Shown: positions 1 to 64,000 of the stretch, in pieces
How positions within the stretch are numbered: position 1 is the first letter of the stretch
How the letters are laid out: each line of letters opens with the position of its first letter
Source of the DNA: a virus
DNA: 64,000 bases
Virus record (IMG/VR): IMGVR_UViG_3300049460_000134
Span: 51,556-115,555 of that record
Reading direction: 5' to 3' (one strand)
Notes under the pieces: model-generated
What the model was told of the DNA's origin: nothing
The model's input: only the letters and a program-made list of their open reading frames with translations
Database searches by the model: none
Translations under genes and position numbers: made by a program

Positions 1-106
1 CATCGTCGGTCTCATCCTCCTGGGAGCGGCAATCGCGTGAAAAATTCACGCAGCCCACGAATTCACTGACTATTATTGTCAGTAAACATTGACTGAAGGT
101 TTGGAA

Positions 107-586
107 ATGGCAAGAAAAACCCTTGATGAAGCCGAAAAGGCAAGGCTTCAGCGTATTGCCGACCGCATTTTCGAGAAGGTGAAGGCACTCGACGGCATCT
201 ATTACGTCGAAGGCATGCATCAGCTTCCGGTTCTGCGGCACGACAGTGAATACCGCCAGGCGCCGATCGATAGCTCGATCGAGTTCCTGCTCTCCTCCGT
301 CCGCGTTGGCGGCCGCGGACAAATCATCTTCTGCTTCGAGCCGGCTGATAACCGTGAATTCAAGCATATTGAGGTCGAACAGCGGAAGATGGACGACGTC
401 TTCCCTCTTTTCGGTCCCGCCTATGCTGAAGCAATCGGCTCCGAGCAAGAGAACTTCGAGGCTCTGATCAACGAGACGTCCGAGGCGCTCGAGCTTGAGG
501 ACGAAGCCGCCGAGATCCGCAAGGCTCAAGAAGCTGAAGAGGCTCTCGAAAACAATCGCAAACTCCAAAACTACGGGAGATTCTAA
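107..586 (+). CDS. Hypothetical protein with C-terminal LQNYGRF tag
   Basis: ATG at 107 (the track start at 89 lies inside an operator); acidic coiled-coil C-terminus ending NYGRF. Confidence 0.8.
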   Translation: MARKTLDEAEKARLQRIADRIFEKVKALDGIYYVEGMHQLPVLRHDSEYRQAPIDSSIEFLLSSVRVGGRGQIIFCFEPADNREFKHIEVEQRKMDDVFPLFGPAYAEAIGSEQENFEALINETSEALELEDEAAEIRKAQEAEEALENNRKLQNYGRF

Positions 587-1179
587 TGGCAAAGATCCGC
601 ATTGGCGGTCTCGATGGTTCGCTGCGCAACTTCGGCATAGCGAAGCTGGACTATGAAACGGACACCGGCGAGCTCGAGCTGGTTGGTCTGAAACTGATCG
701 AGACGGAAAAGACGAAGGCAAAGCAGGTGCGCGCCTCGTCCGATACCTATGAGCGCGCCAGGACGCTCGCGACCGAGGCAGACGCCTACCTCGAGGACTG
801 CGATATCATCTTCGCCGAAATCCCGTTCGGCGGTAAATCCTATGACGCCGTGCTTGGCTTCGGGATTGTGATTGGCGTCTATGGCGCGCTCTCGCTGAAG
901 ACCCCGCTGATCGAGGTCGCTCCGGCTGAGACGAAGAAGGCAGCCGTCGGCACGCGCACTGCGTCGAAGGAAGAAATGATTGCCTGGGCATTTGAGAAGT
1001 TCCCGGATGGTCCGTGGCTGCGACACGCCAAGAACGGCAAGGGCTACAGCAAGGGCGATCCGACCAACGCAAACGAACACCTGGCAGACGGCTGCGGCGT
1101 TGCCTTTGCAGGTATCAAGACGCCGGCGTTCCGCCAGGCTGCCGCAATGCTCGCGACTTCGCTCAAGAAGGCAGCATAA
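586..1179 (+). CDS. RuvC-like Holliday junction resolvase
   Basis: N-terminal IGGLDGSLRNFG, FAEIP and EHLADG acidic catalytic motifs of the RuvC/RNase H fold. Confidence 0.8.
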   Translation: MAKIRIGGLDGSLRNFGIAKLDYETDTGELELVGLKLIETEKTKAKQVRASSDTYERARTLATEADAYLEDCDIIFAEIPFGGKSYDAVLGFGIVIGVYGALSLKTPLIEVAPAETKKAAVGTRTASKEEMIAWAFEKFPDGPWLRHAKNGKGYSKGDPTNANEHLADGCGVAFAGIKTPAFRQAAAMLATSLKKAA

Positions 1180-1252
1180 TCGTAAAATCAAGCCTGTTTA
1201 GTCAGTAAAAACTGACTTACAATGAGCACACCTTTCACTGCAGGAGCACCGA

Positions 1253-2215
1253 ATGCTTTTCGAACGCCAGGTCGAGCGTCTGCCCGACCATTATCCGTGG
1301 ACACAGGACTACATCGAAGCCATGCAGGATGGCTTCTGGACCGCAAAGAAGTTCACTTTCGACACCGACAAGACCGACTATGAGCTCAATCTCAATGAGG
1401 CTGAGCGCCAGATGGTCACGCGCTGCCTTGCAGCGATCGCCCAGATCGAGGTCTCCGTGAAGGAGTTCTGGAAACGCCTCGGCGATCATCTTCCGCATCC
1501 TTCGATTAAGGATCTCGGGATCACGATGGCCTACATCGAGGTCATCCATAACAACGCCTACGAAAAGCTCCTGAAGAAGCTCGGTCTGATCGACGTCTTC
1601 AAGGACAACATGAGTGTTCCGGCTGTTGCTGGGCGCGTCGGCTATCTCAACAAGCACGGCGAGCGCGTCTACAGCGACAACCGCAAGCAATACATCTACA
1701 GCCTGATCCTTTTCACGATGTTCGTGGAAAACGTCAGCCTCTTCAGCCAGTTCTACGTGATCCTCTGGCTCAACCGCTTTCAGAACGTGCTCAAGGATGC
1801 TGCGCAGCAGGTGAAATACACGCGCAACGAGGAGCTTCTACACGCCCAGGCCGGCGCCAAGATCATCATGACGCTCCGCAAGGAATATCCGGAGCTGTTC
1901 GATCAGGAAATGGAACGCAAAATCAAGCACGAATGCCACGTCGCGTTCGGCGCTGAATGCGAACTCATCAACTGGATGATCGGCGATTTCCAGGGCGACA
2001 AGCTCAATGCCGAAGTGCTCAAGGGCTACGTTGCTCAGCGCTTCAACGAAAGCCTCGAAATGGTCGGCTACGAGCCGGTCTTCCACGTCGACAAGTCCGT
2101 CCAGGAGGCGACCTTCTGGATGACCGAGGGGCTCTACGCTCCATCGAAGGTCGATTTCTTCCACTCTGAACCCACCGAATACGCGCAGGCCGACTCTGCG
2201 GACGACGAATTTTAA
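1253..2215 (+). CDS. nrdB: Ribonucleotide reductase class I beta subunit (R2)
   Basis: Ferritin-like metal-ligand motifs EVIHNNAY, ENVSLFSQF and RNEELLH; C-terminal DFF..PTEY. Confidence 0.93.
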   Translation: MLFERQVERLPDHYPWTQDYIEAMQDGFWTAKKFTFDTDKTDYELNLNEAERQMVTRCLAAIAQIEVSVKEFWKRLGDHLPHPSIKDLGITMAYIEVIHNNAYEKLLKKLGLIDVFKDNMSVPAVAGRVGYLNKHGERVYSDNRKQYIYSLILFTMFVENVSLFSQFYVILWLNRFQNVLKDAAQQVKYTRNEELLHAQAGAKIIMTLRKEYPELFDQEMERKIKHECHVAFGAECELINWMIGDFQGDKLNAEVLKGYVAQRFNESLEMVGYEPVFHVDKSVQEATFWMTEGLYAPSKVDFFHSEPTEYAQADSADDEF

Positions 2216-2229
2216 AAGGACTGAAGATT

Positions 2230-3912
2230 ATGCGACAAGATTATGCCTGGCTGAACCAGGTGGCTCTAACTACGCTCTCGCGCGGCTATCTGCGCGAGGG
2301 CATCGCGCCTGAGAACCTCAAGGAAGAGGCGATCGCGCGTGTCAATGCCATCGTAGATCGTGCAGAAGAAATCCTCGGTTTTGAACTGCCGACGCTGCGC
2401 CTGGGCGTCAAGCGCGGTTGGGTCTCACCCGCCTCTCCGATCTGGTCGAACTTCGGCGCTGGGCGCGGTCTGCCGATTAGCTGCAACGGCAGCTTCATGG
2501 CCGACGACATGGACTCCATTCTCTTCAAGAATGCCGAGATTGGCATGATGACGAAGGAAGGCGCTGGCACTTCTGTCTATATGGGCAAGCTGCGTCCGTT
2601 CGGCTCTGCTATCTCTGGCGGTGGACGCTCGGAAGGTCCGACGCATTTCGCTCGGCTGCCGCAGGAACAGGTGACTGTCGTCTCGCAGGGCAACACGCGC
2701 CGCGGCAATGCAGCCGTCTACCTCGATATCGAGCATGAAGACGCCGAGCGCTGGCTGGATATGCGTTCGATCTCTGGTGGCGTGCACCATCCGATCCAGC
2801 ATCTTTCGTTCGGCGTGGTCATCGGCGACGACTGGATGAACGCGATGCTCGCCGAAGAAAAGGGCGGTCCTAAGCGCAAGCTGATGGCGAAGATTCGCAA
2901 CAAGCGGCGCGAGACTGGCTTTCCCTACATTGTCTTCCGCGACAACGCCAACAATGCTCGCCCGGAAGTGCTGAAGCGGCTTGGTCTGCTGATCTATGCC
3001 TCGAACCTGTGCACTGAGGTCATGCTGCCGTCCGGTCCCGACGAAAGCTTCGTCTGTGATCTGTCCTCGGTCAATGCGCTCTATTACCACGAGTGGAAGA
3101 GCACGCCGTTCGTCCGCGAAATGATCTACATGCTCGACGCGGTGATGACGGAATACATCGAGAAGATCCGCGGTGTCCGGCTGCTCGCTGATGCGCTTCG
3201 CTTTGCAGAACGCTGGCGCGCTCTTGGTCTCGGTGTTCTCGGCTGGCATTCGCTGCTGCAATCGCAGATGATCGCCATCGAAAGCGATGAGGCTCGAGCG
3301 CTGAATATCGAAATCAGCGAGTATCTCGCCACCGAGTCACACGCCGCATCCCGCGACCTCGCCGAACGTCTTGGAGAGCCGGAAGGGCTGAAGGGCACTG
3401 GCTACCGCAACCTGACGGTTAATGCGATCGCGCCTACCACATCCTCGTCGATCATCTGCGGCCAAGTTTCGCAGCAACGCGAGCCTTGGACTGCAAATAT
3501 CTTCGAGAACGACAATGCCAAGGGCGTTTTCACGCAGCGCAACGTGTTCCTTGAGGAGCTGCTCGAAAGCAAGGGGCGCAACGACCAGCAGACTTGGCTC
3601 TCGATCTTGCAGAATGCCGGCTCCGTGCAACATTTGGACTTCCTGACGCAGCACGAGCGCAACGTCTTCAAGACCTTTGCCGAGATCGACCAGGCAGAGC
3701 TGATCCGTCAGACTGCGGACTGCCAGAAGTATATCGATCAGGGCATCAGTCATAACATCATCCTGCCGCCCGAAGCGACGATGAAGGAAGATATCGATCT
3801 GATCGTGTTGGCGTGGAGAAGCGGTTTGAAATCGCTCTACTATCGCAAGGGCTTGAACAAGGCACAGGAACTGGCTCGCCAGAATGCTTCCTGCGTGGCG
3901 TGTGAGGCGTAA
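2230..3912 (+). CDS. nrdA: Ribonucleotide reductase class I alpha subunit (short, no ATP cone)
   Basis: ISCN, SNLCTE, APTTSSS and KSLYY motifs; C-terminal CVACE. Confidence 0.95.
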   Translation: MRQDYAWLNQVALTTLSRGYLREGIAPENLKEEAIARVNAIVDRAEEILGFELPTLRLGVKRGWVSPASPIWSNFGAGRGLPISCNGSFMADDMDSILFKNAEIGMMTKEGAGTSVYMGKLRPFGSAISGGGRSEGPTHFARLPQEQVTVVSQGNTRRGNAAVYLDIEHEDAERWLDMRSISGGVHHPIQHLSFGVVIGDDWMNAMLAEEKGGPKRKLMAKIRNKRRETGFPYIVFRDNANNARPEVLKRLGLLIYASNLCTEVMLPSGPDESFVCDLSSVNALYYHEWKSTPFVREMIYMLDAVMTEYIEKIRGVRLLADALRFAERWRALGLGVLGWHSLLQSQMIAIESDEARALNIEISEYLATESHAASRDLAERLGEPEGLKGTGYRNLTVNAIAPTTSSSIICGQVSQQREPWTANIFENDNAKGVFTQRNVFLEELLESKGRNDQQTWLSILQNAGSVQHLDFLTQHERNVFKTFAEIDQAELIRQTADCQKYIDQGISHNIILPPEATMKEDIDLIVLAWRSGLKSLYYRKGLNKAQELARQNASCVACEA

Positions 3913-3913
3913 G

Positions 3914-4156
3914 ATGAGTATTCACGTTCTCATCCGATCCAATCCACCCTGTCCTTCCTGCCTCAAGACAAAAGCGCTCCTTGAGCGGCGCGGTCTGGCC
4001 TTCACGGCAGAAGATCACGAGACGCCGGAGAAGGTTGAGACCTTCGTCGCTGCCGGCCATCGCACCTTTCCGCGCGTCTTCATTGACGACAAGCTGATAG
4101 GTGGCTTCGAAGATCTCGAACGCCATCTTGCTTCGCTGGAAGATGACGATTTCTGA
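3914..4156 (+). CDS. Glutaredoxin/NrdH-like redoxin
   Basis: CPSC, TFPRVF and IGGF motifs; follows nrdA. Confidence 0.9.
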   Translation: MSIHVLIRSNPPCPSCLKTKALLERRGLAFTAEDHETPEKVETFVAAGHRTFPRVFIDDKLIGGFEDLERHLASLEDDDF

Positions 4157-4337
4157 GAAATAGCGCTTGCGTCCCAATCGCGCATCGTTATAAATGCTCT
4201 TGTAAGTAAATACTGACTGACACGAAAGCGATGTGTCAGTCAGTTCCAGCGATCGAAGATCAACCGCTCTACGAGGTGTCGCCTTATGAACCGCTAAGTC
4301 GGGTTTATCAGTCAAAATTGATTAAGAAAAAGACGTC

Positions 4338-4473
4338 GCCAGGAGCCGTCAGAAAATAAACCTGGCTCTTATGTGAGTGGAGCGCGAAGGCTGAGCTAAA
4401 GGCCTGTTGTATTCGCGATGCAGCGAAACGAGAAAACCGGATTCTCGCGTAGCGGGCTCCGCTCACATAAGAG
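4338..4473 (+). ncRNA. Candidate structured RNA (18-bp closing stem enclosing three hairpins)
   Basis: 4366-4383 pairs with 4456-4473; internal hairpins at about 4388-4405, 4406-4424 and 4429-4447; no ORF. Confidence 0.5.
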
Positions 4474-4544
4474 ACCTGACGAGGACTGCGGTGAAGTCTC
4501 TCGCTTACAAGCGTGGCTAGGGTTCGAGTCCCTTAAGGGTCGCC
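4473..4544 (+). ncRNA. tRNA-like element (atypical or degenerate)
   Basis: T-arm AGGG-TTCGAGT-CCCT, GG-containing D-like loop, GACC/GGTC acceptor pairing; anticodon loop of only 6 nt (TTACAA); no CCA. Confidence 0.45.
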
Positions 4545-4571
4545 TGTTCAACACCTACTGAGGAGAAGCGC

Positions 4572-4856
4572 ATGTCTGCCACCATTCTTGCATTCAAGCC
4601 GCGTTCTAAGCCAGAGCCGGAGTCCGTAAAGCAGCCGGCGCCTAACCAGCTCGAGATTTCAAAGTTTGAGTGCGATCACCTCGACCGCGTGATTGATCGC
4701 GCCGTCCATGTGCTTGACGTCATCCACTCTGGTCCGGCGCTCATCAAGCAGTTCCTCGCCGGCCAGCGCACGATCGCCTCCACCGTCAAGCACGGCGGCG
4801 TCGAATACGAGCTGCAGATCAGCCTCGTCGAAAAGCATTCCCCTCGCTTCGCATAA
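4572..4856 (+). CDS. Hypothetical protein
   Basis: AGGAG SD and ATG. Confidence 0.7.
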   Translation: MSATILAFKPRSKPEPESVKQPAPNQLEISKFECDHLDRVIDRAVHVLDVIHSGPALIKQFLAGQRTIASTVKHGGVEYELQISLVEKHSPRFA

Positions 4857-4868
4857 TAGGAGATTCCA

Positions 4869-5114
4869 TTGCGAAACTTTCTTTCTCGCCTTTTCCGCCG
4901 CAACCAGACGATCGTCACGAACGTCTCGGTCAATCACCAGGTCAACGTGATCCGTGATGACGCCGACTATATCGACGCGCTCGAAAACCGGATCGCCGAT
5001 CTCCTGGTCGCCAACACCGACTACGTGATGCGCCTTCAGGCTCGCGGCATTCGCGTCAAGGAGCTCGAGACGGAAAACGCCGAGCTGCGCGCACAGATCC
5101 CTGTTGCGGCATAA
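4869..5114 (+). CDS. Hypothetical coiled-coil protein
   Basis: AGGAG SD, TTG start. Confidence 0.65.
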   Translation: MRNFLSRLFRRNQTIVTNVSVNHQVNVIRDDADYIDALENRIADLLVANTDYVMRLQARGIRVKELETENAELRAQIPVAA

Positions 5115-5119
5115 CGCAC

Positions 5120-5326
5120 ATGGGGCTTTCGGCTAACGGGAAGCCTATAACGCCCTACCAAGGCTCGTGGGCATGGAAAATGGAGCAGCGCCGCAAGCTC
5201 GGCGCGCTTCGCGAGCAAGAAACCACCCTCTTCATCAATGGCAACAATCGCGAGGCTGCAGAGCGTCGCGACGAAGCCGCAGATCTCGAAAGGAGCTTAC
5301 ATGGCGGACAGACGCCTAACGACTGA
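5120..5326 (+). CDS. Hypothetical protein
   Basis: Operon packing. Confidence 0.5.
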   Translation: MGLSANGKPITPYQGSWAWKMEQRRKLGALREQETTLFINGNNREAAERRDEAADLERSLHGGQTPND

Positions 5327-5531
5327 AGACAGGCATACGCCGAAGTTGAAGCAGATCGCCGGTCTCATCCAGGGACTGACCTTCCGCGAAATGCAGCATA
5401 TCTCGGAATTGCTGAGGGATGAGCTGCAAGTGAGCGGCTCAATGCCTGTTACCGATGCGCTGCTAAAAGTTGCCGACAATCTTCTCGGCTTCGACACGCA
5501 GACCGGAATTCCCTTTCGTTCCGCTTCCTGA
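5301..5531 (+). CDS. Hypothetical protein
   Basis: AGGAG SD before ATG at 5301. Confidence 0.6.
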
Positions 5532-5550
5532 AACAATAAGGACACCTCCT

Positions 5551-6546
5551 TTGACCTTTCTCATCAATGACCCTGTGACGAAGATCACCGGCGACTACAG
5601 CTTCGACGGCACGGTCGTCGCAGCATTCGACAAGCAGGACGGCAAGCAACGCTACGTCGTCGAGGACGATCGCGGCGCGCTGCATATCTACAGCGAACAG
5701 AACCTCCGGCTGATCGGCAACATGGCTGATCACCAGTATCTGCGTGTCCTCAAGAAGCTGCTCGACAAGGGCGTCTATCGCGAAGGTCGCAACGGCGGCA
5801 CTTATGGTCTCTTCGGCGAACAGATGCGCTTCGACCTCTCTCGCGGCTTCCCGCTGCTGACGACCAAGAAGGTTCACTTCCACTCCATCGTCGTTGAATT
5901 GCTCTGGTTCCTCCGCGGCGAGACGAACATCAAGTTTCTGAAGGACCATAACGTCTCGATCTGGGATGAATGGGCTGACGAGAAGGGTGATCTTGGTCCG
6001 GTCTACGGCGCGCAGTGGCGCACCTGGCCGACGATCGAGCATCAGTGCGCCGATATCTACTATCCCGGCCACATCGACCAGATCCAGAAGGTGATCGACG
6101 GCCTCAAGCGCGATTCATACGGTCGCCGGCACATCGTCTCGGCATGGAATCCGGCTGAGATCGATGAAATGGCGCTTCCGCCCTGTCACTGCCTCTTCCA
6201 GTTCTTCGTGTCTGACAACAAGCTGAGCTGCCAACTCTACCAGAGGAGCGCAGATTGGTTTTTGGGGGTCCCATTCAACGTTGCCTCATACGCGCTGCTG
6301 ACCATGCTGATTGCGCGCGAAACCGGCCTTCAGCTTGGCGAATTCGTGCATAGCTTCGGCGATCTGCACCTCTACGCCAATCACATCGAGCAGGCCAAGG
6401 AGCAGCTCACTCGCGAGCCGCGCAAGTTGCCGAAGGTGCTCATCAATCCGGACATCGACAAGCACATCTTCGACCTGGAAGTCGGTGACGTCGCTCTCGT
6501 CAACTACGATCCCCATCCAGCGATCAAAGCGCCGGTCTCAGCGTAA
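5551..6546 (+). CDS. thyA: Thymidylate synthase with N-terminal DfrB/R67-like SH3 domain
   Basis: [27 protein letters not shown] and PFN motifs; probable TTG start at 5551 gives a ~57-aa N-terminal domain resembling R67 DHFR. Confidence 0.92.
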
Positions 6547-6630
6547 GATATCCACGCGCAACCCAACATTTCTTGCGCTATTGTGTCAGTAACAATTGAC
6601 TGATAGCGCGAGCAAAGATAAGGACGATCC

Positions 6631-6834
6631 ATGTCAGAAAAGATCGACATTCACATCGACCACTACATCGCCCAGGAAGGCGGTGTTGGCTTCTACTATT
6701 CGGTGATGCCATCGACTGAGCTGTTTGGACCGTTCGAAACTGCACAACTCGCCGCTGAAGGTGCTCTCGCAGCGCTTCAAGGGGCGATGGACGACATTGT
6801 AATGGCCGCACTCGGCATCGAAAAAGGAGAGTAA
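6631..6834 (+). CDS. Hypothetical protein
   Basis: SD and ATG downstream of a promoter/operator. Confidence 0.65.
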   Translation: MSEKIDIHIDHYIAQEGGVGFYYSVMPSTELFGPFETAQLAAEGALAALQGAMDDIVMAALGIEKGE

Positions 6835-6836
6835 AC

Positions 6837-7304
6837 ATGGGCGGCACGCTCATTGAACAGACCAAGGTTATCGTGAGCAAGGTTCACGAGAAGGCATTCA
6901 TTCCGACATACGGATCTGACGAGGCGGCCGGCGCTGACCTTTACGCTGTTGTCGATGGTCCGGACGCTATCCCGGTTCCGGTCGGCGAGCGCGTGCTCGT
7001 CAAGACCGGCTTGTCGATCGAGCTCCTGCCTGGCTACGAAGCCCAGGTGCGTCCTCGTTCCGGTCTGGCACTGAAGCAGGGCATCACGGTCCTCAACACG
7101 CCTGGCACGATCGACAGCGACTATCGCGGCGAGGTTGGCGTCATCCTTTATAACGCTGGCAACCGGACGTATTTCGTCAACCACGGCGATCGCATCGCTC
7201 AGTTGGTGATTGCGCCTGTCGTGCGCGGTGTCTTCGTTGTCGGCGAACTCAGCGACAGTAACCGCGGCGAAGGTGGCTTTGGCTCGACTGGAGTTTCCGC
7301 CTAA
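6837..7304 (+). CDS. dut: Trimeric dUTPase
   Basis: AGADL, RPRSG, GTIDSDYRGE, RIAQL and RGEGGFGSTG motifs. Confidence 0.97.
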   Translation: MGGTLIEQTKVIVSKVHEKAFIPTYGSDEAAGADLYAVVDGPDAIPVPVGERVLVKTGLSIELLPGYEAQVRPRSGLALKQGITVLNTPGTIDSDYRGEVGVILYNAGNRTYFVNHGDRIAQLVIAPVVRGVFVVGELSDSNRGEGGFGSTGVSA

Positions 7305-7924
7305 TGCTCTACGGCATCTGCGGTGCTCATCGCAGTGGAAAAACCACACTTGCCAAGCGCGTCGCGGAAGAACTTGGTATCGAGTTCATCGATACCTCGT
7401 TCGGCTCCATCAGCAAGGGCAAACGCAATCCGGTCGCTCCCATGACTCTCAGGGAGCGGCTCGACATTCAGGTTCACGGCCTGGAACGCCACCTGGAGCT
7501 CATCCTTCAGGCAAGCCGGCCGGCAATCGTCGATCGCACGCCGCTCGACATGTTCGGCTATCTCCTCGCAGAATTTCACATGACCTCCGATCGCCATGCT
7601 GATGCGGACGTCCTGGAAGGAGCTGCCTACCTCGCCGAGCAATACCTCGAGGCTGTGAAGCTCAACTACGACATGGTCTTCTTCACGGAGATCCTGCCGG
7701 TCTACGAGGTCGATACCTCGAAGCCGACGCCGCCAAACAATCGTGCCTTCCAGCTTCACCTGGACGCGATCATCCGCGGCGGTCTGCATCGGCTCCATGA
7801 CGAGATCAACCATGCCGTTGTGCCAGCGATACCGCTTGCGGAGCGCGTGGAACAGGTCTCGGAACTGATCGTGGAGCGGATGAACGAAATCGACGACCAG
7901 CGCAAAGCCGTCGGATTCCACTAA
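7304..7924 (+). CDS. P-loop nucleotide kinase-like protein (AAA_28/NadR-like)
   Basis: GAHRSGKTT Walker A; IVDRTPLD. Confidence 0.75.
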   Translation: MLYGICGAHRSGKTTLAKRVAEELGIEFIDTSFGSISKGKRNPVAPMTLRERLDIQVHGLERHLELILQASRPAIVDRTPLDMFGYLLAEFHMTSDRHADADVLEGAAYLAEQYLEAVKLNYDMVFFTEILPVYEVDTSKPTPPNNRAFQLHLDAIIRGGLHRLHDEINHAVVPAIPLAERVEQVSELIVERMNEIDDQRKAVGFH

Positions 7925-8020
7925 GCCACACGAAAAAGCCACGCGCATCCCAACTGCGCGTGAGCTATTCAGTAATTATTGACTGACAACAAACAAGAAC
8001 AGACACAAGGAGACAGAAGC

Positions 8021-10357
8021 ATGGAAGTTTCGCAGCTTGCGCAGCTCGACACACACGCCGTCATCGGCGGTGAAGATCCTGAAGCGTTCGGCATGGCTGA
8101 TACTCCAGAATTCTATCAGATGCTCTCAGCCAGCATCTATCGCGACAAGATCCGCGCAGTCGTGCGCGAGACGATCTGCAATGGCTGGGACGCGCATATC
8201 ATGGGCGGCTGCACCGACAAGGCAGTGCAAGTTACACTCACGGACGAGGAGCTTGTCATCAAGGACTTCGGTCCCGGCATTCCGCATGAGAAGATGCGGC
8301 CGATCTATTGCATCTACGGCGTTTCGACGAAGGTGAAGGATGAGAGCCAGACCGGCGGTTTCGGTCTCGGATCCAAGTCGCCATTCGCCGTCACCGATCA
8401 CTTCTCCGTCGTCTCGTGCTTTGCAGGCACACGCTCTGTCTATGCCATCTCTCGCGGTGGCAAAGCTACAAGCGGCAAGCCTGACATGCGCCGCATGGTC
8501 GCCGTGCCGACAACCGAAAGCGGCGTCACTGTCACGGTCCCGATCAAAAAGGAAGAGCGCGAGAGCTTTGCCAAGCACATTCGCGCCGTTGCAAAGCAGG
8601 GCGGCATGCTGGTGACGCTGAACGGCGAACTTCTGGAGCGCTTCGATTACGAGGAGGCGCGCAAGACTGAGTTCTGCGTCGTCGCGCCTCACTGGATGCA
8701 CGAAAGCCGCATCTATACGCTCTACGGCACCGTCCTCTATCCGGTGATGACGACCGACCCTGATATCTCCAAGCTGACACGCGATATCGAAGGCCTGATC
8801 GGCTACGGCTCGACGCTGGTTATCGTTGCCCCGCCGAATTCAGTCGAAGTCACGCCGTCGCGCGAGTCCCTCTCTTTTACGGATGGAACCACCGACACCA
8901 TCAAGCGGCTGCTCGACAAGGCATGCACGCGCATCAGCAAGGCAATTCCGGCAGCTACTAAGCTCGCTGTCGATGCACGCGTTGCAAAGAACGGCCGCCT
9001 AGCGCTCGCGAGCAAGATCCACGCGATCAGAGAGGTGCCTGAGAAGGTTCTCTCCAGTGCGCTCGCGATCGCCGAGCACGCCGTCCGCTCGAATCCTGAT
9101 AACCATATCCAGTATGATCGACAGCGGCGCCTATGCCTTCAGGCAGCGCAGCGACTGTTCAAAGATGATCGCCGCACCTTCCGCCGTGCGCTGAAGCGTG
9201 GTTACAACGCTGGCGAGGACAGCTTCAAGGCGTCGAGCAAGCCGCTCATCCGCATTGCCTCGAAGATGGGCATGCTGAAGGATGCGCACCTCTTCAACAT
9301 CTACGCCTATCGCTACCAGACGATCGGCTCCAAGACCAATCCGCTGAAGGAGCACGACACCGGGGTCGTTAGGCCTGTCCTTTGCGTGGCGCGCAATCTG
9401 CGCGATCTGCGACCGACGATGAGCGGTGCAAGCAGCGGTTTTCCGCCGGACAAGGATAGCTTCATCGCCGGCCTGGTCATGCGCCAGTGGACTGCGGAGC
9501 GCCTGAAGCAGCTTCGCGCGCTCGCCGAGCACTACAAGCTGAAGCTGGTCATCTTCGATTACGAAGCAGCGAAGAAGCCGAAGAAAGCACCGGTCAAGCG
9601 CGAAAAGATCGTCGACAAGTATTTCGCCCTTGGTGATTTCAGGGGAACGACTTGCGAAACGGCAAACCTCGAAAATCCGAAATACTTCCTGATGAGCTTT
9701 GCGCGCGAAGGCATGCGTTCGCCCTTTCAGGATGAAGGCCATCAATACCACCACCTTCTTGCGAAGCGCTATCCGGAGACGGCTGTCATTTCGTCCAAGA
9801 CAGACGCTGAGAAGCTGATGAAGCGCGGCGCAGTCAATCTGACCGGTGTCATTGCCAAGCGCATTGCGGAGCTCGCTGGGGTCCGTGAGGTCCAATACGC
9901 TTACGCGATCCGCGAAGGCCTGATGTGCAACGGCAATTATCACCACTACCCATCAGACCTGGCCATTTCGTTCGCCAAGCTCGACATGCGGATTGCAAAG
10001 CGCCTGTTCCCCGACAAGGCGACGCCTGGCGCTCTCGCTGAAGAAGGCTTGCTTCTGAACGACGTGATGAACTCGCTGCGGCTCGATTATCAGGACCGCA
10101 ACTGCGGCGGCAATGAAGCCAAGCTCAAGATCTGGACGTCTGCGAGAGAGACCTACAAGGCCATGACCACGTCATATGCCGACCAGAAATTCAGTTACTT
10201 GAGCGTCCTGGCAGGCATCAGAGTTACCGGCGGCATCAAACGCAAGATCGATGATCTCCACGACATCATCGTCTTTTTGCAGGACCGCGAGAGTAAGTCA
10301 AAATTGACTGAATCCCTTTTGAACCCAATTGCTAACGCCCAGAAGGAGGCAGCATGA
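8021..10357 (+). CDS. rIIA: rIIA-like protein (GHKL ATPase N-terminus)
   Basis: RETICNGWDA, DFGPGI and GGFGLGSKSPFA motifs; adjacent to rIIB. Confidence 0.88.
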   Translation: MEVSQLAQLDTHAVIGGEDPEAFGMADTPEFYQMLSASIYRDKIRAVVRETICNGWDAHIMGGCTDKAVQVTLTDEELVIKDFGPGIPHEKMRPIYCIYGVSTKVKDESQTGGFGLGSKSPFAVTDHFSVVSCFAGTRSVYAISRGGKATSGKPDMRRMVAVPTTESGVTVTVPIKKEERESFAKHIRAVAKQGGMLVTLNGELLERFDYEEARKTEFCVVAPHWMHESRIYTLYGTVLYPVMTTDPDISKLTRDIEGLIGYGSTLVIVAPPNSVEVTPSRESLSFTDGTTDTIKRLLDKACTRISKAIPAATKLAVDARVAKNGRLALASKIHAIREVPEKVLSSALAIAEHAVRSNPDNHIQYDRQRRLCLQAAQRLFKDDRRTFRRALKRGYNAGEDSFKASSKPLIRIASKMGMLKDAHLFNIYAYRYQTIGSKTNPLKEHDTGVVRPVLCVARNLRDLRPTMSGASSGFPPDKDSFIAGLVMRQWTAERLKQLRALAEHYKLKLVIFDYEAAKKPKKAPVKREKIVDKYFALGDFRGTTCETANLENPKYFLMSFAREGMRSPFQDEGHQYHHLLAKRYPETAVISSKTDAEKLMKRGAVNLTGVIAKRIAELAGVREVQYAYAIREGLMCNGNYHHYPSDLAISFAKLDMRIAKRLFPDKATPGALAEEGLLLNDVMNSLRLDYQDRNCGGNEAKLKIWTSARETYKAMTTSYADQKFSYLSVLAGIRVTGGIKRKIDDLHDIIVFLQDRESKSKLTESLLNPIANAQKEAA

Positions 10358-11724
10358 CAAATAAGGTTCGCATTGCCGGTGCTATCGCATCGAACACCGG
10401 CGTAACGTTTTATCTCGACAATGGCGGCGAGCTTAACCTCGCCAAAGACCACCCGACGACGATCAAGGTCATGGACCTCGTAGTCGAGGCGCTGAAGCGC
10501 AATGAACAGGTTACGATCAACCTGGATGACTTCTCGGTCGAGAAGAAGCTGGAGAAGCAGACCAGGGGCGCGATCCGTCTCGTTCGCGGCGCTTTCTCGA
10601 AGATCAAGGCGATGCTCGGTGGTTCGACCGAAGACGCCGACGTCGAAAAGCTTGGACAGGTTCGACTTGCATCGCCGGCGAGTCCCGCCGCGCCTGTCAG
10701 CTCGCCGATGCCGATCGAGCCGGAAGAGCTGCACGCCATTGTCGACGGCAAGATCATTCCAGGCGTAGAAGCGCTCTCGACGCACATCGAGCACGCCGTC
10801 GAGACCAACGACACCGAAGGCTTGCAGCGCTTCATGGAACGCATTGCAGCCGTCATCGACACGCGCTCACACTCTGTCAAGGAGCTGCTTAATTTCATGA
10901 GGCGCGGTGATCTGCCGATCGCGAAGGACGGCTCGATCGTCGCTTACAAGGTGCTGCAGTCGAGAGCCACTGGCTTCGTCGATTGCCACTCGAAGAAGGT
11001 GACGCAGAAGCTCGGCTCTTTCGTGCAGATGGACGAAAAACTCGTCGATCCGAACCGTCGCAACGAATGCTCGACTGGCCTGCATATCGCGCGCCGTGCT
11101 TATCTCAGCGGCTTTGGTGGCGACATCATCACACTGGTCAAGGTCGCACCTGAAGACGTGATCGCGGTTCCGCCAGGTGAGCCGAACAAGATGCGCGCCA
11201 AAGGCTATCACATCTGCGCTGTGCTGCCGAAGGACGTTCACCAGACCCTACGCAACAACCAGCCGATGACTGGCAATGAGAAGGCGGCAAAGCTGCTCGC
11301 TGACGTGATCGCCGGCAATCACACGCCCATCCTCGAGTTCGTCAATATCGGCTCTGCAATGGGCGGCAATGTGACCGTCACGCCCGTCGAAGGCGCCAAG
11401 AAGATTGCTCGTGCTGCAGTCGGCACCTCTGGCACCGCAAAGGCGCTCGATGACAAGGCGCCTGAAGAGAAGGTCGAGCTGTCGCTCAAGGAAGTCCGGA
11501 AGAAGGTCGATGATGCTTACGTAGAGGCCAAGAAGGTCAAGAAGCCAAAGGCAGTGAAGACTACGAAGGCCAAGGCTCCTGCGAAATCGGCACCTGTCGC
11601 ACGGCAGATCCCTGAGAAGTATCAGAAGGCGCTCGATCTGATTGCAGCCGGTCAGTCCCAGCGCGAGGTGGCGAAGCTCCTCAACGTCTGCCCCAAGACG
11701 ATGCGCAAATACCTGAAGGGCTGA
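10354..11724 (+). CDS. rIIB: rIIB-like protein
   Basis: LPIAKDGSIVAYK, CSTGLH and KVAPEDVIAVP motifs; C-terminal HTH. Confidence 0.88.
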   Translation: MTNKVRIAGAIASNTGVTFYLDNGGELNLAKDHPTTIKVMDLVVEALKRNEQVTINLDDFSVEKKLEKQTRGAIRLVRGAFSKIKAMLGGSTEDADVEKLGQVRLASPASPAAPVSSPMPIEPEELHAIVDGKIIPGVEALSTHIEHAVETNDTEGLQRFMERIAAVIDTRSHSVKELLNFMRRGDLPIAKDGSIVAYKVLQSRATGFVDCHSKKVTQKLGSFVQMDEKLVDPNRRNECSTGLHIARRAYLSGFGGDIITLVKVAPEDVIAVPPGEPNKMRAKGYHICAVLPKDVHQTLRNNQPMTGNEKAAKLLADVIAGNHTPILEFVNIGSAMGGNVTVTPVEGAKKIARAAVGTSGTAKALDDKAPEEKVELSLKEVRKKVDDAYVEAKKVKKPKAVKTTKAKAPAKSAPVARQIPEKYQKALDLIAAGQSQREVAKLLNVCPKTMRKYLKG

Positions 11725-11725
11725 C

Positions 11726-11878
11726 ATGACGCGCATTGAAGCTCGCATCCAACGCAATCGAGTGATCGCCAGGTTCCTTTTCGTGGCGGCACTCATCGCT
11801 CTCGCAGCCGACTTCGCTCAGCAAGCCGGCCTCATCCCTCACCTCGAGCCTGCACCGCTCACACGGAGTATCAAGTGA
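11726..11878 (+). CDS. Small membrane protein (50 aa, not in ORF track)
   Basis: MTRIEARIQRNRVIARFLFVAALIALAADFAQQ...; fills the rIIB-HNH gap. Confidence 0.5.
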   Translation: MTRIEARIQRNRVIARFLFVAALIALAADFAQQAGLIPHLEPAPLTRSIK

Positions 11879-12282
11879 GTAGGCCTTCGCTCTACGGGAC
11901 TTGGGGCTCGATGATGCAGCGCTGTTACAACACAGAACGCGATTCCTACCCCAAATACGGTGGTCGCGGCATCAAGGTCTGCGATCGCTGGCACGACTTC
12001 CGGAACTTCGAGGCGGATATGTCGCCTCGACCAGATAACACAAGCCTCGATCGTATCGACAACGAAGGAGACTATGAACCTTCAAATTGTCGATGGGCTA
12101 CGCGCACTGAACAAGCGCGCAACCGCATGTCGAATGTTCCCCTCGAATTTGAAGGCGTCACCAAGCTTGAGTGCGAATGGTGCGAGGAGAAGGGAATGAA
12201 ACCAGGAGCCATCAGAAAACGTCTGAGACGCGGCTGGACCGTCGAGCAGGCTATTTCTCTACCACAAGGAGTTAGACTTTGA
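11875..12282 (+). CDS. HNH homing endonuclease-like protein
   Basis: YGGRGIKVCDRW and SLDRIDNEGDYEPSNCRWAT motifs. Confidence 0.85.
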   Translation: MSRPSLYGTWGSMMQRCYNTERDSYPKYGGRGIKVCDRWHDFRNFEADMSPRPDNTSLDRIDNEGDYEPSNCRWATRTEQARNRMSNVPLEFEGVTKLECEWCEEKGMKPGAIRKRLRRGWTVEQAISLPQGVRL

Positions 12283-12935
12283 ACACTGAACGCAAATCCA
12301 ATTACATGCACACTTCGAACGGCAAGAAATACTGGCCGCTCGATCCGCGCCCTGAAGAAGTCCACCTCGAGGTCGTGGCGCACCACCTGGCAACGCGTGC
12401 TCGCTACAACGGCGCAACGCAGCATCCGGTCTTCAAGTCGCGCATCCTTTTCTCGGTGGCTGAACACTCGGTTTTGGTGTCTCGCTTCATCGAGGAAGAG
12501 CTTGGTCGCCCTGATCTGGCGCTCGAAGGTCTCATGCACGACGGCTCCGAAGCGTTCAACGGCGATCTCATCCGGCCGCTGAAGTATGACGACAGCTTCC
12601 GTGCGCCATTCCAGCGCGTCGAGGTTCTGAACGAGAAGGCCAATGCTCTGCGCTTCGGTCTGGTCTATCCCTATCCGGAAGAGATCAAGATCGCCGACGA
12701 GGCTGTTACCGCGGCTGAAGTCAATCAGATCATCGTCAAGGCGCCTGAAGATGACTGGAGCTTCGGCAAGCTGCATGACGACACGCGCGTCGCGCCATAC
12801 GAGATCGAAATGCTCCTGCCCTACGAGGCCAAGGTGCTCTTCCTCGATCGCTTCTATGAATTGGCTCGTCGGCGGAAGGTTGAGGGATATGAAAGATATT
12901 TCGACGCCTCGCTTGCATCCCAATCTGCTGCGTGA
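12279..12935 (+). CDS. HD-domain 5'-deoxynucleotidase (YfbR/YfdR-like)
   Basis: RYNG, SVAEHS and LMHDGSEAFNGD motifs. Confidence 0.85.
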   Translation: MNTERKSNYMHTSNGKKYWPLDPRPEEVHLEVVAHHLATRARYNGATQHPVFKSRILFSVAEHSVLVSRFIEEELGRPDLALEGLMHDGSEAFNGDLIRPLKYDDSFRAPFQRVEVLNEKANALRFGLVYPYPEEIKIADEAVTAAEVNQIIVKAPEDDWSFGKLHDDTRVAPYEIEMLLPYEAKVLFLDRFYELARRRKVEGYERYFDASLASQSAA

Positions 12936-12947
12936 CATTGTCAGTAA

Positions 12948-13208
12948 ATGCTGACTGACAACTTTAAGCAATCGAACGACGAATGGGTGAGCTTCAACTC
13001 GGAGCTCACCCGTAAACTTGAGACGGTGATGGAGCGGTGGGTGACGAACCACACGCAAGGCAAGATCACCGATCGCGAGCTTTACATCCTGACGAGTGCG
13101 CTCTGGGACACATGCTCAGGGCTCACACAAGAACAGCCTTTGCGCCTCCTCGAGCAAATCAACAAGGAGCTGCGCCTGAAGATGAAAGCAGAACGGTCCA
13201 AGGCATGA
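12948..13208 (+). CDS. Hypothetical protein
   Basis: Operon packing. Confidence 0.6.
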   Translation: MLTDNFKQSNDEWVSFNSELTRKLETVMERWVTNHTQGKITDRELYILTSALWDTCSGLTQEQPLRLLEQINKELRLKMKAERSKA

Positions 13209-13780
13209 GCGAGAAGTTCGACAAAGATTCCTGGATCCTCTCTGCGATCAAAGCGAAATACATCGTGCCGCAGGAAGACGGCACGATCTACCGCCGCATT
13301 AGCTGCACGCGCGACGGCAAGCGCATGAGCGCTGAAGTCCGCAGCGTCAAATACACGACGCACAAGAAGTCCGGTCGCGTGTTCTTCAACATGACCTGGC
13401 TCGGCATCACGAAGTCGGTGCTCGTCAATCGCGTGATCGCGCTGGCCTTCCTGCCGAACCCCGACAATCTCCCCCAGGTCAACCATGTGGACGGCGAGAA
13501 GCAGCACAACTACCTGCGTCAGCCGACCGAAGAGCTGAAAGCCAAGTGGGGTGAATACCAGCTCGAATGGTCCACCGGCCAGGACAATGAGAAGCACGCT
13601 CACCGCACCGGTCTGAAGACAGGCCGCGGATCTCAGAATTCGAACGCCAAGCTGACCGCCAACGACGTCGTGGCAATCCGCGCATCCCAGGCGGGAGCTG
13701 CTGATCTCGCCAAACAATACGGCGTGGCGCGCTCGACCATCACCAACATCATCAACAAGAGGACATGGACGCACGTATGA
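13205..13780 (+). CDS. HNH endonuclease with C-terminal HTH
   Basis: VNRVIALAFLPNP, QVNHVDG, LEW..N..HA and NAKLT motifs. Confidence 0.85.
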   Translation: MSEKFDKDSWILSAIKAKYIVPQEDGTIYRRISCTRDGKRMSAEVRSVKYTTHKKSGRVFFNMTWLGITKSVLVNRVIALAFLPNPDNLPQVNHVDGEKQHNYLRQPTEELKAKWGEYQLEWSTGQDNEKHAHRTGLKTGRGSQNSNAKLTANDVVAIRASQAGAADLAKQYGVARSTITNIINKRTWTHV

Positions 13781-14127
13781 TCGACATTTTCGTCTTCGGC
13801 TCAAACCTAGCCGGCCGACATGGCGCTGGCGCTGCAAAGTTCGCAGTCGAACACCACGGCGCGGTCTACGGTCGCGGCATTGGTATCCAGGGTCACAGCT
13901 ACGGCATTCCGACGAAGGACCAGTTCATCAAGACACTGCCGCTCAACATCATCGAGCGGCACGTCGAAGTCTTCAAGACGTTCGCGCGCAACCATGATGA
14001 GCTGACCTTCTACGTCACGCCGATCGGTTGCGGTCTCGCCGGCTACAAGCGCGAGCAGATCAAGCCGTTCTTCGAGGACATGCCGTGCAACTGCCGCTTC
14101 GCTGAAACCTGGGAGGAGGTGGAATGA
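13777..14127 (+). CDS. Phage A1/macro-like protein (IFVFGSN family)
   Basis: IFVFGSNLAGRHGAGAA and FYVTPIGCGLAG motifs. Confidence 0.75.
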   Translation: MIDIFVFGSNLAGRHGAGAAKFAVEHHGAVYGRGIGIQGHSYGIPTKDQFIKTLPLNIIERHVEVFKTFARNHDELTFYVTPIGCGLAGYKREQIKPFFEDMPCNCRFAETWEEVE

Positions 14128-14354
14128 AGATGAACTGGCAAAAGGCGCGGAGCGTCGAACGCAGCCGTGCGTGCTTTGAACCCATGCGCACCGCAGAACT
14201 TCCATCCGAAGAGCTTAGAGAGTTTCAGCGTCGCCCTAGTGGCGAAAAGCATGAGGCTACAATGACAATTCCAAAGGAAACACAAGAGAGACGCAGACAA
14301 CATCGCAGAAGCGGTCCAGCTCGCGGTCGCAATTTCAAAGGAGCGATCGACTGA
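14124..14354 (+). CDS. Hypothetical basic protein
   Basis: GGAGG SD, ATGA overlap. Confidence 0.45.
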   Translation: MKMNWQKARSVERSRACFEPMRTAELPSEELREFQRRPSGEKHEATMTIPKETQERRRQHRRSGPARGRNFKGAID

Positions 14355-14459
14355 TGGAGCCTTTCGTCCTCGGTCTCATCGCAGCCATCGGCGCCGCACT
14401 CGTCTTCATCCCTCTCCTCGTCACCTGCTCTTCCTGTTTTGAAATCTGGAGAACCATCC

Positions 14460-15029
14460 GTGGAACCAATTATTGCAGCCCTCGACACCGAAACCACCGG
14501 CCTAAGGCCGGGAGATCATAGGTTCGTCGAAATCTATATCAGCCTTTGGCGCGGCAGCACCAAGATCTACGAATATCACACGTTGATTGATCCGCAGCGC
14601 TCCATCCCGGCTGACGTCCAGGCCATTCACGGCATCACGCCGTCTGACGTCGCCGGCAAGCCGACCTGGCAGCAGGTAGCGAAGAACGTCCAGGCGGTGC
14701 TCGCCAAGGCTGACGCTCATATGGCGCACAATGCCGCGTTCGATATGGAATTCATCGAAGTCGAGCTGAAACGCCTGAAGCTCGACATGCCGAAGCGACC
14801 GGTCATCGACACTATGGACTATGTCTGGGCAACGCCGGACGGAAAGAAGCCTTCGCTCCTGGAGCTCTGCACGGCTTGCGGCATTGCTTACGACAAGAGC
14901 CAGGCTCACCGCGCCGACTACGACGTTGGCGTCATGGTGCAAGCCTACCACAAGGCGATCGAATTCGGCTTTGCACAGCCGTTCGTGAAGCCGGCAGCGG
15001 AAACTGAAGAAACCGCTCTTGCTGCCTGA
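14460..15029 (+). CDS. DEDDh 3'-5' exonuclease (DnaQ-like)
   Basis: LDTETTG, AHNAAFD and HRADYD motifs. Confidence 0.92.
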   Translation: MEPIIAALDTETTGLRPGDHRFVEIYISLWRGSTKIYEYHTLIDPQRSIPADVQAIHGITPSDVAGKPTWQQVAKNVQAVLAKADAHMAHNAAFDMEFIEVELKRLKLDMPKRPVIDTMDYVWATPDGKKPSLLELCTACGIAYDKSQAHRADYDVGVMVQAYHKAIEFGFAQPFVKPAAETEETALAA

Positions 15030-15122
15030 CATATCCACCCGAACCCCTGCGTGCGCTTCGCTATAACGTATTTGTAAACGAAAACAACGCGCTAGCGAAG
15101 CGCACAGCAAGGAGCTTTTGAA

Positions 15123-15938
15123 ATGAAGAACGCACAAATGGCAGGAAACGTAGTCAACGGCGTGTCGGCAGAAAGCATCGATGATCTCCTCGAAGATCTC
15201 GACCTGGGCATCGAGCCGGCGCGTGGCGAAGAAATTGAAACGATCGTCGCCTCGGAAGAAGTGATCGAGGACGTCGATACGATCGTCGAGGAAGTTGTTG
15301 CCGCTGACGTCTCCGGCGACGACGATCTGTCCATCGACGAACTCGAAATGGGCATCGAGCGCGCTCAGGGCTACCAGGAGCAGGACGGCGGTGAGCAGCT
15401 CGCCGGCAATGCGACTGAGACCGTAGCTTCGAAGAAGGCAAACGCACCGAAGGCAGACTCGACTGTCAAGACAGTGAAAGCGCCGCGTGCATCTACGCCG
15501 CGTCAGCCGCGCGACGTGTCTGCGATCGCCGCTGAAGTCTTCGTCCTCGAAGGCGACGCCTCGCAGATGTCGGCTGACGAACTCGAAAGCAACAAGAAGG
15601 CGGTGATCGACGCTGCGCCGACGCAGAAGAAGATCGCCGAGAAATACGAAAACCTCTTCATGTCGCTCTCGGTCGGCAAGCAGCCTTCGACCTACGTCGT
15701 CCAGGCGTTCAAGTTCCTGGACCAGAAGAAGACGCTGTCCTCGACGGATATCGTCGCGATGCTTAAGGGCTCCTACAAGCAGGGCACTGCTCAGAGCCAG
15801 GCCGGTCAGATCATGAAGCTCTTCGAGGCGACGAAGATCGCGACGCGGACCAAGAACTCGCTGGAGCTGAACGACAACTCGGTCATCGCCGGCAAGCTGC
15901 GCGACATTCTCAACAACGCGAACAAAGCCGCCGCGTAA
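15123..15938 (+). CDS. Acidic N-terminus plus probable winged-helix C-terminal domain; paralog of 36111 and 38916 products
   Basis: C-terminal GTAQSQAGQIMKLF...LELNDNS aligns with ATASTQASSNMRIL...YELTDT. Confidence 0.7.
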   Translation: MKNAQMAGNVVNGVSAESIDDLLEDLDLGIEPARGEEIETIVASEEVIEDVDTIVEEVVAADVSGDDDLSIDELEMGIERAQGYQEQDGGEQLAGNATETVASKKANAPKADSTVKTVKAPRASTPRQPRDVSAIAAEVFVLEGDASQMSADELESNKKAVIDAAPTQKKIAEKYENLFMSLSVGKQPSTYVVQAFKFLDQKKTLSSTDIVAMLKGSYKQGTAQSQAGQIMKLFEATKIATRTKNSLELNDNSVIAGKLRDILNNANKAAA

Positions 15939-16014
15939 GCGACGGCTCATTCACCGGAGCGGCGGCGCGTCCCAGGCGCGCTGCCACCATCAACCACCCC
16001 TGAAAGGAAAGATC

Positions 16015-16278
16015 ATGAAGAAACTCGCAGTAGCGGGTGTGGCTGTTCTCGTCTCATCGTGCAGCAGCCTATTGCCATCCTACGACTACGCCAAGGTGCG
16101 GTCGAACGAATACAAGATGACTGACCATCCGTGGAAATCGGCGAAAGACTGCGTTCGCAAGGAGCCGAAAGGCAAGTTCGACGCGCGCTGTGACATTCCG
16201 GTCGTTGGCTATCGTGGCGACGGCGACATCACACCTCACTTCGGCGTCGGCTCCAGCGCTGGCGGCTTCAGCTTCTAA
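16015..16278 (+). CDS. Putative lipoprotein
   Basis: MKK, hydrophobic stretch and VSSC lipobox. Confidence 0.65.
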   Translation: MKKLAVAGVAVLVSSCSSLLPSYDYAKVRSNEYKMTDHPWKSAKDCVRKEPKGKFDARCDIPVVGYRGDGDITPHFGVGSSAGGFSF

Positions 16279-16289
16279 GGAGCACGACA

Positions 16290-16736
16290 ATGCCACAGAC
16301 AATTAATGGCAGTAAGTTTCCGGCCATCGGCGACGAAGTCGTCTTCCTCGCGGCGAACGGCCATGACTACCAGCTCGAGGCAGCGAAGAAGGTCTTCGTC
16401 AAGGACCAGATCCTCACGGTCAAGGATATCTTGATCGGCGACTGGTATAGCAGCATCGAGTTCCTCGAGCGGCCAGGCCAGACCTTCAACAGCGTCATGT
16501 TCGAGCTCCTCGGCGATGACGTGCAGCCTGAAGAACAGCCGGAGGAGCTGGTGACGCTCCAAGTCACCGAGGCGCAGCGCGACACTATCCTCGCGGCTCT
16601 GCGACTGTGGAAAAACGATCTGGTTGGCGAGTCTCCGGACAACGCCATGCTCGATGACATCGCCACGAACGGCGGGCAGCACGAGAAGCTGGATGATGAG
16701 GCGGTTGATGTGCTCTGCGAGGCGATCAATGTCTAA
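16290..16736 (+). CDS. Hypothetical protein
   Basis: AAGGAG SD. Confidence 0.7.
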   Translation: MPQTINGSKFPAIGDEVVFLAANGHDYQLEAAKKVFVKDQILTVKDILIGDWYSSIEFLERPGQTFNSVMFELLGDDVQPEEQPEELVTLQVTEAQRDTILAALRLWKNDLVGESPDNAMLDDIATNGGQHEKLDDEAVDVLCEAINV

Positions 16737-16962
16737 CATCACCAACGCTGGTCGCGCAGCCTGGGCTGCAATCGCACTCGGTGCCTTCAAGAGCGTCTGC
16801 CAGTGCGACGAAGACGAGGTCGCCAACATCAAGGATCTCATCACGGATCTCTTGCACCTGGCACGCCGGGAGTTCGGCGTCACCGGCGACGATCTCTATC
16901 ACCTCACCCTCTCGGCAGCAGACATGCACTTCGCCGAGGAAATCGAAGATCCGGAGGAATAG
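16729..16962 (+). CDS. Hypothetical protein
   Basis: GAGG SD; DLITDLLHLA motif. Confidence 0.65.
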   Translation: MSNITNAGRAAWAAIALGAFKSVCQCDEDEVANIKDLITDLLHLARREFGVTGDDLYHLTLSAADMHFAEEIEDPEE

Positions 16963-16964
16963 AC

Positions 16965-17408
16965 ATGTGGATCGCATTTGACGACAGACAGCGCGCCGTC
17001 ATCAAGAAGGTGCTCCGCGATCGCATCGACGCTCACACCGAGGGCGACGTGGTCGATGCTACGGTCGCTGACGAGGTTTCGGCGCTCATTCACATTGAGC
17101 GCACGGAGAAGACCTTCGATCCGGCTGATCCCTACCGCGCCTACCTGCAGACGCAGGCTGACGACGACATGGAAGTCGATGACGACGCCATCGTCTCGCC
17201 AGGCGACGATCCTGGTGCCTTTGTGCACGCCTGGATTTGGGTCCGCAACGATGAGGCCGGCGTGCCGGATGAAGACGAGGACTGCTGCGACACCTGCGGC
17301 TCGCCGCTCGACGAGGCCGGCGACGGCTATGATGGCAAGTGCGCAGACTGCGCCGACAAGGCGGATAAAGACACCTACCCCGCCAACTGGACGAAGGACG
17401 ACGGCTAA
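16965..17408 (+). CDS. Acidic protein with C-terminal Zn finger
   Basis: GGAGG SD; CDTC...CADC. Confidence 0.7.
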   Translation: MWIAFDDRQRAVIKKVLRDRIDAHTEGDVVDATVADEVSALIHIERTEKTFDPADPYRAYLQTQADDDMEVDDDAIVSPGDDPGAFVHAWIWVRNDEAGVPDEDEDCCDTCGSPLDEAGDGYDGKCADCADKADKDTYPANWTKDDG

Positions 17409-17423
17409 AAGAATAGCGATAAC

Positions 17424-17450
17424 AATGGCGGGCTCGAAAACCCGCCATTT
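17424..17450 (+). terminator. Intrinsic terminator-like hairpin
   Basis: AATGGCGGG-CTCGAAAA-CCCGCCATTT. Confidence 0.55.
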
Positions 17451-17656
17451 CTAGTCGGCGCGTCCCATGGCAAGCCTCGACTTAGGGATGTCCTGTCTTA
17501 TTTACCCTTTAGTAAATATTGACTGACCGTCCGCATCGCCGAGACTGGCGGTCAGATTGGATTTTAGAATAAACGATTAACCATCATCAGTATCCACCCG
17601 AAATCCTCTATAGCGTGTATCAATGTATGAACGCGCTAACGAAGTAGAAAGGTTGA

Positions 17657-17974
17657 GTGATGGGATTAATATACGATGAAACATCTGTCCGCGCCGCGAG
17701 TAATATTCGCGTTCACGATATGGACGGCACGAAGAACTATCTAAAGCACTATGGCTATAAATTAGAGCTTAGTTTCTTCGCCAAAAACGGCACACGCCAA
17801 GAGCGGTGGCAAGCCGAGAAAGAGCTTGTCATCTGCGAGCGGAAGCCGACCTATTGGGAAAAACATCCTAAGTTTGTCGGAGAGGATGCGCGCCGAGGAA
17901 TGGAGGCACTGAACAGGGCATTGGAAAGAGGCGAGCGCCCGTTAGACACTCGCCGAGAAATGCACTTGGGTTAG
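17657..17974 (+). CDS. Hypothetical protein
   Basis: Downstream of a promoter motif; lower GC. Confidence 0.6.
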   Translation: MMGLIYDETSVRAASNIRVHDMDGTKNYLKHYGYKLELSFFAKNGTRQERWQAEKELVICERKPTYWEKHPKFVGEDARRGMEALNRALERGERPLDTRREMHLG

Positions 17975-18333
17975 GCTGCTACGATCGTCGGCTCAAACTC
18001 CGACGAGTCTTCTCTGATGGTGATGCCGGCACCGAAAACCATTACGTATCGGGCAAAGTCGTCTAATTGGTCGGCGATCGCGGTCGCCAGGGTCTCGGTA
18101 TCTACAACGCGTCCACGCTCTGCGAAGAAGCGTGCCGCGTTTGCGACAATGAAGGATTGGTATTCATTGACAGTCTGTTCGAACACTCGCCGGTGCATTT
18201 CTGTTATCTTCCTTTTCAGATCATCGCCTAGGATAAAATTCCTACCATCTTTGCAGATCGGTTGCAACTGCCCAAAAAGTTGTCCCCGGCCCAGGCTTGG
18301 CGCTGAGATAGCAAGCGCCAAATGTTCCGACAA
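17971..18333 (-). CDS. Hypothetical protein (counter-oriented, lower-GC insertion)
   Basis: 120-aa ORF converging on the 17657 gene. Confidence 0.5.
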   Translation of the reverse strand: MSEHLALAISAPSLGRGQLFGQLQPICKDGRNFILGDDLKRKITEMHRRVFEQTVNEYQSFIVANAARFFAERGRVVDTETLATAIADQLDDFARYVMVFGAGITIREDSSEFEPTIVAA

Positions 18334-18446
18334 TAGGGTGCTAGAAAAAAGTGAGCATCCCTACGTTTAGTGAACTATTATGATGCACTAATTAAACAGA
18401 TATCAATCGATAGCGTTGCCGCTATGTTACAGTTAGGAGAGGTAGA

Positions 18447-18770
18447 ATGCTGACCAACGCCGCAAAAACGATCAACAATGAGTTGCGCACAGGCAATGGG
18501 CAAAAAGAGTTCTCGGTTCAGCAGGGCGACTGCGGCATCGTCATCCGCAAGGATGGCACTGTGGATATCTTTCAGTATGGCATGGACGTCGAGACATTGG
18601 AGACGGTCGGTCAGTCAGATATGACTGACGAGCAGCGCCAGATTCTGAAAAATGGGGAGCTTTTGTTTGCGCTAGGTGTCGTAGCTCAGAACGAGGTTCT
18701 CAAGCAGGGCATTCTCGACGCGGCAAAGGTCGAAGGTCTCATTGGTTATGAGGCCGCCAATGCCAACTAG
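18447..18770 (+). CDS. Hypothetical protein
   Basis: GGAGAGG SD. Confidence 0.7.
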   Translation: MLTNAAKTINNELRTGNGQKEFSVQQGDCGIVIRKDGTVDIFQYGMDVETLETVGQSDMTDEQRQILKNGELLFALGVVAQNEVLKQGILDAAKVEGLIGYEAANAN

Positions 18771-19182
18771 GAAGATGATCTACAAGGCGCTCGAAGCGCT
18801 GCCCCACCAAGAGCGGGATGTCGAACGTATATTCGAGGTCATCCGTGATGTGATCGAGCGCTCTCCCGGCTCGGTCGAAGAGCTATTTCCAGGCATGGCG
18901 CTCGTTCCACGGCAGTTGTCGCGGAAGGAAATCTCGACCAAGGCAGCCAAGGCGTCTGTCGAACGGCGCCAGCGCCAGACCGACGAGCGATACAACGAGA
19001 TTGTGCCGCATCTGCGGCGCTGGCTCGAGGAGGATCCAGAGATCACGCTCTCGAAGATCCGCCAGAAACTGACCGACATGGGCTTGAAGCCACTCCGGTC
19101 TGACAAGTGGAACCGCGCTTCCATCCTCTTCATGCTGAAAAAGGCAGGACTACGAAACGACGATGAACAGAAAGAGACTTGA
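18760..19182 (+). CDS. Putative DNA-binding protein (recombinase-type C-terminal helix motif)
   Basis: ITLSKIRQKLTDMGLKPLRSDKWNRASI. Confidence 0.55.
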   Translation: MPTRKMIYKALEALPHQERDVERIFEVIRDVIERSPGSVEELFPGMALVPRQLSRKEISTKAAKASVERRQRQTDERYNEIVPHLRRWLEEDPEITLSKIRQKLTDMGLKPLRSDKWNRASILFMLKKAGLRNDDEQKET

Positions 19183-19396
19183 GTTCGCAGCCGAGAAGTT
19201 CCTGCTCTCTATGGGGCAGGAGTTTCTCAAGGCCAATCCAGACGCCACCTCCCCTATCAAGAAGCTCGCCGACTACTCTCCTGAGCAGCGCTCACTGCTG
19301 ATGAGGGCGGTCGGCCATACCATTAAGGCGTCGCTGCCAGCGGCCGACGGCGAGTTCCAGGCCTGGCTAGATCGCCAGCGCCAGGCCGCCGAGTAA
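19163..19396 (+). CDS. Hypothetical protein
   Basis: Operon packing. Confidence 0.6.
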   Translation: MNRKRLEFAAEKFLLSMGQEFLKANPDATSPIKKLADYSPEQRSLLMRAVGHTIKASLPAADGEFQAWLDRQRQAAE

Positions 19397-19478
19397 TCGT
19401 TTGCGGCAATGTGTCAGTAAAAATTGATTGACGATATCCGCACGACCGGCTAGGCGTGCGGTCAACCAGGAGAAACAA

Positions 19479-19694
19479 ATGTTCGCCATTTTGAAAGGTA
19501 TCGCCGAGCGGCAGAAGAAGGACGACGACAGGCAAGCCGTCTTGCGCTTCCGTTCCGGCGCCGTATCGCATGTCGAGGAGTGGATCGAGGTCCGCACCAA
19601 TCTTGTCAAAGTCGTTGTCAACTACAGCCAGAAGTCCACGGAAGTCTCGTTCCTGCCGGAAGCCGTCGAATCCGTCGAATACAGGTGGCGATAA
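19479..19694 (+). CDS. Hypothetical protein
   Basis: AGGAG SD, ATG at 19479. Confidence 0.65.
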   Translation: MFAILKGIAERQKKDDDRQAVLRFRSGAVSHVEEWIEVRTNLVKVVVNYSQKSTEVSFLPEAVESVEYRWR

Positions 19695-19939
19695 TGGCTC
19701 TACCGCTCGCGAACGCCAACCTCCCTATCTTGCCCCTCGATCGTGAGAGTGATTGGTCCAAGGGCATCAACTTCCTCACCGAGCATCGCTATGGCCTGAG
19801 CGTCATGAGGCCAAACATCTACGGCAGCGCCGGCGCCGACAGCTTCGAGATCCGCCAGGCCAAGAAGACCGCCGACAAACTGAGCGAGGAAGAGCTCGCT
19901 GAGCGTCGCAAAGATCAGCCGAACTTCGCCAAGTTCTAA
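19694..19939 (+). CDS. Hypothetical protein with C-terminal QPNFAKF (tag variant)
   Basis: TAATG coupling; C-terminal motif. Confidence 0.65.
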   Translation: MALPLANANLPILPLDRESDWSKGINFLTEHRYGLSVMRPNIYGSAGADSFEIRQAKKTADKLSEEELAERRKDQPNFAKF

Positions 19940-20016
19940 TACGCACTATCCGCGCGCTTCCCTGCGTGCGCTGTGCGATAAGTAATTATTGACTGACAAA
20001 TCAAGGAGATAGTCGA

Positions 20017-20604
20017 ATGCACTATAGCAGTGTCGGCATGATCGCGATCCAACAGGCCAAACTGTTTGCGATCGCCGCCCACGCAGCCGTCGGCCAGAAG
20101 CGCAAATACGGCGGTGAGGACTACATCACGCATCCGGTGCGCGTCGCTGAAATGGTCAAGCAGCTCCGTGGCCACACCTGGGAAATGGTGGCGGTAGCAC
20201 TCCTGCATGACGTCGTCGAAGACACCGCGATCGACCATGAGCTGATTGCCGACCTGTTCGGCACCACAGTCGGCGGCATGGTTCGCTCGTTGACGAACAT
20301 CGACAAGGCGGCCGGCAACAGCAAGCACCGGCTCGAGCTCGATATCCAGCGCCTGAAGATGGCGACGCCCGAGACGAAGACCATCAAGGTCGCGGACATC
20401 TACGACAACCTCTACAACCTGGTCGAGCTCGACTTCCGCCACGCACGCTACTTCGTGCCGAAGGTCAAGCGGATCATGCTTGAGGCTCTGCACGACTGCA
20501 GCGACGCCTGCCTCTGGGGTCTAACGATGATCCGCGTCAACGACATGGAAGCTCAGATCGCCAAGATCGAGGCGGGGCAGCAGGAGGCGAAACTTGCCAG
20601 CTAA
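20017..20604 (+). CDS. Small alarmone hydrolase-like HD protein (SpoT/Mesh1 HD)
   Basis: AH..GQKRK...YITHP, ALLHDVVEDT and IKVADIYDN motifs. Confidence 0.85.
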   Translation: MHYSSVGMIAIQQAKLFAIAAHAAVGQKRKYGGEDYITHPVRVAEMVKQLRGHTWEMVAVALLHDVVEDTAIDHELIADLFGTTVGGMVRSLTNIDKAAGNSKHRLELDIQRLKMATPETKTIKVADIYDNLYNLVELDFRHARYFVPKVKRIMLEALHDCSDACLWGLTMIRVNDMEAQIAKIEAGQQEAKLAS

Positions 20605-20803
20605 CATCCTGAAGACCATGCCGGTGATCACTCGTTGGACCCAATGCACGCTTTGCGACCATGTTCAGATGGACGTGATCGTATGCGTCGAGCCGACCGC
20701 CGTCGCCGAAATGGAATGCGGTCATACCTATGCGGACGGTCGCGAGATCTCTGCCAACCGCGCCTTTGACGCCGACGTGCGCCAGATCATCGAGCACGCA
20801 TGA
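20594..20803 (+). CDS. Small Cys/His-containing protein
   Basis: GGAGG SD, TTG start; CTLC...CGH. Confidence 0.55.
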   Translation: MPANILKTMPVITRWTQCTLCDHVQMDVIVCVEPTAVAEMECGHTYADGREISANRAFDADVRQIIEHA

Positions 20804-21030
20804 AGAAGCAGCGGAACAAGATGCGCGCAAACCAGAAGAAAGCGCGCGAGAAACAGACACAGCGAGTCACCAGCGCGCGCCGTGAGCTTCCGAGGTCTCA
20901 GAGTGCGTCGCGCGACCGGATGCTCGCTATGAACGCTGCTATGAGCGGTCACTCATTGGCTGCAGGCCTTGGCGCCGTCGCTCTCGCCCAGGCTATGTTC
21001 TGGGGAAAAAGGAAGGCCGATGTTTCTTAA
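20800..21030 (+). CDS. Hypothetical basic protein
   Basis: ATGA overlap. Confidence 0.55.
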   Translation: MKKQRNKMRANQKKAREKQTQRVTSARRELPRSQSASRDRMLAMNAAMSGHSLAAGLGAVALAQAMFWGKRKADVS

Positions 21031-21337
21031 GGTCGAGAAACCAAGCTCCACGCTCTACGCCGCGCACGAAGCGGAGAAGGAACGGATCATTGCCGCCGCG
21101 ATCTTCTTCGGCGGCATTGTCTCGCTTCCACCGCCGGCCAGGCACCATACCATCATTCAGACGATGGATCGCGGCATGCACCTCGACGGCGCGGCTGTCT
21201 TGCCGCAGATGCAAGGCTTCATCACCAGCACAGGCCGCTACGTCAACCGCGTCGAGGCCTACTACCTCGCATATAGCGCCGGTCAGCTCATCAGCGAGAC
21301 CAAAGGACCGGAGCTCTACTCGGAGGATTTGTGGTGA
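21020..21337 (+). CDS. Conserved phage hypothetical protein
   Basis: PARHH, QGFITSTGRYVNR and LYSEDLW motifs. Confidence 0.75.
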   Translation: MFLKVEKPSSTLYAAHEAEKERIIAAAIFFGGIVSLPPPARHHTIIQTMDRGMHLDGAAVLPQMQGFITSTGRYVNRVEAYYLAYSAGQLISETKGPELYSEDLW

Positions 21338-21675
21338 TCCACACTGAAGTTCTGCGAAAGGGCGAGGCACGCTTCAACATGGTTGGTCAGAGGCTGCCGG
21401 ACAGCCTTCACGACACCGACCAGGAGATTTCCCCTGGTCTGGCCTATCGCCTCTATCGGTATTGCTACGTGCGCCTCACCGAGAATGGCTTCAATCTGGA
21501 GGGCTGGAAGGTCCACGTCTACACGATGGACGGCGATCTGCCACGCTCCGATCGGTATTACTGCGTCGAGTTCGTCCACCAGAAGGGCGGCATGATCGGC
21601 TTGCAAGGGATTCTAATCGGCAAGGGTGGCTGGCCTACCCTCGATCACGGCGTCAGCACAGGAGAAGGATATTGA
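21331..21675 (+). CDS. Hypothetical protein
   Basis: GGAGG SD. Confidence 0.65.
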   Translation: MVIHTEVLRKGEARFNMVGQRLPDSLHDTDQEISPGLAYRLYRYCYVRLTENGFNLEGWKVHVYTMDGDLPRSDRYYCVEFVHQKGGMIGLQGILIGKGGWPTLDHGVSTGEGY

Positions 21676-21956
21676 GCCTACCTGTTCTTCCGACCGGCTG
21701 GGAATGGATCGAGGGGATATCGACGAACGGCGACATCTACCTCGCCTTTAGAGGCAGGCCAGCGGTTGACTTGGAGGTAGGCATTTTCGTCTGCGGCCTT
21801 GGTATGAACCACTGGCGCGTCATCGAGCGCCCATCGCGCATCATTCTCGGCAAGAAACGCATGAAAGAGATCCGTAACGACATCCAGCTCGGCAAATACA
21901 CGATCGCCGACCTTGTGCCGGCGCCAGCAACGCAGAAGAATTGGGGAAGATTTTGA
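21672..21956 (+). CDS. Hypothetical protein with C-terminal KNWGRF tag
   Basis: TTG start at 21672 overlapping the upstream stop. Confidence 0.65.
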   Translation: MSLPVLPTGWEWIEGISTNGDIYLAFRGRPAVDLEVGIFVCGLGMNHWRVIERPSRIILGKKRMKEIRNDIQLGKYTIADLVPAPATQKNWGRF

Positions 21957-22300
21957 GCGACAACGAACACCTTTCCGAGCGCACCGACCGAATCCGCCAG
22001 CTCAACGACCAGCTCCGGCGCACAGGCAAGGGCGGTCAGATCGTCGCGACAGGCGCGCTCACTCAGGCCGATCCAGAGCTGATCTACCAGGCTTCCGTCC
22101 AGGTGCGCGACTATGCGGCTTTCGACACTGGCGATGATCCTTATGGCGAGCATGACTTCGGCTCGTTCGTGATCGGCGGTCAGAAATTCCATTGGAAGAT
22201 CGACTATTACGATCGGAGCATGGAGTTCGGCGCTGACGATCCGGCTGATTCCGCCAATTGCGTTCGCGTGCTCTCTATCTTCTACGCCGAGGACTACTGA
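21953..22300 (+). CDS. DUF3768-like protein
   Basis: IRQLNDQLR, DDPYGEHDFG and WKIDYYD motifs. Confidence 0.8.
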   Translation: MSDNEHLSERTDRIRQLNDQLRRTGKGGQIVATGALTQADPELIYQASVQVRDYAAFDTGDDPYGEHDFGSFVIGGQKFHWKIDYYDRSMEFGADDPADSANCVRVLSIFYAEDY

Positions 22301-22629
22301 TGAATCGGCACGACTCCCTTATCGCCTCGAGCCAGTGCGACAACATCATCGCCCTCCTCTTCTTCGAGGATACGGACGAGGTGATTAAGGTCGTCGAGCC
22401 GAGCTACCGGATCGACCTGATTGATCCGATTTCGAATGTGACGCACCGGTCGAAGCGCTTCAACGCCAAGGACGACACCGACGCCAAGCGAAAGTTCCGG
22501 ATAGTCTGCCAGCAGGCCGTCACGACAACCTTTCAGGAGGCAGTCGCTGAAATCGCGCCGGAGCCTGAGCCGCAAATCCAGGAACCAAGCGCTCCTGCCC
22601 CTAAGCCTGCCCAATGGGGACGCTTCTGA
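22300..22629 (+). CDS. Hypothetical protein with C-terminal AQWGRF tag
   Basis: TGATG coupling; Pro-rich linker before the tag. Confidence 0.7.
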   Translation: MNRHDSLIASSQCDNIIALLFFEDTDEVIKVVEPSYRIDLIDPISNVTHRSKRFNAKDDTDAKRKFRIVCQQAVTTTFQEAVAEIAPEPEPQIQEPSAPAPKPAQWGRF

Positions 22630-22955
22630 TGGCGATCCGCGTGGTCCAAGAGGTGACTGATAGAGGCTATCGCTTCACCTGGGAGGAAGAGACCAAGGAG
22701 ATCGAAACTGCCTCTCACGGTCGCGTGATCGTCGTTAAGGGCTGGCAAGCAGTTGTCGAGGCGCAGAAAGGCGACATTGTCAGCACGACTGATATCTTTC
22801 CCCTACCCGACAAGTTCACGGCGACCCAGGCTGAGTTTGTGAAGCTGACCAACACCTATCCTGCCTACAGATATGAGGCAGGGCAATTTCCGACGGTCAT
22901 CATCAAGAAGCCACCCAAGGACTACGAAAAACTCCCCAATTACGGCCGCTTTTAG
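22629..22955 (+). CDS. Hypothetical protein with C-terminal YEKLPNYGRF tag
   Basis: TGATG coupling. Confidence 0.7.
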   Translation: MAIRVVQEVTDRGYRFTWEEETKEIETASHGRVIVVKGWQAVVEAQKGDIVSTTDIFPLPDKFTATQAEFVKLTNTYPAYRYEAGQFPTVIIKKPPKDYEKLPNYGRF

Positions 22956-23017
22956 CCACGCGTAACCCAACGGGCGCTATGCGAAAACAATCATGTCAAC
23001 AGCAACAAAGAGGTTAC

Positions 23018-23239
23018 ATGAGCAATCGCATTAAGCTTCCGAAGCGCGTCAAGCAGGCACTCGAACAGGTCGGGAGCTACAGGCTCGAGCAGGGTGGGAA
23101 GCATGTTCGGATCTACGTTAACGAAGTGCTGGCAGGAATCGTGCCACATGGAGTGCGAGGCGACGGCGAGATCCCTGGACGCGCGATGCTGAACGTGGTC
23201 TCCCAGATTCGAAGAGCAGGAAGGGCGGTGACATGCTGA
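23018..23239 (+). CDS. HicA-like small protein
   Basis: LEQGGKHVRIY pattern of the HicA dsRBD fold. Confidence 0.45.
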   Translation: MSNRIKLPKRVKQALEQVGSYRLEQGGKHVRIYVNEVLAGIVPHGVRGDGEIPGRAMLNVVSQIRRAGRAVTC

Positions 23240-23496
23240 CAAGAATTGGCGTTTGGGTCTGGCGACTGATGAAGCTCGGCGTGGCTCTTGGCGCGATAGC
23301 TGCCGTAAGAGAGGTAGGCAACAATGCCGTCTATCACTTTTCGGGCCCCGAGAGTTCACCAAGCAATTGGGTGCTCGTGCGGCAGCTCGAAAGCGGCATT
23401 CAGGTGCTCGATACCTCAACCGGTCGGCTCTGCTTTATCCTGAATGACCCTAAACTGTTCGCGCCTGACTGCTCTCGGACGGCGGTGACGAAGTGA
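23233..23496 (+). CDS. Hypothetical membrane-anchored protein
   Basis: N-terminal hydrophobic helix; LDTSTGRLC. Confidence 0.55.
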   Translation: MLTRIGVWVWRLMKLGVALGAIAAVREVGNNAVYHFSGPESSPSNWVLVRQLESGIQVLDTSTGRLCFILNDPKLFAPDCSRTAVTK

Positions 23497-23750
23497 CCGA
23501 GACAGAAGACTTCAACGAGAAGGAGACGAAGCGGAAAGTGCTCGTGCGCAACGAGCAGCGGAAGCTTCGTGCCAGCTTTGGGAACACCATAGGCGGTGGC
23601 GTCGTTTCTGTCGGAACCGCCGGTCCTGTTGTAGCCTGGTTTGCAGGCACTATATCTCAGCTACCGGTCCTAGGAATCATGATTTGGTTCTGCATCGGCG
23701 TTGTGATACACAGTTTGGCAATGGACGTCTTAGAAGGGATGGAAATCTGA
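23493..23750 (+). CDS. Small two-TM membrane protein
   Basis: NEQRKLRA followed by two hydrophobic helices. Confidence 0.6.
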   Translation: MTETEDFNEKETKRKVLVRNEQRKLRASFGNTIGGGVVSVGTAGPVVAWFAGTISQLPVLGIMIWFCIGVVIHSLAMDVLEGMEI

Positions 23751-23893
23751 TGGACTTCAACCAGGCCTATACTACGACCGGCGTTGTCGTTCTCGCTGCG
23801 CTTTGCGGCGTGCTCTTCTATCGGAAGCTGGCGCGCGCGAACTGGAACGTGATGGAAGCGCTCAACAGCTTCATCCATATGACGCGCATCTGA
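23750..23893 (+). CDS. Small membrane protein
   Basis: TGATG coupling. Confidence 0.5.
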   Translation: MDFNQAYTTTGVVVLAALCGVLFYRKLARANWNVMEALNSFIHMTRI

Positions 23894-23900
23894 TTTTGCC

Positions 23901-23926
23901 AAGGGCGCTTGACGGCGCCCTTTTTC
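23901..23926 (+). terminator. Intrinsic terminator
   Basis: AAGGGCGC-TTGACG-GCGCCCTTTTT. Confidence 0.7.
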
Positions 23927-24069
23927 GGCTCTAGTTGTGTCAGTAAATCCTGACTGACTCCTGACATATCCACCCGAACTCCTGTCTCAGACATGCGATA
24001 ACAAATCATCGAAAGAGACGACGCATGTCCGCATGCGTCAGTAAACACTGACTGACAAGAGGATTTGGC

Positions 24070-24579
24070 ATGACTGAACACATCATAAACGAGCAGCGCA
24101 TCGACGTTCCGGATGACATGACGGTCGTCCTCGAGACAGGCTTCGCCGGAGCATTCGATCACATTCGCTACCGCGGCGTCGAGATCTGCACCTACGAGCA
24201 GGATGACGACCAGGCTTACACCAGCGGATTTGCTGTCTGCATCAATGGCGACCCCGAGCATGTGAATGAGCTCGCCGAAGCGCGCACCATGATCGACGCC
24301 TACCACGCGGAAATGCTCCTGGCGTTCACTTGCAAAGACTGCGCGGTCAACACCTCGGCGATCGGCGAATATTACATGGTGACTGACGACCTCTGGGCGA
24401 AAGCAGGCATGGCGCCTGACGGCGGCATGCTGTGCATCGGCTGCCTGGAGACGCGGATCGGCCGGCAGCTCATTGCAAAGGACTTTCCGGACTATCCGGT
24501 CAACGCGATCGGCTTCTCTTCCAAATCGGAACGCCTCATGTCGCGCATCACATGCGCCGAAGTCCTCGAGGCTGCGTGA
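24070..24579 (+). CDS. Hypothetical protein with CxxC...CxxC Zn domain
   Basis: CKDC...YMV..DLW...LCIGCLETRIGR. Confidence 0.75.
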   Translation: MTEHIINEQRIDVPDDMTVVLETGFAGAFDHIRYRGVEICTYEQDDDQAYTSGFAVCINGDPEHVNELAEARTMIDAYHAEMLLAFTCKDCAVNTSAIGEYYMVTDDLWAKAGMAPDGGMLCIGCLETRIGRQLIAKDFPDYPVNAIGFSSKSERLMSRITCAEVLEAA

Positions 24580-24806
24580 TGGTGCGTTGGTTCGGCTCGA
24601 GACCAACCAATCCAGCCTCCGAGGCTGATAAGATCGACGTTCTGCTGCTGGCTCGGCGGGACGAAGGCGTGAAGATCGCCGCAAACAATCATGGCGTGGT
24701 CGAGCTGCTGTTTCAGCTCGGCATGCTCAAGCACAAAGGTAAACAGACGGTTCGTGCCACAAAGGCAGGCCGCGCATACTTGGAGAGATTCGAATGGGCG
24801 CGCTAG
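24576..24806 (+). CDS. Hypothetical protein (winged-helix-like C-terminus)
   Basis: Overlap with upstream stop; ATKAGRAYL. Confidence 0.5.
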   Translation: MMVRWFGSRPTNPASEADKIDVLLLARRDEGVKIAANNHGVVELLFQLGMLKHKGKQTVRATKAGRAYLERFEWAR

Positions 24807-25372
24807 GTCGCATCAGCAAGAAAATGCATAAGCACACCGCCAAGATCGACTCGCTACGGATGGGCTCGACTCCGAAAGATCCGCCACGGCGCAAGGAGCT
24901 GTTCATGCCGGCTGGATACCAGCCTGGCGAGCTGAACATCGTGCCGACGCCAGGCATGAGAAGCAACCGCATGTCGATGTCTGTTGGCGATCATGCGCGT
25001 CATGGGAGCCAGATCGTGCTCGTTGACATGGAGATCGCCAGGCATGACCTAGACGAGCGCATGGCCGGCTACGACGCCGAGATCATCTACGTCGATGAGC
25101 TGGAACAGGTCGTGCCACCACACGGACAGAAATATCCGAAACATGCCCTGGCGCGCAAAGGCTCGATCTTCCAAGGCATCTGCAATCGCACGGCATGCGA
25201 CAACGTCGACGCGCGCTTCTACAACAAGGGCACGTTTGGCTACTATTGCACGTCATGCGGCTGGGCAATCAACGGGCGCAAGACCGGCGACGAGCGGCTC
25301 TGCATCGAGGTCGATCACAACCTCACCCATGACGAAATGAACCAGCTCTACAGAGGACACACGTTCGCATGA
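24794..25372 (+). CDS. Hypothetical protein with C-terminal Cys cluster
   Basis: CNRTAC...YYCTSC. Confidence 0.65.
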   Translation: MGALGRISKKMHKHTAKIDSLRMGSTPKDPPRRKELFMPAGYQPGELNIVPTPGMRSNRMSMSVGDHARHGSQIVLVDMEIARHDLDERMAGYDAEIIYVDELEQVVPPHGQKYPKHALARKGSIFQGICNRTACDNVDARFYNKGTFGYYCTSCGWAINGRKTGDERLCIEVDHNLTHDEMNQLYRGHTFA

Positions 25373-25569
25373 GAGAGCACGCCGACGGCACACGCATTCG
25401 CCTGATTGAAATGACGGACCCTTATCCGGCCCCGGTCGGCACAGAAGGCACGATCACCGGCTACGAGCCGAGCATCGGCTATCTGAACGAGGCCTACCAC
25501 GTCAATTGGGACAACGGCAGCAGACTCAAGGTGCTGGTCGATGTCGATCACTGGGAGGTCATCGAATGA
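25369..25569 (+). CDS. DUF4314-like protein
   Basis: GTRIRLIEMTDPY..PVGTEG...VNWDNGS. Confidence 0.75.
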   Translation: MREHADGTRIRLIEMTDPYPAPVGTEGTITGYEPSIGYLNEAYHVNWDNGSRLKVLVDVDHWEVIE

Positions 25570-25952
25570 CGGTTAGCGATCAGCTCATCAAGGATCTCAC
25601 GTTCTCGCTGGCATGCGGCCATGACGAAGGCTACATCAGAAATCAGGCCTGGAGCCTTCACTGGCGACTTAAGGTGCGTCGCATCGAGGACAAGGCGCGC
25701 GATAACGTCTTCTCGATCGCTACCATCGCTCTCCGCGAGAACCTGTGCGGCCGCGGACACTTCACGGCGCTGATCCGGCACCTGGTCGAGCATCCAACGA
25801 TCGCCGGCCGGTCCCTGGACTGGCTTTACATCGAGCAGTGCCGCTTCAGGCTCGGTGAGCATTTGCGCCGCGAGCTCGGCTTCAAAATCGACGACGGCAT
25901 GGTCATAGACGCCTGGCGCCGCACGACCTCGCAGATGGAGCTCGGCCTATGA
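25566..25952 (+). CDS. GNAT-like small protein
   Basis: IATIALRENLCGRGHF resembles GNAT motif A. Confidence 0.5.
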   Translation: MTVSDQLIKDLTFSLACGHDEGYIRNQAWSLHWRLKVRRIEDKARDNVFSIATIALRENLCGRGHFTALIRHLVEHPTIAGRSLDWLYIEQCRFRLGEHLRRELGFKIDDGMVIDAWRRTTSQMELGL

Positions 25953-26302
25953 GCGCAATAGCGGCGCCACCACGCGATCCAGATGGCCTCTGGCATGAGG
26001 TCGCAACCAAGTTCAACGGCAAGCATTGGTATGTCCTGCTCGAAGGCAGAGGCCGCAATCGAAACCTGGCTTCGATCAACCGCCACATCGAAGGCGAGTG
26101 GGAAATGTTCGAACACGGCGCCTATGCCGATATCGAAGTGGTTTGGCTCAGCCTGAAGGACGTCAACGCGCCGGTCGTGGTTGCGGCGAAGCCGGAGATC
26201 GAATGGGAAGAGGCTGGCGATTTGCTGGATGAGGCTGAGATCATTCCAGCCGAGCCGCCGGTCGATCCATACGCCGCCCTGCCGAACTACGGGAGATTCT
26301 GA
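25949..26302 (+). CDS. Hypothetical protein with C-terminal YAALPNYGRF tag
   Basis: ATGA coupling. Confidence 0.75.
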   Translation: MSAIAAPPRDPDGLWHEVATKFNGKHWYVLLEGRGRNRNLASINRHIEGEWEMFEHGAYADIEVVWLSLKDVNAPVVVAAKPEIEWEEAGDLLDEAEIIPAEPPVDPYAALPNYGRF

Positions 26303-26520
26303 TGGGTGAGGACGACTATGATCTGCTCGATCGCGGCTGCACCTGTCACACAAGTCATCCACCCTGCAGCTTTTGCACGGAGCTCGGCGAGGATGAGATC
26401 GAGGTTTATCATGACGGCGGCGCCGAGGCTGTGCGCGATCGGCGTATCGCTCTGGAGAATGGCGAGACCTGGCCGCCACCGTCGCCATACGCCGACAATC
26501 CGGATTATGGGAGGTTCTGA
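26302..26520 (+). CDS. Cys/His-rich small protein with C-terminal YADNPDYGRF tag
   Basis: CTCH..PPCSFC. Confidence 0.75.
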   Translation: MGEDDYDLLDRGCTCHTSHPPCSFCTELGEDEIEVYHDGGAEAVRDRRIALENGETWPPPSPYADNPDYGRF

Positions 26521-26828
26521 TGATTGAATCCGGTGTTGGTCCAGAGTCCTGGCGCAAGATCTATCCGTCGTCTGAGTGGGAGACCTACAGGCGGCATCAG
26601 TTTCCAGCCGGCGACCGGCTCGTCATGGTCCGGCACAAGGAGAGCATGCGCGCCGCGGTGCTGTCGTTCTTTCACAAGGAAGGCGATCTGCATTGGATTG
26701 TCCATTGGGACGGTCACTCGATGGGCACGCTGACCTGCTTTGAACAGATGGTCGCGCGTGGTGTCACCGCCATGGACTCTGCGCCTGCCGCCGAATACGC
26801 GGAACTGCCTAATTTCGGCAGGTTCTAG
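26520..26828 (+). CDS. Hypothetical protein with C-terminal YAELPNFGRF tag
   Basis: TGATG coupling. Confidence 0.75.
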   Translation: MIESGVGPESWRKIYPSSEWETYRRHQFPAGDRLVMVRHKESMRAAVLSFFHKEGDLHWIVHWDGHSMGTLTCFEQMVARGVTAMDSAPAAEYAELPNFGRF

Positions 26829-26932
26829 GTATCTATTAAGCCAACAATTCCAGCAGCTTAGCCGACTCTATCCAGTCGGACGCCTTTGTGCGTCGCGCTA
26901 AGATGCATCATCAACAACGAAAGCGACACGAC

Positions 26933-27226
26933 ATGAAGAAGACGCTTTCCACCCTCTTAAAGCACTGCGCATCGCTCGGCATGACGTTCGTCTGCTACTA
27001 CGACGACTTCAGCGATCCAGACTACAGGGGCACGAGCCAGCCCGCCGCCAAGGAGGCGCTTGAGGCTTGCGACGTCATGAACCTCGTTGTCCTCGACAGC
27101 GAAGGCAAGCGTTGGGGCTGGGCGCTCATCGTCAATGAACACGGCCAGAATCCAGAAGAGCAGGTCGCCGACTACACGGCGAGGGATCCAATCAATTTTT
27201 GGTTCAATCCGGAGGAGGCGGCATGA
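26933..27226 (+). CDS. Hypothetical early protein
   Basis: ATG at 26933 after a promoter motif. Confidence 0.65.
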   Translation: MKKTLSTLLKHCASLGMTFVCYYDDFSDPDYRGTSQPAAKEALEACDVMNLVVLDSEGKRWGWALIVNEHGQNPEEQVADYTARDPINFWFNPEEAA

Positions 27227-27420
27227 GCACGGTCAAGATCCGGTTTACCAATATCGATGCGAGACCCAAGGAGGTTTCGTTCGACATTTCCAAGGATGGT
27301 GTCAAAGACGTGATGGCCTGGTATGGCGGCTATCACTCCGGCGATCGCTATTCCGTCCACATCGACGGCGCGAAGGTTAAGAAGGATCTGAACGGCGAGC
27401 TGGTCGGAGAGCTGGCATGA
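27223..27420 (+). CDS. Hypothetical protein
   Basis: GGAGG SD, ATGA overlap. Confidence 0.65.
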   Translation: MSTVKIRFTNIDARPKEVSFDISKDGVKDVMAWYGGYHSGDRYSVHIDGAKVKKDLNGELVGELA

Positions 27421-27671
27421 GCGCTGAAGCAACCGAGATCCAGGTGTTCGGCATGACCACCAACGGAAAGACAGGGGACAGCCGCATCGCTCAGCGCGGC
27501 GAGGTTGTCGAATACTATGACATTCTCGTGCGCGGCGATCCCGATGAGGAGACCGGCGAAATTCCGGAGATCGAGGAGTTCGAGGATCTGACCTATCTGC
27601 AGATGGTCGAGAAGGTCGCGGAGCTGGAGCGGAAATACGATCTTTGCTCCGAAGAGGTATGGGGATTCTGA
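27417..27671 (+). CDS. Hypothetical acidic protein
   Basis: ATGA overlap. Confidence 0.65.
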   Translation: MSAEATEIQVFGMTTNGKTGDSRIAQRGEVVEYYDILVRGDPDEETGEIPEIEEFEDLTYLQMVEKVAELERKYDLCSEEVWGF

Positions 27672-27895
27672 TGAAAAATCCAAAGTATTTCGTCCTCAAC
27701 GAGCACACGCTGGGCTACACAATCGAGGAGACGTCTGGCTGGTTTGGCATCTTGCACGCCAGCATTCTCAAGGGCAGCACCTACGACCGACTGAGTGGTC
27801 CAGTCGTGATCTCGCCGAGCGACACGCTGCGGCCTGCCACCAAGGCTGACTTCGATGAATATCGCGTATCCTGGAAGGGGCATTTGGATGACTGA
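27671..27895 (+). CDS. Hypothetical protein
   Basis: TGATG coupling; LRPATKADFDEYRVS. Confidence 0.65.
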   Translation: MKNPKYFVLNEHTLGYTIEETSGWFGILHASILKGSTYDRLSGPVVISPSDTLRPATKADFDEYRVSWKGHLDD

Positions 27896-28283
27896 ACTTA
27901 TATCTATCGCCGACGACGCGGCTATCGAGCCAGTCTTTGACTTCTCCTCGCCTGAAGACGTGCTGATCGAGGTCATCATGCACGACCTGGCCGGCTCCAA
28001 GACCGACTGGAAGAACTTCGGCATCGAGTCCACGACGATCATCAACGGCAAGGAAGGCGTGATCGGCGCTGCCGAGTATGAGCGCACCGAAGGCGGCTTC
28101 CTCGACTACACGATCAAGGACATGATCGACCCGCCTGGCGAAGGCTGGTTCGTAATCGTCGGTGTCACCGCCACCTATCATCGCGGCGATGGATGGATGA
28201 CCGATGACAATATGAGCTTCGAACATCAAACCGTGCGGCCTGCGACGCCGGACGAGATTGCCTCGGAGAGCGTGACTCAATAG
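27888..28283 (+). CDS. Hypothetical acidic protein
   Basis: Operon packing. Confidence 0.65.
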   Translation: MTELISIADDAAIEPVFDFSSPEDVLIEVIMHDLAGSKTDWKNFGIESTTIINGKEGVIGAAEYERTEGGFLDYTIKDMIDPPGEGWFVIVGVTATYHRGDGWMTDDNMSFEHQTVRPATPDEIASESVTQ

Positions 28284-28315
28284 CTTGCTGCCAATGATTC
28301 ACATGGGGGATAAGC

Positions 28316-28501
28316 ATGCTCAAAGGACCGCTTAAATGGTGGATCCTCTTCTTTCTCGTGATGGCCGCTGTGATCATCCACGATCAGAGCCGACGTCGCA
28401 TCAAGGACGGCGTAGACTGCACGAACATCAAAAATTGGGGTCGCCAAATCTGTGAAGACACTTGGCGCGACGGCTCTGGTAGCGACGACGTCAAGAGCTA
28501 A
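28316..28501 (+). CDS. Small membrane protein
   Basis: N-terminal TM helix. Confidence 0.5.
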   Translation: MLKGPLKWWILFFLVMAAVIIHDQSRRRIKDGVDCTNIKNWGRQICEDTWRDGSGSDDVKS

Positions 28502-28649
28502 GGCTCATTTCCGACAAGCGATAGTTATCGATAGTCAGCCACACCGGCGCCGAATCCCATGGACGACAGAACAGATTGAGCCGTTCGCTTCTTGATCGAG
28601 GCGAGCGGCATTTCTTTACAATGCGTTAACGCCACGGCGAGCCGCAGGG

Positions 28650-28665
28650 TTAACAAGTGGTTAAC
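28650..28665. promoter_or_regulatory. CtrA-box match
   Basis: TTAA-CAAGTGG-TTAAC (TTAA-N7-TTAAC). Confidence 0.6.
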
Positions 28666-28732
28666 GGCCATTCTCCTTGCAGACCCTATCTAGGGCTTCT
28701 ATTAGACCAGCCTGCAACAACAGAGGTCACAC

Positions 28733-29005
28733 ATGAAGTCCATTCTCACCGCCGCACTCGTCGCTCTCAGCGCTCTCCCCTCTTTCGCCTATGAGGCAGA
28801 CACGCCGAGCCGCGCCATCATGATCTATCCGGATTCCACGCCTGACGACCGCATCAACGTCTCCGGCATCATGCCCTGGAGCGATTGCGAAAAGGTCGTG
28901 GCACAGCCGGCAGACGAGAACAACAAAGGCTCGATCGTCTTTTGCGTGCCTGCCGACATGCGAGAAGGCTCGATCAGCGGCGCCGTGCCGTTCACGCGCA
29001 ATTAA
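28733..29005 (+). CDS. Secreted/periplasmic protein
   Basis: Signal peptide MKSILTAALVALSALPSFA. Confidence 0.7.
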   Translation: MKSILTAALVALSALPSFAYEADTPSRAIMIYPDSTPDDRINVSGIMPWSDCEKVVAQPADENNKGSIVFCVPADMREGSISGAVPFTRN

Positions 29006-29011
29006 GTGACC

Positions 29012-29039
29012 AGGCCGCCACGGAGCGGCCTTTTCTTTT
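29012..29039 (+). terminator. Intrinsic terminator
   Basis: AGGCCGC-CACGGA-GCGGCCTTTTCTTTT. Confidence 0.7.
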
Positions 29040-29108
29040 GGTCTGGTTAGTCAGTCAATATTGACTTACAATAACGGAAAGATTTCCCCTTTCTATTGGA
29101 GACACGAC

Positions 29109-29744
29109 ATGCCAGCGCCGAAAAATGACATCAGACAGTTCCGCTTTAAGGTGCGGATCACCGCTCTCGGGCGAGAAGAATACACCGGCAAGATCGCCAA
29201 GGTCTCCTTTAAGGACGGGCTTTCCGAGAATTTCGTCAGCTATCAAGAGGCGATGTCCGTCTGTGCGACTATCACCGCCGAGATCTCTCCGGATTACGGC
29301 GACGGCGATCTGAATTTCAGCCCCGCCAGCCCCGCCCTTCTTGCGGCTCAATTTGCTACCGAGCGCGAAGACGATGCGCCCGATACGGTAGCAACGAAGG
29401 TTGTCCTGCCCAATGTCGAACCGCTCGCCATCAAGACCATCCAGGGTTCTGAATACTTGCTGAGCGACAGCGACGCCGGCTATCTGCTCGACTTCGAGGA
29501 GGGCTGTGAAATCACTGTGCCGAGCGGTTTGAAGGAAGGCTTCTACTGCTCGCTGCGACAGGGCGGCGACGATCAGATCGAGGTCGCCGGTGATGATCCC
29601 GAGATCGGGCGTGCCGTGATCGTCGAGGAAATCGACGACCTGTTCTTCTCCGAAAAGCGCCTGGCGATCCTGCACCTGGCACGATTCCCTGATGGCAGCT
29701 TCCAGCTTACCGGCCGCACCGGCGAAGAGCAGGAGTCGGCGTAA
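29109..29744 (+). CDS. Putative virion fibre adaptor
   Basis: N-terminus resembles that of the 56098 product; C-terminal YLL..SDAG...ITVPSGL..GF...Q fibre-type domain. Confidence 0.55.
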   Translation: MPAPKNDIRQFRFKVRITALGREEYTGKIAKVSFKDGLSENFVSYQEAMSVCATITAEISPDYGDGDLNFSPASPALLAAQFATEREDDAPDTVATKVVLPNVEPLAIKTIQGSEYLLSDSDAGYLLDFEEGCEITVPSGLKEGFYCSLRQGGDDQIEVAGDDPEIGRAVIVEEIDDLFFSEKRLAILHLARFPDGSFQLTGRTGEEQESA

Positions 29745-31918
29745 TGCGTCACCCCTTCCTCTCCCGCTTCGATCATAGCGGCCGCTCCGGATCTTCCGGT
29801 GGCGTGCCGCGCTTCACCCTTGACTACGACTCGATCGCCGAAGATTTCGAGATCGGCTGGTCTGTTACCAGCCTCCTGATCAACGGCGATACCAACGATC
29901 CTAACTACACCAGCTTCGTCATCGTCGATGACCCGGATGGGAGGTTCTCGATCAGCGGAAGCACTCTGTTCCTTGCTGCTCTGGTGGATTACGAGACCAA
30001 GTCGAGCCACGACGTGTCGATCATGGCTATTCACGCTACCGACCCGACCAAGAACATCGTCAAGACCTTCACCATCCAGGTCGAGAACCTTGCAGAAGGC
30101 CTGCTTGGCCCGACCGTGGCGAGCTTCATCTCGGGTGCGGCGCCTGGCACGGTCGTTTGCGACATCACCGGTCTAGACGTCAGCGTGAACGAGCGGCTTT
30201 TGGCGATCCTGTATCCCGCGAACAACAAGGTTGTCATCAGTCCGGACGGCATGCAGCTCCTTGTGGGCACAAACCTTCAGTCGGCAGGACAGACGGAAAC
30301 CCTCAGCATTGTTACCAACCGTGGCCGGAATCTCAACATCGATGTCACCGCCCAGTCGGCAGAGCAGCCGATCTACCGCGTGGCAACGCGTCAGTATGGC
30401 ACCGGCTACAACGCCGAAAGCGTTGCGCTGACTGGCGATGGCTCGACCAAGACCTATACGACCTCGCTCGTCAACGAGAGTGGTCGGCAGATGGATACGG
30501 TCGCGATCGCATTCCAGGGCTGGGGTCTCATCACGACTGGCACGCAGCCTGTCGGGAACGACAACACCATGTCTGGCACGATCACCTACAATGGCGTGAC
30601 GCAGAACTTTCAGGACGTTGTGGTGCCCAATGGTGACGACACGCAGAATGCGGATCTTGCTCTCTCGACGCCGATCCCGGCAGGCGCAAGCTTCAGCATC
30701 AACCTTAGCTCTCCGGTCGCAAGCGGTGCCAAGTATCCGCCGCGGCTTGGCTTTGCTGGCGTGCTGACCAAGGCTCTCGAGTCCGAGCTGGAGCCTGCCT
30801 TCTACGGCATCGGTGACTCGATCGCGACCAACAATGGCGCAGCACTCATGAACGCCTCGATCGGCAAGTGCCCTGTCTACCAGGCGTCGATCGTCGGAAC
30901 GACCGCACAAGCCTATGGCGAGAATACCGCCAACTTCCTGCGCCAGAAGAACCTGGCAAAGCGGCTTGGTGCGGACTTCTTCTGCGACTTCGGCACCAAC
31001 GACCTGATCGCCAGCAAGACGCCGGCGCAGATCCTCGGCTGGCTGAAGAACATGCGCGATCTCGCCAAGGCAGACGGTATCGGCTGGATCCAGACGACGA
31101 TGCTGCCGCGCGTCACCAAGAAGGCAGCGGTCGCCGTGACCAGCCTGACGTCCGATGGCATCAGCAACAGGATGAAGATCAAGGTTGCGGACGCGTCGAT
31201 CTTCACGATCGGTCAGGCCTACTCGGTGGCAGGCGCAACACCGGCTGGCTACAACGGCTCGACGATCTGTGACGGACTCGACCTTGCACAGAACGAGGCA
31301 ACCTTCATCTGCGCCAATGGTCTCGCGAGCCCCGCGACCGGCACGATCACCATCACGGCTCGTAATCCGACCAACACGGCCTACTGGCAGCAGCCGGCGA
31401 ACTCCAACTACAATCCAGGCGCGGCAAGCCCTCGTGGCGTGTTCAACACGGCAGTTCGAAATGGACCATCCAGCGGTGACTTCGACGCCTTTGTAGATTG
31501 GGCGGATGCCGTAGAGCCCTTCCGTGACAGCGGCCGCTTTGCCGTGGCTGGCGAAAAGGGCAAACTGCCGTTGCCTGTCATCGCGACCGTCATCGCCGGC
31601 GGCACCAGGACGACCACGCGTTTCAATACCGACTACGGCGTTGGGTCGAGCACGACGGCAAACGGTCTGGTGCAGTTCATCACCGGCGCCAATGCCGGCC
31701 AGCTCAAGGGCGCATCGAACAACACCGCCGGCGACATCACGTTGCTGACGGCTCTGACCGCGGCTCCGGCTGTCGGCGACAAGATGTGGGTTTGGCCTGG
31801 CGTCTGCTACCAGTCCGACGACGGTATCCACGACCGCGTCTCGACAGGCGGCATGGGTGGGCAGGTGCTCCTCGATGATGAGACCCAAGAGTTCCTCATC
31901 GAAGCGATTGCCGCCTAG
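29744..31918 (+). CDS. Cadherin-like domain plus SGNH/GDSL esterase, probable virion fibre or spike
   Basis: LVDYET cadherin motif; GDS, GTND and DGIH SGNH blocks; Thr/Gly-rich beta content. Confidence 0.75.
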   Translation: MRHPFLSRFDHSGRSGSSGGVPRFTLDYDSIAEDFEIGWSVTSLLINGDTNDPNYTSFVIVDDPDGRFSISGSTLFLAALVDYETKSSHDVSIMAIHATDPTKNIVKTFTIQVENLAEGLLGPTVASFISGAAPGTVVCDITGLDVSVNERLLAILYPANNKVVISPDGMQLLVGTNLQSAGQTETLSIVTNRGRNLNIDVTAQSAEQPIYRVATRQYGTGYNAESVALTGDGSTKTYTTSLVNESGRQMDTVAIAFQGWGLITTGTQPVGNDNTMSGTITYNGVTQNFQDVVVPNGDDTQNADLALSTPIPAGASFSINLSSPVASGAKYPPRLGFAGVLTKALESELEPAFYGIGDSIATNNGAALMNASIGKCPVYQASIVGTTAQAYGENTANFLRQKNLAKRLGADFFCDFGTNDLIASKTPAQILGWLKNMRDLAKADGIGWIQTTMLPRVTKKAAVAVTSLTSDGISNRMKIKVADASIFTIGQAYSVAGATPAGYNGSTICDGLDLAQNEATFICANGLASPATGTITITARNPTNTAYWQQPANSNYNPGAASPRGVFNTAVRNGPSSGDFDAFVDWADAVEPFRDSGRFAVAGEKGKLPLPVIATVIAGGTRTTTRFNTDYGVGSSTTANGLVQFITGANAGQLKGASNNTAGDITLLTALTAAPAVGDKMWVWPGVCYQSDDGIHDRVSTGGMGGQVLLDDETQEFLIEAIAA

Positions 31919-32220
31919 CGCGGCAGTTGGCCAAGGATCCACATGTTATGATCCTTGGCCCCACACTTTCGGCACCTAAGCATGTGCTTCAAGGAGCCAA
32001 TATACGTATTGGCTCCATATTTCCTGACCAGCTCCCAGCGATCCACCCATCCGTCATGCTCGCATTTGATGCAGTGTCCGCCGAGCGCATAATACTCAGG
32101 CAGATCATCAAAAACCGTGTGCTGTGGATCCATGAGTGGTCCCAGGTAGGTGATGCCGTCAGACGGTCGCCGCACCAGTTCCACACCTCGCCGGTGTTTC
32201 ATTGTTCCTATTTTGTTCAC
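31915..32220 (-). CDS. Zn-ribbon hypothetical protein
   Basis: CIKC...CRKC. Confidence 0.6.
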   Translation of the reverse strand: MNKIGTMKHRRGVELVRRPSDGITYLGPLMDPQHTVFDDLPEYYALGGHCIKCEHDGWVDRWELVRKYGANTYIGSLKHMLRCRKCGAKDHNMWILGQLPR

Positions 32221-32233
32221 TAAACAGCCGGAG

Positions 32234-32605
32234 TCAATTAGCCTCTGGTGATATGGCAGGTTTTCTTTTCCTCGAGCCCTTCAGTTTCAGCCGTGGCTCA
32301 GGGCGCAACTGGATATACTCTTCCAGCATCATGAGCATTTCAGCAGCCGCGGCGGCCGCCACGAACGCAGCTCTTGCCTCTTCCGGATCAACCTTGCCTT
32401 CCATAGCGGCCAGGCACACCAGTTGCGCGTTCTGCCACTCCTCGCCGCGGTCATCTTCAGGCCAGCGGAAGACCAGGCTGTAAGCCAGGTCGCCAAGGGT
32501 AGCGTGCCGGCGCATGTTCACGCCTTTGCGCTTCTCGATGCAGACGATGGCATCGCGGATGCTCATGTGCTCGCCAATGTATTCAGCCATACGCATTACC
32601 TCCAA
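32234..32605 (-). CDS. DUF982-like protein
   Basis: WP....EW..A...CLAAMEG...PEEARAAFVAAA. Confidence 0.7.
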   Translation of the reverse strand: MEVMRMAEYIGEHMSIRDAIVCIEKRKGVNMRRHATLGDLAYSLVFRWPEDDRGEEWQNAQLVCLAAMEGKVDPEEARAAFVAAAAAAEMLMMLEEYIQLRPEPRLKLKGSRKRKPAISPEAN

Positions 32606-32739
32606 GGGAGTCCAAGGTAGGCGTCACATGTTACGAATCCAAGAGCCATATTAGAGTCGCCTAAAAGAATCTTCCGAACATAGCCGCGAGCTTCCCAGCA
32701 GCGAGCATGCGATAACAAATCATCAAAGACGAAGAGAGA

Positions 32740-33130
32740 AAGAGAGCTAACAGTGAGATCGCCATGTGAACGATGAGGGTAGCTACCTCGACCGCAAATA
32801 GCTCGGCTCCGATTAAGCTCGTCACGCTCATACGGTAGGCAGACCGCTACAATAGAGGATGGGATAGATATGCGCCCTACCCTCCGGCTGCTGAGTCCGC
32901 TTTGTCGCCCACTCGCTTAGAGATCCGGGGTGAAATCAATCCACCTGTATGCCTTGCGCCGAACCCTTGACCCCGGCAGGCGCATTGTCACAGCGAGCCA
33001 TCGCTTGATTGCTCACGATCCACTCCCTACGCGGTGAAGAATGTAGCCTCGTTGTGAACCGAAGGACCGCTCGGAGTGAGATCAATGAACAATCGCCGCA
33101 AATAGCCACTTGGACGCCGTTCTCAAGTGT
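32740..33130 (+). ncRNA. Candidate ~390-nt structured non-coding RNA
   Basis: ORF-free; follows a promoter motif; many hairpins; duplicated GTGAGATC...TGAAC...CCGCAAATAGC module. Confidence 0.5.
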
Positions 33131-33173
33131 CGTATTCAGTAATTATTGACTGACAAACACGAAAGAGCGAGCT

Positions 33174-33395
33174 ATGAAGCGCAAACCGACAAAGACCATA
33201 GAATTCACAGCGGCTGAGCACCGCGTCATCACGGCAATCGTCAACGCTATCCAGTTCGGCGGCGACGTCGTCGTGGCAGCTCAGCGCGCCGAAGAGCGCA
33301 ACAACGATGTGAAGCCGGTCGCTGAAGGTTCCGAGGAGGAACTAATCATCTGGGGTAACATCACCGATCTCTTCCAAAAGATCCGGCTCGCCTGA
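33174..33395 (+). CDS. Hypothetical early protein
   Basis: Follows an operator. Confidence 0.65.
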   Translation: MKRKPTKTIEFTAAEHRVITAIVNAIQFGGDVVVAAQRAEERNNDVKPVAEGSEEELIIWGNITDLFQKIRLA

Positions 33396-33406
33396 AAGGA
33401 ACAACA

Positions 33407-33871
33407 ATGACCAAGGAACAAATCGCCGAGATCTGGGACCGGTATTTCGAGATCGTCAGCGAGGACGATGATGACGTCGTGCCGGTGCATGGCGAGCTGG
33501 CTGAGAAGCTCAAGGCTCTGATCGCTGAGGCGCCATACCAGGGCAAGGATCCGATGTTCTGCACTGGCTTCTGGACATACGAGGACGGCAACCGTGCCTT
33601 TGAGATCAGCCTCCACCTCAACAGCGGCGAATCTGCCATCTGCGACGCCGACGTCCCTGATGTGGATAAGCGCAGCGATCGCCTCGACAAGCTGCGCTGG
33701 GCCCAGATCCGCGCATTGCTGACGGTGGACGAGGCAAACGCCCTAGTCGAGTGTGCTGAGGCAATGGACCAGTTCGCCGACGAATGCGAGTCTCAAGGCA
33801 ACGAGGTGTCAGCAGACGAGCTTTGGACCAAGGCAGGACTCGTGCAAAGCATGATGGCGTGCGCTCCATGA
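33407..33871 (+). CDS. Hypothetical acidic protein
   Basis: AAGGA SD. Confidence 0.7.
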   Translation: MTKEQIAEIWDRYFEIVSEDDDDVVPVHGELAEKLKALIAEAPYQGKDPMFCTGFWTYEDGNRAFEISLHLNSGESAICDADVPDVDKRSDRLDKLRWAQIRALLTVDEANALVECAEAMDQFADECESQGNEVSADELWTKAGLVQSMMACAP

Positions 33872-34023
33872 TGACGGCAGCATATCAGACCAAGCTCCTC
33901 AAAGACCGTCGCACCTTGGCGCAGAGTAAGGTAAAGGCGTTGGCAGAGGGCGACGCCAAGCGAGCCGCTTACGAGAAGTGGATCGCCGAGCTCGACGAAC
34001 AGATAATGGCTCTAGGAGGCTAG
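33868..34023 (+). CDS. Small helical protein
   Basis: ATGA overlap. Confidence 0.5.
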   Translation: MMTAAYQTKLLKDRRTLAQSKVKALAEGDAKRAAYEKWIAELDEQIMALGG

Positions 34024-34496
34024 GTATGATTGGCACAATTGAGCTCATGGCGTTCTTCTTCGTCGGCGGACTGATGTTCTGCACCGGCGTTCACTTCGAG
34101 CGCTGGCAGGTTCGCCAGGAGCAGAGGAGAGAATGGAATGACCGCTGATCCACGCCTAACCCGATCATTCGGCATCAAGTGGCCGCGGATCTTCCCTGGG
34201 ACTATCTGATCCCTGGGTGTGTCACTGCCATCAAGAAGAGGCGCGAGCAAGCTGGGCACGACTTCATCCGGCTCTACGAGGCCTTCTACAAGAGCCGATA
34301 ACAGTTTCAGGTAGGGGATCTGTCCGTGCTTCCCCTACAGCGCGCAGCCGGCGGTCGTGCTACCAAACAACACCGGCAGACTGCAGCCGTTCTCTTTCGG
34401 CGGTGATGCAGCATAGAGAGCCACGCCATACCCCAGGCGTGTGAAGTAAAGAGCGACTGTTGGCTCTTTCTCTCTATAGCCAGGTAGAGCCGTGGC

Positions 34497-34964
34497 ATGC
34501 CATATCTCTCGCAGAGGGAGATACAGATGATTGACCAGGCGAAATACGACAAAGAGCTCGAGGAATGGCTCGAGAATACACCGACCTTGGCTCACGAGCG
34601 CCGCGCACTCGATAAGCTTAGAGCTGCCTACCAGGCGGTATTAAGCGATCCGCGGTTCAAACTCTCCCCTTGGCTTGCAAATGTGGTCCGCAGCGACGCC
34701 AATAACTATCTGTGGCTCGATATTCGCACGCATGCCTGGAACGAGAACGACGATGCGCAGTGGGTGATGAACTACGACCTTGGGCTCGGCGCCTATTTTC
34801 AATGGGTGAGAAACGACCAGGACCACCAAGTGGTGCGCAGCCGGATCGACGAGAAGGACGTAATCGACCTCGCCATTCAGTTCTGCCTGAAAGCGCTGGA
34901 GAAAGGATGGCTACCGCCACGGTCCTTGACAGGCCAGGCCACGGCACCACTCACAGGCGATTAA
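34497..34964 (+). CDS. Hypothetical protein
   Basis: 155-aa ORF; alternative start at 34527 with GGAG SD. Confidence 0.65.
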   Translation: MPYLSQREIQMIDQAKYDKELEEWLENTPTLAHERRALDKLRAAYQAVLSDPRFKLSPWLANVVRSDANNYLWLDIRTHAWNENDDAQWVMNYDLGLGAYFQWVRNDQDHQVVRSRIDEKDVIDLAIQFCLKALEKGWLPPRSLTGQATAPLTGD

Positions 34965-35075
34965 CAGCCAATCTCCACAACCTCATCCGCTTAACATTAG
35001 ACCGCCCTAATGTTAACTCGAAACCGCGCAGTTAACATCCAATCGTTTAGTGAACATCGCGCCATGCTTAATAGT

Positions 35076-35101
35076 TTAACCTTAGTTTAACACTAACTTA
35101 C
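35076..35101. promoter_or_regulatory. Tandem CtrA-box matches within a TTAAC-rich tract
   Basis: TTAA-CCTTAGT-TTAA-CACTAAC-TTAC; further TTAAC half-sites across 34960-35142. Confidence 0.55.
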
Positions 35102-35174
35102 CCTCAAATGACCGAAATCGAATTTTTCCCTCGAATGTTAAACTCCCCAGAGCACAACCTGCTGACAACGGAAT

Positions 35175-35470
35175 CGCTATAGAAGCTCACACAATCGATC
35201 CGCTCACGTCTAACGATACAGACAGCGCTCTCTATAGCGGATGAAGCTCAGCAACGCTCTCAGCGTCAAACAGCACACAGGTCTCGTCGTATCTAAACGC
35301 TATAGAAACCAGTGCAGAAAACATTCACAGCAACACCGGCTAGAAACAGCTCAATCCATAGAGAGACAGCGACCAGCATAGAGAGCCAATAGACCTAGAG
35401 AGAGGCTATAGAGCACATAAGCGCATAGCGGGGAGAGAGCATAGAGAGGTCCGCGGTATAGAGAGGGAGC
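35175..35470. repeat. Cluster of short (C)TATAGA/ATAGAGAG motifs
   Basis: About ten imperfect copies in an ORF-poor tract; also at 34413, 34470, 35804 and 36867. Confidence 0.5.
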
Positions 35471-35813
35471 TATTGCAAAGAGTCGATGGTGGAAATGCGT
35501 CGGCGCCGATCCTGTCTCGCCAGCCCAATCCACGCCTCGCCTCACCCATCCTGTGCACAGCCGACTTAACCCTTTCGCAACCCGACGCGCGACGCGCTAC
35601 TGTCATTCTGTGACGAGCAGGTGCTCACACGCAGCGAATGATCTGGGGCTGGGGCATTGGATCATCACCTTAGAGGCGGTCTTCACAGGATCGCCTCTCT
35701 TTTTGACCTCCAGGAAAATAGGAACCACGCCAACTCGCCGTCGCAGACGCCAAACCGTAGGGTGCTCCTAATTGCGGACGTGCCTGATGAGCCGGACCTT
35801 AGCCTCTCTATAG

Positions 35814-35879
35814 CCGCGGCATGCCACCTTAAGCCGGAGTGATCCTAGGATGACCGAGGCGTGCCTTGGAAATCCTCGG
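35814..35879. repeat. 10-bp-phased CC/CCNNGG array
   Basis: CC at 35814, 35824, 35834, 35844, 35854, 35864 and 35874; five of these are CCNNGG. Confidence 0.75.
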
Positions 35880-35892
35880 CGAGACCTTCTTT

Positions 35893-35963
35893 CCGAGTCC
35901 GTGTTCTCACTAATATAATCTTCTTATCTACGTATTATCTATTAGTGAGAACATGGCTCCGGA
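35893..35963. repeat. Inverted-repeat element TTCTCACTAATA..AT-rich..TATTAGTGAGAA (copy 1)
   Basis: Near-identical element in the opposite orientation at 50221-50297. Confidence 0.75.
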
Positions 35964-36110
35964 TATGTCCGGAATGTGTCCGTGGCTCTCCATACGCCGG
36001 AACGAGCCTAAACGTGCCGTGAAAAGCCGATTTCTATCCTAAAATCAAAGACTTATGTTCTTCTCATCGAAAGCGAGCGCACTCGAAGCGCGTCACAGAG
36101 GAGAAAGAGC

Positions 36111-36791
36111 ATGCAGTCCACGTCCAACCAGGCACCGGCCACGTCCAAGAAGATAGAGGCCTACGACTTCAAGCAGGCGGCACAGAGCCATACATCTGAC
36201 GAGTTGGCGGCGTTTGCCTTGCGTGTCGAGCAGGCGTTCACCGCAAGAGCGCAGTTCGAGCTCGACCAGACGAGCAACGCCGACGAGCCGATCCAGAAGA
36301 AGCTCGCCACCGCACGCAAGTCCTTCTCTATGCCGGACACACTGCGCGGCATGATCGAACTCAACCTCGATCCGGAGTTCATCAACGGCACGCTCTCCAA
36401 AGACGGCAAAGGCAAGCGCCTGAACGTCTATGCCATCAAGAAGGCGCAGCAGATCGTGGACTTCATGCTCGGCAAGGACAAGCTGCCGGAGGTGCTGATC
36501 GCCTGCCTCAAGTCGATGGTGGCATTCAAGGCGGCCGGCGAGAAGTTCACGGCAGAGTTTTCCAAGGCTGCAGTCTCAGACAAGATCAGGCTCGCGCCAT
36601 CTGCCGGCCTTAAGCTCCTTGTCAGGCACAACGTCGATAAGGCTACCGCCTCGACGCAGGCAAGTAGTAATATGCGCATTCTGCAGGCTCTTGGTCTGGT
36701 GAAGAACGTAGGCAGTGCACGCTCCGGTGTGTATGAGCTGACGGATACAAAGCAGGCGGTAGCGCTTGTGGATCTTCTGAGGTCAGCCTAG
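36111..36791 (+). CDS. Hypothetical DNA-binding-like protein; paralog of 38916 and 15123 products
   Basis: GAGGAG SD; block-wise similarity to the 38916 product. Confidence 0.8.
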   Translation: MQSTSNQAPATSKKIEAYDFKQAAQSHTSDELAAFALRVEQAFTARAQFELDQTSNADEPIQKKLATARKSFSMPDTLRGMIELNLDPEFINGTLSKDGKGKRLNVYAIKKAQQIVDFMLGKDKLPEVLIACLKSMVAFKAAGEKFTAEFSKAAVSDKIRLAPSAGLKLLVRHNVDKATASTQASSNMRILQALGLVKNVGSARSGVYELTDTKQAVALVDLLRSA

Positions 36792-36824
36792 GCCTCGCCG
36801 GCTAGGCGAAACTGCAGAGGGGAA

Positions 36825-36860
36825 GAGGCGGTAGGCACCCAAACCTACCGCCTCGCTTTG
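36825..36860 (+). terminator. Intrinsic terminator
   Basis: GAGGCGGTAGG..CCTACCGCCTC followed by a T-rich run. Confidence 0.65.
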
Positions 36861-36985
36861 TTTTGGCTATAGAGAGACCAAGGATATCCGTGGCAGCGGC
36901 CATTAGGAACCGGTGGGGTCCAAGGGACCGGCCGCTAGAAACCACGCATGTCCGCTCCAGGTGTAGGGGAAGGATTGGGTTGATG

Positions 36986-37032
36986 CCGCGGCGATCCTAG
37001 GCGATCCGTGGCAGGCCGCGGCAAACCTTGGC
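36986..37032. repeat. 10-bp-phased CCNNGGC array
   Basis: CCGCGG, CCTAGG, CCGTGG, CCGCGG and CCTTGG at 36986, 36996, 37006, 37016 and 37026. Confidence 0.8.
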
Positions 37033-37152
37033 TGAGGCATCGCCTCCCCTCTCCTATCCGTGCCTCGCCGGAGTGATCCAGAGATTGCCGATTGCATGCC
37101 TCTCTCTATCATCGTATCAGTAATTATTGACTGACAAACACAAGAGAGACAC

Positions 37153-37485
37153 ATGAAGATCATTACTGAAGCCGAACTGACGAGCGCTATCGAAGACTGC
37201 CTGTGCGAAGTGTTTGAGCTCGTCGTAGGCCAGCGCGCATATCTCGAAGTGCTCACGAATGAGACGGACTACGTCGGCACGCTCATCGAGTATGAGACGG
37301 ACCTTGGCTTTCACAACGCGACAAACGTCTTCGATCTGGACCTAGAGACGCGCAAGTATGCCTTTGAGCGCGCAGTGACTGCCGGCGATGCGAAACAGTC
37401 GTTCTTTGCATATGACAGCCTATCTGATGCGAAAGCACACGCCACGGCGCTGCTATTCGCAAAGCTCGACGGCTACGAAGAATAG
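37153..37485 (+). CDS. Hypothetical acidic early protein
   Basis: Own promoter and operator; GAGAG SD. Confidence 0.7.
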   Translation: MKIITEAELTSAIEDCLCEVFELVVGQRAYLEVLTNETDYVGTLIEYETDLGFHNATNVFDLDLETRKYAFERAVTAGDAKQSFFAYDSLSDAKAHATALLFAKLDGYEE

Positions 37486-37727
37486 GCCATAGCGAGCGTC
37501 GCTGACCGCGGCGCTTTCATTTGGCTTGTCGAGTGCCGTGGCGATCCTTGGAACCCGCCGAGGGGCAGTCCACGCCACACCAGGCCGGTCCAGTCCTCAT
37601 CCGGCCAGGCCAGGTCCACGGCACGTCAGGCCGCCTCACCCTGCAAGACCCCTGCAATGCCGATTTGATCGCCTTTAGCGACTTCGCTAAAACAATAATT
37701 AGCGAAACACGAAAGAGAGACACGCGC

Positions 37728-38051
37728 ATGACCAACGAACTCGTAAAGACCGCCGCCATTGCTCTGCTCAATCATCTGTCCACGATGAACGATGATGCCT
37801 TTGAGCGCGTCGATACCGACTACATCGACTATTCGCCTGACGCGCACTTCACAGTCGCCTTGTTCGACGCGATCGAGCCAGCCAAAGACCGCAACTACTT
37901 CGACATGATTACCGAGTTCACCTACGAGCTCGCCAGTGTCACCAAGAGCGATGACGATCGTGCCGACGTCGATCGCTTCTGCACCAAGCTCTTCTCCGCC
38001 CTCCTCCGTTTCGAAATGAGCGAGAACATCCAGAGTCTCGACGCCTCATAG
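37728..38051 (+). CDS. Hypothetical acidic early protein
   Basis: GAGAG SD, ATG at 37728. Confidence 0.7.
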   Translation: MTNELVKTAAIALLNHLSTMNDDAFERVDTDYIDYSPDAHFTVALFDAIEPAKDRNYFDMITEFTYELASVTKSDDDRADVDRFCTKLFSALLRFEMSENIQSLDAS

Positions 38052-38127
38052 CGCCGACAACATCCATTTGAACGCCTTTAGCGAATTCGCTAAATATTTA
38101 AGTGTCAACAACGTGAGAGCGAGACAC

Positions 38128-38298
38128 ATGCAAACGATCATTCCAGCGCCGACCGTCAGATACCACATAAAAGAAATGACGCCGCGCCAGTCGAACTTCG
38201 CAAGCCAAGCCCTGTCGCTTGCCAAGGAGACTGCCGCCTTCATTGCCTTTATCGTCTTCGTCTGTGCTGTCATCGCCGTGTGCGTGATAATCCACTAA
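38128..38298 (+). CDS. Small protein with C-terminal TM helix
   Basis: ATG at 38128 after a promoter. Confidence 0.55.
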   Translation: MQTIIPAPTVRYHIKEMTPRQSNFASQALSLAKETAAFIAFIVFVCAVIAVCVIIH

Positions 38299-38304
38299 GT
38301 CGAG

Positions 38305-38346
38305 AGCCAGGTCCGGACACCGCCATGTCACCGGACCTGGCTTTTT
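38305..38346 (+). terminator. Intrinsic terminator
   Basis: AGCCAGGTCCGG...CCGGACCTGGCTTTTT. Confidence 0.7.
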
Positions 38347-38467
38347 CATTGCCTGAAACCATGGCATGCCACGGTTGCCAAAATCAGGAACCGAGGCTAT
38401 TCGTGCCAAGGGGATCCAGTCCGGCGAGTCCCGCTGGCGATGCCTGTCAATATATGAGCGCTCGCTA

Positions 38468-38527
38468 CATCGCTCGACGCTTCATTAGTCGATGCTACAT
38501 TACGCGCTGCTGCATTAGTCGACGCTT
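38468..38527. repeat. Four imperfect 15-bp tandem repeats (CATTAGTCGACGCTT-like)
   Basis: Units at 38468, 38483, 38498 and 38513. Confidence 0.7.
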
Positions 38528-38621
38528 CGAAAGCGCACGCTCTCACACCTCTTGCTCAATTAGCGCATGCTCACAGACACGCGCTCGCGAGCCTGTCCGT
38601 TTCCGCACCAAAAACAAAGAA

Positions 38622-38648
38622 AAGCACACGCTTGTTTAGCGTGTGCTT
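38622..38648 (-). terminator. Terminator of the minus-strand island operon
   Basis: AAGCACACGCT-TGTTT-AGCGTGTGCTT; U-rich tract on the minus strand. Confidence 0.7.
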
Positions 38649-38666
38649 GTATCTGCTTTTGCTGTT

Positions 38667-38846
38667 TTATTCAGCGCTCATGCGCTCGCGTTCTGTGGTG
38701 CGCACATAGTCGCGCATGTCGAAATACTCGCTTTCATAGTCGCGCTCTAACAGCGCAACGTCTGAGGTGTTAGCAAACGACATGCTAAGCGCTTGTCTGA
38801 AGTTGTCGCGCTCGCGACGCTCTTTCTTTGTCATGTGTATGCGCAT
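38667..38846 (-). CDS. 59-aa protein lacking Gly/Pro/Trp (not in ORF track)
   Basis: MRIHMTKKERRERDNFRQALSMSFANTSDVALLERDYESEYFDMRDYVRTTERERMSAE; GAGAG SD. Confidence 0.65.
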   Translation of the reverse strand: MRIHMTKKERRERDNFRQALSMSFANTSDVALLERDYESEYFDMRDYVRTTERERMSAE

Positions 38847-38915
38847 TATCTAAATCTCTCGTTGGTGTTTCGTGTGAGTGTCAGTCAATTAAGACTGACA
38901 CTCGTTTCTGTGGTG

Positions 38916-39500
38916 TTACGCGCTCAGCTTCGCTTCAATGAGCGCAAAGATTGCGTTGTTGTTGACTGCATATTCAGTCTTGTTTTTCTGCTCAATCAGA
39001 TTGAGCGCATGCAGTGCGCGCATGCTCATGTTTGCATGTCGTGCATAGTTCGCGAATTGCGTGCGACGCTGATAGATGAGCGCTTTTTTGGTGTCGTCGA
39101 TTTTCGCGCTCGCGTTCAAGCTGTCTTCAATGTCGCGCACAGTGAAGTTTACATTAGCGTTCTTGAAGTTAACAAGCGTGCGCAACACTTCTTCGAGATT
39201 GCTCTTGAGGTGTTTTACATCGTCGCGCGTTGCGAACTTGAGCAAGCTATCAACACTGTTGATTGCTTTCATGCACATATACTTATTTTCGACGCGCTTG
39301 TCGTGCGAAAACACCTCAGAAACGTTGCTCTTCTTGAGCAACGCAGCAACGCTTTTCTGCGATACTGTGAGCGTTACATCAGTGATGAACTTGAGCGATG
39401 CAGCGCATGCACCATTTTTCAGTTCATCGTCATAGCGCTTGTTCAAATCTGCAGCGTATGCGTTGATCTTGACTTCGTTGTTCTTCGTTACTTCAGTCAT
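38916..39500 (-). CDS. Paralog of the 36111 product, depleted of GG/CC codons
   Basis: 194 aa with 1 Gly, 0 Pro and 0 Trp; flanked by operators at 38879 and 39584. Confidence 0.8.
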   Translation of the reverse strand: MTEVTKNNEVKINAYAADLNKRYDDELKNGACAASLKFITDVTLTVSQKSVAALLKKSNVSEVFSHDKRVENKYMCMKAINSVDSLLKFATRDDVKHLKSNLEEVLRTLVNFKNANVNFTVRDIEDSLNASAKIDDTKKALIYQRRTQFANYARHANMSMRALHALNLIEQKNKTEYAVNNNAIFALIEAKLSA

Positions 39501-40057
39501 TTGCTTGTCTTTCTTTCGTTGTGCTGTTTAATCAGCGTTGTTAACATGTTCACTAAACACTTATTCGCAAAAACAGTCAAGCGTATCAGTCAAAAATAAC
39601 TGACATTTTGCGAAAATAATTCGATGCACTCTATTTGACACATAGACGCGCACTGACGCGCGTTGTGTGTCGTGCGCTGTCATCTATCGTTTTTGTGCGT
39701 CGCTGCATCCCTCGTGCAACGTCGTGACAATGCGCGCGTGATTGATTCTCTAGTGTCGCGTGACAGTGTTGCTAGCGTGAGTTTTCGAGGTGAAAGCGAA
39801 GTCTTAGAAAAAAGTGCGTCGCTCGAAAGGGATGCCTCCTGCTGCGCCGACACTTCCCGGCTCGGACTACCTGTCCTCATTCCCGGCCTGGACGGACAGC
39901 ATAGGTGCGGTATGCCGAGGCCCCTCCCCTGCTCTCCCCTCTACCAGACCGCCCAGATTCCCGGATCCCGGACTACCTATCCTTATGTGTCAGTAACTAT
40001 TGACTGACATTCGACGCGCGGCTACAGTCGCCTCATCATCAACGCAGGATCTCTCCT

Positions 40058-40987
40058 ATGGAAATCACTAACTCCGGCAACCTCCAGGTCAGAACGCACG
40101 AGAACGGCGTTCAGGAATTCCTCGAGGCCCCGCTCAGCATGTCGCTGTTCAACGACTTTGAGGACCGGCTGCTGACACGCCACACGGACGGCCGCTACGT
40201 CTTCAGGGACGATCGCGGCAACGTGCTGATCTACATGAGCACTGGCCTCTCCGCGCTCGACGGCTTCCAGCGCGTCGGTCTGGAGCTCAAGAGCTACTAC
40301 GACGTGGAGCGCAACCTCTACCAGACCGCCTTCCCTCCCCTCTCCCTGACGATGAGCGACGTTCTCGTGCCGAACAGGCTTCTCCAGGAGCTGACATTCG
40401 TTCCGACCGAGGAGCCGTTCGTCTACAAGCGCACTGCTGGTCCGTTTGGCTTCCCTGTGCTCGATCTCTTCGGTCAGCTTGCCGACAGCATTCCCCTCGA
40501 GGACGCCGTAACAGCAGCCCCTGGCTATCTCAGCGGCGAGCCGACCGAACAGGAGCCTGTCACCGCCGGCTCGCTCTCGAATGCGGACGGCAGCTTCAAG
40601 ATTGACCTGGACGAAGGCGCGATCGAAATTAGCGAAAGCCAGAATTCGCTAACTCGCGTTTCCGTTCACTATGACGATCGCCGCGACCTGGTCTTCGTCG
40701 GCTATGACGTCTTGGATCACATCGACGACGACGGCGGCGCCCTGGCGCTCGAGATCGATGGCAAGGCGATCGTGCCGGCCTTTGGCTGGACGCACTACAC
40801 CTTCGAGGCGCTCGACAATCCGCTTGTGGACGAAGAGGCGCCGCTTGCTTCTGTCGCGAAAGAGCGAATTAGCGATCCGATCTGCGAAGGACCGGTCTTT
40901 CCGGATGGCAGCTTCACCAAGGATCAGATCGAAGAGGCTTTCCGCTTCCTCGTCGCCGACAAGCTCACCGATCGCAAGGCAGCCTGA
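40058..40987 (+). CDS. Hypothetical acidic protein
   Basis: 309-aa ORF after an operator. Confidence 0.7.
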   Translation: MEITNSGNLQVRTHENGVQEFLEAPLSMSLFNDFEDRLLTRHTDGRYVFRDDRGNVLIYMSTGLSALDGFQRVGLELKSYYDVERNLYQTAFPPLSLTMSDVLVPNRLLQELTFVPTEEPFVYKRTAGPFGFPVLDLFGQLADSIPLEDAVTAAPGYLSGEPTEQEPVTAGSLSNADGSFKIDLDEGAIEISESQNSLTRVSVHYDDRRDLVFVGYDVLDHIDDDGGALALEIDGKAIVPAFGWTHYTFEALDNPLVDEEAPLASVAKERISDPICEGPVFPDGSFTKDQIEEAFRFLVADKLTDRKAA

Positions 40988-41110
40988 GCATGGACGCTGT
41001 CTCGCTCGCCGGCGATACGACTGACCTGGTGGTGAAGTCCATTGACTTCACCTTGGTGCTCATCGTCGTGATCGCCTTCATGCTCCACGATACCAAGAAT
41101 AGGATCTGAA

Positions 41111-41395
41111 ATGACGGACACCGTCAAAGGACTGCCCATAAAGGGCTACAAGAACGAGCAGCCGATCCACCTGGTCGAGCTGGTCAACGAGAACAAGGTT
41201 CTCGAGGAAATGGTTCTGCGCCAGATCGACCGGCACGTCGCACTCGGCGCCGAGGTCAATGGTCGTGACGTGCAGATGGCTCGTGGTCTGATCGAGGATG
41301 CGTTCATGCGCCTCAACCGCGGCGTATTCCAGCCGCAACGTCTCGAAGGCGAGCTCGGCGGGGCTGTCCTTGCTGATATGCTGGGAGCTGCCTGA
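41111..41395 (+). CDS. Acb2-like cyclic-nucleotide sponge (anti-CBASS family)
   Basis: IKGY...N..K..E...R....A...IEDAFM..NR.VFQP pattern of the Acb2 family. Confidence 0.65.
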   Translation: MTDTVKGLPIKGYKNEQPIHLVELVNENKVLEEMVLRQIDRHVALGAEVNGRDVQMARGLIEDAFMRLNRGVFQPQRLEGELGGAVLADMLGAA

Positions 41396-41553
41396 TGAGC
41401 GTCGTCGCCCTACTCTACGTCTGGCTGGCGCTCTGGCTCCTGATCGGCATCTTTGTCGCCGGTCTGGTGCTGCTCTTCCTGCGGTTCATCTGGCGAACCT
41501 ATCGCTTTATCCAGAAAGAGCGATTTCGCGATTTAGCGAATGCACGATAAAAG

Positions 41554-41576
41554 AAAGGGCGCTTAGAGCGCCCTTT
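41554..41576. terminator. Bidirectional terminator
   Basis: AAAGGGCGC-TTAGA-GCGCCCTTT between convergent genes. Confidence 0.7.
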
Positions 41577-41577
41577 G

Positions 41578-41859
41578 TCATTTCTGCGTCTTCTTCCAGG
41601 CCGCGAAGCACTCCTCGAGGAGTTCCTTCATCGACATGCCTCTCGCGGTCGCGGTCATCTTGAACTCCCGGCTGAATGCGCCGTCCACCTTGAAGTTCAG
41701 ATCTTTGTAGATCTTCTTGACCTTCATGTTGTCGGCCACGAATGGCGTCTCGGCGGTATCGGCGATCGTCGCCAGCAGCTTGAACTCGTCGGCCTTCTTG
41801 CTTGGCGGCTTGCCTACCGGTGCCTTGGTAGCTGCCGTTTCAACTGGTGCCTTTGTCAT
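41578..41859 (-). CDS. Ribbon-helix-helix partition protein (ParG-like)
   Basis: LNFKVDGAFSREFKMTATARGMSMKELL; coupled to parA. Confidence 0.7.
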   Translation of the reverse strand: MTKAPVETAATKAPVGKPPSKKADEFKLLATIADTAETPFVADNMKVKKIYKDLNFKVDGAFSREFKMTATARGMSMKELLEECFAAWKKTQK

Positions 41860-42500
41860 GCTGCTTCCTCCGCGGCCTGGTTGATCCTGGTGACGATCTC
41901 GCTGGCGAGAGCCTCAGCGCGCTCGTTGAGCGACGGATACTTGGTCTCGGAGATCGCAAAGCCGGTGTTTTGAGCGGACTGATACCCTGCCCTGGTGCCT
42001 AGATCGGTATCGGCGACGTCGAAGCCCTGCTTCTTGATGAGCGCTGCTGCCTCGCGAACCGCGGCCTCACTGTCGGCCGTCTTGTTGAGGACGAAGAAGA
42101 TCTTGTCTCGGCTGACGCCTTTGGCCGCGAGCTCCTGGGCAAAGCCAAGCTGCGGCTTCAGATCGTCCACGGTCACGCCGGTCGGCACGATGACTTGGTC
42201 GGCGACCAGGGCAGCCTCGAGCGAGGTCTGAACAGAGTCCGGCGCGCCATCGACGATCAGGCAGTCGGCCGTCTCATTCTTCAGCTTCTTGACCGAGTTG
42301 AACGGCTGCGCCTCGATCTCCGGCTGGATCACACCGCGGATGCGTGCCGCCACCCAATCAACCGAAGTGAGCTGGTTGGTGTTGAAGTCGCAGATCTTCA
42401 CCGACCACTCAGCCGATGCGTAGGTTCTAGCCATCAGCCGAGCGAGCGTGGACTTGCCGACGCCGCCTTTCTGGGACAGGCACGCGATTATCAGGGTCAT
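41856..42500 (-). CDS. parA: ParA family Walker-type partition ATPase (type Ib)
   Basis: SQKGGVGKST deviant Walker A; IVDGAP; no N-terminal HTH. Confidence 0.92.
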   Translation of the reverse strand: MTLIIACLSQKGGVGKSTLARLMARTYASAEWSVKICDFNTNQLTSVDWVAARIRGVIQPEIEAQPFNSVKKLKNETADCLIVDGAPDSVQTSLEAALVADQVIVPTGVTVDDLKPQLGFAQELAAKGVSRDKIFFVLNKTADSEAAVREAAALIKKQGFDVADTDLGTRAGYQSAQNTGFAISETKYPSLNERAEALASEIVTRINQAAEEAA

Positions 42501-42684
42501 GGTCGCTAATTCCCGTTTGAACGATTTCGCTAAATCGTTACTTAGCGGATTCGGGTTAACGAGACACTACCAAATTTGAAGGGAGAGGTTGGCGCAGCCC
42601 ATTTGTGTCAACAACGAAACAACAAACGAGAGAGACCGGGATCTCAAACGAGAGATTTCTAGGGCTGCGCCGGGGTATTTAGTT

Positions 42685-43179
42685 TCACGAGCTGGTGGTT
42701 TTGTCGAGGTTCTTTCGGGACACAAGACGCATCTTTTTCTCCTCCTGGATGGACTTCATGAAGCCCCAGAGGAAGCCGTAGTCGAAGAGCACCGGTCGGC
42801 CTTCGTAAAGACCCCAATTGCGGTCGTGGCAGTCGCTGAAGAAGTGCGGCACGACGGATGGAATGTCCTTGGGGTCTATCCATTCGCAGCGCTTCTGGAT
42901 GAGGATTGAGCCCTGGCGTGAGATTCCGCAGCACGGCGCCAGCCAGTGCGCGTATGGGCTCTCACAGAGATAATTCCAGACCTTGTGCTCGATGACGTTG
43001 CAGAAGGCTGCCTGATCGGACGGCCGCTCGACCTTGATGACGAACTCGCTAGGCTGCCAGGAGCTCTCATAGACGGCGCGATGCCTGCCGCCGCCCAGGT
43101 ATTCGCCGAGCATGAAGCCGTTAAACTCCTCCTGGATCTCACGAAGGAAGTCATACATGGGTGTAGGAGAGTTGCTCAT
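42685..43179 (-). CDS. Protein kinase-like fold protein
   Basis: LGGGRHRAVY, VIKVE, DCHDRNWG and FDYG motifs. Confidence 0.7.
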   Translation of the reverse strand: MSNSPTPMYDFLREIQEEFNGFMLGEYLGGGRHRAVYESSWQPSEFVIKVERPSDQAAFCNVIEHKVWNYLCESPYAHWLAPCCGISRQGSILIQKRCEWIDPKDIPSVVPHFFSDCHDRNWGLYEGRPVLFDYGFLWGFMKSIQEEKKMRLVSRKNLDKTTSS

Positions 43180-43550
43180 AGCGGCTCAAACTCCGGCATA
43201 TCGAAGATTTCCTCGTAGATCTCCGGTGTCTGGGCGTCGAGCGCCTCCCAGGTCAACCGCATGGCGTCCTGGTTACACATCGTCTCGGTGCAGCAGGTGG
43301 CGATATCGACCTTGTGCTTCTCAGCCACGAAGCCGGCGAGGTCATTGCCACGCATCATCAGATCGAACCGATCGACCTTGGCGTTGCGCTTGGTTCGCGC
43401 AATCGCGAAATCGCTATTTACCGAATTCGTTGGATCGCTAGGTCCAAGCCCATAATCGGAGTCTCGAAATATGCAGTGCGTCGGCGTGCTCCCATGGGGC
43501 TCCCGATCGAGGAACCCCTTGAGCTGGCCTTTAAACCAGACTTGCATCAT
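43176..43550 (-). CDS. Hypothetical protein
   Basis: Operon coupling. Confidence 0.6.
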   Translation of the reverse strand: MMQVWFKGQLKGFLDREPHGSTPTHCIFRDSDYGLGPSDPTNSVNSDFAIARTKRNAKVDRFDLMMRGNDLAGFVAEKHKVDIATCCTETMCNQDAMRLTWEALDAQTPEIYEEIFDMPEFEPL

Positions 43551-44122
43551 GCCGCTTCACTCGACGGGACGGAGCCGATGACCGCGAAGAGCTTCTCAGC
43601 CAGGTCTTTGCGCGCAGCTTCCGGCGACAGACCGCGCGCCAGGCCGTCGTTCTTGATCTTGGCATGCGCATAGGCCGGATTGTAGGTGTCGAATTCGAAC
43701 TTGGAGGGGCCAGCGAGAGGATTCTCGATCTCCAGCACCAGAGCATCTTGTTCGCGCCAGTAGCGGCCTTGCTCGCGACGCACGGAGCCAAAGACGGAGT
43801 AGGAGCCCTTGGGGCGCGCGTTGTCGCTCATGATCGGGATGATATCGCCGCCAAACTTCTCCTCGAAGGCATTGCCGATCTCGCCGAGGATCTCGCGCAC
43901 CTGCCATTCACGGCCATTGATGGTGACAAATTCGAGCTTGCCGGCCTGAGTGAAGACCTGGTCAGCGGTCAATCCCAGGTAATCCATGGCAATCTTGCGC
44001 AATGGAAGGCCGTCATCGGCGAGCTCATGCCCGTAGGCGGCGTTGATGATTTCAGCGGCCGTGGTTTTGCCGGAAGTCGGGTTGCCGCAAAGGGCGATCT
44101 TGCGAGGGAGGTTTGACGACAT
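43547..44122 (-). CDS. dNMP kinase-like P-loop protein
   Basis: GNPTSGKTT; VREILGEIG. Confidence 0.75.
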   Translation of the reverse strand: MSSNLPRKIALCGNPTSGKTTAAEIINAAYGHELADDGLPLRKIAMDYLGLTADQVFTQAGKLEFVTINGREWQVREILGEIGNAFEEKFGGDIIPIMSDNARPKGSYSVFGSVRREQGRYWREQDALVLEIENPLAGPSKFEFDTYNPAYAHAKIKNDGLARGLSPEAARKDLAEKLFAVIGSVPSSEAA

Positions 44123-44207
44123 AGAAAAGCTCCTGCGTTTGTCAGTCAATATTTACTGACACTACAACAGGAGCTGATTTAGCGGAAGCACGAATTAGCG
44201 AATTCGC

Positions 44208-44390
44208 TTAAGCAGGATCGATTTCCTCAATGAAACCGGCCTGTTTGGCCTTGCGCACGAGCTTGGAAAGCTTGGCGTTGTCCTTCAATAGCTCGTCGAT
44301 CGAGTCCAGCAGGAACTTTTCCGTGACAGCGGCAAGACCGGTTGTGTTGAAGAAGTGGATCGGGTCCACAAGGCGACGTTCTGCGGTCAT
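44208..44390 (-). CDS. Hypothetical protein
   Basis: ATGA overlap with the helicase stop. Confidence 0.55.
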   Translation of the reverse strand: MTAERRLVDPIHFFNTTGLAAVTEKFLLDSIDELLKDNAKLSKLVRKAKQAGFIEEIDPA

Positions 44391-45985
44391 GCTGCTTTCC
44401 TCTGTGCTGCAAAGATGGACCAATCGAAATCCTGGTTGGCCGGCAGAATGCCTTCAGCGAAGCCAGGGGTGCTTTTGACAACGTTGCGCCGACTCGCGGT
44501 GTGCTCAGACAGCGAGATATTGCCAGCGCAGTTGTAGTCGGCGATGAATGCGACGTTCGGCATGCCCTTTTTCGCACGCAGACCGCGACCGATGCGCTGA
44601 CGCAGGGCGACTTCAGCCTTCCCACCGCCGGCGAGCTGCACCAGGCCGAGAGCAGGGACGTCAACACCAACATCAACGATGGTGGAGCCGATGATACCGT
44701 CGATCTCACCGCGGCCGAGCTCGCCAAGCGCCTTCTTGCGCTCTGCCTGGCTGGCCTTGCCGTTCAGGAAGACGACCCTCAGGCCGACGTGCTCCATCTT
44801 CCGAGCGAGCGCCAGACCGTGATCCTCGCGAATGATGAGCGTCAGAAAGGGCAGACCGTAGCGCTTTGCCATTAGAGCATCACGAATGATGTCCTTGTGC
44901 ATGTGCGCGTTCTTCAGGTAGCCGAACTCATAGGCGCGCTGCCAGGGCGACGTCCGAAAGATCTCCTTCGGCGCCTGGCTTTGGACGTATTTGAAATACG
45001 GCTTTGCCAGGATGCCGAGGTTGATGAGCTGCTCTTCGCTGATCCGGATGAGCACTGAGCCGAAAGCAGCCATCAGACGCATGTTGTCTTCGGCGTCGTC
45101 GCGCATAAACGGGGTCGCAGTCAGAGCAACGCGGATCGACGCGTTCTTGCAGAACTGCAGGATCTGGTAATAGCTGTCACCGCCGGCCTCGTGAGCCTCT
45201 TCGCCAATCACGACCTCGATCATTTCGAGGAAAGTGATGTAGCGATTTCGCCTTTTCGTCTTTTCGCGAACTCGCTCTTCCGCCAATTCGCGGATCTGCT
45301 CCTTCGGCATGTTCGAATCCTTCTTCTTCGAACGATGCTGGGACTTGGTAACAGCGATGATCTCTTCCTGGAGGTTCGGCTCCTTCAGCGCAGCAACGAG
45401 TGTCTGCACCATGCCGAGGTTGATGCCCTTGACCATCTTCTCGACGCCGTCACCGACCATGCCGGTGTTGATGCCGAGTTCGTCGAGCTGCTCGCCCATC
45501 TGATACATGAGCACGCCGCGCGTCGTCAGGAAGAGGGTAGGGCGCCTGAAGCGCATCATGATAAGCTTGGCGATCTTCGACTTGCCGCCGCCGGTGGCGA
45601 CCTGGATGATGCCGCGGCCATGTCGTTCGACGGCCTTCAAGGCTTTCATCTGGTAGTCGTAGCGCGGATCGTCATTGCCGAACTCGTCAACGATCGGGCT
45701 CTCCGGACCAAGCGGCTCGTGATGTGGCTTGCGAACGAGCTGAACCTTGAAGCCGCGGCGCGTCAGCTCGGCGTGGATCATGTAGGCGAAGCCAGCCGGA
45801 AAGCTCTGTGTCTTGAAGGCGTAGAACGACGAGCGACCATCCCATGTGCCCTGATTGAAGGCGAAGGACTGCTCAGCACCGGAGACCATGTAGGAGAGAA
45901 GTTCCGAAACGATACCTTCGACCTTCTCGGTAGGGTCGATCAGCTTCGCGTTCACGGCGTTATGCGCCAGTTTCACAAGGGTCAT
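44387..45985 (-). CDS. Superfamily 2 helicase
   Basis: ATGGGKS, EEAH, TATP, GVDVP and QRIGRGLR motifs. Confidence 0.92.
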   Translation of the reverse strand: MTLVKLAHNAVNAKLIDPTEKVEGIVSELLSYMVSGAEQSFAFNQGTWDGRSSFYAFKTQSFPAGFAYMIHAELTRRGFKVQLVRKPHHEPLGPESPIVDEFGNDDPRYDYQMKALKAVERHGRGIIQVATGGGKSKIAKLIMMRFRRPTLFLTTRGVLMYQMGEQLDELGINTGMVGDGVEKMVKGINLGMVQTLVAALKEPNLQEEIIAVTKSQHRSKKKDSNMPKEQIRELAEERVREKTKRRNRYITFLEMIEVVIGEEAHEAGGDSYYQILQFCKNASIRVALTATPFMRDDAEDNMRLMAAFGSVLIRISEEQLINLGILAKPYFKYVQSQAPKEIFRTSPWQRAYEFGYLKNAHMHKDIIRDALMAKRYGLPFLTLIIREDHGLALARKMEHVGLRVVFLNGKASQAERKKALGELGRGEIDGIIGSTIVDVGVDVPALGLVQLAGGGKAEVALRQRIGRGLRAKKGMPNVAFIADYNCAGNISLSEHTASRRNVVKSTPGFAEGILPANQDFDWSIFAAQRKAA

Positions 45986-46077
45986 AAAAATCTCACGTTG
46001 CCTGTTGCGTTCGGTTCCGGATATGATGTAAGTAAATACTGACTGACAAACGCCAACTATTCAAGGCTTAGAATAAG

Positions 46078-46836
46078 ATGACAGAAGTGGAGCCCCTGAA
46101 GGGCTATCCGAAATACGGGGAAGCGGATCCATCCACGCTGCAGCCGAATCCCTGGAATACAAACATCATGACGCCGGAGAACGAGCAGAAGCTTGAGGCG
46201 TCTATGAAGCGCTTCGGCATCTTCCGTCCGGTTGTCGTTCGCGAAATCGTTAATTCGCGAAATGGCGACAAAACTTTGCAGATCTTGGGTGGTCAACACC
46301 GCAACGAGATCGCGCAGCGGCAGGGGAGGGGAGTGGTCCCGATCGTCAATCTGGGGCCAATCGATGAGGAGAAGGCCAAGGAGATCGGTATCGCCGACAA
46401 CGCACGATACGGCGTCGATGATGCCATCGCGTTCGGCGAACTCATCAAAAGCCTCGCTCATGCCGACCAACTCGCTGACTTCCTTCCCTACACCCAAAAT
46501 GAATTCGACAGTTTCGTCACGTCGTCTGAAATAGACTTGGATTCATTGGATTTCGAAGAAAACTTCGAAAAAAGCGAGGAGAACGACACTTCTCCGCAGC
46601 CTGAGACTGAGAAGCCTGCCAAGACGCATACGATCCTGCGTTTCAAGTGCTCCAACCGCGACGCCGAAGACATCACCGCCAGAATCGAGGCTGTGAAACA
46701 GGCGCAGGGCTTCATCGGCTCCGACGATCTCACCAATGCCGGCGACGCGCTGGCTCACCTCCTTCTGCATGCCGTTAGTGGTCAGTCAAATTTGACTGAT
46801 GATCTCGAAGACATCGACGCCGGAGACGACGAATGA
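46078..46836 (+). CDS. ParB/Srx-N domain protein 1
   Basis: PNPWNTN, PVVVR, ILGGQHR and ADN motifs. Confidence 0.85.
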   Translation: MTEVEPLKGYPKYGEADPSTLQPNPWNTNIMTPENEQKLEASMKRFGIFRPVVVREIVNSRNGDKTLQILGGQHRNEIAQRQGRGVVPIVNLGPIDEEKAKEIGIADNARYGVDDAIAFGELIKSLAHADQLADFLPYTQNEFDSFVTSSEIDLDSLDFEENFEKSEENDTSPQPETEKPAKTHTILRFKCSNRDAEDITARIEAVKQAQGFIGSDDLTNAGDALAHLLLHAVSGQSNLTDDLEDIDAGDDE

Positions 46837-47015
46837 ACGTCCGGCCGAAGTTCGACGACTGCACAGGCTGCAAATACTTCCTGAAGAACCGCCGCAACCC
46901 GATCTGCGGCGAGTGTGACGCCGGCGAGTTCTTCGAAACCAAAACCAGAGTCCGGGAGAAGAGCCCGGATGAACTCATGAAGCTTTACGGGGAACTTTCC
47001 GACCATGACGAATAG
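46833..47015 (+). CDS. Small Cys-rich protein
   Basis: CTGC...CGEC. Confidence 0.6.
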   Translation: MNVRPKFDDCTGCKYFLKNRRNPICGECDAGEFFETKTRVREKSPDELMKLYGELSDHDE

Positions 47016-47676
47016 CCTAGCCGTCCAGATCCTCGATCTGGCTTCTCTCATCCCACACGCCAAGAACGCCAAGAAGCATTCCGACGAGCAGGTTGCCAAT
47101 ATCGCAGCCCTCATCAAGCGCCTTGGCTGGACGAGCCCGATCGTTGTCGACAAGGATCTGGTCATCATCGCCGGTCACGGCCGCCGCCTGGCCGCCCTGC
47201 ACCTCGGGATGACGAAGGTTCCGGTCATCGTTCGTGACGATCTCAGCAAGGAAGAGGCTGAAGCGCTTCGCCTGGCTGACAACCGCGTCGCATCGACCGA
47301 CTACGACTTGGCGCTGGAGCAGGAAGCTCTGCAGGCGCTCGCCGAATTCAACCTCGATCTCGACTTCTCGGTCATGGGCTACACCGAGCGCGAGCTCGAT
47401 TTCATGACCAACGACCTCGGCGCGATGGATGAGAGCCTCTTCGTCGAGGATATCTCCGAAGCCGTCCAGGGTCAGAAGGAAGACAACGAGAAGAAGGTCG
47501 AGGAGGTCGATGATATCGCAGCTCCGGTCGCCGACGCTCTTGGCTTCAAGCGCGTGACGATCGCCGAAAGCCGCGTCCTGCGCGATCTCATGGGTCGAAT
47601 GGAGCAGGCAACCGGCCTGCAGGGCGCTCCGGCGCTCATCGGCTTCATCCAGTCGAGCCTGGATCGCGCTGCATGA
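47005..47676 (+). CDS. ParB/Srx-N domain protein 2
   Basis: NAKKH, PIVVD, IIAGHGRRLAA and LADNR motifs. Confidence 0.88.
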   Translation: MTNSLAVQILDLASLIPHAKNAKKHSDEQVANIAALIKRLGWTSPIVVDKDLVIIAGHGRRLAALHLGMTKVPVIVRDDLSKEEAEALRLADNRVASTDYDLALEQEALQALAEFNLDLDFSVMGYTERELDFMTNDLGAMDESLFVEDISEAVQGQKEDNEKKVEEVDDIAAPVADALGFKRVTIAESRVLRDLMGRMEQATGLQGAPALIGFIQSSLDRAA

Positions 47677-48086
47677 CCGATGTGATCGACATCAAGACTC
47701 GTCGCCCCTGGGCTTTGGCACGCGCTGAAGCCCAGAAGGCCAGGCGCAAGGCCAAGCGCCAGGAGAAGAAGGAAGCCAAGGAAGGCATCGAGGAGCACAA
47801 GGCAGCCATGCTCGAGGTGCTCGATGGCGTGCGCAAACTCGTCGAGGCAGGCCGTCTGGAAGGGCTGCTGCTGATCGCACGCGAGCCGAAGACCAAGCAC
47901 TTCTTCACCGAAGTCGTCCTTGATGACCGCATCATCACGAACAATGACCTCCACTCGTTCGTCGGCTGCCTGGAAACCCTGAAGATCGAGCTGGCTGACG
48001 GCGCGGCAATGGCGCCGGCGCTGATGCTCGATGGCTCAACCATTGATCCGGAAATGGAGCCGCCGGAATACGAGGAATTCGAATGA
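47673..48086 (+). CDS. Hypothetical protein
   Basis: ATGA coupling. Confidence 0.7.
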   Translation: MTDVIDIKTRRPWALARAEAQKARRKAKRQEKKEAKEGIEEHKAAMLEVLDGVRKLVEAGRLEGLLLIAREPKTKHFFTEVVLDDRIITNNDLHSFVGCLETLKIELADGAAMAPALMLDGSTIDPEMEPPEYEEFE

Positions 48087-48727
48087 CCGTCTATACGATC
48101 AACAAATCCTTCACCTCATCGGTGGAGCGCACGGATCGCGTGCTTGAAATGGCTGAGAGCTTCGGCCTGGGACTGACCGACAAAGAGTTCACGATCTACA
48201 AGGATCTGGAGCTCAACGTTCCGCAAGGCTCGATCGTCTACATCAACGGCCAATCTGGCTCCGGCAAGTCGCTGCTCCTGCGCGAGCTGTCGGCCGCCAT
48301 GCGCGCCGGTGGTCTCAAGGTCGCCGACCTGAACGAGATTGAGCTGCCCGAAAAGCCGGTGATCGAGATTGTCGGCAAATCCACGAGCGAAGCGCTGCAC
48401 CTCCTGGCGCTCGCCGGTATCTCTGACGCCTGGATCTATATCCGCAAGCCGTCGGAGCTCTCTGACGGGCAGCGCTACCGCCTGAAGCTCGCAGTCCTCC
48501 TTGAGCAAGACGCCGATGTATGGGTTGCCGACGAGTTCGGCGCCGTTCTCGATCGCGTCTGCGCCAAGGTGATTTCTTTCAATCTCCAGAAGGTCGCTCG
48601 CCAGCACGGCAAAACATTCATGGTTGCCACCACGCACACCGATCTCGTCGATGAACTTGGTCCGGATCTGTCGATCTACAAGGAATTCAAGGAGCGCGTG
48701 CTGGTCAAAGAGAAGGCCGCGGCATGA
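48083..48727 (+). CDS. Soluble ABC-type ATPase (no permease)
   Basis: GQSGSGKS, LSDGQ, VADEF and TTH motifs. Confidence 0.9.
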   Translation: MTVYTINKSFTSSVERTDRVLEMAESFGLGLTDKEFTIYKDLELNVPQGSIVYINGQSGSGKSLLLRELSAAMRAGGLKVADLNEIELPEKPVIEIVGKSTSEALHLLALAGISDAWIYIRKPSELSDGQRYRLKLAVLLEQDADVWVADEFGAVLDRVCAKVISFNLQKVARQHGKTFMVATTHTDLVDELGPDLSIYKEFKERVLVKEKAAA

Positions 48728-49014
48728 ATTACGGTCAGGCACTCGAATATCTGAAACGCGGCGGCACAGCCAGGCGCAAAGCCTGGCGCAGCGGTTTCGT
48801 CTACCTGGAGCTCGGCTCACGCGATCAGTCCAAGCTTTTCGGCCGCAGTCGGATCGAGGCTGTCCTCGATGCCGACCTCTTCGAGAAGGGCGCGAAGGGA
48901 ACAACCACGCGCCTCCCGAACCTGAATTTGAAGAATGCCGACGGGACGACCATGACTGGCTGGCAGGCCTCTCAGGTCGATACCCTGGCTGATGATTGGG
49001 AGCTGATGGAGTGA
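48724..49014 (+). CDS. DUF2829 / Tad2-like protein
   Basis: MNYGQALEYLKRG..ARRKAW...GWQASQVDTLADDW. Confidence 0.8.
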   Translation: MNYGQALEYLKRGGTARRKAWRSGFVYLELGSRDQSKLFGRSRIEAVLDADLFEKGAKGTTTRLPNLNLKNADGTTMTGWQASQVDTLADDWELME

Positions 49015-49110
49015 TGGCGAAGTCGCTAATTCTATCTTTCGCTATTTCGCTACTGGTGAGCACTTGCAGCGCGACAGCACCAGTCTTCGCAAAACTCGAC
49101 GGAGCGCGCT

Positions 49111-49977
49111 GTGAGCGAATCTGAAGCGATTGTGACGTATAACAAGAACGCACGAGGGGTCTTTGCGCTCGCGAACGAAATGTTTGTTGAGCGAGGGGCG
49201 CGTTCGGATTGGGAATTGCTCCACGATCTCCATTACAAGGCAGAAGGTCTGCCGATTGGACCGCAGTTCTGGAAGCTGCATCTTCGAGGCGAAACCGTCG
49301 GCGTCCTGGTCATCGGCCAGCCGAAAGGCATGCTGAAGGAGCGCCATCGTGTGTTCCCGAACATGGCACCTGGCGCCAACGAGACGAAGCTGACCAACAC
49401 CAACCGGTTCCGGCACATCAACCAGAACTTCCGGGTGATCTCGCGCTTCGTGATCGACACCAGGTTCCGCGGTATCGGCGCCGGCTACCGGATGATGAAT
49501 CTGGTCAGCCGCATGGATGGGCATCGCTTCATCGAGATCCAGTCCTCGATGTCGAAGTTCAACATCTTCGGCCAGAAGGCAGGCTTCAAGTTCGTCCGAC
49601 CGATGAACGCCAACAAGTTCGAGAAGGGCATGAAGTTCTTCCGCTCGCACTTTCAGGCATCACCCCAGGACTTCGAGGCGATCGTCAACGAGATCGAGAT
49701 GTCGGCGAGCCGCGACAAGCTGTTTGCCGAGTGCAAGATCTTCTATCAGCGCCATTCGGCTCTGGAGAACACTGGTGCAGCTCGCGATCGTGCCGACGGC
49801 CGCGTTGCCTCGATGTCGATCCGCGATGTGGTGAAGGGCATTCAGCAGATGAGCCTCGCAAGCCCGATGTATGGCATCTGGGAAGCGCCTGATCTTGGCC
49901 GCGAGGTTCCAGCAGTCATGCCTCTGACGGCGTTTGACTGCCAGAAGCCGACTGAGCCGTTGCGGTGGAAGCCGTGA
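49111..49977 (+). CDS. Mom-like GNAT-fold acyltransferase
   Basis: LHY; ISRFVIDTRFRGIGAG acyl-CoA motif; SSMSKFN. Confidence 0.75.
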   Translation: MSESEAIVTYNKNARGVFALANEMFVERGARSDWELLHDLHYKAEGLPIGPQFWKLHLRGETVGVLVIGQPKGMLKERHRVFPNMAPGANETKLTNTNRFRHINQNFRVISRFVIDTRFRGIGAGYRMMNLVSRMDGHRFIEIQSSMSKFNIFGQKAGFKFVRPMNANKFEKGMKFFRSHFQASPQDFEAIVNEIEMSASRDKLFAECKIFYQRHSALENTGAARDRADGRVASMSIRDVVKGIQQMSLASPMYGIWEAPDLGREVPAVMPLTAFDCQKPTEPLRWKP

Positions 49978-50219
49978 CGCTCATTCTGCGCACCAAGAAG
50001 CAGCGTGAGATCGCGGATATCATTCTTCGAGCCGCAGACCAGGGAACGTTTCTGAACGTGACCGAAATCTACGAAATGCTTTCGTGGAACAATGCCTATG
50101 GCTCACTCCGGAAGACGATCAAGTCTTTCGAGGACCGGAACCTAGTGGTGAAGGAACGAGCCGGAATGTGTGTTCTGATTAAGCCTACTCAGGCCCTCTA
50201 TGACTGGTTCCGTAACTAA
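49974..50219 (+). CDS. Winged-HTH DNA-binding protein
   Basis: wHTH pattern SLRKTIKSFEDRNLVVKER. Confidence 0.6.
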   Translation: MTLILRTKKQREIADIILRAADQGTFLNVTEIYEMLSWNNAYGSLRKTIKSFEDRNLVVKERAGMCVLIKPTQALYDWFRN

Positions 50220-50220
50220 A

Positions 50221-50297
50221 TCCGGAGCCGTCTTCTCACTAATATATCTACTTAGATATTTAGATATGTATTTATATTAGTGAGAAGATGGACCGGA
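50221..50297. repeat. Inverted-repeat element (copy 2), upstream of terminase
   Basis: CCGTCTTCTCACTAATATA..TATATTAGTGAGAAGATGG. Confidence 0.75.
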
Positions 50298-50344
50298 TTG
50301 AAGCTACGTGCCATAATGTCAGTAAATACTGATTGACAAATTGA

Positions 50345-51022
50345 ATGAAGATGGAAGCTGAAACAAACACTCCGGCTGAAGAAGAGACCGGCACGAAGGC
50401 GCAAGGACGCAGGCTTACGGAAGAAGAATTCGCCGAAGCGCGCGAGCTCTATGAGCTCGGTAAAGCGCGCCTGGCTGAGATCGCCGACAAGCTGAACGTC
50501 ACGCGGCAAACCCTTTCGAAGAAGTTCAAGGACGCAGGCGTTGTTTGGGGCTCACGCGCTCACGAGACGCAAGCCGCGGTGTCTGCTGGTGTGAAGACTG
50601 CTGTCGCGGCAAACGCTGCTCAGACGGCTTCTGCGTTGATCGACCGGTATGCGGAACGCCGCAACGACTGGATCGAGGAAACGCGCGTCCAGGGATACAA
50701 GTCTCTGAAGCAGGCCGACATGCTCGCCAAGAAGATCGTCGGCGAGGCGGTCAAGAACCGTGCTTCGATGGCCTCGATCGACGACGACCTGAAGGCTGTT
50801 CAGCGCTTCCAGAAGATTCTCGTCGAAAACACGCTCACGCGCCTCGATGTCCTGCGCGCCGACGAAGTGATCGACGAAGACGATCTGCCGCAGATCCACT
50901 TCGAGGATCTGACCGACGACGATATCCTGTCGCATCACCGCGACAACGGTCTCATCCAGGAAGACGAGGACGCCGAGGAGATCCTGGCGTCCATCCATGC
51001 TTCCGAAGAGGAAAACCTCTGA
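50345..51022 (+). CDS. terS: Terminase small subunit (probable)
   Basis: N-terminal HTH; directly before terL. Confidence 0.7.
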   Translation: MKMEAETNTPAEEETGTKAQGRRLTEEEFAEARELYELGKARLAEIADKLNVTRQTLSKKFKDAGVVWGSRAHETQAAVSAGVKTAVAANAAQTASALIDRYAERRNDWIEETRVQGYKSLKQADMLAKKIVGEAVKNRASMASIDDDLKAVQRFQKILVENTLTRLDVLRADEVIDEDDLPQIHFEDLTDDDILSHHRDNGLIQEDEDAEEILASIHASEEENL

Positions 51023-52296
51023 TGGGAGCCAATGTCATTCTGAAAGCCCACAAGGGGCAGAAGCTCGTCCTGAAGGACCGCCGGCGTTTCAAGGTGATCG
51101 TCGCCGGCCGCCGCTGGGGCAAGACGCAGATTTCTAAGATCGCGCTGATTAAGGCTGCATGCACGCGCCGCAATCAGCTCGTCTGGTATGTCGCGCCGAC
51201 CTATCAGATGGCTCGACAGATCCTTTGGGAAGACCTGAAGCGCTGTATTCCGAAGAAGCTGATCGTCTGGAACGGCATCAACGAAACACGCATGACTATC
51301 CGGCTCATCAACGGCTCGCGGATTGAGCTGAAGGGCGCCGACAATCCGGACTCGCTCCGCGGTGTTGGTATCAACTTCCTCGTCCTCGACGAATTCCAGG
51401 ACATGAAGAAGGAGACCTGGGAAGAGGTTCTGCGTCCGACCCTGGCGTCCACCGGCGGCCAGGTCATCTTCATCGGCACGCCGAAGCAGTTCAACCACCT
51501 CTACGACATGTATGTCCTGGGTCAGCGTGGCGACACCTATGTCGACGAAAAGGGCAAGGTCGTCATCAACCAGTGGAAGAGCTGGCAGTTCCCGACGATC
51601 ATGTCGCCATTCATTCCGCGATCGGAAATCGAGCACGCTCGCCGCGAAATGGATCCGAAGACCTTCCGCCAGGAGTTCGAGGCAAGCTTCGAGAGCATGT
51701 CCGGCCGCGTCTACTACGCCTTCGAGCGTCGCGAGCATGTGAAGCGCTGCGAATTCGATCCGCGCAAGCCGATCATCATCGGCCAGGACTTCAACATCGA
51801 CCCGATGTCCTCGGTCGTTATGCAGATCCAGGACAACGGCGAGATCCATGTGATCGACGAGATCATCCTTTACGGCTCCAACACGCAGGAAACAGCCGAC
51901 GAGGTGGCTCGTCGCTATCACCGCCAGATGAACCAGATCACATTCTATCCAGACCCTGCCGGCAACAACCGGTCACATGGGCGAGGGGAGTCTGACCTCG
52001 ACATCCTGCGCGATGCCGGCTTTAAGCGGATCATCTTCAAGCGCAAGCATCCGGCCGTCTCCGATCGCGTCAACTCGGTCAACCGATTGCTGCGCTCGGC
52101 CGAAGGCACGATCCGAATGTATTTCGATCCGAAGTGCAAGAAGACGATCGAGGCGATGGAGCAGACGATCTACAAGCCTGGAACGCGTGAGGTGGATAAG
52201 AAGATGGGCGTCGAACACCCTGCCGACGCGCTCGGCTATTTCACCGATTACGAATATCCAGTCCGCAAGGTCGAGATTCTTGGTGTCAGCCTTTAA
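51022..52296 (+). CDS. terL: Terminase large subunit
   Basis: AGRRWGKT, LVLDE, GTP, GQDFN and HPADA motifs. Confidence 0.95.
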   Translation: MGANVILKAHKGQKLVLKDRRRFKVIVAGRRWGKTQISKIALIKAACTRRNQLVWYVAPTYQMARQILWEDLKRCIPKKLIVWNGINETRMTIRLINGSRIELKGADNPDSLRGVGINFLVLDEFQDMKKETWEEVLRPTLASTGGQVIFIGTPKQFNHLYDMYVLGQRGDTYVDEKGKVVINQWKSWQFPTIMSPFIPRSEIEHARREMDPKTFRQEFEASFESMSGRVYYAFERREHVKRCEFDPRKPIIIGQDFNIDPMSSVVMQIQDNGEIHVIDEIILYGSNTQETADEVARRYHRQMNQITFYPDPAGNNRSHGRGESDLDILRDAGFKRIIFKRKHPAVSDRVNSVNRLLRSAEGTIRMYFDPKCKKTIEAMEQTIYKPGTREVDKKMGVEHPADALGYFTDYEYPVRKVEILGVSL

Positions 52297-52355
52297 GGTT
52301 GCGTGTCAGTAAAAACTGACTTACAATTTCTGTTGACTGACACGAAGGCCTCATT

Positions 52356-53942
52356 ATGCAAGATTACGTCCTCCGCAATTTTTACGATCGCCGGCATCCA
52401 GACTATGCCCGTTCGATTGCGCATTGGCGTTTTCTGGAGAAGACCTACGAGGGCGGCCGCGACTGGTTTGAAGACAACATCTTCAAATACGTCAAGGAGG
52501 GCGCGAAGGAATTCAAGGCTCGCAAGGCTCGTGCCTACCGCTTCAACCATACACGCGAAGTCGTCGACCTGGTTGTGAAGTATCTATTCAAGGGCGCCAT
52601 CATCCGCAACACCGATGCGGCGCCGCAGTCCGTGCAGGATTTCTGGAAGAACTCCACCCTGCAGAACATGAACATCGCCCAGCTCATGCGCACCGGCACC
52701 ACCTCGTCCTCGCAGAAGGGCAGGGTGGCGATCGTCGTTGATAACAACGTTCGTCAGGACTCGATCTCTGTCGCCGAAGCCAAGCAATCCAAGATGCGCA
52801 TCTACGCCTATCCGGTCGATGTGACGGATCTGCTTGACTACGCCTTTGACGAAGATGGCGACGGCGGCCTGCTTTGGGTGAAGATCCGCGAATACGTGCG
52901 CGACGACATCGATCCGCTCAACGGCTCTGGTGACGTCATGGCGCGCGTTCGCCTGTGGACGCGCACCGGCTGGCAGCTTTATGTCGAGACCGAAGAGACG
53001 TTCGAAGCGATCGGGGCTGACGGCAAGCGCTATCAGCAAAAGAAGATCAAACTCGAGGATTCGGGTGAGCACAAGCTCGGCAAGGTGCCGGTGATCTTCC
53101 TCGATCACATCATTACCGACAATCCGTATCGCACGCCTGGTCTGATTGACGATATCGCCTATCTCGACCGCGCCGTCGCAAACTACCTGTCGAACCTGGA
53201 CGCCATCATCCAGGATCAGACCTTCTCGCAGCTCACCATGCCGGCGCAGGGACTGCTGCCAGGCGAGGAAGCTTACAACAAGCTGGTCGAACTCTCGACC
53301 AAGCGCGTCCTGATCTATGACGGCGGCACTGGCTCCAACGCAGCGCCCGAATTCATTTCGCCCGATCCGAAGCAGGCGCAGATGATCCTCACGGTGATCA
53401 ACAAGATCATCGGCGAAATCTACAACACAGTTGGCCTGGCCGGCGAACGCACCAAGGAAGACAACTCCGTCGGTATCGACAACTCGTCCGGCGTTGCCAA
53501 GGCCTACGACTTCGAACGCGTCAACTCGCTCCTGACCTCGAAGGGGCAGTCGATGGAGAAGGCCGAAAACGAGATCGTTGAGCTGGTCTGCCTCTGGGCA
53601 GGCGATACCGTTCCGGATGAGCGCCTGGTCAAGTATCCGGAAACCTATGACGTCATGCGTCTCATCGACGACCTGGCGATCGCAGAACAGCTCGCAACCG
53701 TGGACGCTCCGAAGGAAGTCCGCCGCGAGCAGATGCGCAACATCATCGACAAGATCTTCCCGCGTCTCAAGAAGGACATCCGCGCGAAGATCGAGAAAGA
53801 CATCGATGACTGGCTGGAAGGTGACGAACTTCTTCCGGTCCCTACCACCTTCGGCAAGCCTTCAGCGACCAAGTCGCCAGTCGCACCTTCCCGTCAGGGG
53901 CAGGTGACGAAGTCCTCGCCGAACAAACAGGCCGCCAAGTAA
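52356..53942 (+). CDS. Portal protein
   Basis: 528 aa after terL; SGVAKAYDF motif. Confidence 0.85.
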   Translation: MQDYVLRNFYDRRHPDYARSIAHWRFLEKTYEGGRDWFEDNIFKYVKEGAKEFKARKARAYRFNHTREVVDLVVKYLFKGAIIRNTDAAPQSVQDFWKNSTLQNMNIAQLMRTGTTSSSQKGRVAIVVDNNVRQDSISVAEAKQSKMRIYAYPVDVTDLLDYAFDEDGDGGLLWVKIREYVRDDIDPLNGSGDVMARVRLWTRTGWQLYVETEETFEAIGADGKRYQQKKIKLEDSGEHKLGKVPVIFLDHIITDNPYRTPGLIDDIAYLDRAVANYLSNLDAIIQDQTFSQLTMPAQGLLPGEEAYNKLVELSTKRVLIYDGGTGSNAAPEFISPDPKQAQMILTVINKIIGEIYNTVGLAGERTKEDNSVGIDNSSGVAKAYDFERVNSLLTSKGQSMEKAENEIVELVCLWAGDTVPDERLVKYPETYDVMRLIDDLAIAEQLATVDAPKEVRREQMRNIIDKIFPRLKKDIRAKIEKDIDDWLEGDELLPVPTTFGKPSATKSPVAPSRQGQVTKSSPNKQAAK

Positions 53943-53960
53943 GGCCAACCACTGAAGAAA

Positions 53961-54046
53961 CCGCCGAGATACTGGCGGCCTGAAGACGTGCATACCCGAA
54001 CGGCCAAGATACCGGCCAACCCCAAAGATCGCCCGAGATAATGGGC
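53961..54046 (+). promoter_or_regulatory. Three stem-loops with RAGATANN loops in the scaffold leader
   Basis: At 53961-53978, 54002-54017 and 54031-54046; the last abuts the AAGGAG SD. Confidence 0.6.
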
Positions 54047-54058
54047 AAGGAGTAAGAC

Positions 54059-54967
54059 ATGACTGACGTGCTTAAGAAGTATTCCGCTGGTCGCGCATTC
54101 GGCGCCTTTGCAGCGATGAACATGCCCCATATGCCGCGCATCGCATTCGAAAAGCCCGACGATCTGGGCAATGGCGCTGGCGACAACAACGGTGGTGGCT
54201 CTGATGACAATTCTGGTTCCGATGATTCCACTGGCGGTTCTGACGATGACGCTGCTGGTGATGACGACACTTCCGGCTCCGACAAGAGCGAGGCGGACAA
54301 GGCTCTCCTGCGCGAAGTCATGGAAAAGAAGGGCAAGATCAAGGATCTGACCGGCGAGGTTTCGACGCTCAAGGCTGAGCTGAAAAGGTTCGAAGGCATC
54401 AACCTCGATGAAGTCCGCGCGCTGATCGACGAAAAGAAGAATGCCGAGCTGCAGGCTGAAGAAGCCAAGGGCAACTTCGACCGCGTCAAGCAGATGATGG
54501 TCGAGGCGCACGAGAACGACAAGAAGACGCTCACCGACACGATCGCCGATCTGCAGACGCAGCTCCAGAAGGCCAACGGCCAGATCGATGAACTGACGGT
54601 CGGCCGCTCGTTCTCCGAGTCCAAGTATATCGTGGATGAACTCGTGCTGACGCCGGCCAAGGCTCGCCAGCTCTACGGCGCTCACTTCGGTATCGAAGAC
54701 GGCCAGGTCGTTGCTTACGACAAGCCGACAGGTGCCGACGCTCGCACGGTCTATACCGGTGGTGACGGCAAGCCGCTCGCTTTCGAGGATGCCATGAAGA
54801 AGCTGATCGAAGCCGATCCGGATCGCGATCGCCTGGTCAAGTCGAACATCAAGCCTGGCGCTGGTTCGGCCACCAAGAAGGTCGAAGACAAGACCGACAA
54901 GACCGGCGCCGACAAGACCTATGGCGTGTCGCGCATCCTCTTCTCCCTCAACAAAGAAGACAAATAA
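54059..54967 (+). CDS. Capsid scaffolding protein
   Basis: G/D-rich N-terminus and coiled coil; between portal and capsid genes. Confidence 0.8.
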   Translation: MTDVLKKYSAGRAFGAFAAMNMPHMPRIAFEKPDDLGNGAGDNNGGGSDDNSGSDDSTGGSDDDAAGDDDTSGSDKSEADKALLREVMEKKGKIKDLTGEVSTLKAELKRFEGINLDEVRALIDEKKNAELQAEEAKGNFDRVKQMMVEAHENDKKTLTDTIADLQTQLQKANGQIDELTVGRSFSESKYIVDELVLTPAKARQLYGAHFGIEDGQVVAYDKPTGADARTVYTGGDGKPLAFEDAMKKLIEADPDRDRLVKSNIKPGAGSATKKVEDKTDKTGADKTYGVSRILFSLNKEDK

Positions 54968-55105
54968 TCAGGTTTAGCCTGATTTATGGATGTCAGTCAA
55001 CAATTACTGACATTTTTTTCTTGCGTAGTCCAAGGTCGTCGGGTTAACATTATGTCAATCAATTTTGACTGACACCCGACGGCCTGATTTCGTAAGGAGA
55101 ATACA

Positions 55106-56008
55106 ATGCCGCTACTCGTGCAAGAAGCCGCGAAACTGTCCCAGGAGGACAAGGCTCGTGGCGTAATTGAGGAAATCATCGAACGCGATGATCTCTTCGC
55201 GCTGCTCCCGTTCCAGCATGTGAACGACAAGGTTTTCAGCTACGTCCGCGAAGGCACGCTGTCTGAAGGCGAATTCCTGGACGCCTACGAAGAAGTCCCG
55301 GAAGGCGCTGCAACGTTCGAAGAAGTCACTGGCAAGCTCAAGGTGCTCGCTGGCGACGTCGACATCGACAAGTTCACGGCTTCCACGCAGTCGAACCTCA
55401 ACCCGCAGATTGCTATCCAGCTCGCTGCGAAGGCAAAGGGTATCGGCCGCAAGTATCGTCGCACGCTCGTCAACGGTGACTCCTCGGTCAACGCCAAGAG
55501 CTTCGACGGTATCAAGAAGCTGACGCCTGCCGCCCAGACGCTCGTCGCTGGTGCCAACGGTGCTGCTGTTTCTCCCGAAATGCTCGATGAGCTGCTCGAC
55601 GCCGTTACCCTCGGCGCCGACGTGCTGATGATGCGCAAGGGCACCTGGCGCGCTATCCGCTCCATCATGCGCTCCTTCGGTGGCAACACCGGCGACATGA
55701 TCCAGATCCCGAACTTCGGCAAGCCCGTTCCGGCTTACGACGGTATCCCGGTCATCATCAACGACTACATCCTGGACGATGAAGTTCAGGGTTCGGCGAA
55801 CGAGACGACCTCGATCTACGCTCTGCGCCTCAACGAAGCTGACGGCTTCCACGGCGTTTACGGTGGTCCTTCCGCCGGCGTTCAGTTCGAAGACATCGGC
55901 ACGATCCAGAACAAGGACGCGAGCCGGTTCCGTCTGAAGTGGTATTCGGCGACTGCCCTCAAGGCAACTCACGCCGTTGCACGTCTGAAGGGCGTCCTCA
56001 ACGTCTAA
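55106..56008 (+). CDS. Major capsid protein
   Basis: 300 aa; highly biased codons; GDVDIDKF and FDGIKK motifs; followed by a terminator. Confidence 0.88.
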   Translation: MPLLVQEAAKLSQEDKARGVIEEIIERDDLFALLPFQHVNDKVFSYVREGTLSEGEFLDAYEEVPEGAATFEEVTGKLKVLAGDVDIDKFTASTQSNLNPQIAIQLAAKAKGIGRKYRRTLVNGDSSVNAKSFDGIKKLTPAAQTLVAGANGAAVSPEMLDELLDAVTLGADVLMMRKGTWRAIRSIMRSFGGNTGDMIQIPNFGKPVPAYDGIPVIINDYILDDEVQGSANETTSIYALRLNEADGFHGVYGGPSAGVQFEDIGTIQNKDASRFRLKWYSATALKATHAVARLKGVLNV

Positions 56009-56039
56009 TCTTGTTTGTCAGTAAAAACTGACTTACTAT

Positions 56040-56068
56040 AAGGGGCAGGGTCATTCCTGCCCCTTTTG
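56040..56068 (+). terminator. Intrinsic terminator after the capsid gene
   Basis: AAGGGGCAGG..CCTGCCCCTTTT. Confidence 0.8.
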
Positions 56069-56097
56069 CTGTTTCCTCCAACCATGATTGGCGAAGA

Positions 56098-57183
56098 ATG
56101 AACTACCTCAAACTCACGTCCAAAGGATTCGAGACCTACAATGGACACCTCAACATCATCCTCTTCCGCGACGGTATCTCGACCACGCCCGTTCCTGAGC
56201 GGATTGCCGACCGCATTGCTGCGGCTACGGCTTGCGTTGCCTGCGACGAGGATGGAAATACCGGCGAGACTCTCCAGCACGTCGGTATTCAAAATCGTCT
56301 CATCGATGACTCCAAGAACCGTGCTCCGGTAGCAAAGCGTCTAGCTCGTCAATCCGACAGCGAGCGCAGCGTCGAAGAGCGCGTCGATCTGTCCAAGGCT
56401 CTGAAGGCTCCGAGCGAAACACTCTACACGCGTCAGGATCTTGAACTGCTCGCTGACAAGGCCGGCATCAAGGGTCTGCGCGACATCGGCAAGAACTGGA
56501 AGGTCACTGGCCGCGCCATCCCTGAGCTGATCGAGAAGATCCTCAATGCCCAGGCGAAGTTCCTCAAGCAGCGCGAGCAGGCGCTCGAAAGCCGCGGCGC
56601 TACCAAGAACCGCGTCACGACGATCGCCCAGGAAGAAAAGGCTGTCGAAGTTGTCGAGGAAGTTCCGGCCGCCGCAAGCATCGAGGGACTAGCCGAAGCT
56701 TACACTGCCAATGGCGAAGTCGTTGTTACTGGCGTCCAGCTCGTCGAGCGTGCCCTGAAGAACTCCGGCAAGTCGCTGACCGGCTGGAACACGCTGACCG
56801 ACAAGGAGCGCAAGCCCTTCATCGATCGCGAGATCACCGCCCTTGAAGTCTTCAATTCCGCTCGCCTAAAGCCTGTCGTCACCGAAGCTTCGGCTGAAGA
56901 GAAGTCTGCTGAGCCCGAAAAGGCCGTCGAGCCTGAGAAGGCTGCCGAAGAGACCAAGCAGGAAGCTACTCCGGAAGGGGAGGGCGAGAAGCAGCCTGAA
57001 AGCACCGAGACGCCGGAAGGCGAAAAGGCGCCTGAAGACGAAACGCCTTCGGCCGACCAGGACGACGCTGACGAGGACAACGCCTCTGATGCCGACGACG
57101 AAGACGATGGCGTCGATTTCATCGATGAGGACGAAGAGGCCGGCGACAAGCCTGCCGACGAAGACGCCAAGAAGGACGCATAA
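56098..57183 (+). CDS. Virion-associated protein with long acidic tail
   Basis: Post-capsid position; N-terminal domain shared with the 29109 product. Confidence 0.65.
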   Translation: MNYLKLTSKGFETYNGHLNIILFRDGISTTPVPERIADRIAAATACVACDEDGNTGETLQHVGIQNRLIDDSKNRAPVAKRLARQSDSERSVEERVDLSKALKAPSETLYTRQDLELLADKAGIKGLRDIGKNWKVTGRAIPELIEKILNAQAKFLKQREQALESRGATKNRVTTIAQEEKAVEVVEEVPAAASIEGLAEAYTANGEVVVTGVQLVERALKNSGKSLTGWNTLTDKERKPFIDREITALEVFNSARLKPVVTEASAEEKSAEPEKAVEPEKAAEETKQEATPEGEGEKQPESTETPEGEKAPEDETPSADQDDADEDNASDADDEDDGVDFIDEDEEAGDKPADEDAKKDA

Positions 57184-57186
57184 CCA

Positions 57187-57990
57187 ATGCTGAAGCTCTA
57201 CCCCGAGAACTATGACGTCGCCGTGGACGTTCTCTTCACCGATCTGAATGGAGCGCCGGTCACTGTGACCGGTGTTGACGCGGTTCTGTATGATGGCGAT
57301 GACGAGATCGTTGCCAGCTTCATGAACCTGCCGTTCGACCAGCCAGACGGCAAGAAGACGATCACGATCCCGGCTGCATTCAACCTTCTCGGGGAGAGCG
57401 ATCTTTCGGTCGTGCGCGTGCTGCGCTCGACCCTTCACGCTGCAGCCGGCGATATCAACCGTTCGTTCGGCTATATCGTCGAAGGCGAGTCCCGCCTGGA
57501 GCTCCTCAACAATTCCTTCACGTCGCTTGAAGCTGCCGAAGCGGCAGCTCGCGACCTTCCAAACGTAAAGGCCTGGCTGGCTGCCAGCGACGAGCAGAAA
57601 GCAGCCGCTCTGATCCAGGCCTATTCGCGCGTCTCGCGCATCCAGGTTCGTTTCCCGCTGACACCTGAAGAGACGGACACTCGAGACTTTGACGAGCGCC
57701 AATATTGGATCGTTCGACCTGGTCAGTGGACCGAGATCCCGAAAGACCAGTTCCTCGGCTTCCCGAAAGACTTCCGCCGTGCGCTGCGCGCCGCCCAGGT
57801 CTCCGAAGCCAACGTCATCCTCACCGACAATCCTGTCACGCAGCGCCACCGCTCCGGCATTATCTCCGAGACGATCGGCGAAAGCTCTGTGATGCTGCGC
57901 GGCGGCAAGCTCGAGCTCGGCGTCGATAACGAGACGCTGCGCTGCCTCTCAGGCTATGTCTATTACGATGTGCGAGTTGTCCGCGGATGA
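57187..57990 (+). CDS. Head-tail adaptor
   Basis: KAAALIQA and SETIGESS motifs; synteny. Confidence 0.65.
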   Translation: MLKLYPENYDVAVDVLFTDLNGAPVTVTGVDAVLYDGDDEIVASFMNLPFDQPDGKKTITIPAAFNLLGESDLSVVRVLRSTLHAAAGDINRSFGYIVEGESRLELLNNSFTSLEAAEAAARDLPNVKAWLAASDEQKAAALIQAYSRVSRIQVRFPLTPEETDTRDFDERQYWIVRPGQWTEIPKDQFLGFPKDFRRALRAAQVSEANVILTDNPVTQRHRSGIISETIGESSVMLRGGKLELGVDNETLRCLSGYVYYDVRVVRG

Positions 57991-58757
57991 TTACCAATCT
58001 TCTGTCTGACAAGGCCGGCGCCGCCTATAATCGATATGGCCTCTTTACCGACGGCCTGAAATCCATTCACCGCGGCGCTTTGCTGCGCTCCGACTTCGGC
58101 TCTGCCTCGCTTACCGATCAACTGCGCAAGCACGCAATGCACCAGGGCTCCACCTTCCTGGATAGCGAGCTGGTTCAGATGCGGACCGACATTCAGGAAA
58201 TCGCTGAGATTGCGCGCACAGTGACGTTGCGCGAAATTCAGAGCAACGACACGTCAAATCTGACGGACGCGATTGTCGAGCATACTGACGCGTCTTACGA
58301 CTATTTCCAGACTGAGCTTGTGGTGCAGCAGACGCGTGACATCGCAACGCTGCAACGCGCGATGCAAAGGGCAGGGCTGGAAGTTAGCATTGCAGCTCGC
58401 TCGCGCGGCAAGTCCCACCGATCGGCACTGATGGAATACACCTTCGGCAACAAGGCCGACGTCGAGTTCTTCTTCCACGACCGCGCCTCGAGGAAATACG
58501 AAAGCCGTCTGTTCGTGCGCTCGCTCTACCGCCAGACGCTTCTGTCCGTTTACAACGAGACGGTTCTCTTCACGCTGGCCGATCACGGCATGACGCATGC
58601 GGTTGTCGAGCATCATTCGCCCGAATCCGAATTCCACGGCCTGATGATCGCGCTGTCATCCAGCAATGAGCTGCCGACCTATTCAGAGATCCGCGACAAG
58701 GTCTTTCACCCGAACGCCAATGCTTATCTGAGGATGGACACTGATGTTTCTGCCTAA
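57987..58757 (+). CDS. Minor head/morphogenesis protein
   Basis: C-terminal FHPN motif. Confidence 0.55.
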   Translation: MITNLLSDKAGAAYNRYGLFTDGLKSIHRGALLRSDFGSASLTDQLRKHAMHQGSTFLDSELVQMRTDIQEIAEIARTVTLREIQSNDTSNLTDAIVEHTDASYDYFQTELVVQQTRDIATLQRAMQRAGLEVSIAARSRGKSHRSALMEYTFGNKADVEFFFHDRASRKYESRLFVRSLYRQTLLSVYNETVLFTLADHGMTHAVVEHHSPESEFHGLMIALSSSNELPTYSEIRDKVFHPNANAYLRMDTDVSA

Positions 58758-59091
58758 TGGCTCCTGCACGCTGCGCCGCAAGGCTGGTCGCGACAAGTTC
58801 GGCCAGGCAAAGCTCTCCGATCCTGTGACGATCAGCTACGCGCCGGTCGATATGAACATGACCGTCGAGAAGACGTCCGTCCGCTCCGATAGCTCGGCGA
58901 CGCGCGGCCAGGCAGAACAGTTGGTCTCGGCCAATGCCAAGATCCTCGTTCCAGCCAAGACCGTCGTCGGCGCTGGCGACCAGCTTGAGATCGATGGTGA
59001 GAACTATCGCGTCTCTGGCCGGCACGCTCGCAAGAACGTCTTCGGCAATGTCGATCACATCGAACTGCTGTTGGAGGTCTTCCCGGCATGA
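58744..59091 (+). CDS. Head closure protein
   Basis: DKFGQ and GDQLEIDG motifs; synteny. Confidence 0.65.
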   Translation: MFLPNGSCTLRRKAGRDKFGQAKLSDPVTISYAPVDMNMTVEKTSVRSDSSATRGQAEQLVSANAKILVPAKTVVGAGDQLEIDGENYRVSGRHARKNVFGNVDHIELLLEVFPA

Positions 59092-59522
59092 TCGAAATGA
59101 AGGTGACAGGTGTCGCTGATACGATCCTGGGGCTGCGCAACACCGGCGAGCGCGTGGCAGCCAACGCCCGTAAGGTCATGCACCGCGCCGCCGACAAGAT
59201 TGTTGAGCGCGCACGCCTGATGGCGCCTGTCGACAAGGGCAACCTCGAGGACGCGATCCAGAAGCAAGTGACCTACGAAGGAAAGCGCAACCGTCTGGCG
59301 ATCGACATTGTGCTCCTCGATAGCGTCAACGGCGTCGATATCACCGATTACGGGCGCGAAATGCACGAGGGGATCTACAATCTCGGACCTCTGTCCGAAG
59401 AGAAGCAGTCCAGGACCGGCGTCCAGGTCGGACGCGAATTCATCACGCGTGCAGCCAAGGAACAGAAAGACAAGCTCGAGCCGGCTGTGCTCGCGGCCAT
59501 CAAGGACGGAGTAAAGATTTGA
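59088..59522 (+). CDS. HK97 gp10-like tail completion protein
   Basis: APVDKGNL and FITRA motifs. Confidence 0.75.
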   Translation: MIEMKVTGVADTILGLRNTGERVAANARKVMHRAADKIVERARLMAPVDKGNLEDAIQKQVTYEGKRNRLAIDIVLLDSVNGVDITDYGREMHEGIYNLGPLSEEKQSRTGVQVGREFITRAAKEQKDKLEPAVLAAIKDGVKI

Positions 59523-59938
59523 TCTGGGACATCATCACCGACAAGATCGTTGCGGCAGGCCTCGCCTCGGTCGAGCAAGATCAGGAAGACATTTTCATCC
59601 AGGACTTGCCGGCTGACATCAAGCGCGGCGTCGGTCTGTTTGCGCCGCTCAACGGCATTCAGATCAGCCCTTATCTGCCTGGCTTCTACAAGCCGGATCT
59701 TCGGATCATCGTGCGCGACTATGAGGTAGCGTCTGGAACAGCCAAGGCCAATCGGATCATGAAGATCCTGACGATCGACGCCGAGGAGATCTATGAGGCG
59801 ACCGACGAGCGTGGCCGCGTCATGCTGAAGGTGTTCTATCCGAAGCAGCTCCCAATCCAGTTTCCGCGCCAGGACGGCAATGGAATCGAATGGGCGCTGA
59901 GCTTCCAGACCGCATTTTCGATAAACGAACAGCCATAA
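59519..59938 (+). CDS. Tail terminator
   Basis: Synteny; RQDGNG.E. Confidence 0.6.
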   Translation: MIWDIITDKIVAAGLASVEQDQEDIFIQDLPADIKRGVGLFAPLNGIQISPYLPGFYKPDLRIIVRDYEVASGTAKANRIMKILTIDAEEIYEATDERGRVMLKVFYPKQLPIQFPRQDGNGIEWALSFQTAFSINEQP

Positions 59939-60052
59939 ACCCGTTCGGGTTGGCTTGTCAATAAATACTTACTGATATTACTTGCTTACGGCAGGCGATA
60001 TGCGTTACCATTATGCCAATCAATTTTGACTGACATCTGTAAGGAGAATTCC

Positions 60053-60568
60053 ATGCCTTCGAGCACCGAAAATGTGAAGCTTGGCGTTTGCAACGTCCTC
60101 TTCGACGCTTTTGACCTTGGCTTCACCAAGGGCGGCGTTGAAGTCGAAGTTGCAACCAACACCCACGAAGTTACCGTCGATCAGCTCGGCGAAACTCCGA
60201 TCGACGAAATTATCATGGGCCGCACGGTCAAGGTCACGGTCCCGATGGCCGAAACGACCCTTGAGAACCTGGTCAAGATCATGCCTGGCTCGCGCCTGGT
60301 TACGGATGCCACCACGCCGACCAAGAAGAAGGTCGTTGTTGCCACCGGCACCTCGATCTCGCTGCTCAAGACCGCAAAGACTCTCGTCCTGCGTCCGAAG
60401 GGCACCAACGGCGAAGACGACTTCACGGTTCTGAGAGCCATGACCGCCGGTGCGATCCAGTTCGCCTACCAGACGGACCAGGAACGCGTCTTCAACGTTA
60501 CCTTCAAGGGTTACGCTGACGAAGAAGGCGACCTGTTCTCTGTCGGCGACGACACCGCAGCCGCTTAA
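60053..60568 (+). CDS. Major tail tube protein
   Basis: LGFTKGGV, VDQLG and ERVFNVTF motifs. Confidence 0.85.
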   Translation: MPSSTENVKLGVCNVLFDAFDLGFTKGGVEVEVATNTHEVTVDQLGETPIDEIIMGRTVKVTVPMAETTLENLVKIMPGSRLVTDATTPTKKKVVVATGTSISLLKTAKTLVLRPKGTNGEDDFTVLRAMTAGAIQFAYQTDQERVFNVTFKGYADEEGDLFSVGDDTAAA

Positions 60569-60658
60569 TGTTCTTGCTTCGCGGCTAATTGTAAGTCAAA
60601 ATTGACTGACTATCTGAAAGGGTAGTCAGTCAATCTTGTTTTAGGGAACCCCTCACAC

Positions 60659-61012
60659 ATGTCCGAACAATTCTATCTCGACCTCGACGCCGTATCGCCG
60701 AACGTGGAATTCACGATCAAGCTGGCCGGCGTTGAACATAAGGTCAAGGAATCGTCTGTCGAAGATTTCATCGCCAATGCGCGTGCAATCGAGAAGCTGG
60801 CGCTGAATGCCTCGCCGATCGATGAGATCGAGCTGATCCTGTCCATCATCACGCGCGCTCTGCCCACCTGTGACGCTGCAGTGCTGAAGAAGATGAGCCT
60901 CGGCCAGCTCATGACCATCCGCGACTTCGTCATGACCGCCAATGGCGAGAAGGCTGAAGAAGTCGGTCCCGCAACGGCGAGTGCAGAGGGAAACGAACCG
61001 GCGGCGAAGTAA
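60659..61012 (+). CDS. Tail assembly chaperone (G)
   Basis: Between tail tube and tape measure; slippery GGGAAAC near the 3' end. Confidence 0.8.
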   Translation: MSEQFYLDLDAVSPNVEFTIKLAGVEHKVKESSVEDFIANARAIEKLALNASPIDEIELILSIITRALPTCDAAVLKKMSLGQLMTIRDFVMTANGEKAEEVGPATASAEGNEPAAK

Positions 61013-61386
61013 AGGGGATCGACTTCCCCTTTCTTTGGGCAAAGGTCATCAAGACCTACCACTTCGCCCATAGTGAACTCATGAAGATGCCGCTCAAGTT
61101 CTTCTGGCTCTACGTCCGGATGGTTGAGCGGCTCGAAGCAGACGAAGATATCCGGATGCTCGCCCTGATGACCTACTCTCAAACGGGCGAGGGGATCAAG
61201 GAGATCCACGAAAGGCTCTCGGAGCTGCGTGGTCAGATCCAGGTCTACCAGCCGGAAGTTCAGACGCTCAACCTCGACGATGACAGCCTCGATCCGACGT
61301 TCGACAAGGCTGCCCTGGATGCTCTCAAGGCCTCCATTCGCCGCGGTAAACCGAAGAAGGAAACTGAAGACGATAGCCAGGCGTAG
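60988..61386 (+). CDS. Tail assembly chaperone T portion, reached by -1 frameshift
   Basis: G GGA AAC at 60988-60994; the -1 frame is open from 60991 into the 61081 ORF. Confidence 0.75.
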   Translation, partial: GKRTGGEVKGIDFPFLWAKVIKTYHFAHSELMKMPLKFFWLYVRMVERLEADEDIRMLALMTYSQTGEGIKEIHERLSELRGQIQVYQPEVQTLNLDDDSLDPTFDKAALDALKASIRRGKPKKETEDDSQA

Positions 61387-61431
61387 TGCGCGCTTGGCTG
61401 TCAGTCAAATATGACTGATTGAAGGACGAAG

Positions 61432-64000
61432 ATGGCAATTAAGGTTGAACTGGAACTCGTAGACGGCTCTTTCACGACGCGCATGCTTCATGCCGGCGAG
61501 ACGGTAGCTCAGTTCAACAGGAACGTTGCGCGCTCCTCGCCAGAGCTGCGCCGGCTTGCCGCAGACGGTCAGTCCGTCGTTCGCTCCATTGGCAAGGCTG
61601 AAGAAGCCTCGCGCGGCTTCCTGGCGACCATGCGCGATGTCTCCATCGTCGTTGGCACCGCCTCGATCGCGCTTAACAAGCTCATCAACGTCCAGGACAC
61701 TTGGATCGGCTCGATCGTCAAGACGAACGCCGAATTCGAGCGCCTGGTCTATCTCATGCGTGGCATGTCTGACGCTGCAGATCCGGTCAAGGATGCGGCC
61801 AACCAGGTCAACTATCTCGTCGAGGCAGCCAAGAAGTCACCTTACTCGATGAACGCGCTGACACAGGCATTCGTCAAGCTGAAGGCGACTGGCACCGATC
61901 CGATGAACGGCTCGCTCCAGGCGCTCGAAGACGGTCTGGCTGCATTCGGTGGCAATGACGAATCTCTCCAGCGTGTCGCACTCGGTCTGTCGCAGATGTC
62001 TGGTAAAGGCGTCGTGCAGATGGAAGAACTCCGTCAGCAGCTCGCAGAAAGCATCCCATCGGCCATGAACCTCATGGCTCAGGCAATGGGCACCTCCGTT
62101 GCCACGCTGACGTCGCGGATCTCGACCGGCACGGTCACGGCTAAGGACGCCCTTGAGCAGTTCTATCGCCAGCTCGACCTGTCGTTCGGCGGTTCGGCTG
62201 CGCGCATGATGGACACATTCAACGGCCAGCTCACCATCCTGCAGTCCAACTGGCAGCAGTGGCAGCGCCAGGTCGGCGGCCTCGATGAAGAGACTGGTCT
62301 TGCTGCGAAGGGTGGTTTCTTCGATACGCTGACGACGAAGCTGCGCACCTTCAACGAAGCGCTCTCCGGTGTGAGCGGCCAGAACTTCGCACGCGAACTC
62401 GGCCAGGATCTAACTTCGCTCCTGAACGTGCTGACCGCTGTCATCACGAAGGCCTGGGAGTGGCGCGACGTCATCGTCACGGTTGCTGGTCTGACGATCT
62501 TCGGCAAGACGATGGCCGCCGGTGGTCGCGCTTTCATCGGCATGATCGACAACCTGAAGGCATCGCTGACGATGTATCAGGCGACGATGGCGAACTCTGT
62601 TCGTGCCGCAAATCTTTTGGCGGCCGCGCAGGATAGGGCAGGGGTCTCCGCAGCAAGTCTCGGCCGCCTGGCTGAAATGCGTGCCGCTTACGGTCTGCGC
62701 GCGCTCATGGGACTGGCCGGTTCGCTCGCTGGTCCGCTCGGCCTGCTCGGTATCGGAATTCTCGCTGTCGCCGATCACTTCGACCTCTTCGGTCGCAAGG
62801 CAAAGGGTGCGATTGAGGAGCTGCGCGAATTCGGCCGCGCATCGAACGAGCAGCTTGGTCTGGCACAGAAGTTTGTCGAAGGCCAGCAGCAGAAGCTTGC
62901 CAACCTCTATGGCATTCGTGATCGCGCCGTTCGCGCCGCCAAGAACTTTGGCCTGACGCCGGCTCAGGACGAAGCGAACGTCAAGCAGGCGCTGATCGAG
63001 TTCGAAAAGGAATACGGCGACGAGGTTCGTCAGATAGAAGCTCAGCTCTCCAAGGACCGCCAGTCGATCAACAAGGCGCGCATCTTCAACATGGAAGAAG
63101 ATGGCCGCAAGTATGTCGAGGATCAGATCCGCGAACTCGATCGCACGCTCGCCGTCGAACAGGTTGCCTACCGCAAGCGCCAGGAGCAGTTCGCCAAGGA
63201 CGCGGAGGCTCGCCGCGCCAACATGAAGACCTCCGGCGAATCCGCCGCGAAGATCGAAGAAGATCTGAACGAGCGCCTCTTCAAGAACAGCAAGGAATGG
63301 CTGGAGACGCAGGCAAAGACGGTGTCGAGCTATATCGACAGCCTGAACGCCAAGGCCAACAAGGGTCCGCTGACGCAGGGCGACACTGCACTCCTCGATA
63401 CCATGCTGCAGAAGATGGAAGAGATCCGTCAAAAGCAGGCGCAGCTCCGACCTGGCTTCATCCCGAATAGCGGCAAGGGTGACACCACCGCTCAGGATCT
63501 CGCGAAGGCGCAGAAGCAGCTTGCGGATGTGAAGGGTGATGTGAAGTCGCTCGGCGAACAGCTTTACACGGCCAACAAGGAACTCGCGGACTTCCAGGGC
63601 AAGTTCGCGCAGGGCGCCTTTGGCGACCAGTCGGTTACGGAAGTTCGGGAACTGAACGCTGCTATGACCGAGCAGCTCACCATCAAGAAGGCGCTCGATG
63701 ACGTTGTCGAGGGCAAGAAGGATATCGAGAAGGATCTCGAGAGCGCCCGTATCAAGCTGATCCAGGAGCGCATGGAGCTCCAGTCGAAGGCAATGGGTCG
63801 CGAGCTGACTGAAGGCGAGAAGATCGCCATGCAGATCAAGGAGGGATACTACAAGGGCTTCGGCAAGAACTCTCCGGCTCTGGATGCGATCAAGCTCACC
63901 AATCAGGGCTTGAACCTACAGGCACGCCAGGCGACCAACGCCGGCGATATCATGCGCCGCAACCTCTTCGGTCAGCAGACCGTCGGTCGCATCCAGACTG
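61432..64000 (+). CDS. Tape measure protein (truncated by window end)
   Basis: AAGGA SD and ATG at 61432; QMSGKGVVQMEELRQQL motif; Ala-rich helical sequence. Confidence 0.9.
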   Translation, partial: MAIKVELELVDGSFTTRMLHAGETVAQFNRNVARSSPELRRLAADGQSVVRSIGKAEEASRGFLATMRDVSIVVGTASIALNKLINVQDTWIGSIVKTNAEFERLVYLMRGMSDAADPVKDAANQVNYLVEAAKKSPYSMNALTQAFVKLKATGTDPMNGSLQALEDGLAAFGGNDESLQRVALGLSQMSGKGVVQMEELRQQLAESIPSAMNLMAQAMGTSVATLTSRISTGTVTAKDALEQFYRQLDLSFGGSAARMMDTFNGQLTILQSNWQQWQRQVGGLDEETGLAAKGGFFDTLTTKLRTFNEALSGVSGQNFARELGQDLTSLLNVLTAVITKAWEWRDVIVTVAGLTIFGKTMAAGGRAFIGMIDNLKASLTMYQATMANSVRAANLLAAAQDRAGVSAASLGRLAEMRAAYGLRALMGLAGSLAGPLGLLGIGILAVADHFDLFGRKAKGAIEELREFGRASNEQLGLAQKFVEGQQQKLANLYGIRDRAVRAAKNFGLTPAQDEANVKQALIEFEKEYGDEVRQIEAQLSKDRQSINKARIFNMEEDGRKYVEDQIRELDRTLAVEQVAYRKRQEQFAKDAEARRANMKTSGESAAKIEEDLNERLFKNSKEWLETQAKTVSSYIDSLNAKANKGPLTQGDTALLDTMLQKMEEIRQKQAQLRPGFIPNSGKGDTTAQDLAKAQKQLADVKGDVKSLGEQLYTANKELADFQGKFAQGAFGDQSVTEVRELNAAMTEQLTIKKALDDVVEGKKDIEKDLESARIKLIQERMELQSKAMGRELTEGEKIAMQIKEGYYKGFGKNSPALDAIKLTNQGLNLQARQATNAGDIMRRNLFGQQTVGRIQT

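Follow-up and report, generated by a model that had tools for sequence, protein, structure and literature searches.

GG and CC are excluded from a class of promoter-like sites in a Rhizobium phage-plasmid

A promoter-like class and its surroundings

We analyse a 64,000-nt stretch of DNA (the window) from a 115.6-kb phage-plasmid genome (Rhizobium), whose features are collected in Table 1. A first-pass annotation had proposed that nine regions reaching from the -10 box to the start codon largely lack GG and CC; we find 0 GG and 0 CC in all nine (50-67 nt, GC 0.36-0.50), and the maximal GG/CC-free runs that enclose them measure 60-73 nt each. The nine are members of a single promoter-like class, which we call class I. 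The genome carries at least 28 copies, 17 of them inside the window; because GG/CC-free runs served to build the class in the first place, there is some circularity in its membership (the matrix alone accounts for only 3 sites in the phage genome). The 28 windows group by similarity into 16 clusters, hence they are not 28 independent cases, and 8 of them have the palindrome motif. Calling these sites "early" is a guess. Many class I sites precede replication and nucleotide genes and also carry an operator-like palindrome that occurs genome-wide.

Table 1. Class I sites, the GG/CC-free cassette and comparison features in the window. The first nine class I rows enclose the windows of the first-pass annotation; the sites marked additional were not on its list.
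Feature	Position	Strand	GG/CC-free run (nt)	Remarks
Class I site	4175..4246	+	72	First-pass window 4177-4243; palindrome motif and hairpin after; no predicted start within 200 nt
Class I site	15047..15111	+	65	First-pass window 15050-15110; run stops at GGAG ribosome site of gene 15123-15938
Class I site	26884..26949	+	66	Through start codon of gene 26933-27226; GG-less leader GAAAGCGACACGAC
Class I site	32696..32762	+	67	No ORF >=100 aa after it on + strand
Class I site	33118..33186	+	69	-10 overlaps palindrome motif; GG-less leader GAAAGAGCGAGCT before gene 33174-33395
Class I site	36039..36100	+	62	Run stops at GGAG of gene 36111-36791
Class I site + palindrome motif	37100..37172	+	73	GG-less leader AAGAGAGACAC before gene 37153-37485
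Class I site	37673..37732	+	60	GG-less leader GAAAGAGAGACACGCGC before gene 37728-38051
Class I site	38076..38143	+	68	GG-less leader GTGAGAGCGAGACAC before gene 38128-38298
Additional class I site	56..98	+	43	Then palindrome motif
Additional class I site + palindrome motif	6564..6622	+	59	
Additional class I site	7951..8009	+	59	Upstream of rIIA; RHEph10 orthologous site likewise GG/CC-free
Additional class I site + palindrome motif	12921..12985	+	65	
Additional class I site	17606..17651	+	46	
Additional class I site	18361..18419	+	59	
Additional class I site + palindrome motif	19962..20005	+	44	Upstream of HD phosphohydrolase gene
Additional class I site	23982..24029	+	48	
GG/CC-free cassette, 1.35 kb	38444..39789	-		Two minus-strand genes, both with GG-less leaders
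GG/CC-rich intergenic tract	36792..37090			CCNNGG units about one helical turn apart (by eye) and terminator-like hairpin
Palindrome motif TGTCAGTAAAAACTGACTTACAAT upstream of portal gene (comparison)	52304..52355	+		GG/CC present in leader
Other palindrome-only late sites	Starts near 50317, 54991, 55053, 56016, 59956, 60014, 60590, 61399			

Class I sites share one layout, in which the -35 position is immediately followed by an invariant CC(C) anchor, and a spacer of 14-15 nt then leads to a TATTAT-like -10 box. Many of the -35 hexamers are poor, and when 26000-40200 is scanned with a strict sigma-70 model of E. coli type, 7 sites emerge vs 6.5 in shuffles, only one of the 7 (37085) falling on one of the nine windows. 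On the coding strand upstream of the anchor, CC recurs about every 10.5 bp, at -43, -33, -22 and -12 relative to the anchor (28/28 at -1, 17/28 at -2, 14/28 at -12, 11/28 at -22, 13/28 at -32 to -34 and 7/28 at -43), and GG is found at hardly any position from -31 to 0 of the 28 sites. Part of the phased CC may reflect the borders of A/T-rich, UP-element-like tracts and not binding sites. From 0 to +41 after the anchor there are just 2 GG/CC cells over 28 sites; GG reappears at +42 to +48, where the ribosome site lies, and density is normal after +56. CC is doubly constrained, kept as a positive signal just upstream of the anchor and shunned downstream.

The ban zone, in which neither strand has GG or CC, extends for about 41 nt from the anchor onward and takes in the spacer, the -10 box, the presumed start site and what would be the first ~13 transcribed bases. 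With a start about 7 nt past the -10 box it would run from roughly -28 to +13, which fits the DNA that RNA polymerase covers at initiation; since it begins in the untranscribed spacer and approximates this footprint, the zone fits an effect on initiation.

The GG/CC-free cassette holds genes 38916-39500 (194 aa, with 1 Gly, 0 Pro and 0 Trp) and 38667-38846 (59 aa), whose proteins have no family match in PHROGs, Pfam and NCBIfam scans; fold prediction gave no usable model (pLDDT 41.8). The residual GG/CC sites of the cassette number 16, with 11 in GGTG context, and GGT accounts for 10 of 15 residual GGN. The 361-nt gap at 36792-37152 contains 68 GG+CC, the GG/CC-rich tract within it lying directly upstream of the class I site at 37100. 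Further tracts like it are at 35400-36030, 37486-37670, 38299-38443 and 39830-39990, and by eye such CCNNGG-type tracts adjoin GG/CC-free windows.

Depletion of GG and CC against controls

The borders of the nine windows were set by flanking GG/CC, which biases p-values, and we therefore added objective borders, opening with the first base past the anchor CC and closing at the predicted start codon. In this set of 29 class I sites (1918 nt; for 4 of the 29, where no start is predicted in the next 200 nt, a constant 60 nt was used, two of the sites overlap, and the borders are approximate because gene calls and start codons are heuristic), GG+CC occurs 49 times vs 166.6 expected from local base composition, and GC+CG 246 times. 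Over +1..+41 of 28 sites (1148 nt) we count a single CC (38.4 expected) and a single GG (46.3 expected). The loss is restricted to these two dinucleotides: CG (1.93) and GC (1.73) are raised and the other 12 lie at 0.89-1.22.

Depletion of this kind might simply follow from AT-richness. Controls matched in length and GC were taken from the same genome, with the cassette and class I sites excluded; for the nine windows they average 3.2-6.0 GG+CC and 0-0.17% of them are empty (Fisher combined p 5e-19), and for the 29 objective windows the 49 GG+CC compare with 145 when the means of the matched windows are added up (Fisher p 6e-25), both p-values being rough because matched windows overlap one another. 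With so few matched-GC controls empty and only GG and CC lost, AT-richness is not the cause. The untranscribed class I spacers (392 nt, GC 0.49) contain 0 GG+CC vs 49.3 expected; the ban covers this untranscribed DNA and both strands, and thus it acts at the DNA level.

The ban is specific to the class. Late leaders are not depleted, those of structural and lysis genes having O/E 1.06-1.19, and the palindrome-only late sites (n=14) have 55 GG+CC vs 51.8 expected after the motif. All 24 palindrome-only sites together have 100 vs 129.8 expected (93 vs 105.2 after the motif), with GG/CC within a few bases of TACAAT. When -65..-11 is tested without reference to the motif, the 52 non-late genes have O/E 0.63 and the 9 late genes 1.19 (Fisher 1.6e-6), and the same test in RHEph10 gives 0.63 vs 1.02 for late genes (p 1.4e-4). 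Upstream windows on R. etli p42d (n=27) have O/E 0.92 and 0/27 are GG/CC-free, so the ban is not a host habit.

GG/CC-free 55-nt windows of GC 0.38-0.50 make up 0.3% in the host sample vs 4.3% in the phage, which has a mild GG/CC deficit throughout its genome (O/E 0.71), with GG/CC odds of 0.75 and 0.69 vs 0.88 and 0.81 in a 50-kb host plasmid sample. The lower odds would suit defence evasion, in which GG/CC is removed as part of restriction sites or of a CRISPR PAM (CC for type I-F, NGG for Cas9). Published work describes restriction-site avoidance and PAM depletion in phage genomes (Kupczok and Bollback 2014, PMC4246573) and depletion of the P. aeruginosa I-F CC PAM (PMC12174588); the shared trait is a short DNA word under-represented through selection, CC/GG being a known PAM. 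The ban in this phage differs in that it is total, local (~41-70 bp), in fixed register and bound to one promoter class, with conserved CC just upstream. Clearing windows of 40-70 bp cannot shield a 115-kb genome in which GG/CC otherwise comes up every 8-9 bp, and no known restriction site is as short as two letters, so that we consider defence evasion very improbable.

Ribosome sites and the sense strand

The first-pass annotation also held that several early leaders use GAAAGAG or GAGAG where late genes use AAGGAG. All five leaders that it named (33174, 37153, 37728, 38128 and the minus-strand start at 38846) do have such purine runs and no GG in -20..-4, but the trait belongs to units that neighbour the cassette and does not extend to the class, most other class I units using GGAG. 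Of the late genes, 31 of 36 have GG in -20..-4 and 21 of 36 have GGAG, GAGG or AGGA. Genome-wide, 150 of 168 predicted genes have GG in this interval; 7 of the 18 that lack it sit together at 26933-38916, and GG-less ribosome sites are confined to 7-8 genes beside the cassette. In these 7-8 units near 38 kb the ban continues through the ribosome site to the start codon, whereas most class I units tolerate GGAG 14-20 nt past the presumed start. Two of the genes are also depleted on the sense strand, with 0 GG vs 15.1 expected in 37728-38051 and 1 vs 8.0 in 38128-38298, CC being normal in both.

These observations bear on avoidance at the level of RNA, in which the first messages would shun GG to escape a GG-cutting ribonuclease or anti-Shine-Dalgarno pairing; the RegB ribonuclease of T4, for instance, cuts GGAG. 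Sense-only GG loss and seven contiguous units with GG-less purine leaders are what such avoidance would leave. However, the untranscribed spacers are equally empty, CC is barred as strictly as GG in leaders and cassette, and GGAG is kept by most class I units. We therefore hold it improbable as the general cause, and no more than an additional layer in the units near 38 kb. A factor that reads duplex DNA would leave the sense-strand loss in the two genes unexplained, which suggests such a second, strand- or RNA-level layer there.

Conservation and possible readers of GG and CC

The ban is conserved in relatives. Across 11 class I windows with orthologues in RHEph10, 123 substitutions have created 0 GG/CC, where a substitution simulation expects 16.6 (random sites) or 15.1 (same sites) and never falls below 4 and 3, respectively, in 5000 runs; new GG/CC is thus under purifying selection. 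A matrix search of RHEph10 that ignored the spacer and downstream sequence gives 11 matches, which in +1..+41 have 0 GG/CC in nine cases, 1 in one and 4 in one (inside a gene), a total of 5 vs 45.4 expected. The 330 nt after the site at 32696 are the only stretch with megablast-level similarity to RHEph10-group phages. Y2_11, N1_15, Pararhizobium plasmid p5 and an IMG/VR contig retain the cassette, their longest runs being 888, 1150, 899 and 206 bp, as well as the GG/CC-free windows beside it with their phased CC. A 115.6-kb plasmid carried by a cultured Pararhizobium has the cassette and its two neighbouring windows likewise free of GG/CC. That selection holds the ban in distant relatives implies that something, a putative reader, reads the GG/CC word.

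It could be objected that there is no real feature here, the windows being GG/CC-free through AT-richness or as copies of one module. Their GC is indeed low next to the genome's 0.57, and the clustering and shared palindrome noted above reduce the number of independent cases. The clusters are nonetheless sixteen rather than one, GC+CG stays abundant where GG+CC is lost, and the matched controls together with the substitution test lead us to reject this artefact as scarcely credible.

In the model of the first-pass annotation, virion DNA modified at GG/CC blocks initiation by the host polymerase, so that promoters firing from incoming DNA avoid the word and late ones need not. A ban on both strands and in the untranscribed spacer, matching the presumed polymerase footprint, agrees with this, as do the undepleted late leaders and an entire transcription unit free of GG/CC; sense GG loss in two genes is loss of CC on the template strand and would fit a blocking mark on C in CC context. 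Leading DNA without a given site is known elsewhere: EcoRI sites are missing from the first-step-transfer region of T5/BF23, and in T7-like phages the end that enters early is comparable. The likeness lies in first-expressed units without a word that a host activity reads, and the cassette resembles such a unit. Those phages, however, lack 6-bp restriction sites in first-entering DNA, whereas here a two-letter word is missing from windows spread over ~70 kb of an element that also lives as a plasmid. Our scans (PHROGs 163 proteins, Pfam 98, NCBIfam 11) contain no DNA methyltransferase, DpdA-type transglycosylase or glycosyltransferase, and a PAPS-reductase-like protein has no DndC match. Moreover, the resident Pararhizobium plasmid keeps the ban, which is thereby not peculiar to virion DNA, GG/CC is ordinary in the early genes that follow the windows, and the conserved, phased upstream CC is not predicted. 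We consider the model unlikely.

No more likely, in our judgement, is an intrinsic promoter property without an outside reader, in which the combination of polymerase and sigma works best without GG/CC steps from -28 to +13; the box ending in CCC at about -30 might be read by a sigma factor of the phage itself or by an activator of MotA type. The stereotyped architecture with CC(C) invariant 14-15 nt before the -10 box, a phage protein with a Sigma70_r2 domain, a zone as long as the polymerase footprint, and CG and GC raised to 1.7-1.9, as though selection favoured a certain DNA shape, would all suit this. Middle promoters of T4 combine a sigma-70 -10 with a MotA box whose centre is at -30, and class I likewise pairs a -10 hexamer with a conserved box, ending ~14-15 nt upstream, in place of a good -35. 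Unlike the MotA box, the class I box is GnAnCCC-like, PHROGs and Pfam scans of the phage proteins found no MotA or AsiA relative, and T4 middle promoters have no known dinucleotide exclusion. Nearest-neighbour values give GG/CC stacks no greater stability than CG or GC, which excludes ease of melting as the reason. Against an intrinsic property also stand the sigma-70-like promoters of the palindrome type, which carry GG/CC within a few bases of the -10, and the undepleted host upstream regions; the 1.35 kb of GG/CC-free coding DNA and the leaders free up to the start codon would stay unexplained.

The explanation that we favour, though tentatively and with somewhat less than even confidence, is that GG/CC is the word recognised by a putative DNA-reading factor and is barred from the zone that polymerase occupies at initiation. 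From the patterns above we infer that class I sites are promoters, where their transcription would start, and that such a factor exists; scans of PHROGs, Pfam and NCBIfam found no candidate reader protein. The factor would be a DNA-binding protein or a DNA-marking activity of phage or host origin. Phased CCs and CCNNGG tracts upstream would position it, its word would have to be missing where RNA polymerase sits at initiation, and its action would also explain why the regulatory cassette is wholly GG/CC-free. As a general principle, selection acts against spurious binding sites near real regulatory sites, and this would explain a CC in fixed register beside a zone cleared of the same word. Known cases of this kind involve longer motifs and weak depletion, unlike class I, where a dinucleotide is, save for the two cells, absent over 28 sites.

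Windows without GG or CC and their architecture

The genome averages 0.118 GG/CC per base, or one GG/CC every 8-9 bp. We find 0 GG and 0 CC in the nine promoter-to-start windows that the first-pass annotation had described as largely lacking both (length 50-67 nt, GC 0.36-0.50). In an unbiased list of GG/CC-free runs of the window their runs, 60-73 nt long, stand at ranks 10-22; all of ranks 1-9 fall within one 1.35-kb block, unique in the genome and carrying two minus-strand genes, which we call the cassette (see table).

The flanks of all GG/CC-free runs of at least 42 nt reveal one architecture common to most: a -35-position hexamer, then an invariant CC (mostly as CCC or GCC), a spacer of 14-15 nt, a TATTAT/TATAAC/GATAAC-like hexamer, a leader and then a plus-strand gene. 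We refer to these sites as class I and to the CC as their anchor. When only the two flanking blocks are used to build a matrix, it recovers 23 sites (20 seeds and 3 new), all on the plus strand and all with 0 GG/CC in the spacer. Including lower-scoring seeds the class has 29 members, of which two overlap, so that 28 are used in later counts; 17 lie in the window. A TAnnnn or GATAAn hexamer stands 12-15 nt past the anchor in 26/26 seed sites (15 nt in 18, 14 nt in 6, 12 nt in 2), a distance that equals a 17-bp spacer when the CCC is counted in.

Sigma-70-type promoters have a TTGACA-like -35 and a TATAAT-like -10 hexamer 16-18 bp apart. The -35 hexamers of class I range from good matches at some sites (TTGCAT, TTGAAC, TTGGAC, TTGATC) to poor ones at many. 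A strict consensus scan of 26000-40200 returns 7 sites against 6.5 in shuffles, hence no enrichment, with only 37085 coinciding with one of the nine windows, and a scripted generic sigma-70 scan picks mostly sites outside class I. In T4-type middle promoters a box near -30, read by a phage activator, replaces the -35. Class I sites have a conserved box ending in CC(C), 14-15 nt ahead of the -10; family scans (PHROGs, Pfam) find no MotA/AsiA relative, and the phage encodes one protein with a Sigma70_r2 domain (Pfam). We infer that class I sites are promoters, with putative start sites downstream of the -10.

From anchor +1 to the predicted start codon of the 29 sites (1918 nt), GG+CC number 49 against 166.6 expected from local base frequencies, a count that, like the other within-genome counts, is partly circular, class membership having first been drawn from GG/CC-free runs, and that depends on approximate gene calls and start codons from our own heuristic. 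Three tests described below lie outside that circularity: the matrix search of RHEph10, the upstream comparison that uses no motif, and the analysis of substitutions. The same 1918 nt hold 246 GC+CG, and most of the 49 GG+CC are in or beside the ribosome site. Over the first 41 nt of the 28 sites, CC occurs once (38.4 expected) and GG once (46.3 expected), with CG raised to 1.93, GC to 1.73 and the other twelve dinucleotides at 0.89-1.22. The untranscribed spacers (392 nt, GC 0.49) contain 0 GG+CC against 49.3 expected.

Aligning the 28 sites on the anchor places CC at -1 in 28/28 and at -2 in 17/28. Upstream it recurs at -12 (14 sites), -22 (11), -32 to -34 (13) and -43 (7), a coding-strand period of ~10.5 bp, and GG is almost absent from -31 to 0. 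From 0 to +41, GG or CC occupies two cells only; GG reappears at +42 to +48 as GGAG ribosome sites, and density is normal past +56. Given the phased CC upstream and the empty zone from 0 to +41, CC is a conserved positive element in fixed register that is excluded immediately downstream. The ban is class-specific, register-bound and coupled with a CC signal, and because it holds on both strands, untranscribed DNA included, it is a property of the duplex. If transcription starts ~7 nt after the -10, the empty zone would span about -28 to +13, which approximates the stretch that RNA polymerase covers when it initiates.

Windows matched in length and GC to the nine, drawn from the rest of the genome, hold on average 3.2-6.0 GG+CC and are empty in 0-0.17% of cases; for the 29 objectively defined windows, the 49 observed compare with a matched-mean total of 145. 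The combined p values, 5e-19 for the nine windows and 6e-25 for the 29, are rough, as matched windows overlap one another. These windows and the GC+CG comparison rule out the AT-richness that would have undercut the first-pass annotation, and chance or composition, which we reject, is almost certainly not the cause. Ease of melting is ruled out by nearest-neighbour values and the CG/GC excess. The baseline observed/expected (O/E) ratio for GG/CC is 0.71 for coding and 0.80 for intergenic DNA, the latter taken over all stretches of at least 40 nt. In a 50-kb sample of the R. etli plasmid p42d, which represents the host, it is 0.88 for GG and 0.81 for CC, and empty 55-nt windows at GC 0.38-0.50 make up 0.3% there versus 4.3% in the phage. 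A general Rhizobium promoter habit is not seen in 27 upstream windows of p42d, a small sample from a symbiotic plasmid (O/E 0.92, 0/27 empty). The 28 windows form 16 similarity clusters, eight having a palindrome motif in common, so the independent cases are fewer than 28 but far more than one; on these clusters, together with the substitution tests, we reject common descent of one module.

GG/CC-rich intergenic tracts directly adjoin the GG/CC-free windows and the cassette, lie immediately upstream of several class I sites, and contain CCNNGG units about one helical turn apart (by eye) and terminator-like hairpins. One stretch beginning at the class I site at 32696 is the sole part of the 4 kb queried with a megablast match in RHEph10-group phages (84-88% identity); it has no plus-strand ORF of at least 100 aa and may be a non-coding RNA or a leader under conservation. 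Long AT-rich inverted repeats (TTCTCACTAATATA ... TATTAGTGAGAA) with flanking CCGG occur at three places, one just upstream of a small-terminase-like gene, where relatives have a variant.

Coordinates of the features discussed (window positions unless another record is named)
Feature	Coordinates	Strand	Remark
GG/CC-free block (cassette)	38444-39789	-	
Cassette genes	38916-39500; 38667-38846	-	
Contiguous genes with GG-less leaders	26933; 33174; 37153; 37728; 38128		named by position
Contiguous genes with GG-less leaders	38667; 38916	-	named by position
Genes losing sense-strand GG	37728-38051; 38128-38298	+	
Near-palindrome examples	1200-1223; 6584-6607; 29049-29072; 39988-40011; 52304-52327; 56016-56039; 61399-61422		
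GG/CC-rich intergenic tracts	35400-36030; 36792-37090; 37486-37670; 38299-38443; 39830-39990		
Stretch matching RHEph10-group phages	32690-33026		
AT-rich inverted repeats	35900-35955; 50229-50290; genome 13444-13498		
GC-rich palindrome	~38589-38606		by eye
Terminator-like hairpin	38648-38622	-	with palindrome, 38580-38650
Anti-defence-like genes	41111-41392; 48724-49011; L003 12722-13168		
Thymidylate synthase	5551-6546		
gp097 and gp098 (RefSeq)	RHEph10 99105-99785	+	
Cassette-protein homologue (tblastn)	RHEph10 99198-99749	-	

Late leaders and ribosome sites

A 20-bp near-palindrome (GTCAGTCAAT|ATTGACTGAC and variants) occurs in ~50 copies genome-wide, upstream of genes of all functional classes, and looks like the operator of one master regulator. 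At structural/late genes it serves as the 17-bp spacer that separates a TTGnnn from a TACAAT hexamer, and in several class I sites it shares bases with the -10. At the 24 sites with the palindrome and no class I element, GG+CC number 100 against 129.8 expected (93 against 105.2 past the motif); the 14 of these in the structural and lysis region have 58 against 66.3 (55 against 51.8 past the motif). We also compared, free of any motif, positions -65 to -11 ahead of every gene with a clear upstream gap, assigning genes to early or late by function only and applying Fisher's test to GG+CC versus GC+CG. In this genome O/E is 0.63 for 52 non-late and 1.19 for 9 late genes (Fisher 1.6e-6, per-window Mann-Whitney 0.029), and in RHEph10 it is 0.63 for 49 non-late and 1.02 for 10 late genes (Fisher 1.4e-4, Mann-Whitney 0.009). 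Late leaders are therefore not depleted, by the palindrome-only sites as well as the motif-free test, and the equal depletion that would have counted against the first-pass annotation is not seen. A purely intrinsic preference of the polymerase is improbable: it accounts for neither the palindrome-type promoters nor the coding cassette.

The first-pass annotation had also noted leaders with GAAAGAG or GAGAG at their ribosome sites. GG occurs within -20 to -4 of 150/168 genes of the genome, and seven of the 18 that lack it are contiguous. All seven of these leaders carry GAAAG/GAGAG-type purine runs, as does an eighth located beyond the window. The five positions that the annotation had named are all among them, but the trait does not extend to the other class I units, which use GGAG. 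Two genes of this group have also lost GG from the sense strand, with normal CC: the gene at 37728 has 0 against 15.1 expected and that at 38128 has 1 against 8.0, and their products contain no Gly and no Trp. The two cassette genes lack both GG and CC. We take the sense-only loss as a second, strand-specific layer around the cassette, beyond what a factor reading duplex DNA would explain. An RNA-level cause may contribute that layer; as an account of the ban itself it is very unlikely, failing on the spacers and on CC.

Relatives of the element and selection against the word

The window (bases 51556-115555 of a 115,555-bp assembly; GC 0.57) belongs to an element with a lambda-like tail module, terminase, portal and capsid genes, a large replication and nucleotide-metabolism gene set, a RepC-type replication protein and ParA (PHROGs and Pfam scans of our own gene calls). 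A T5-type first-step-transfer region is the first-entering end of the genome, bounded by an injection stop. Here the assembly was opened arbitrarily, inside the tape-measure gene, so its ends say nothing about the physical genome ends. The closest named relatives are the 115-117-kb Rhizobium phages RHEph10, RHph_Y2_11, Y2_17_1, N1_10, N1_15 and N2_6, and a further one is a 115.6-kb plasmid of Pararhizobium qamdonense. RepC, ParA, the lambda-like tail and the plasmid relative therefore point to an SSU5-like phage-plasmid, its gene content being of the SSU5/pHCM2 type, and for the same reasons we dropped a T5-like phage. RHEph10, whose host strain in its GenBank record is R. etli CFN42, appears among phages with plasmid genes in Pfeifer et al., 2021 (PMC7969092).

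The trait is kept in several relatives. In RHEph10 the cassette protein shows 46% identity, a GG/CC-free block stands in synteny (runs of 159, 424, 549 and 72 bp), and there are class I windows likewise free of GG/CC. The flank-only matrix finds 11 matches there at a score of at least 14, with 0 GG/CC from +1 to +41 in 9, 1 in one and 4 in one that lies inside a gene, for a total of 5 against 45.4 expected. The block persists in Y2_11, N1_15, the Pararhizobium plasmid and an IMG/VR contig (runs up to 888, 1150, 899 and 206 bp), all four of which also keep neighbouring windows with phased CC.

Across 11 orthologous 42-nt windows, this genome and RHEph10 differ by 123 substitutions, and the RHEph10 copies contain 0 GG/CC; simulating the same number yields 16.6 (same spectrum, random sites) or 15.1 (same sites, random bases), with minima of 4 and 3 in 5000 runs. 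The cassette differs from that of the IMG/VR contig by 245 substitutions, which leave 10 GG/CC against 61.7 and 49.7 simulated. These comparisons of related sequences show that selection acts against the word GG/CC itself, beyond mere conservation of the windows.

What GG remains in the cassette of this lineage is biased: 10/15 GGN are GGT, which makes up 22% genome-wide, and 11/16 sites are GGTG. A GC-rich palindrome, which contains 4/5 of the residual GG/CC outside the GGTG context, stands with a terminator-like hairpin between converging plus-strand units and the minus-strand cassette genes. Homology searches with the cassette protein yield 4 homologues from a large protein set and none from genome_contigs; its single matches in viral contigs and in metagenome contigs are the same contig. 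No family in Pfam, NCBIfam or PHROG matches it, the Atlas places the cassette proteins in unnamed clusters only, and the AlphaFold model (pLDDT 41.8) is unusable. For tRNAs and Rfam families, no match in 32000-41000 falls under E 0.02 or approaches a gathering score. In the RHEph10 record, RefSeq puts gp097 and gp098 on the plus strand where tblastn finds the cassette-protein homologue on the minus strand, as annotated in Y2_11, N1_15 and plasmid p5; the RHEph10 record probably has the wrong strand.

What could read GG and CC steps

GG/CC has gone from the presumed polymerase-occupied part of ~28 putative promoters and been held out by selection while at least a quarter of the surrounding bases changed. 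Since its absence is selected, some component of the cell or phage must distinguish DNA by GG and CC steps. Restriction, PAM recognition, base modification and AT-rich-DNA silencing all leave a local, register-bound, strand-symmetric ban unexplained.

Restriction-site avoidance depletes a 4-8 bp site of a host enzyme across the exposed genome. Here the avoided word has only two letters, and the ban is absolute only in class I zones and the 1.35-kb cassette. CRISPR PAM depletion appears as genome-wide under-representation of the PAM where hosts carry a matching system. The genome-wide O/E of 0.71, versus 0.81-0.88 in the host plasmid sample, is compatible with it, but a local, register-bound ban is not predicted. 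Neither form of avoidance can work via 60-bp windows, and we regard both as highly improbable. We set aside G-quadruplex avoidance, oxidative GG hot spots and CC-specific deaminase mutagenesis, none of which predicts a fixed promoter register or upstream CC.

The first-pass annotation proposed that GG/CC in infecting DNA obstructs initiation by the host polymerase; we read this as a mark on virion DNA that blocks it. Hypermodification systems combine a phage DNA-modifying enzyme (methyltransferase, DpdA/TGT, glycosyltransferase or Mom-like) with non-canonical bases in the virion. No DNA-modifying enzyme of known families is found among 163 proteins (PHROGs), 98 (Pfam) and 11 (NCBIfam), the sole loosely related match being a PAPS_reduct domain (6e-14) in a protein that matches no DndC model (NCBIfam), which discards DndC-type phosphorothioation. 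Moreover, the resident plasmid keeps the trait, and upstream CC is not predicted. On these three grounds we consider the virion-mark model unlikely.

That model is one form of a broader idea, our best reading, which we hold tentatively as quite possibly correct: GG/CC may be the word of a putative DNA-reading factor, either a binding protein or a marking activity. Such a factor would be positioned upstream and would have to be kept out of the initiation zone, and the same putative factor may have shaped the cassette. It is rather unlikely that the two-letter word further sorts promoters into self and non-self, with the factor blocking or marking initiation zones that contain GG/CC and leaving only the GG/CC-free promoters and cassette of the phage-plasmid able to fire. 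In a host of 57-61% GC with 0/27 upstream windows GG/CC-free, this self/non-self reading would mean that essentially every host promoter is affected.

The literature searched holds no description of a promoter-bound GG/CC ban, a thin basis for calling it unpublished. Identifying what reads the word would give a new phage way of separating its own transcription from that of the host, or a new kind of host silencing, and would also supply a sequence rule for spotting first-expressed phage genes. For such work the 60-bp promoter windows are a far easier test object than the neighbouring cassette.

The element also carries anti-defence-like genes. Their matches are to an Acb2/Tad1 hairpin domain (6e-10), to a Tad2-like domain (9e-17) and, weakly (5.7e-6; 26.9 bits, under the Pfam cut-off of 28.6), to Lar restriction alleviation. 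Its thymidylate synthase has an N-terminal extension of ~60 residues ahead of the Pfam match, which begins at residue 61.

Follow-up and report, generated by a model that had tools for sequence, protein, structure and literature searches.

The window analysed here, a stretch of 64,000 nucleotides corresponding to positions 51,556 to 115,555 of the IMG/VR virus record IMGVR_UViG_3300049460_000134, carries on its plus strand at 5551-6546 a gene (331 aa from a TTG start codon) in which a small DfrB-like domain is fused to a thymidylate synthase (TS) of the ThyA family. The phage genome concerned is complete, comprises 115,555 bp bounded by terminal repeats, and is related to the Rhizobium phages RHEph10 and RHph_N1_10. 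On the same strand, the fusion gene is preceded by genes for the large subunit of ribonucleotide reductase (2230-3912; PF02867, E = 1.1e-83) and a glutaredoxin (3884-4156; PF00462, E = 7.3e-9), and is followed by a gene for dUTPase (6837-7304; PF00692, E = 3.5e-29), the enzyme that supplies dUMP for TS. The plus-strand frame is free of stop codons from 5470 to 6546 in the ORF reading, in agreement with the initial annotation, which had described approximately 57 aa in frame ahead of the ThyA core and whose quoted residues are exactly as translated. This extension (residues 1-57) is made up of a 54-residue R67/DfrB-like SH3 barrel (5551-5712) and a linker of three residues, Ile-Gly-Asn (5713-5721), that leads from the barrel to the first TS helix, after which the ThyA domain (residues 58-331) and the stop codon occupy 5722-6546. 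The stop codon of the upstream ORF lies at 5529-5531.

The TTG start codon (5551-5553) is in frame with the ThyA domain and is preceded, 8 nt upstream, by the Shine-Dalgarno (SD)-like sequence AAGGA (5538-5542), as read from the sequence, whereas no purine-rich SD-like stretch is present 5' of the internal ATG at 5722 (ctgatcggcaacATG), which bears out the earlier remark that this ATG lacks a clear SD. Among six fused phage loci compared, a TAAGGA-type SD is found at an equal distance from the start in five (the window, L003, L018, L019 and L020), no SD being evident 5' of the candidate starts of L027; TTG occupies the matching position in L003, L018 and L019, ATG is found nearby in L020 and L027, and a start codon of one or the other kind stands just 5' of the barrel in all six. 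The positions of start and SD have been kept although the flanking DNA has diverged, and initiation at TTG 5551 yields an N-terminus just as long as in P0005 and other stand-alone homologues. Purifying selection acts on the extension, whose dN/dS across the six fused phage loci is 0.06-0.36 at a dS of around 1. Met58, encoded by the internal ATG, is retained in 8 of 19 fused homologues, and its position is taken in the other 11 by A, D, S, N, K, Y, W, L, Q or R; since the methionine is present in only these eight, most fused homologues cannot start internally. The initial annotation had allowed for translation from 5722 only, a case that is contradicted by the conserved start and SD, the purifying selection and the missing methionine. 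A separate small gene 5' of thyA was also considered and was rejected because no stop codon intervenes and the junction, NLRxIGNxADHQYL, is conserved across the 19 fused proteins. The existence of 678 homologous clusters, the dN/dS values and a model confidence (pLDDT) of 96.3 show that the open frame of the extension did not arise by chance.

The C-terminal domain is a complete ThyA, being full-length, above curated cut-offs and in possession of the catalytic cysteine and the arginine pair. Residues 61-330 match profile positions 1-265 of 266 of PF00303 (E = 5.8e-112, 373.6 bits), the score against the NCBIfam equivalog NF002497 is 412.5 bits (cut-off 327), and the PPCH motif containing the catalytic Cys212 (6184-6186), RR192-193 and further core residues do not vary across the alignment of fused proteins.

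The AF2 model of the barrel (pLDDT 96.3) consists of five strands (residues 8-11, 19-27, 33-38, 44-47 and 52-54), and in the full-length model residue 54 closes the last of these and residue 58 opens the TS helix. In a Foldseek search against the PDB the first seven matches are all R67 DHFR (TM 0.83, rmsd 1.8, 28-29% identity), with E values of 8.5e-4 to 4.4e-3, the next matches having E values of 2e-2 or higher. Fold alone was not counted as evidence of function, since VIA-align re-ranking revealed that fold geometry by itself fails to separate R67 from Tudor, KOW and chromo barrels. Comparison by hhalign of a family profile (69 members) with a DfrB profile (14 cores) aligned the two end to end over 65 columns at 92.6% and E = 4.6e-7. 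Single-sequence searches were silent: the fusion protein had no match to Pfam DHFR_2 (PF06442) at E<=10, BLASTP against DfrB1 found nothing, phmmer against the PDB and the NCBIfam search returned no R67 match, and a six-frame search of the whole phage genome with PF06442 was empty. When the family profile was compared with PDB sequences, the R67 Q67H mutant was matched over its full length at an E value of only 0.12. In that search it sits among chance matches that include cadherin and IFT144. Of the weak Pfam matches within the family, those to DHFR_2 are the most frequent (8 of 69 members, best E 0.021, all below the curated gathering cut-off of 25 bits), and one feature neighbour in the ESM Atlas is a viral PF06442 cluster. 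A weak Pfam match to CSD_RNase_II (E = 0.0035, below the cut-off) was attributed to a general resemblance among barrels. On these profile data the barrel is homologous to DfrB, at a distance that profile-profile comparison detects and single-sequence searches do not. The comparison of HMMs and structures with R67 proposed in the initial annotation therefore links the barrel to R67 through profile-profile alignment and Foldseek, DHFR_2 and BLASTP being silent, and the assignment of an R67/DfrB-type domain made there stands.

The alignments place Leu-His-Ile-Tyr of the B4 strand (LHIY, residues 44-47; 5680-5691) opposite the tunnel motif VQIY of DfrB1 (residues 66-69), precisely the substitution that had been suggested, and G42 opposite DfrB1 G64. 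In the hhalign register Lys11 (5581-5583) is the equivalent of DfrB1 Lys32, which binds the negative groups of dihydrofolate (DHF) and NADPH. The position of Lys11 is lysine in 172 of 176 family domains and is invariant in the 19 fused proteins; K32 is likewise the most conserved residue among active homologues (PMC12486381). The B4 motif reads LHIY in 74, LHVY in 38 and LHIF in 34 of the 176 domains. The DfrB invariants W38, T51, Q67 and P70 are all replaced in the barrel (W38 by Phe/Tyr, Q67 by His, P70 by Ser), and the family has invariants of its own in Y16, R34 and E38, with an acidic EDDR stretch adjoining the tunnel strand. The barrel falls outside the narrow Pfam family PF06442, as its score is below the 25-bit cut-off and W38, Q67 and P70, which characterise DfrB1-10 and the phage DfrBs, are replaced. 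A positive electrostatic potential of the tunnel has been used as a predictor of activity (PMC12486381); the conserved charged residues of the present family include K11, K28, R34 and R41, but equally D15, E38, D39 and D40.

A model of four barrel copies gave an ipSAE of 0.78 as against 0.01 for the best control, a pass that may reflect prior exposure of the predictor, or likeness, to R67 tetramers, which have already been solved. In the calibration of the tool, 20 of 30 solved pairs and one of 23 single chains attained the mark applied to ipSAE. Contact agreement between runs was 100%, with a partner pLDDT of at least 89, and the predicted contacts, residues 15-18 with 41-44 (L1/L3) and 21-46 (beta-2 and neighbouring strands), would reproduce both interface types of R67.

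The barrel family comprises 678 homologous clusters at E<=1e-3, almost exclusively viral, with a consensus that opens with GDxVxKxGGDYxFxGxVV and closes with (I/V)(Y/F). There were 150 viral contig matches to it, and 18 further fused proteins, of metagenomic origin, were found; its members are fused to many unrelated partners, occur as tandem copies and in one instance form part of a protein of 5135 aa. A degenerate DNA pattern for VVEDDRGxLHI, applied to 185,579 bacterial and archaeal species genomes, had two matches, of which one is a true copy, on a MAG contig of Gammaproteobacteria, and the other fortuitous; a peptide scan of bacterial genomes with the single protein found no relative. We assign the barrel to a divergent, mostly viral branch of the DfrB superfamily that equates to cluster II of PMC12486381.

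The initial annotation had noted that no folA is seen in the window, and this can be widened, given that the FolA-type reductase profile (DHFR_1, PF00186) has no match in the fusion protein or anywhere in the 115,555-bp genome. Across 40 other viral records that carry the barrel, FolA is present in none, ThyA in 20 and ThyX in one; the lack of FolA, counted among barrel-bearing viral records alone, fits a reductase role and is suggestive only. ThyA is encoded within 6 kb of the barrel in 27 of 80 loci and in at least five arrangements, namely fused, 13 nt apart, 32 nt apart, 230-340 nt upstream, or downstream. Near-complete viral genomes with the barrel number 11; three contain neither ThyA nor ThyX and one contains ThyX, so that a link between the role of the barrel and a phage ThyA does not hold in every case.

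Enzymatic data on this type of protein were reported in September 2025 by Lemay-St-Denis et al. (Mol Biol Evol 2025;42:msaf215; PMC12486381), who purified the DfrB-TS BBD027md-00173_03685 and found it to be bifunctional. This cluster II protein bears the motif LHIY, shares 31% identity with DfrB1, exists as tetramer and octamer, and combines an active TS domain with a trimethoprim (TMP)-resistant reductase that has a KM(DHF) of 28 uM and a kcat of 2.3 s-1 (PMC12486381). A stand-alone cluster II homologue with LHIF is also active, and both motifs are among the 18 B4 motifs found active (Table 1 of PMC12486381). In the same study 114 of 123 homologues with a predicted DfrB1-like tetramer conferred TMP resistance, as did all seven of the multi-domain fusions tested, and the fold was proposed to have served originally for binding (PMC12486381).

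Based on gene structure, translation start, selection, fold, remote homology and genome context, together with the predicted tetramer and the catalysis reported for the published analogue, we consider it probable (approximately 0.8) that the product of the gene at 5551-6546 is a bifunctional DfrB-TS. Four barrels would come together in the manner of R67, with monomers meeting through their beta-2 strands and dimers through loops L1 and L3. The resulting tetramer would enclose a single central tunnel, walled by Lys11 and the Leu-His-Ile-Tyr of the B4 strand, in which NADPH and DHF could be held together for hydride transfer. The ThyA domain, as a dimer, would make dTMP and DHF, and the fused reductase would return DHF to tetrahydrofolate; two ThyA dimers placed around one DfrB tetramer would yield a tetramer (or higher form) of the fusion. 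As FolA is missing from this phage, which does encode ribonucleotide reductase, glutaredoxin, dUTPase and ThyA, the fusion would close the phage's own thymidylate cycle during infection, and it should be insensitive to trimethoprim.

The main alternative is that the barrel serves chiefly as an oligomerisation or ligand-binding module, which may gather ThyA dimers into larger assemblies or a dNTP-synthesis complex or bind nucleotide or nucleic acid, with DHF reduction being negligible or incidental. The many unrelated fusion partners, the tandem copies and the 5135-aa protein would sit well with such a role, as would the near-complete genomes that lack any thymidylate synthase (3 of 11) or have ThyX (one), the ancestral binding role proposed for the fold (PMC12486381), the nearly equal fit of Tudor/KOW-type binding domains to the fold, and the difference between the family invariants (Y16, R34, E38 and the DDR residues) and the catalytic-tunnel residues of DfrB1. 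However, the published LHIY fusion and LHIF stand-alone protein of the same cluster are active reductases and 7/7 fusions proved TMP-resistant; a predicted DfrB1-like tetramer, which the present barrel is also predicted to form, was almost always sufficient (114/123) (PMC12486381); and recurrent fusion or adjacency specifically to the DHF-producing ThyA, along with the lack of FolA, would be expected if the barrel acts as a reductase. We regard a mainly oligomerising or ligand-binding barrel as unlikely. That the extension is an untranslated leader or decayed remnant upstream of a ThyA initiated at 5722 is very improbable: an ATG does exist there, five GenBank Rhizobium-phage records leave the extension unannotated and that of RHph_N1_10 places the thyA start at the internal ATG, but the SD precedes 5551 and not 5722, dN/dS of the extension is 0.06-0.36 at a dS of around 1, start and SD positions are conserved amid diverged flanking DNA, the internal Met is replaced in 11/19 fused homologues, and the extension is modelled at a pLDDT of 96 within a family of 678 clusters.

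A bifunctional DfrB-TS thus remains the preferred reading. The initial annotation had proposed a DHFR-TS built from a type II DHFR and convergent with the FolA-TS fusions, which is supported here; such convergence is already the conclusion of the 2025 paper itself (PMC12486381), and because the point was made and tested there the locus opens no new question, neat as the convergence with the eukaryotic FolA-TS fusions is. What is new is that the fusion is phage-borne and that the GenBank records of Rhizobium phages miss the reductase domain: at least five (RHph_N1_10, N1_15, N2_6 and both RHEph10 records) contain no annotated feature over the extension, and the feature table of RHph_N1_10 begins thyA at the internal ATG. 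As the fusion occurs in complete genomes related to cultured Rhizobium phages (the RHEph10/RHph_N1_10 group), its biology is approachable in a tractable phage-host pair. The four viral members counted in PMC12486381 also greatly understate the size of cluster II and its restriction to viruses. More tentatively, and with somewhat less than even confidence, we propose that the LH(I/V)(Y/F) branch of DfrB, including DfrB-TS, may be essentially a bacteriophage invention, that the assayed 'bacterial' DfrB-TS may be a phage or prophage gene, and that phages with ThyA and without FolA may routinely complete the thymidylate cycle with a minimal tetrameric reductase; if so, phages would represent the natural reservoir of trimethoprim-insensitive reductases.

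The closest known counterpart is the published DfrB-TS, to which the phage fusion is likened by motif, architecture and percentage identity to DfrB1: both combine a DfrB-type SH3 domain with a ThyA-family TS, bear LHIY, have a predicted DfrB1-like tetramer and come from a genome without FolA, and their identities to DfrB1 are 31% for the published protein and 28-31% (structural alignment) for the phage fusion. In contrast, the published protein derives from a microbial single-cell genome database and was called bacterial (PMC12486381), whereas the present fusion lies in a complete 115.6-kb phage genome. The viral cluster II homologues, such as A0A6J5PTB3 (LHIF), share the LH(I/V)(Y/F) class and the lysine equivalent to K32 and, as here, are located near ThyA in genomes without FolA, but they are separate genes or fusions to NTP-pyrophosphohydrolase, whereas the phage fusion is joined to ThyA itself; one case described as lying 5 bp from ThyA (PMC12486381) resembles gp36/gp35 of Pelagibacter phage Kolga, and the four viral members counted there compare with 678 clusters in the present search.

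With DfrB1/R67 (PDB 1VIE, 2RK1, 2P4T; PF06442) the phage barrel shares a five-stranded SH3-like fold of approximately 55 residues in which K32, G64 and the I-Y of VQIY are kept, and its predicted D2 tetramer would use matching interface elements. Histidine at R67 position 67 is found in the engineered Q67H variant, the structure of which is the best PDB match. The phage barrel differs from DfrB1/R67 in a loop L1 longer by one residue and a loop L3 shorter by two, in being without the disordered N-terminal tail, and in being viral and fused to ThyA where DfrB1/R67 is integron- or plasmid-borne. To our knowledge, DfrB is the only enzyme built from the SH3 fold.

FolA-type DHFR-TS proteins occur in protozoa, plants and some eukaryotic viruses, and they resemble the phage fusion in uniting two consecutive enzymes of the thymidylate cycle in one chain, in the order N-terminal reductase, C-terminal TS. 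Their reductase domain, however, is unrelated and spans about 160-230 residues compared with 54 here, and, unlike it, a DfrB-type barrel must tetramerise to create its single active site; in the phage fusion, moreover, barrel and ThyA domain are joined by a linker of only three residues.

The plus-strand frame around the fusion gene (window 5551-6546) is open from 5470 up to the TAA at 6544-6546, while the upstream ORF stops at a TGA at 5529-5531. An SD-like AAGGA (5538-5542, +) lies 8 nt before a TTG (5551, +) that is in frame with ThyA and gives a product of 331 residues, of which residues 61-330 constitute a thymidylate synthase domain (PF00303, 5.8e-112, profile positions 1-265 of 266). 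The ThyA part scores 412.5 bits on the NCBIfam equivalog model NF002497, whose cut-off is 327. No SD-like purine run was found before the ATG at 5722 in the preceding ctgatcggcaac. On translation, the 57 residues ahead of the ThyA part proved identical to those quoted in the initial annotation, whose description of an open frame, an extension of approximately 57 aa and no clear SD at 5722 was accurate. In the full-length model (pLDDT 82.9) the barrel ends at residue 54 and the first TS helix begins at residue 58, leaving a 3-residue linker. Within the ThyA domain a variable insertion follows the conserved QWR motif (6022-6081, residues ~158-177); the 19 fused homologues differ in its length by up to ~20 residues, and it is modelled as two extra low-confidence strands.

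Single-sequence searches were silent on the proposed relation of the extension to R67 (DfrB1, a type II dihydrofolate reductase): the fusion protein gave no DHFR_2 match in Pfam, no R67 match with phmmer against the PDB, no R67/DfrB link in NCBIfam and no DfrB1 match by BLASTP. A profile of 69 extension homologues, searched against PDB sequences, matched the full length of the R67 Q67H mutant (2p4t), albeit amid chance hits and at an E of 0.12 that is not significant alone. The relation was nonetheless upheld by profile-profile and structural comparison. Using hhalign, the family alignment matched that of 14 natural DfrB genes from plasmids and phages end to end over 65 columns (92.6% probability, E 4.6e-7), while AlphaFold2, supplied with the family alignment, returned a five-stranded barrel (pLDDT 96.3) for which the first seven Foldseek ranks against the PDB were all R67 DHFR (TM 0.83, rmsd 1.8-1.9 Å, 28-29% identity, E 8.5e-4 to 4.4e-3), the next matches (eS4 KOW, Tudor) having E values of at least 2e-2. 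DHFR_2 is also the commonest weak Pfam match in the family (8 of 69, best E 0.021, none above cut-off), and a viral cluster of this Pfam family (PF06442) is among the nearest feature neighbours in the ESM Atlas. In the alignment register DfrB1 K32, G64 and V66-Q67-I68-Y69 correspond to K11, G42 and L44-H45-I46-Y47 of the fusion protein, with Lys at the K11 position in 172 of 176 family domains; a census of the B4 motif in these 176 domains gave LHIY 74, LHVY 38, LHIF 34 and LFIF 7. The DfrB invariants W38, T51, Q67 and P70 are, however, not kept in the extension family, which has invariants of its own (Y16, G20, R34, E38 and L44).

Four copies predicted together with NADP yielded an ipSAE of 0.78 (median of three runs), whereas the best of three controls scored 0.01; in calibration, 20 of 30 proteins solved as pairs reached the mark for this score, as did one of 23 solved as single chains. 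Contact agreement among the four-copy runs was 100% and partner pLDDT at least 89. The confidently predicted contacts are of two kinds, namely residues 15-18 with 41-44 (loops L1 and L3), which correspond to the R67 W38/H62 dimer-dimer interface, and residues 21-46 of two chains (beta-2 and neighbouring strands), a monomer-monomer interface; these two kinds define the "DfrB1-like tetramer" of Lemay-St-Denis et al. (PMC12486381). Since R67 tetramers are present in the PDB, the four-copy pass may reflect structures already known to the predictor, and the predicted model shows likeness to the R67 tetramer rather than binding.

The window derives from a virus record that is complete at 115,555 bp and bounded by terminal repeats, in which the fusion gene sits within a nucleotide-metabolism block comprising the RNR large subunit (2230-3912), glutaredoxin (3884-4156), dUTPase (6837-7304) and a P-loop kinase-like protein (7304-7924). 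Approximately 400 bp separate glutaredoxin from the next plausible gene (4157-4571), with only short overlapping ORFs on both strands and a single weak terminator-like hairpin (4388-4405). A 792-aa protein (7979-10357) directly after the block has a marginal GHKL ATPase (HATPase_c_3) match just under cut-off (E 2.8e-5, 24.6 bits). The lack of folA noted for the window extends to the complete genome, where no FolA-type DHFR was found, nor was one found in 40 domain-bearing viral records, 11 of them near-complete genomes. ThyA occurs within 6 kb of the domain in 27 of 80 viral loci: fused to it (4), 13 nt downstream of a 150-aa protein with the domain as its C-terminus (9, the Pelagibacter phage Kolga type), 230-340 nt downstream of a stand-alone domain (7), as a divergent gene 32 nt downstream of a 191-aa protein ending in the domain (3), directly upstream (1) or farther away (3). 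Genes for dCMP deaminase (18 loci), MazG-like pyrophosphohydrolases, replication proteins and GTP cyclohydrolase I also often lie near the domain. In Kolga itself (L001), gp36 (2716-3168) ends 4 nt before thyA (gp35, 3173-3958); its N-terminal part has no NCBIfam match, and it may represent the NTP-pyrophosphohydrolase type of DfrB fusion that has been reported (PMC12486381). The divergent ThyA-family gene beside the 191-aa protein (L040-L042, e.g. L040 6194-7048) has 37% identity, and the ThyA-family matches of four genomes (G009, G011, G012, G029) reach only 49-67 bits; such genes could encode pyrimidine hydroxymethylases and not thymidylate synthases.

The ThyA family is present in 20 of the 40 records and 7 of the 11 near-complete genomes, and ThyX in one of each (G019). 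Both synthases are missing from the remaining three near-complete genomes (G008, G030, G037), and the association with ThyA, though strong, therefore has exceptions; in the four near-complete genomes that lack ThyA, G019 included, the role of the barrel is either to reduce dihydrofolate supplied by the host or a different one. It is here that the main rival explanation, under which the barrel would chiefly be an oligomerisation or binding module, could find room; we consider it unlikely. A bifunctional type II DHFR-TS, as initially proposed, is supported by remote homology, fold, predicted tetramer and the published DfrB-TS. A recycling tunnel reductase serving a FolA-less phage is the most likely mechanism (probability roughly 0.8): the DfrB-type tetramer would recycle the dihydrofolate made by the fused ThyA, and the phage would thereby run its own thymidylate cycle.

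Six lines of evidence establish the extension as a real, translated domain. When all 1.84 billion cluster representatives were scanned with HMMER, 678 proteins matched it at E<=1e-3, of which 75 reached E<=1e-10; most are stand-alone proteins of 55-75 aa, while some are longer proteins that end in the domain and a few carry two or three copies. Three of these (P0009, P0011, P0014) have two matched stretches each, natural tandem duplications within one chain reminiscent of engineered tandem R67, and P0102 is a giant repetitive 5135-aa protein with three barrel copies. Pairwise dN/dS of 0.06-0.36, at dS of ~0.7-2, indicates purifying selection. A search of 5.8 billion proteins with residues 1-57 retrieved 18 more fused proteins (322-340 aa, PF00303 in all), and the junction NLRxIGNxADHQYL is conserved in the alignment of all 19. 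A TTG or ATG stands directly 5' of the domain in all six fused loci (the window, L003, L018, L019, L020, L027), preceded by a TAAGGA-type SD in five (none is evident in L027), and start and SD are kept despite diverged flanking DNA. The internal position is Met in only 8 of the 19 (otherwise A, D, S, N, K, Y, W, L, Q or R), making a ThyA start there impossible in most homologues. Although the feature table of Rhizobium phage RHph_N1_10 begins thyA at the internal ATG, translation from 5722 only, with an untranslated extension, is nearly excluded by the family size, conserved start and SD, selection and missing Met.

RHEph10 and the RHph_N1_10 group of Rhizobium phages are the nearest cultured relatives, and tblastn located the extension at 84-90% identity in RHEph10, RHph_N1_10, N1_15 and N2_6. 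In the five GenBank records of these four phages nothing is annotated across the 51-57 codons of the DfrB-like domain (MN988505.1 88676-88846, i.e. L003 2501-2671 of RHph_N1_10; MN988506.1; MN988543.1; JX483881.1/NC_034248.1 61501-61653), and the true product of these loci is probably the fusion. Other rhizobiophages (RHph_N3_2, RHph_Y2_6, RHEph16, phiM9 and others) commonly carry canonical VQIY DfrB genes, and in RHph_N3_2 a 208-aa protein ends in the domain; phages of the same hosts thus circulate both DfrB branches. Among 185,579 bacterial and archaeal species genomes, the VVEDDRGxLHI motif has one true copy (L098 5660-5830), on a 38-kb Gammaproteobacteria MAG contig (CAYPGT010000010.1) that may itself be viral, and the LH(I/V)(Y/F) branch appears nearly absent from bacterial species genomes.

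Closer VQIY homologues, phage ones included, were described earlier (PMC9835603), and the same group later reported that DfrB homologues form clusters (Lemay-St-Denis et al., Mol Biol Evol 2025; PMC12486381). The B4 motifs of cluster II are varied and include LHIF (A0A6J5PTB3, active) and LHIY, the LHIY protein being a ThyA-domain fusion named DfrB-TS, for which both activities were verified (31% local identity to DfrB1, KM(DHF) 28 μM, kcat 2.3 s-1, tetramer and octamer); K32 was the most conserved residue of active homologues, and all four viral cluster II homologues lay near ThyA, one at 5 bp, in genomes without FolA (PMC12486381). This study adds that such a fusion is carried by a phage whose clade includes cultured Rhizobium phages, that the domain is unannotated in at least five GenBank records, and that the LH(I/V)(Y/F) branch, with 678 clusters and 18 more fusions, far exceeds its reported size and is seemingly near-absent from bacterial species genomes. 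The fusion belongs to a kind already described and assayed in 2025: compared by architecture, motif, percent identity to DfrB1 and predicted assembly, it is like DfrB-TS in each.

What the first reader, a model, noticed from the sequence alone, without database searches (positions are those of the whole stretch)
19694..26828. Eight unrelated small proteins share a C-terminal (Y)xxLPN[YFW]GRF-stop tag
Seen: C-termini are LQNYGRF (107-586), DQPNFAKF (19694-19939), QKNWGRF (21672-21956), PAQWGRF (22300-22629), YEKLPNYGRF (22629-22955), YAALPNYGRF (25949-26302), YADNPDYGRF (26302-26520) and YAELPNFGRF (26520-26828). The protein bodies show no visible similarity, and the tag usually follows a Pro-rich or acidic linker. 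Codons vary (GGG AGA TTC, GGC CGC TTT, GGA CGC TTC, GGC AGG TTC), and two copies end operons with no coupled downstream gene, so selection appears to act on the peptide. Inference: a modular docking signal delivers diverse cargo to one hub, analogous to the SSB C-terminal tail. Candidate roles are virion loading or ejection, a phage AAA+ chaperone, or a host complex. I know of no description of this tag.
Basis: partly seen in the sequence, partly recalled or inferred. Interest (0 to 1): 0.9.

Follow-up and report, generated by a model that had tools for sequence, protein, structure and literature searches.

The report
Shared C-terminal tail on phage proteins
Ten unrelated proteins of this 115-kb Rhizobium-type phage end in the same ten-residue peptide, which also ends hundreds of related phage proteins and a clade of bacterial DNA recombinases. 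It behaves like a portable address label, but its reader is still unidentified.

Summary
All eight window ORFs end in [YFW]-[GA]-[RK]-F-stop, and two more lie upstream in the same 115,555-bp phage genome. Shuffled genomes give 0.2. The motif is never internal.

The full tag is Y-x3-P-x-[FYW]-G-x-[FW]-COOH. It occurs 6-10 times per genome in all six RHEph10-like Rhizobium phages examined. Orthologues keep it at about 30% body identity, and lineage-specific orphans carry it too.

New here:
- The window 107-586 protein belongs to a family of 308 clusters. 135 of the 151 members read end in the tag, and most of the rest carry it with one extra or changed residue.
- 62 of the 68 closest homologues of a tagged alphaproteobacterial serine recombinase carry the tag. 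Shorter homologues lack the whole tail.
- Salmonella phage SSU5 has a possible variant (WATW) in the same gene slot.
- Arg codons are SD-like (AGR) mainly where a downstream gene is coupled. Selection is on the peptide.

My best reading is a docking tail for one shared partner. A protease or adaptor degron is the main rival. The partner was not found: one complex prediction (host clamp plus FtsA) gave no verdict. No paper searched holds the motif.

The scan met this tag before on other DNA (e1-5352279).

The parts
107..586 (+). 159-aa protein: N-terminal helix, SH3/Tudor-like five-strand barrel, long C-terminal helix, then tail ..KLQNYGRF. It is the most widely conserved carrier of the tag.
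   Evidence: The family has 308 clusters. 135 of the 151 members read end [FWY]-G-x-[FW], and most of the other 16 carry the tail with one extra or changed residue. AF2 pLDDT is 96. There is no Pfam or PHROG family (88, 91) and no clear fold match (98, 99, 103).
19694..19939 (+). Small orphan protein with a variant tail ..DQPNFAKF. The start is uncertain (a GTG at 19580 is possible).
   Evidence: No homologue in five related phages. No coupled downstream gene.
21672..21956 (+). Small orphan protein, tail ..TQKNWGRF after a Pro/Ala linker. The start is uncertain (a TTG at 21462 is possible).
22300..22629 (+). 109-aa orphan protein, Pro-rich linker, tail ..PAQWGRF. Its stop overlaps the next start (TGATG).
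22629..22955 (+). 108-aa orphan protein, tail YEKLPNYGRF, codons GGC CGC TTT TAG, no closely coupled downstream gene.
25949..26302 (+). 117-aa orphan protein, acidic/Pro linker, tail YAALPNYGRF. It is coupled to the next gene (GGG AGA TTC TGATG).
26302..26520 (+). 72-aa Cys-rich protein, tail YADNPDYGRF. Orthologues in phage RHph_N1_10 and an IMG/VR relative keep the tail.
   Evidence: It was used as the partner.
26520..26828 (+). 102-aa orphan protein, tail YAELPNFGRF, codons GGC AGG TTC TAG, with a 60-nt gap downstream.

Best explanation
The peptide Y-x3-P-x-[FYW]-G-x-[FW]-COOH is a portable short linear motif. It sits at the free C-terminus, behind a flexible Pro-rich, acidic or helical spacer, and it tethers otherwise unrelated proteins to one common partner.

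Shown: the tag exists, it is selected as a peptide, it must be terminal, and it moves between protein families.

Inferred: it works by binding. I further infer that this partner belongs to DNA replication, repair or recombination.

The reason for the last inference is where the conserved carriers lie:
- a WGR-domain protein and a small protein between primase and ligase;
- a protein coupled to the Pol III alpha gene in one relative;
- the barrel protein between the SbcCD-like genes and the ribonucleotide reductase genes;
- island serine recombinases.

Whether the partner is encoded by the host or by the phage superfamily is open.
For: 1. The same position-specific profile appears in three independent sets: 135 family representatives, 62 recombinases, and 48 tagged ORFs of six phages. 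The profile is Y at -10, N/H at -7, P at -6, F/W/Y at -4, G at -3, a variable residue at -2, and F/W at -1.
2. The motif is strictly terminal. A few recombinases add one Gly or Ser.
3. Orthologues keep the tail at 30-40% body identity, and 7 of the 10 carriers here have no homologue in five relatives.
4. Recombinase homologues of 223 aa lack the whole ~25-residue extension, so the tail is an add-on module.
5. Peptide-level selection. My tally: among Arg-bearing tags, 14 of 18 coupled genes use AGR, against 3 of 14 uncoupled genes, which use CGN.
6. The penultimate residue shifts in concert within lineages. It is R in the OWN/RHEph10 group, A/G/T in X66/B1VFA, and S on three adjacent ORFs of metagenome contig L194.
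7. Synteny. The order primase, tagged protein, (tagged small protein), Cys4 protein, ligase recurs in this genome, in L194 and in SSU5. In SSU5 the slot protein ends GWATW.
8. The tail lies beyond a 38-residue helix in a high-confidence model of the 107-586 protein. That it is exposed and points away from the barrel is my reading of the helix order; I could not inspect the coordinates.
Against: No partner was found and no binding was tested.

A terminal, exposed, conserved peptide on unrelated proteins is also what a degron looks like.

The tag is absent from host core proteins. In the strict form I could scan, it is absent from other phage families. Neither fact tells a host reader from a phage reader.

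The 'DNA-transaction partner' step rests on gene neighbourhood only. Most carriers in this window are orphans of unknown function.
Confidence: 0.45

Rival explanations
1. Degron or adaptor-binding tag. The tail hands its carriers to a host AAA+ protease (ClpXP through SspB, or Lon). Early or toxic phage-plasmid proteins and island recombinases would then be kept at low levels.
For: The tail is terminal, exposed and rich in aromatics, and it sits on unrelated proteins. The core N-P-N-[YF]-G resembles the N-D-N-Y-A of the host tmRNA tag ANDNYAEARLAA. The same genomes also show a 10-15-fold excess of -AA endings, which resemble the tmRNA tag end. From general knowledge, recombinases and transposases are classic protease substrates (MuA/ClpX, Xis/Lon).
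Against: Ten conserved positions, including Gly, Pro and a distal Tyr, are more than known pore degrons need. The Cereibacter tmRNA tag is ANDNRAPVALAA, with no aromatic residue, yet its recombinases carry the tail. The family persists in a relative of 44% G+C, presumably with a different host. Stable housekeeping-type carriers, such as the barrel protein found in 308 clusters, are odd degron clients.
Confidence: 0.25
2. Non-canonical binding motif for the host beta sliding clamp. The phage has its own Pol III alpha but no clamp, so accessory proteins would ride the host clamp.
For: No DnaN or SSB gene was found in the phage by Pfam. Clamp motifs are often C-terminal and end in Phe, and N-F-G-x-F loosely parallels Q-L-G-L-F. 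From general knowledge, transposases are known clamp clients.
Against: Host DinB ends in a canonical QLALEL, and the phage Pol III alpha carries QLELLP at residue 967. The canonical code is therefore in use. Tag position -2, which would correspond to the key Leu, is freely variable. Trp is common at -4 and -1.
Confidence: 0.08
3. Virion-loading signal. The tail would dock cargo inside the procapsid, as encapsulin cargo peptides do, so that the proteins are injected with the DNA.
For: C-terminal cargo peptides binding HK97-fold shells are known from encapsulins (general knowledge). A WGR end-binding protein and small putative counter-defence proteins would be sensible cargo.
Against: All tagged genes lie in the replication and early/accessory regions. 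None lies in or next to the head module at window 50.5-60 kb. Chromosomal island recombinases carry the tail in genomes where no resident relative of the phage was seen.
Confidence: 0.07
4. Mimic of the FtsZ C-terminal peptide, which would dock carriers on FtsA or other FtsZ-tail readers.
For: Rhizobium FtsZ ends ..LEIPAFLRRQSN. A-E-L-P-N-F-G-R-F shares E-[IL]-P-x-F-x-R with it.
Against: The hydrophobic positions that matter for FtsZ-tail binding (general knowledge) are N/H and Gly in most tags. There is no biological reason for DNA-metabolism proteins to sit at the divisome.
Confidence: 0.04
5. By-product of translational coupling. Gly-Arg codons GGGAGR would encode the Shine-Dalgarno site of the next gene, or the nascent tail would act on termination.
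For: About half of the 47 phage tags are stop/start-coupled, and most of those use GGG/GGA AGR.
Against: Uncoupled tags use GGC CGC or GGG CGG and keep the peptide. Positions -10 to -4 are not explained. Sixty-two recombinases and 135 family representatives keep the peptide in other contexts. All three stop codons follow it.
Confidence: 0.03

Closest known systems
C-terminal tail of ribosomal stalk proteins P0/P1/P2 (..SDDDMGFGLFD) of eukaryotes and archaea
   Same: Several different proteins end in one identical tail on a flexible, charged spacer. The core is aromatic-Gly-x-aromatic at the very end. From general knowledge, the tail recruits many clients (translation GTPases, ribosome-inactivating toxins). 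A profile of the 107-586 family aligns its ..YEDNPLFGRF end to yeast P2 ..DDDMGFGLF (E 0.056, a tail-driven match).
   Different: There is no homology of the bodies. The stalk tail follows an acidic run and belongs to the ribosome. Bacteria use the L7/L12 globular domain instead. The tag here has N-P and a distal Tyr, and it sits on phage and island proteins.
Bacterial SSB C-terminal tip (..DDDIPF) and the T7 gp2.5/gp4 acidic tails ending in Phe
   Same: A terminal Phe with a free carboxylate at the end of a disordered tail. One tail serves as a hub-client code for DNA-transaction proteins. In T7 two different proteins share it.
   Different: Those tails are acidic and sit on one or two proteins. 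This tag is neutral to basic, has a Gly-spaced aromatic pair, and sits on 6-10 proteins per genome.
Clamp-binding tails (QL[SD]LF, QLxLxL; T4/RB69 gp45-binding C-termini; PIP box)
   Same: Short, often C-terminal aromatic or hydrophobic peptides shared by unrelated DNA enzymes, including transposases.
   Different: The consensus is not met. The canonical motif is present on the host DinB and on the phage polymerase itself.
tmRNA (ssrA) tag with its SspB- and ClpX-binding parts
   Same: A portable C-terminal peptide. The local resemblance is N-x-N-[YF]-[AG].
   Different: The ssrA tag ends in LAA and is added co-translationally. This tail is gene-encoded and ends in aromatic-G-x-aromatic.

Membership tests
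Beta-clamp-binding motif | Consensus QL[SD]LF or QLxLxL, with a conserved Gln and hydrophobic residues at positions 4 and 5 | tested here: not met
   Tag profile: no Gln, and position -2 is free (R, M, A, S, L, I). Host DinB has QLALEL. Phage Pol III alpha has QLELLP.
Beta-clamp-binding motif | Binds the hydrophobic cleft of DnaN | tested here: inconclusive
   One complex prediction with Rhizobium DnaN gave no verdict. No experiment was possible.
SSB-Ct-type tail | An acidic run followed by I-P-F-COOH on an OB-fold SSB | tested here: not met
   Tails lack the acidic run next to the tip. No SSB domain was found in the phage.
ssrA-like degron | Ends in L-A-A-COOH, with an SspB-binding N-D-N-[YF]-A part upstream | tested here: not met
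   The tag ends [FW]-G-x-[FW]. Only N-x-N-[YF]-[GA] resembles the host tag ANDNYAEARLAA.
Ribosomal stalk P-protein tail | Carried by ribosomal stalk proteins, and ending in an acidic run plus MGFGLFD | tested here: not met
   The carriers are phage and island proteins. Only the F-G-x-F end aligns.
FtsZ C-terminal peptide | D/E-I-P-x-F-L-R/K with hydrophobic positions I and L | tested here: inconclusive
   There is a partial match (E-[IL]-P-x-F-x-R) in some tags of this genome, but most tags have N/H and G at the hydrophobic positions. The FtsA complex prediction gave no verdict.
Encapsulin-type cargo-loading peptide | Cargo genes adjacent to the shell gene, with a Gly/Ser/Leu-rich C-terminal peptide | tested here: not met
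   Tagged genes lie outside the head module, and the consensus differs.

The most novel reading that the evidence does not exclude
The tail and its still-unknown reader form an undescribed hub-and-client system. It would be native to a large superfamily of ~100-120-kb phage-plasmids, from RHEph10-like to SSU5/pHCM2-like. Through it, a phage-encoded core protein would gather replication, repair and takeover proteins.
Probability: 0.15. Interest if true: 0.85.

Novelty: new variant of a known kind. Interest (0 to 1): 0.6.

Why it matters
Shared C-terminal tails are how SSB, sliding clamps and the ribosomal stalk organise many clients. A new code of this sort would have three uses.

- It marks functionally linked 'hypothetical' proteins at sight. 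It is present 6-10 times per genome across a widespread phage-plasmid superfamily, and on a clade of island recombinases.
- It gives a handle for pulling out their common partner.
- It may link phage infection to island mobility.

The possible WATW variant in SSU5-like elements of Salmonella, Klebsiella and E. coli would make it testable in model hosts.

Tried and rejected
**Complex prediction.** Rhizobium DnaN (alignment A4) plus FtsA (A5), with the 72-aa tagged protein as partner, scored 0.01. That is no verdict, and it counts neither for nor against binding. Only one such job was allowed. SspB, CobS/CobT (MoxR AAA+ plus vWA; also present in SSU5), the Cys4 protein, the XRE regulator, the RecA-like protein and Pol III alpha could not be tried.

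**Literature.** No paper holds NFGRF, NYGRF or PNFGRF. Nothing on RHEph10 mentions the tail.

**Fold searches.**
- The barrel protein gave no Foldseek PDB match at E <= 0.001. The best VIA Z was 5.9 (trigger factor arm). CarD/RecD2 SH3-like barrels scored Z about 4.5.
- BFVD gave one uncharacterised phage protein.
- The Cys4 protein model (pLDDT 84) gave a best Z of 3.1.

**Family libraries.** Pfam and PHROGs found no family for any tagged protein except WGR.

**Neighbourhood of the recombinases.** There is no constant neighbour, but there are variable defence-type genes next to core genes ppx-rlmE-guaB. An XRE regulator homologous to the phage one recurs in the three islands. XRE regulators are too common for this to carry weight.

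**Other searches that found nothing.**
- No recombinase homologue in the six phage genomes, nor in IMG/VR with single-sequence patterns.
- Megablast of the region against phages found no match.
- A PDB sequence search with a 22-residue tail found nothing.

- The L194 record is not held.
- In the metagenome pattern scan, only 3 of 19 stretches held real tagged ORFs.

Genome G045 is flagged unpublished.
Full report
**What is in the sequence.** The window is the right-hand 64 kb of a complete 115,555-bp virus record with terminal repeats. It encodes ribonucleotide reductase, thymidylate synthase, rIIA/rIIB, a helicase, terminase and portal. Its portal is 73% identical to that of Rhizobium phage RHEph10, and 52% identical to SSU5-like phage-plasmids of enterobacteria.

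Two further carriers lie upstream of the window, at genome 23927-24487 (a WGR-domain protein) and 24541-24762. All ten are on the + strand.

The motif [YFW]G[RK]F occurs 13 times in the six-frame translation, and 9 of these stand directly before a stop. P-x-[FYW]-G-x-F is never internal in + strand ORFs of 100 aa or more. Codon-block shuffles give 0.2 such endings per genome.

**The tag in relatives.** I assembled RHEph10, RHph_Y2_11, RHph_N1_10, RHph_X66, B1VFA and SSU5. With the pattern [YFW][GA]x-F-stop the counts are 10 (this genome), 7, 6, 8, 7 and 9, and 0 in SSU5. All are on the coding strand.

Orthologues keep the tail at 30-40% body identity. This holds for the WGR protein in all six phages and for the 107-586 protein in all six. 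Seven of the ten carriers here have no homologue in the other five genomes.

The penultimate residue is mostly Arg in this genome and the RHEph10 group. It is mostly Ala, Gly or Thr in X66 and B1VFA. It is Ser on three adjacent ORFs of a divergent metagenomic relative.

**DNA or peptide?** About half of the 47 phage tags are stop/start-coupled to the next gene. Among tags with Arg, my tally gives 14 of 18 coupled genes using AGA/AGG. That makes GGGAGR, a Shine-Dalgarno-like string 5-6 nt before the next ATG. Only 3 of 14 uncoupled genes do so, and those use CGC/CGG. The tally is not corrected for shared ancestry.

So codon choice is bent to serve the neighbour, while the peptide is kept either way. 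Positions -10 to -4, the recombinases and the large family below cannot be explained by coupling at all.

**The tag outside this clade.** A pattern scan of one genome per prokaryotic species gave ten stretches. The real ORFs among them are of two kinds:
- proteins of a 118-kb Phyllobacterium contig that resembles this phage;
- small serine recombinases (Resolvase plus HTH) of Sinorhizobium, Rhizobium and Cereibacter.

A protein search with one recombinase listed 120 homologues. Of the 68 closest (41-100% identity; the named ones come from Rhizobium, Sinorhizobium, Neorhizobium, Mesorhizobium, Ancylobacter and Pleomorphomonas), 62 end Y-x3-P-x-[FY]-G-x-F by my regex. A few more carry one extra residue. 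The next homologues, about 223 aa long, stop right after the HTH and lack the whole extension.

In the three genomes examined, the recombinase sits at the edge of a variable island next to core genes. The island holds type I restriction, helicase/DprA-like, WYL and NYN genes. Apart from these recombinases and the phage-like contig, the host genomes hold no convincing tagged protein. The DNA pattern is no more frequent than its reversed control.

**A large tagged family.** A profile of the 107-586 protein, searched against 1.84 billion representatives, found 308 clusters. Of the 151 read, 135 end [FWY]-G-x-[FW]. Most of the other 16 carry the tail with one extra or one changed residue.

The position-specific profile is the same in this family, in the recombinases and in the mixed phage set. 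It reads Y(-10), N/H(-7), P(-6), aromatic(-4), G(-3), free(-2), F/W(-1).

The AF2 model is very confident (pLDDT 96). It shows a helix, a five-strand SH3/Tudor-like barrel, two short helices, a 38-residue helix, and then the tail. No Pfam or PHROG family matches, and no convincing fold neighbour was found.

IMG/VR relatives of this family again lie on ~115-kb genomes syntenic with this phage. One fragment has 44% G+C, which implies a quite different host.

**Synteny and SSU5.** The order primase, tagged WGR protein, tagged small protein, Cys4 protein, ATP-dependent ligase in this genome recurs in contig L194. There it reads three tagged ORFs, a 191-aa ORF, then ligase.

In SSU5 the slot between primase and ligase holds two proteins:
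- SSU5_042, which ends GWATW;
- SSU5_043, which aligns to the Cys4 family (hhalign 51%, E 1.6e-4).

A second SSU5 protein ends TWATW. Two ORFs sharing W-A-T-W-COOH is unlikely by chance. I read this as a possible diverged form of the same tail, but I did not test its conservation.

**What the tail is for.** The facts fit a short linear motif that needs a free carboxylate and is read by one pocket. That is the logic of the SSB tip, clamp-binding tails, the T7 gp2.5/gp4 tails and the ribosomal stalk tail. The stalk tail turned up as the only tail-level match in the PDB: yeast P2 ..DDDMGFGLF, E 0.056. It is an analogy of form, not homology.

I commit to docking on a common partner (0.45). Because the conserved carriers sit in replication, repair and recombination contexts, I think the partner most likely belongs to that machinery.

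The main rival is a degron or adaptor tag (0.25). Three things favour it:
- the resemblance to the host tmRNA tag ANDNYAEARLAA;
- a striking excess of -AA endings in the same genomes;
- the known proteolytic control of recombinases (general knowledge).

It is weakened by the Cereibacter tmRNA tag, which lacks the aromatic residue, and by the length and precision of the motif.

The clamp reading is weakened because canonical clamp motifs are in use on host DinB and on the phage polymerase. The virion-cargo reading is weakened by gene position.

Host or phage reader remains open. The restriction of the tag to one phage superfamily across hosts of different G+C favours a phage core protein. The conserved chromosomal recombinases favour a host protein.

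The single complex prediction allowed gave no verdict and is not evidence either way. It used host DnaN plus FtsA against the 72-aa carrier.

The Cys4 protein next to the tagged pair folds confidently into an unmatched fold. It carries a different shared tail of its own. It is a positional candidate only. CobS/CobT (MoxR AAA+ plus vWA) are conserved through to SSU5 and remain untested.

**Prior art.** No paper in the library holds the motif. An earlier agent of this scan reported nearly the same tag (YxxNPL[YF]GRF) on another Rhizobium-type phage, together with the recombinase clade, and also found no partner. I reproduced the recombinase clade independently.

This report adds:
- the 308-cluster family;
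- the codon/Shine-Dalgarno overlay;
- the lineage-wise drift of position -2;
- the conserved primase-ligase module;
- the SSU5 variant;
- the stalk-tail analogy.

Noticed in passing
window 7979-10357 (..KEAA), 29744-31918 (..AIAA), 41856-42500(-) (..EEAA), 44387-45985(-) (..RKAA), 47005-47676 (..DRAA) and others: Many proteins end in Ala-Ala. The count is 12-20 of about 110 ORFs of 100 aa or more in each of the six Rhizobium phages, against about 1.2 expected from Ala content. SSU5 has 4. This is a second, unexplained C-terminal bias that resembles the end of the tmRNA tag.
   Followed up: partly
genome 24762-25328 and 47661-48008 (both upstream of the window): Two unrelated proteins share another tail, G-[DN]-I-A-A-A-I-T-A. 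In the Cys4 family it is conserved as TGDMAAAINAA. This is probably the 'second shared motif' noted earlier in the scan (e1-5352281).
   Followed up: partly
window 1253-2215 and 3884-4156: The RNR small subunit ends ..SADDEF and the adjacent glutaredoxin-like protein ends ..LEDDDF. Both have acidic-Phe tails, so both might dock on the RNR large subunit.
   Followed up: no
genome 24762-25328; L194:1211-1786; SSU5 39117-39593: A conserved 160-200-aa protein with four invariant Cys sits between the tagged gene(s) and the ligase. The source database labels it PF26983. The AF2 model has pLDDT above 90 for residues 1-135, and no PDB fold neighbour scores above Z 3.1.
   Followed up: partly
L106:13772-14212(-), L104:9266-9658, L102:1906-2304; genome 29933-30367: The three recombinase islands each hold an XRE-type HTH regulator. 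It is 26-42% identical to the regulator that lies between repC and cobT in the phages. This hints that the islands draw on the same gene pool.
   Followed up: partly
SSU5 38241-39035 and 66436-67182: Two SSU5 proteins end GWATW and TWATW. The first lies in the primase-ligase slot that the tagged WGR protein occupies here.
   Followed up: partly
window 14502-15950 (-): This 482-aa minus-strand ORF has no PHROG match and overlaps + strand ORFs. It is probably a spurious open frame of a G+C-rich genome.
   Followed up: no
L048:3149-3481: In an IMG/VR fragment of a relative, a 110-aa tagged ORF (..YDDNPNYGRF) overlaps the stop of the Pol III alpha gene. The gene in that position here (genome 40151-40687) is untagged.
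   Followed up: no
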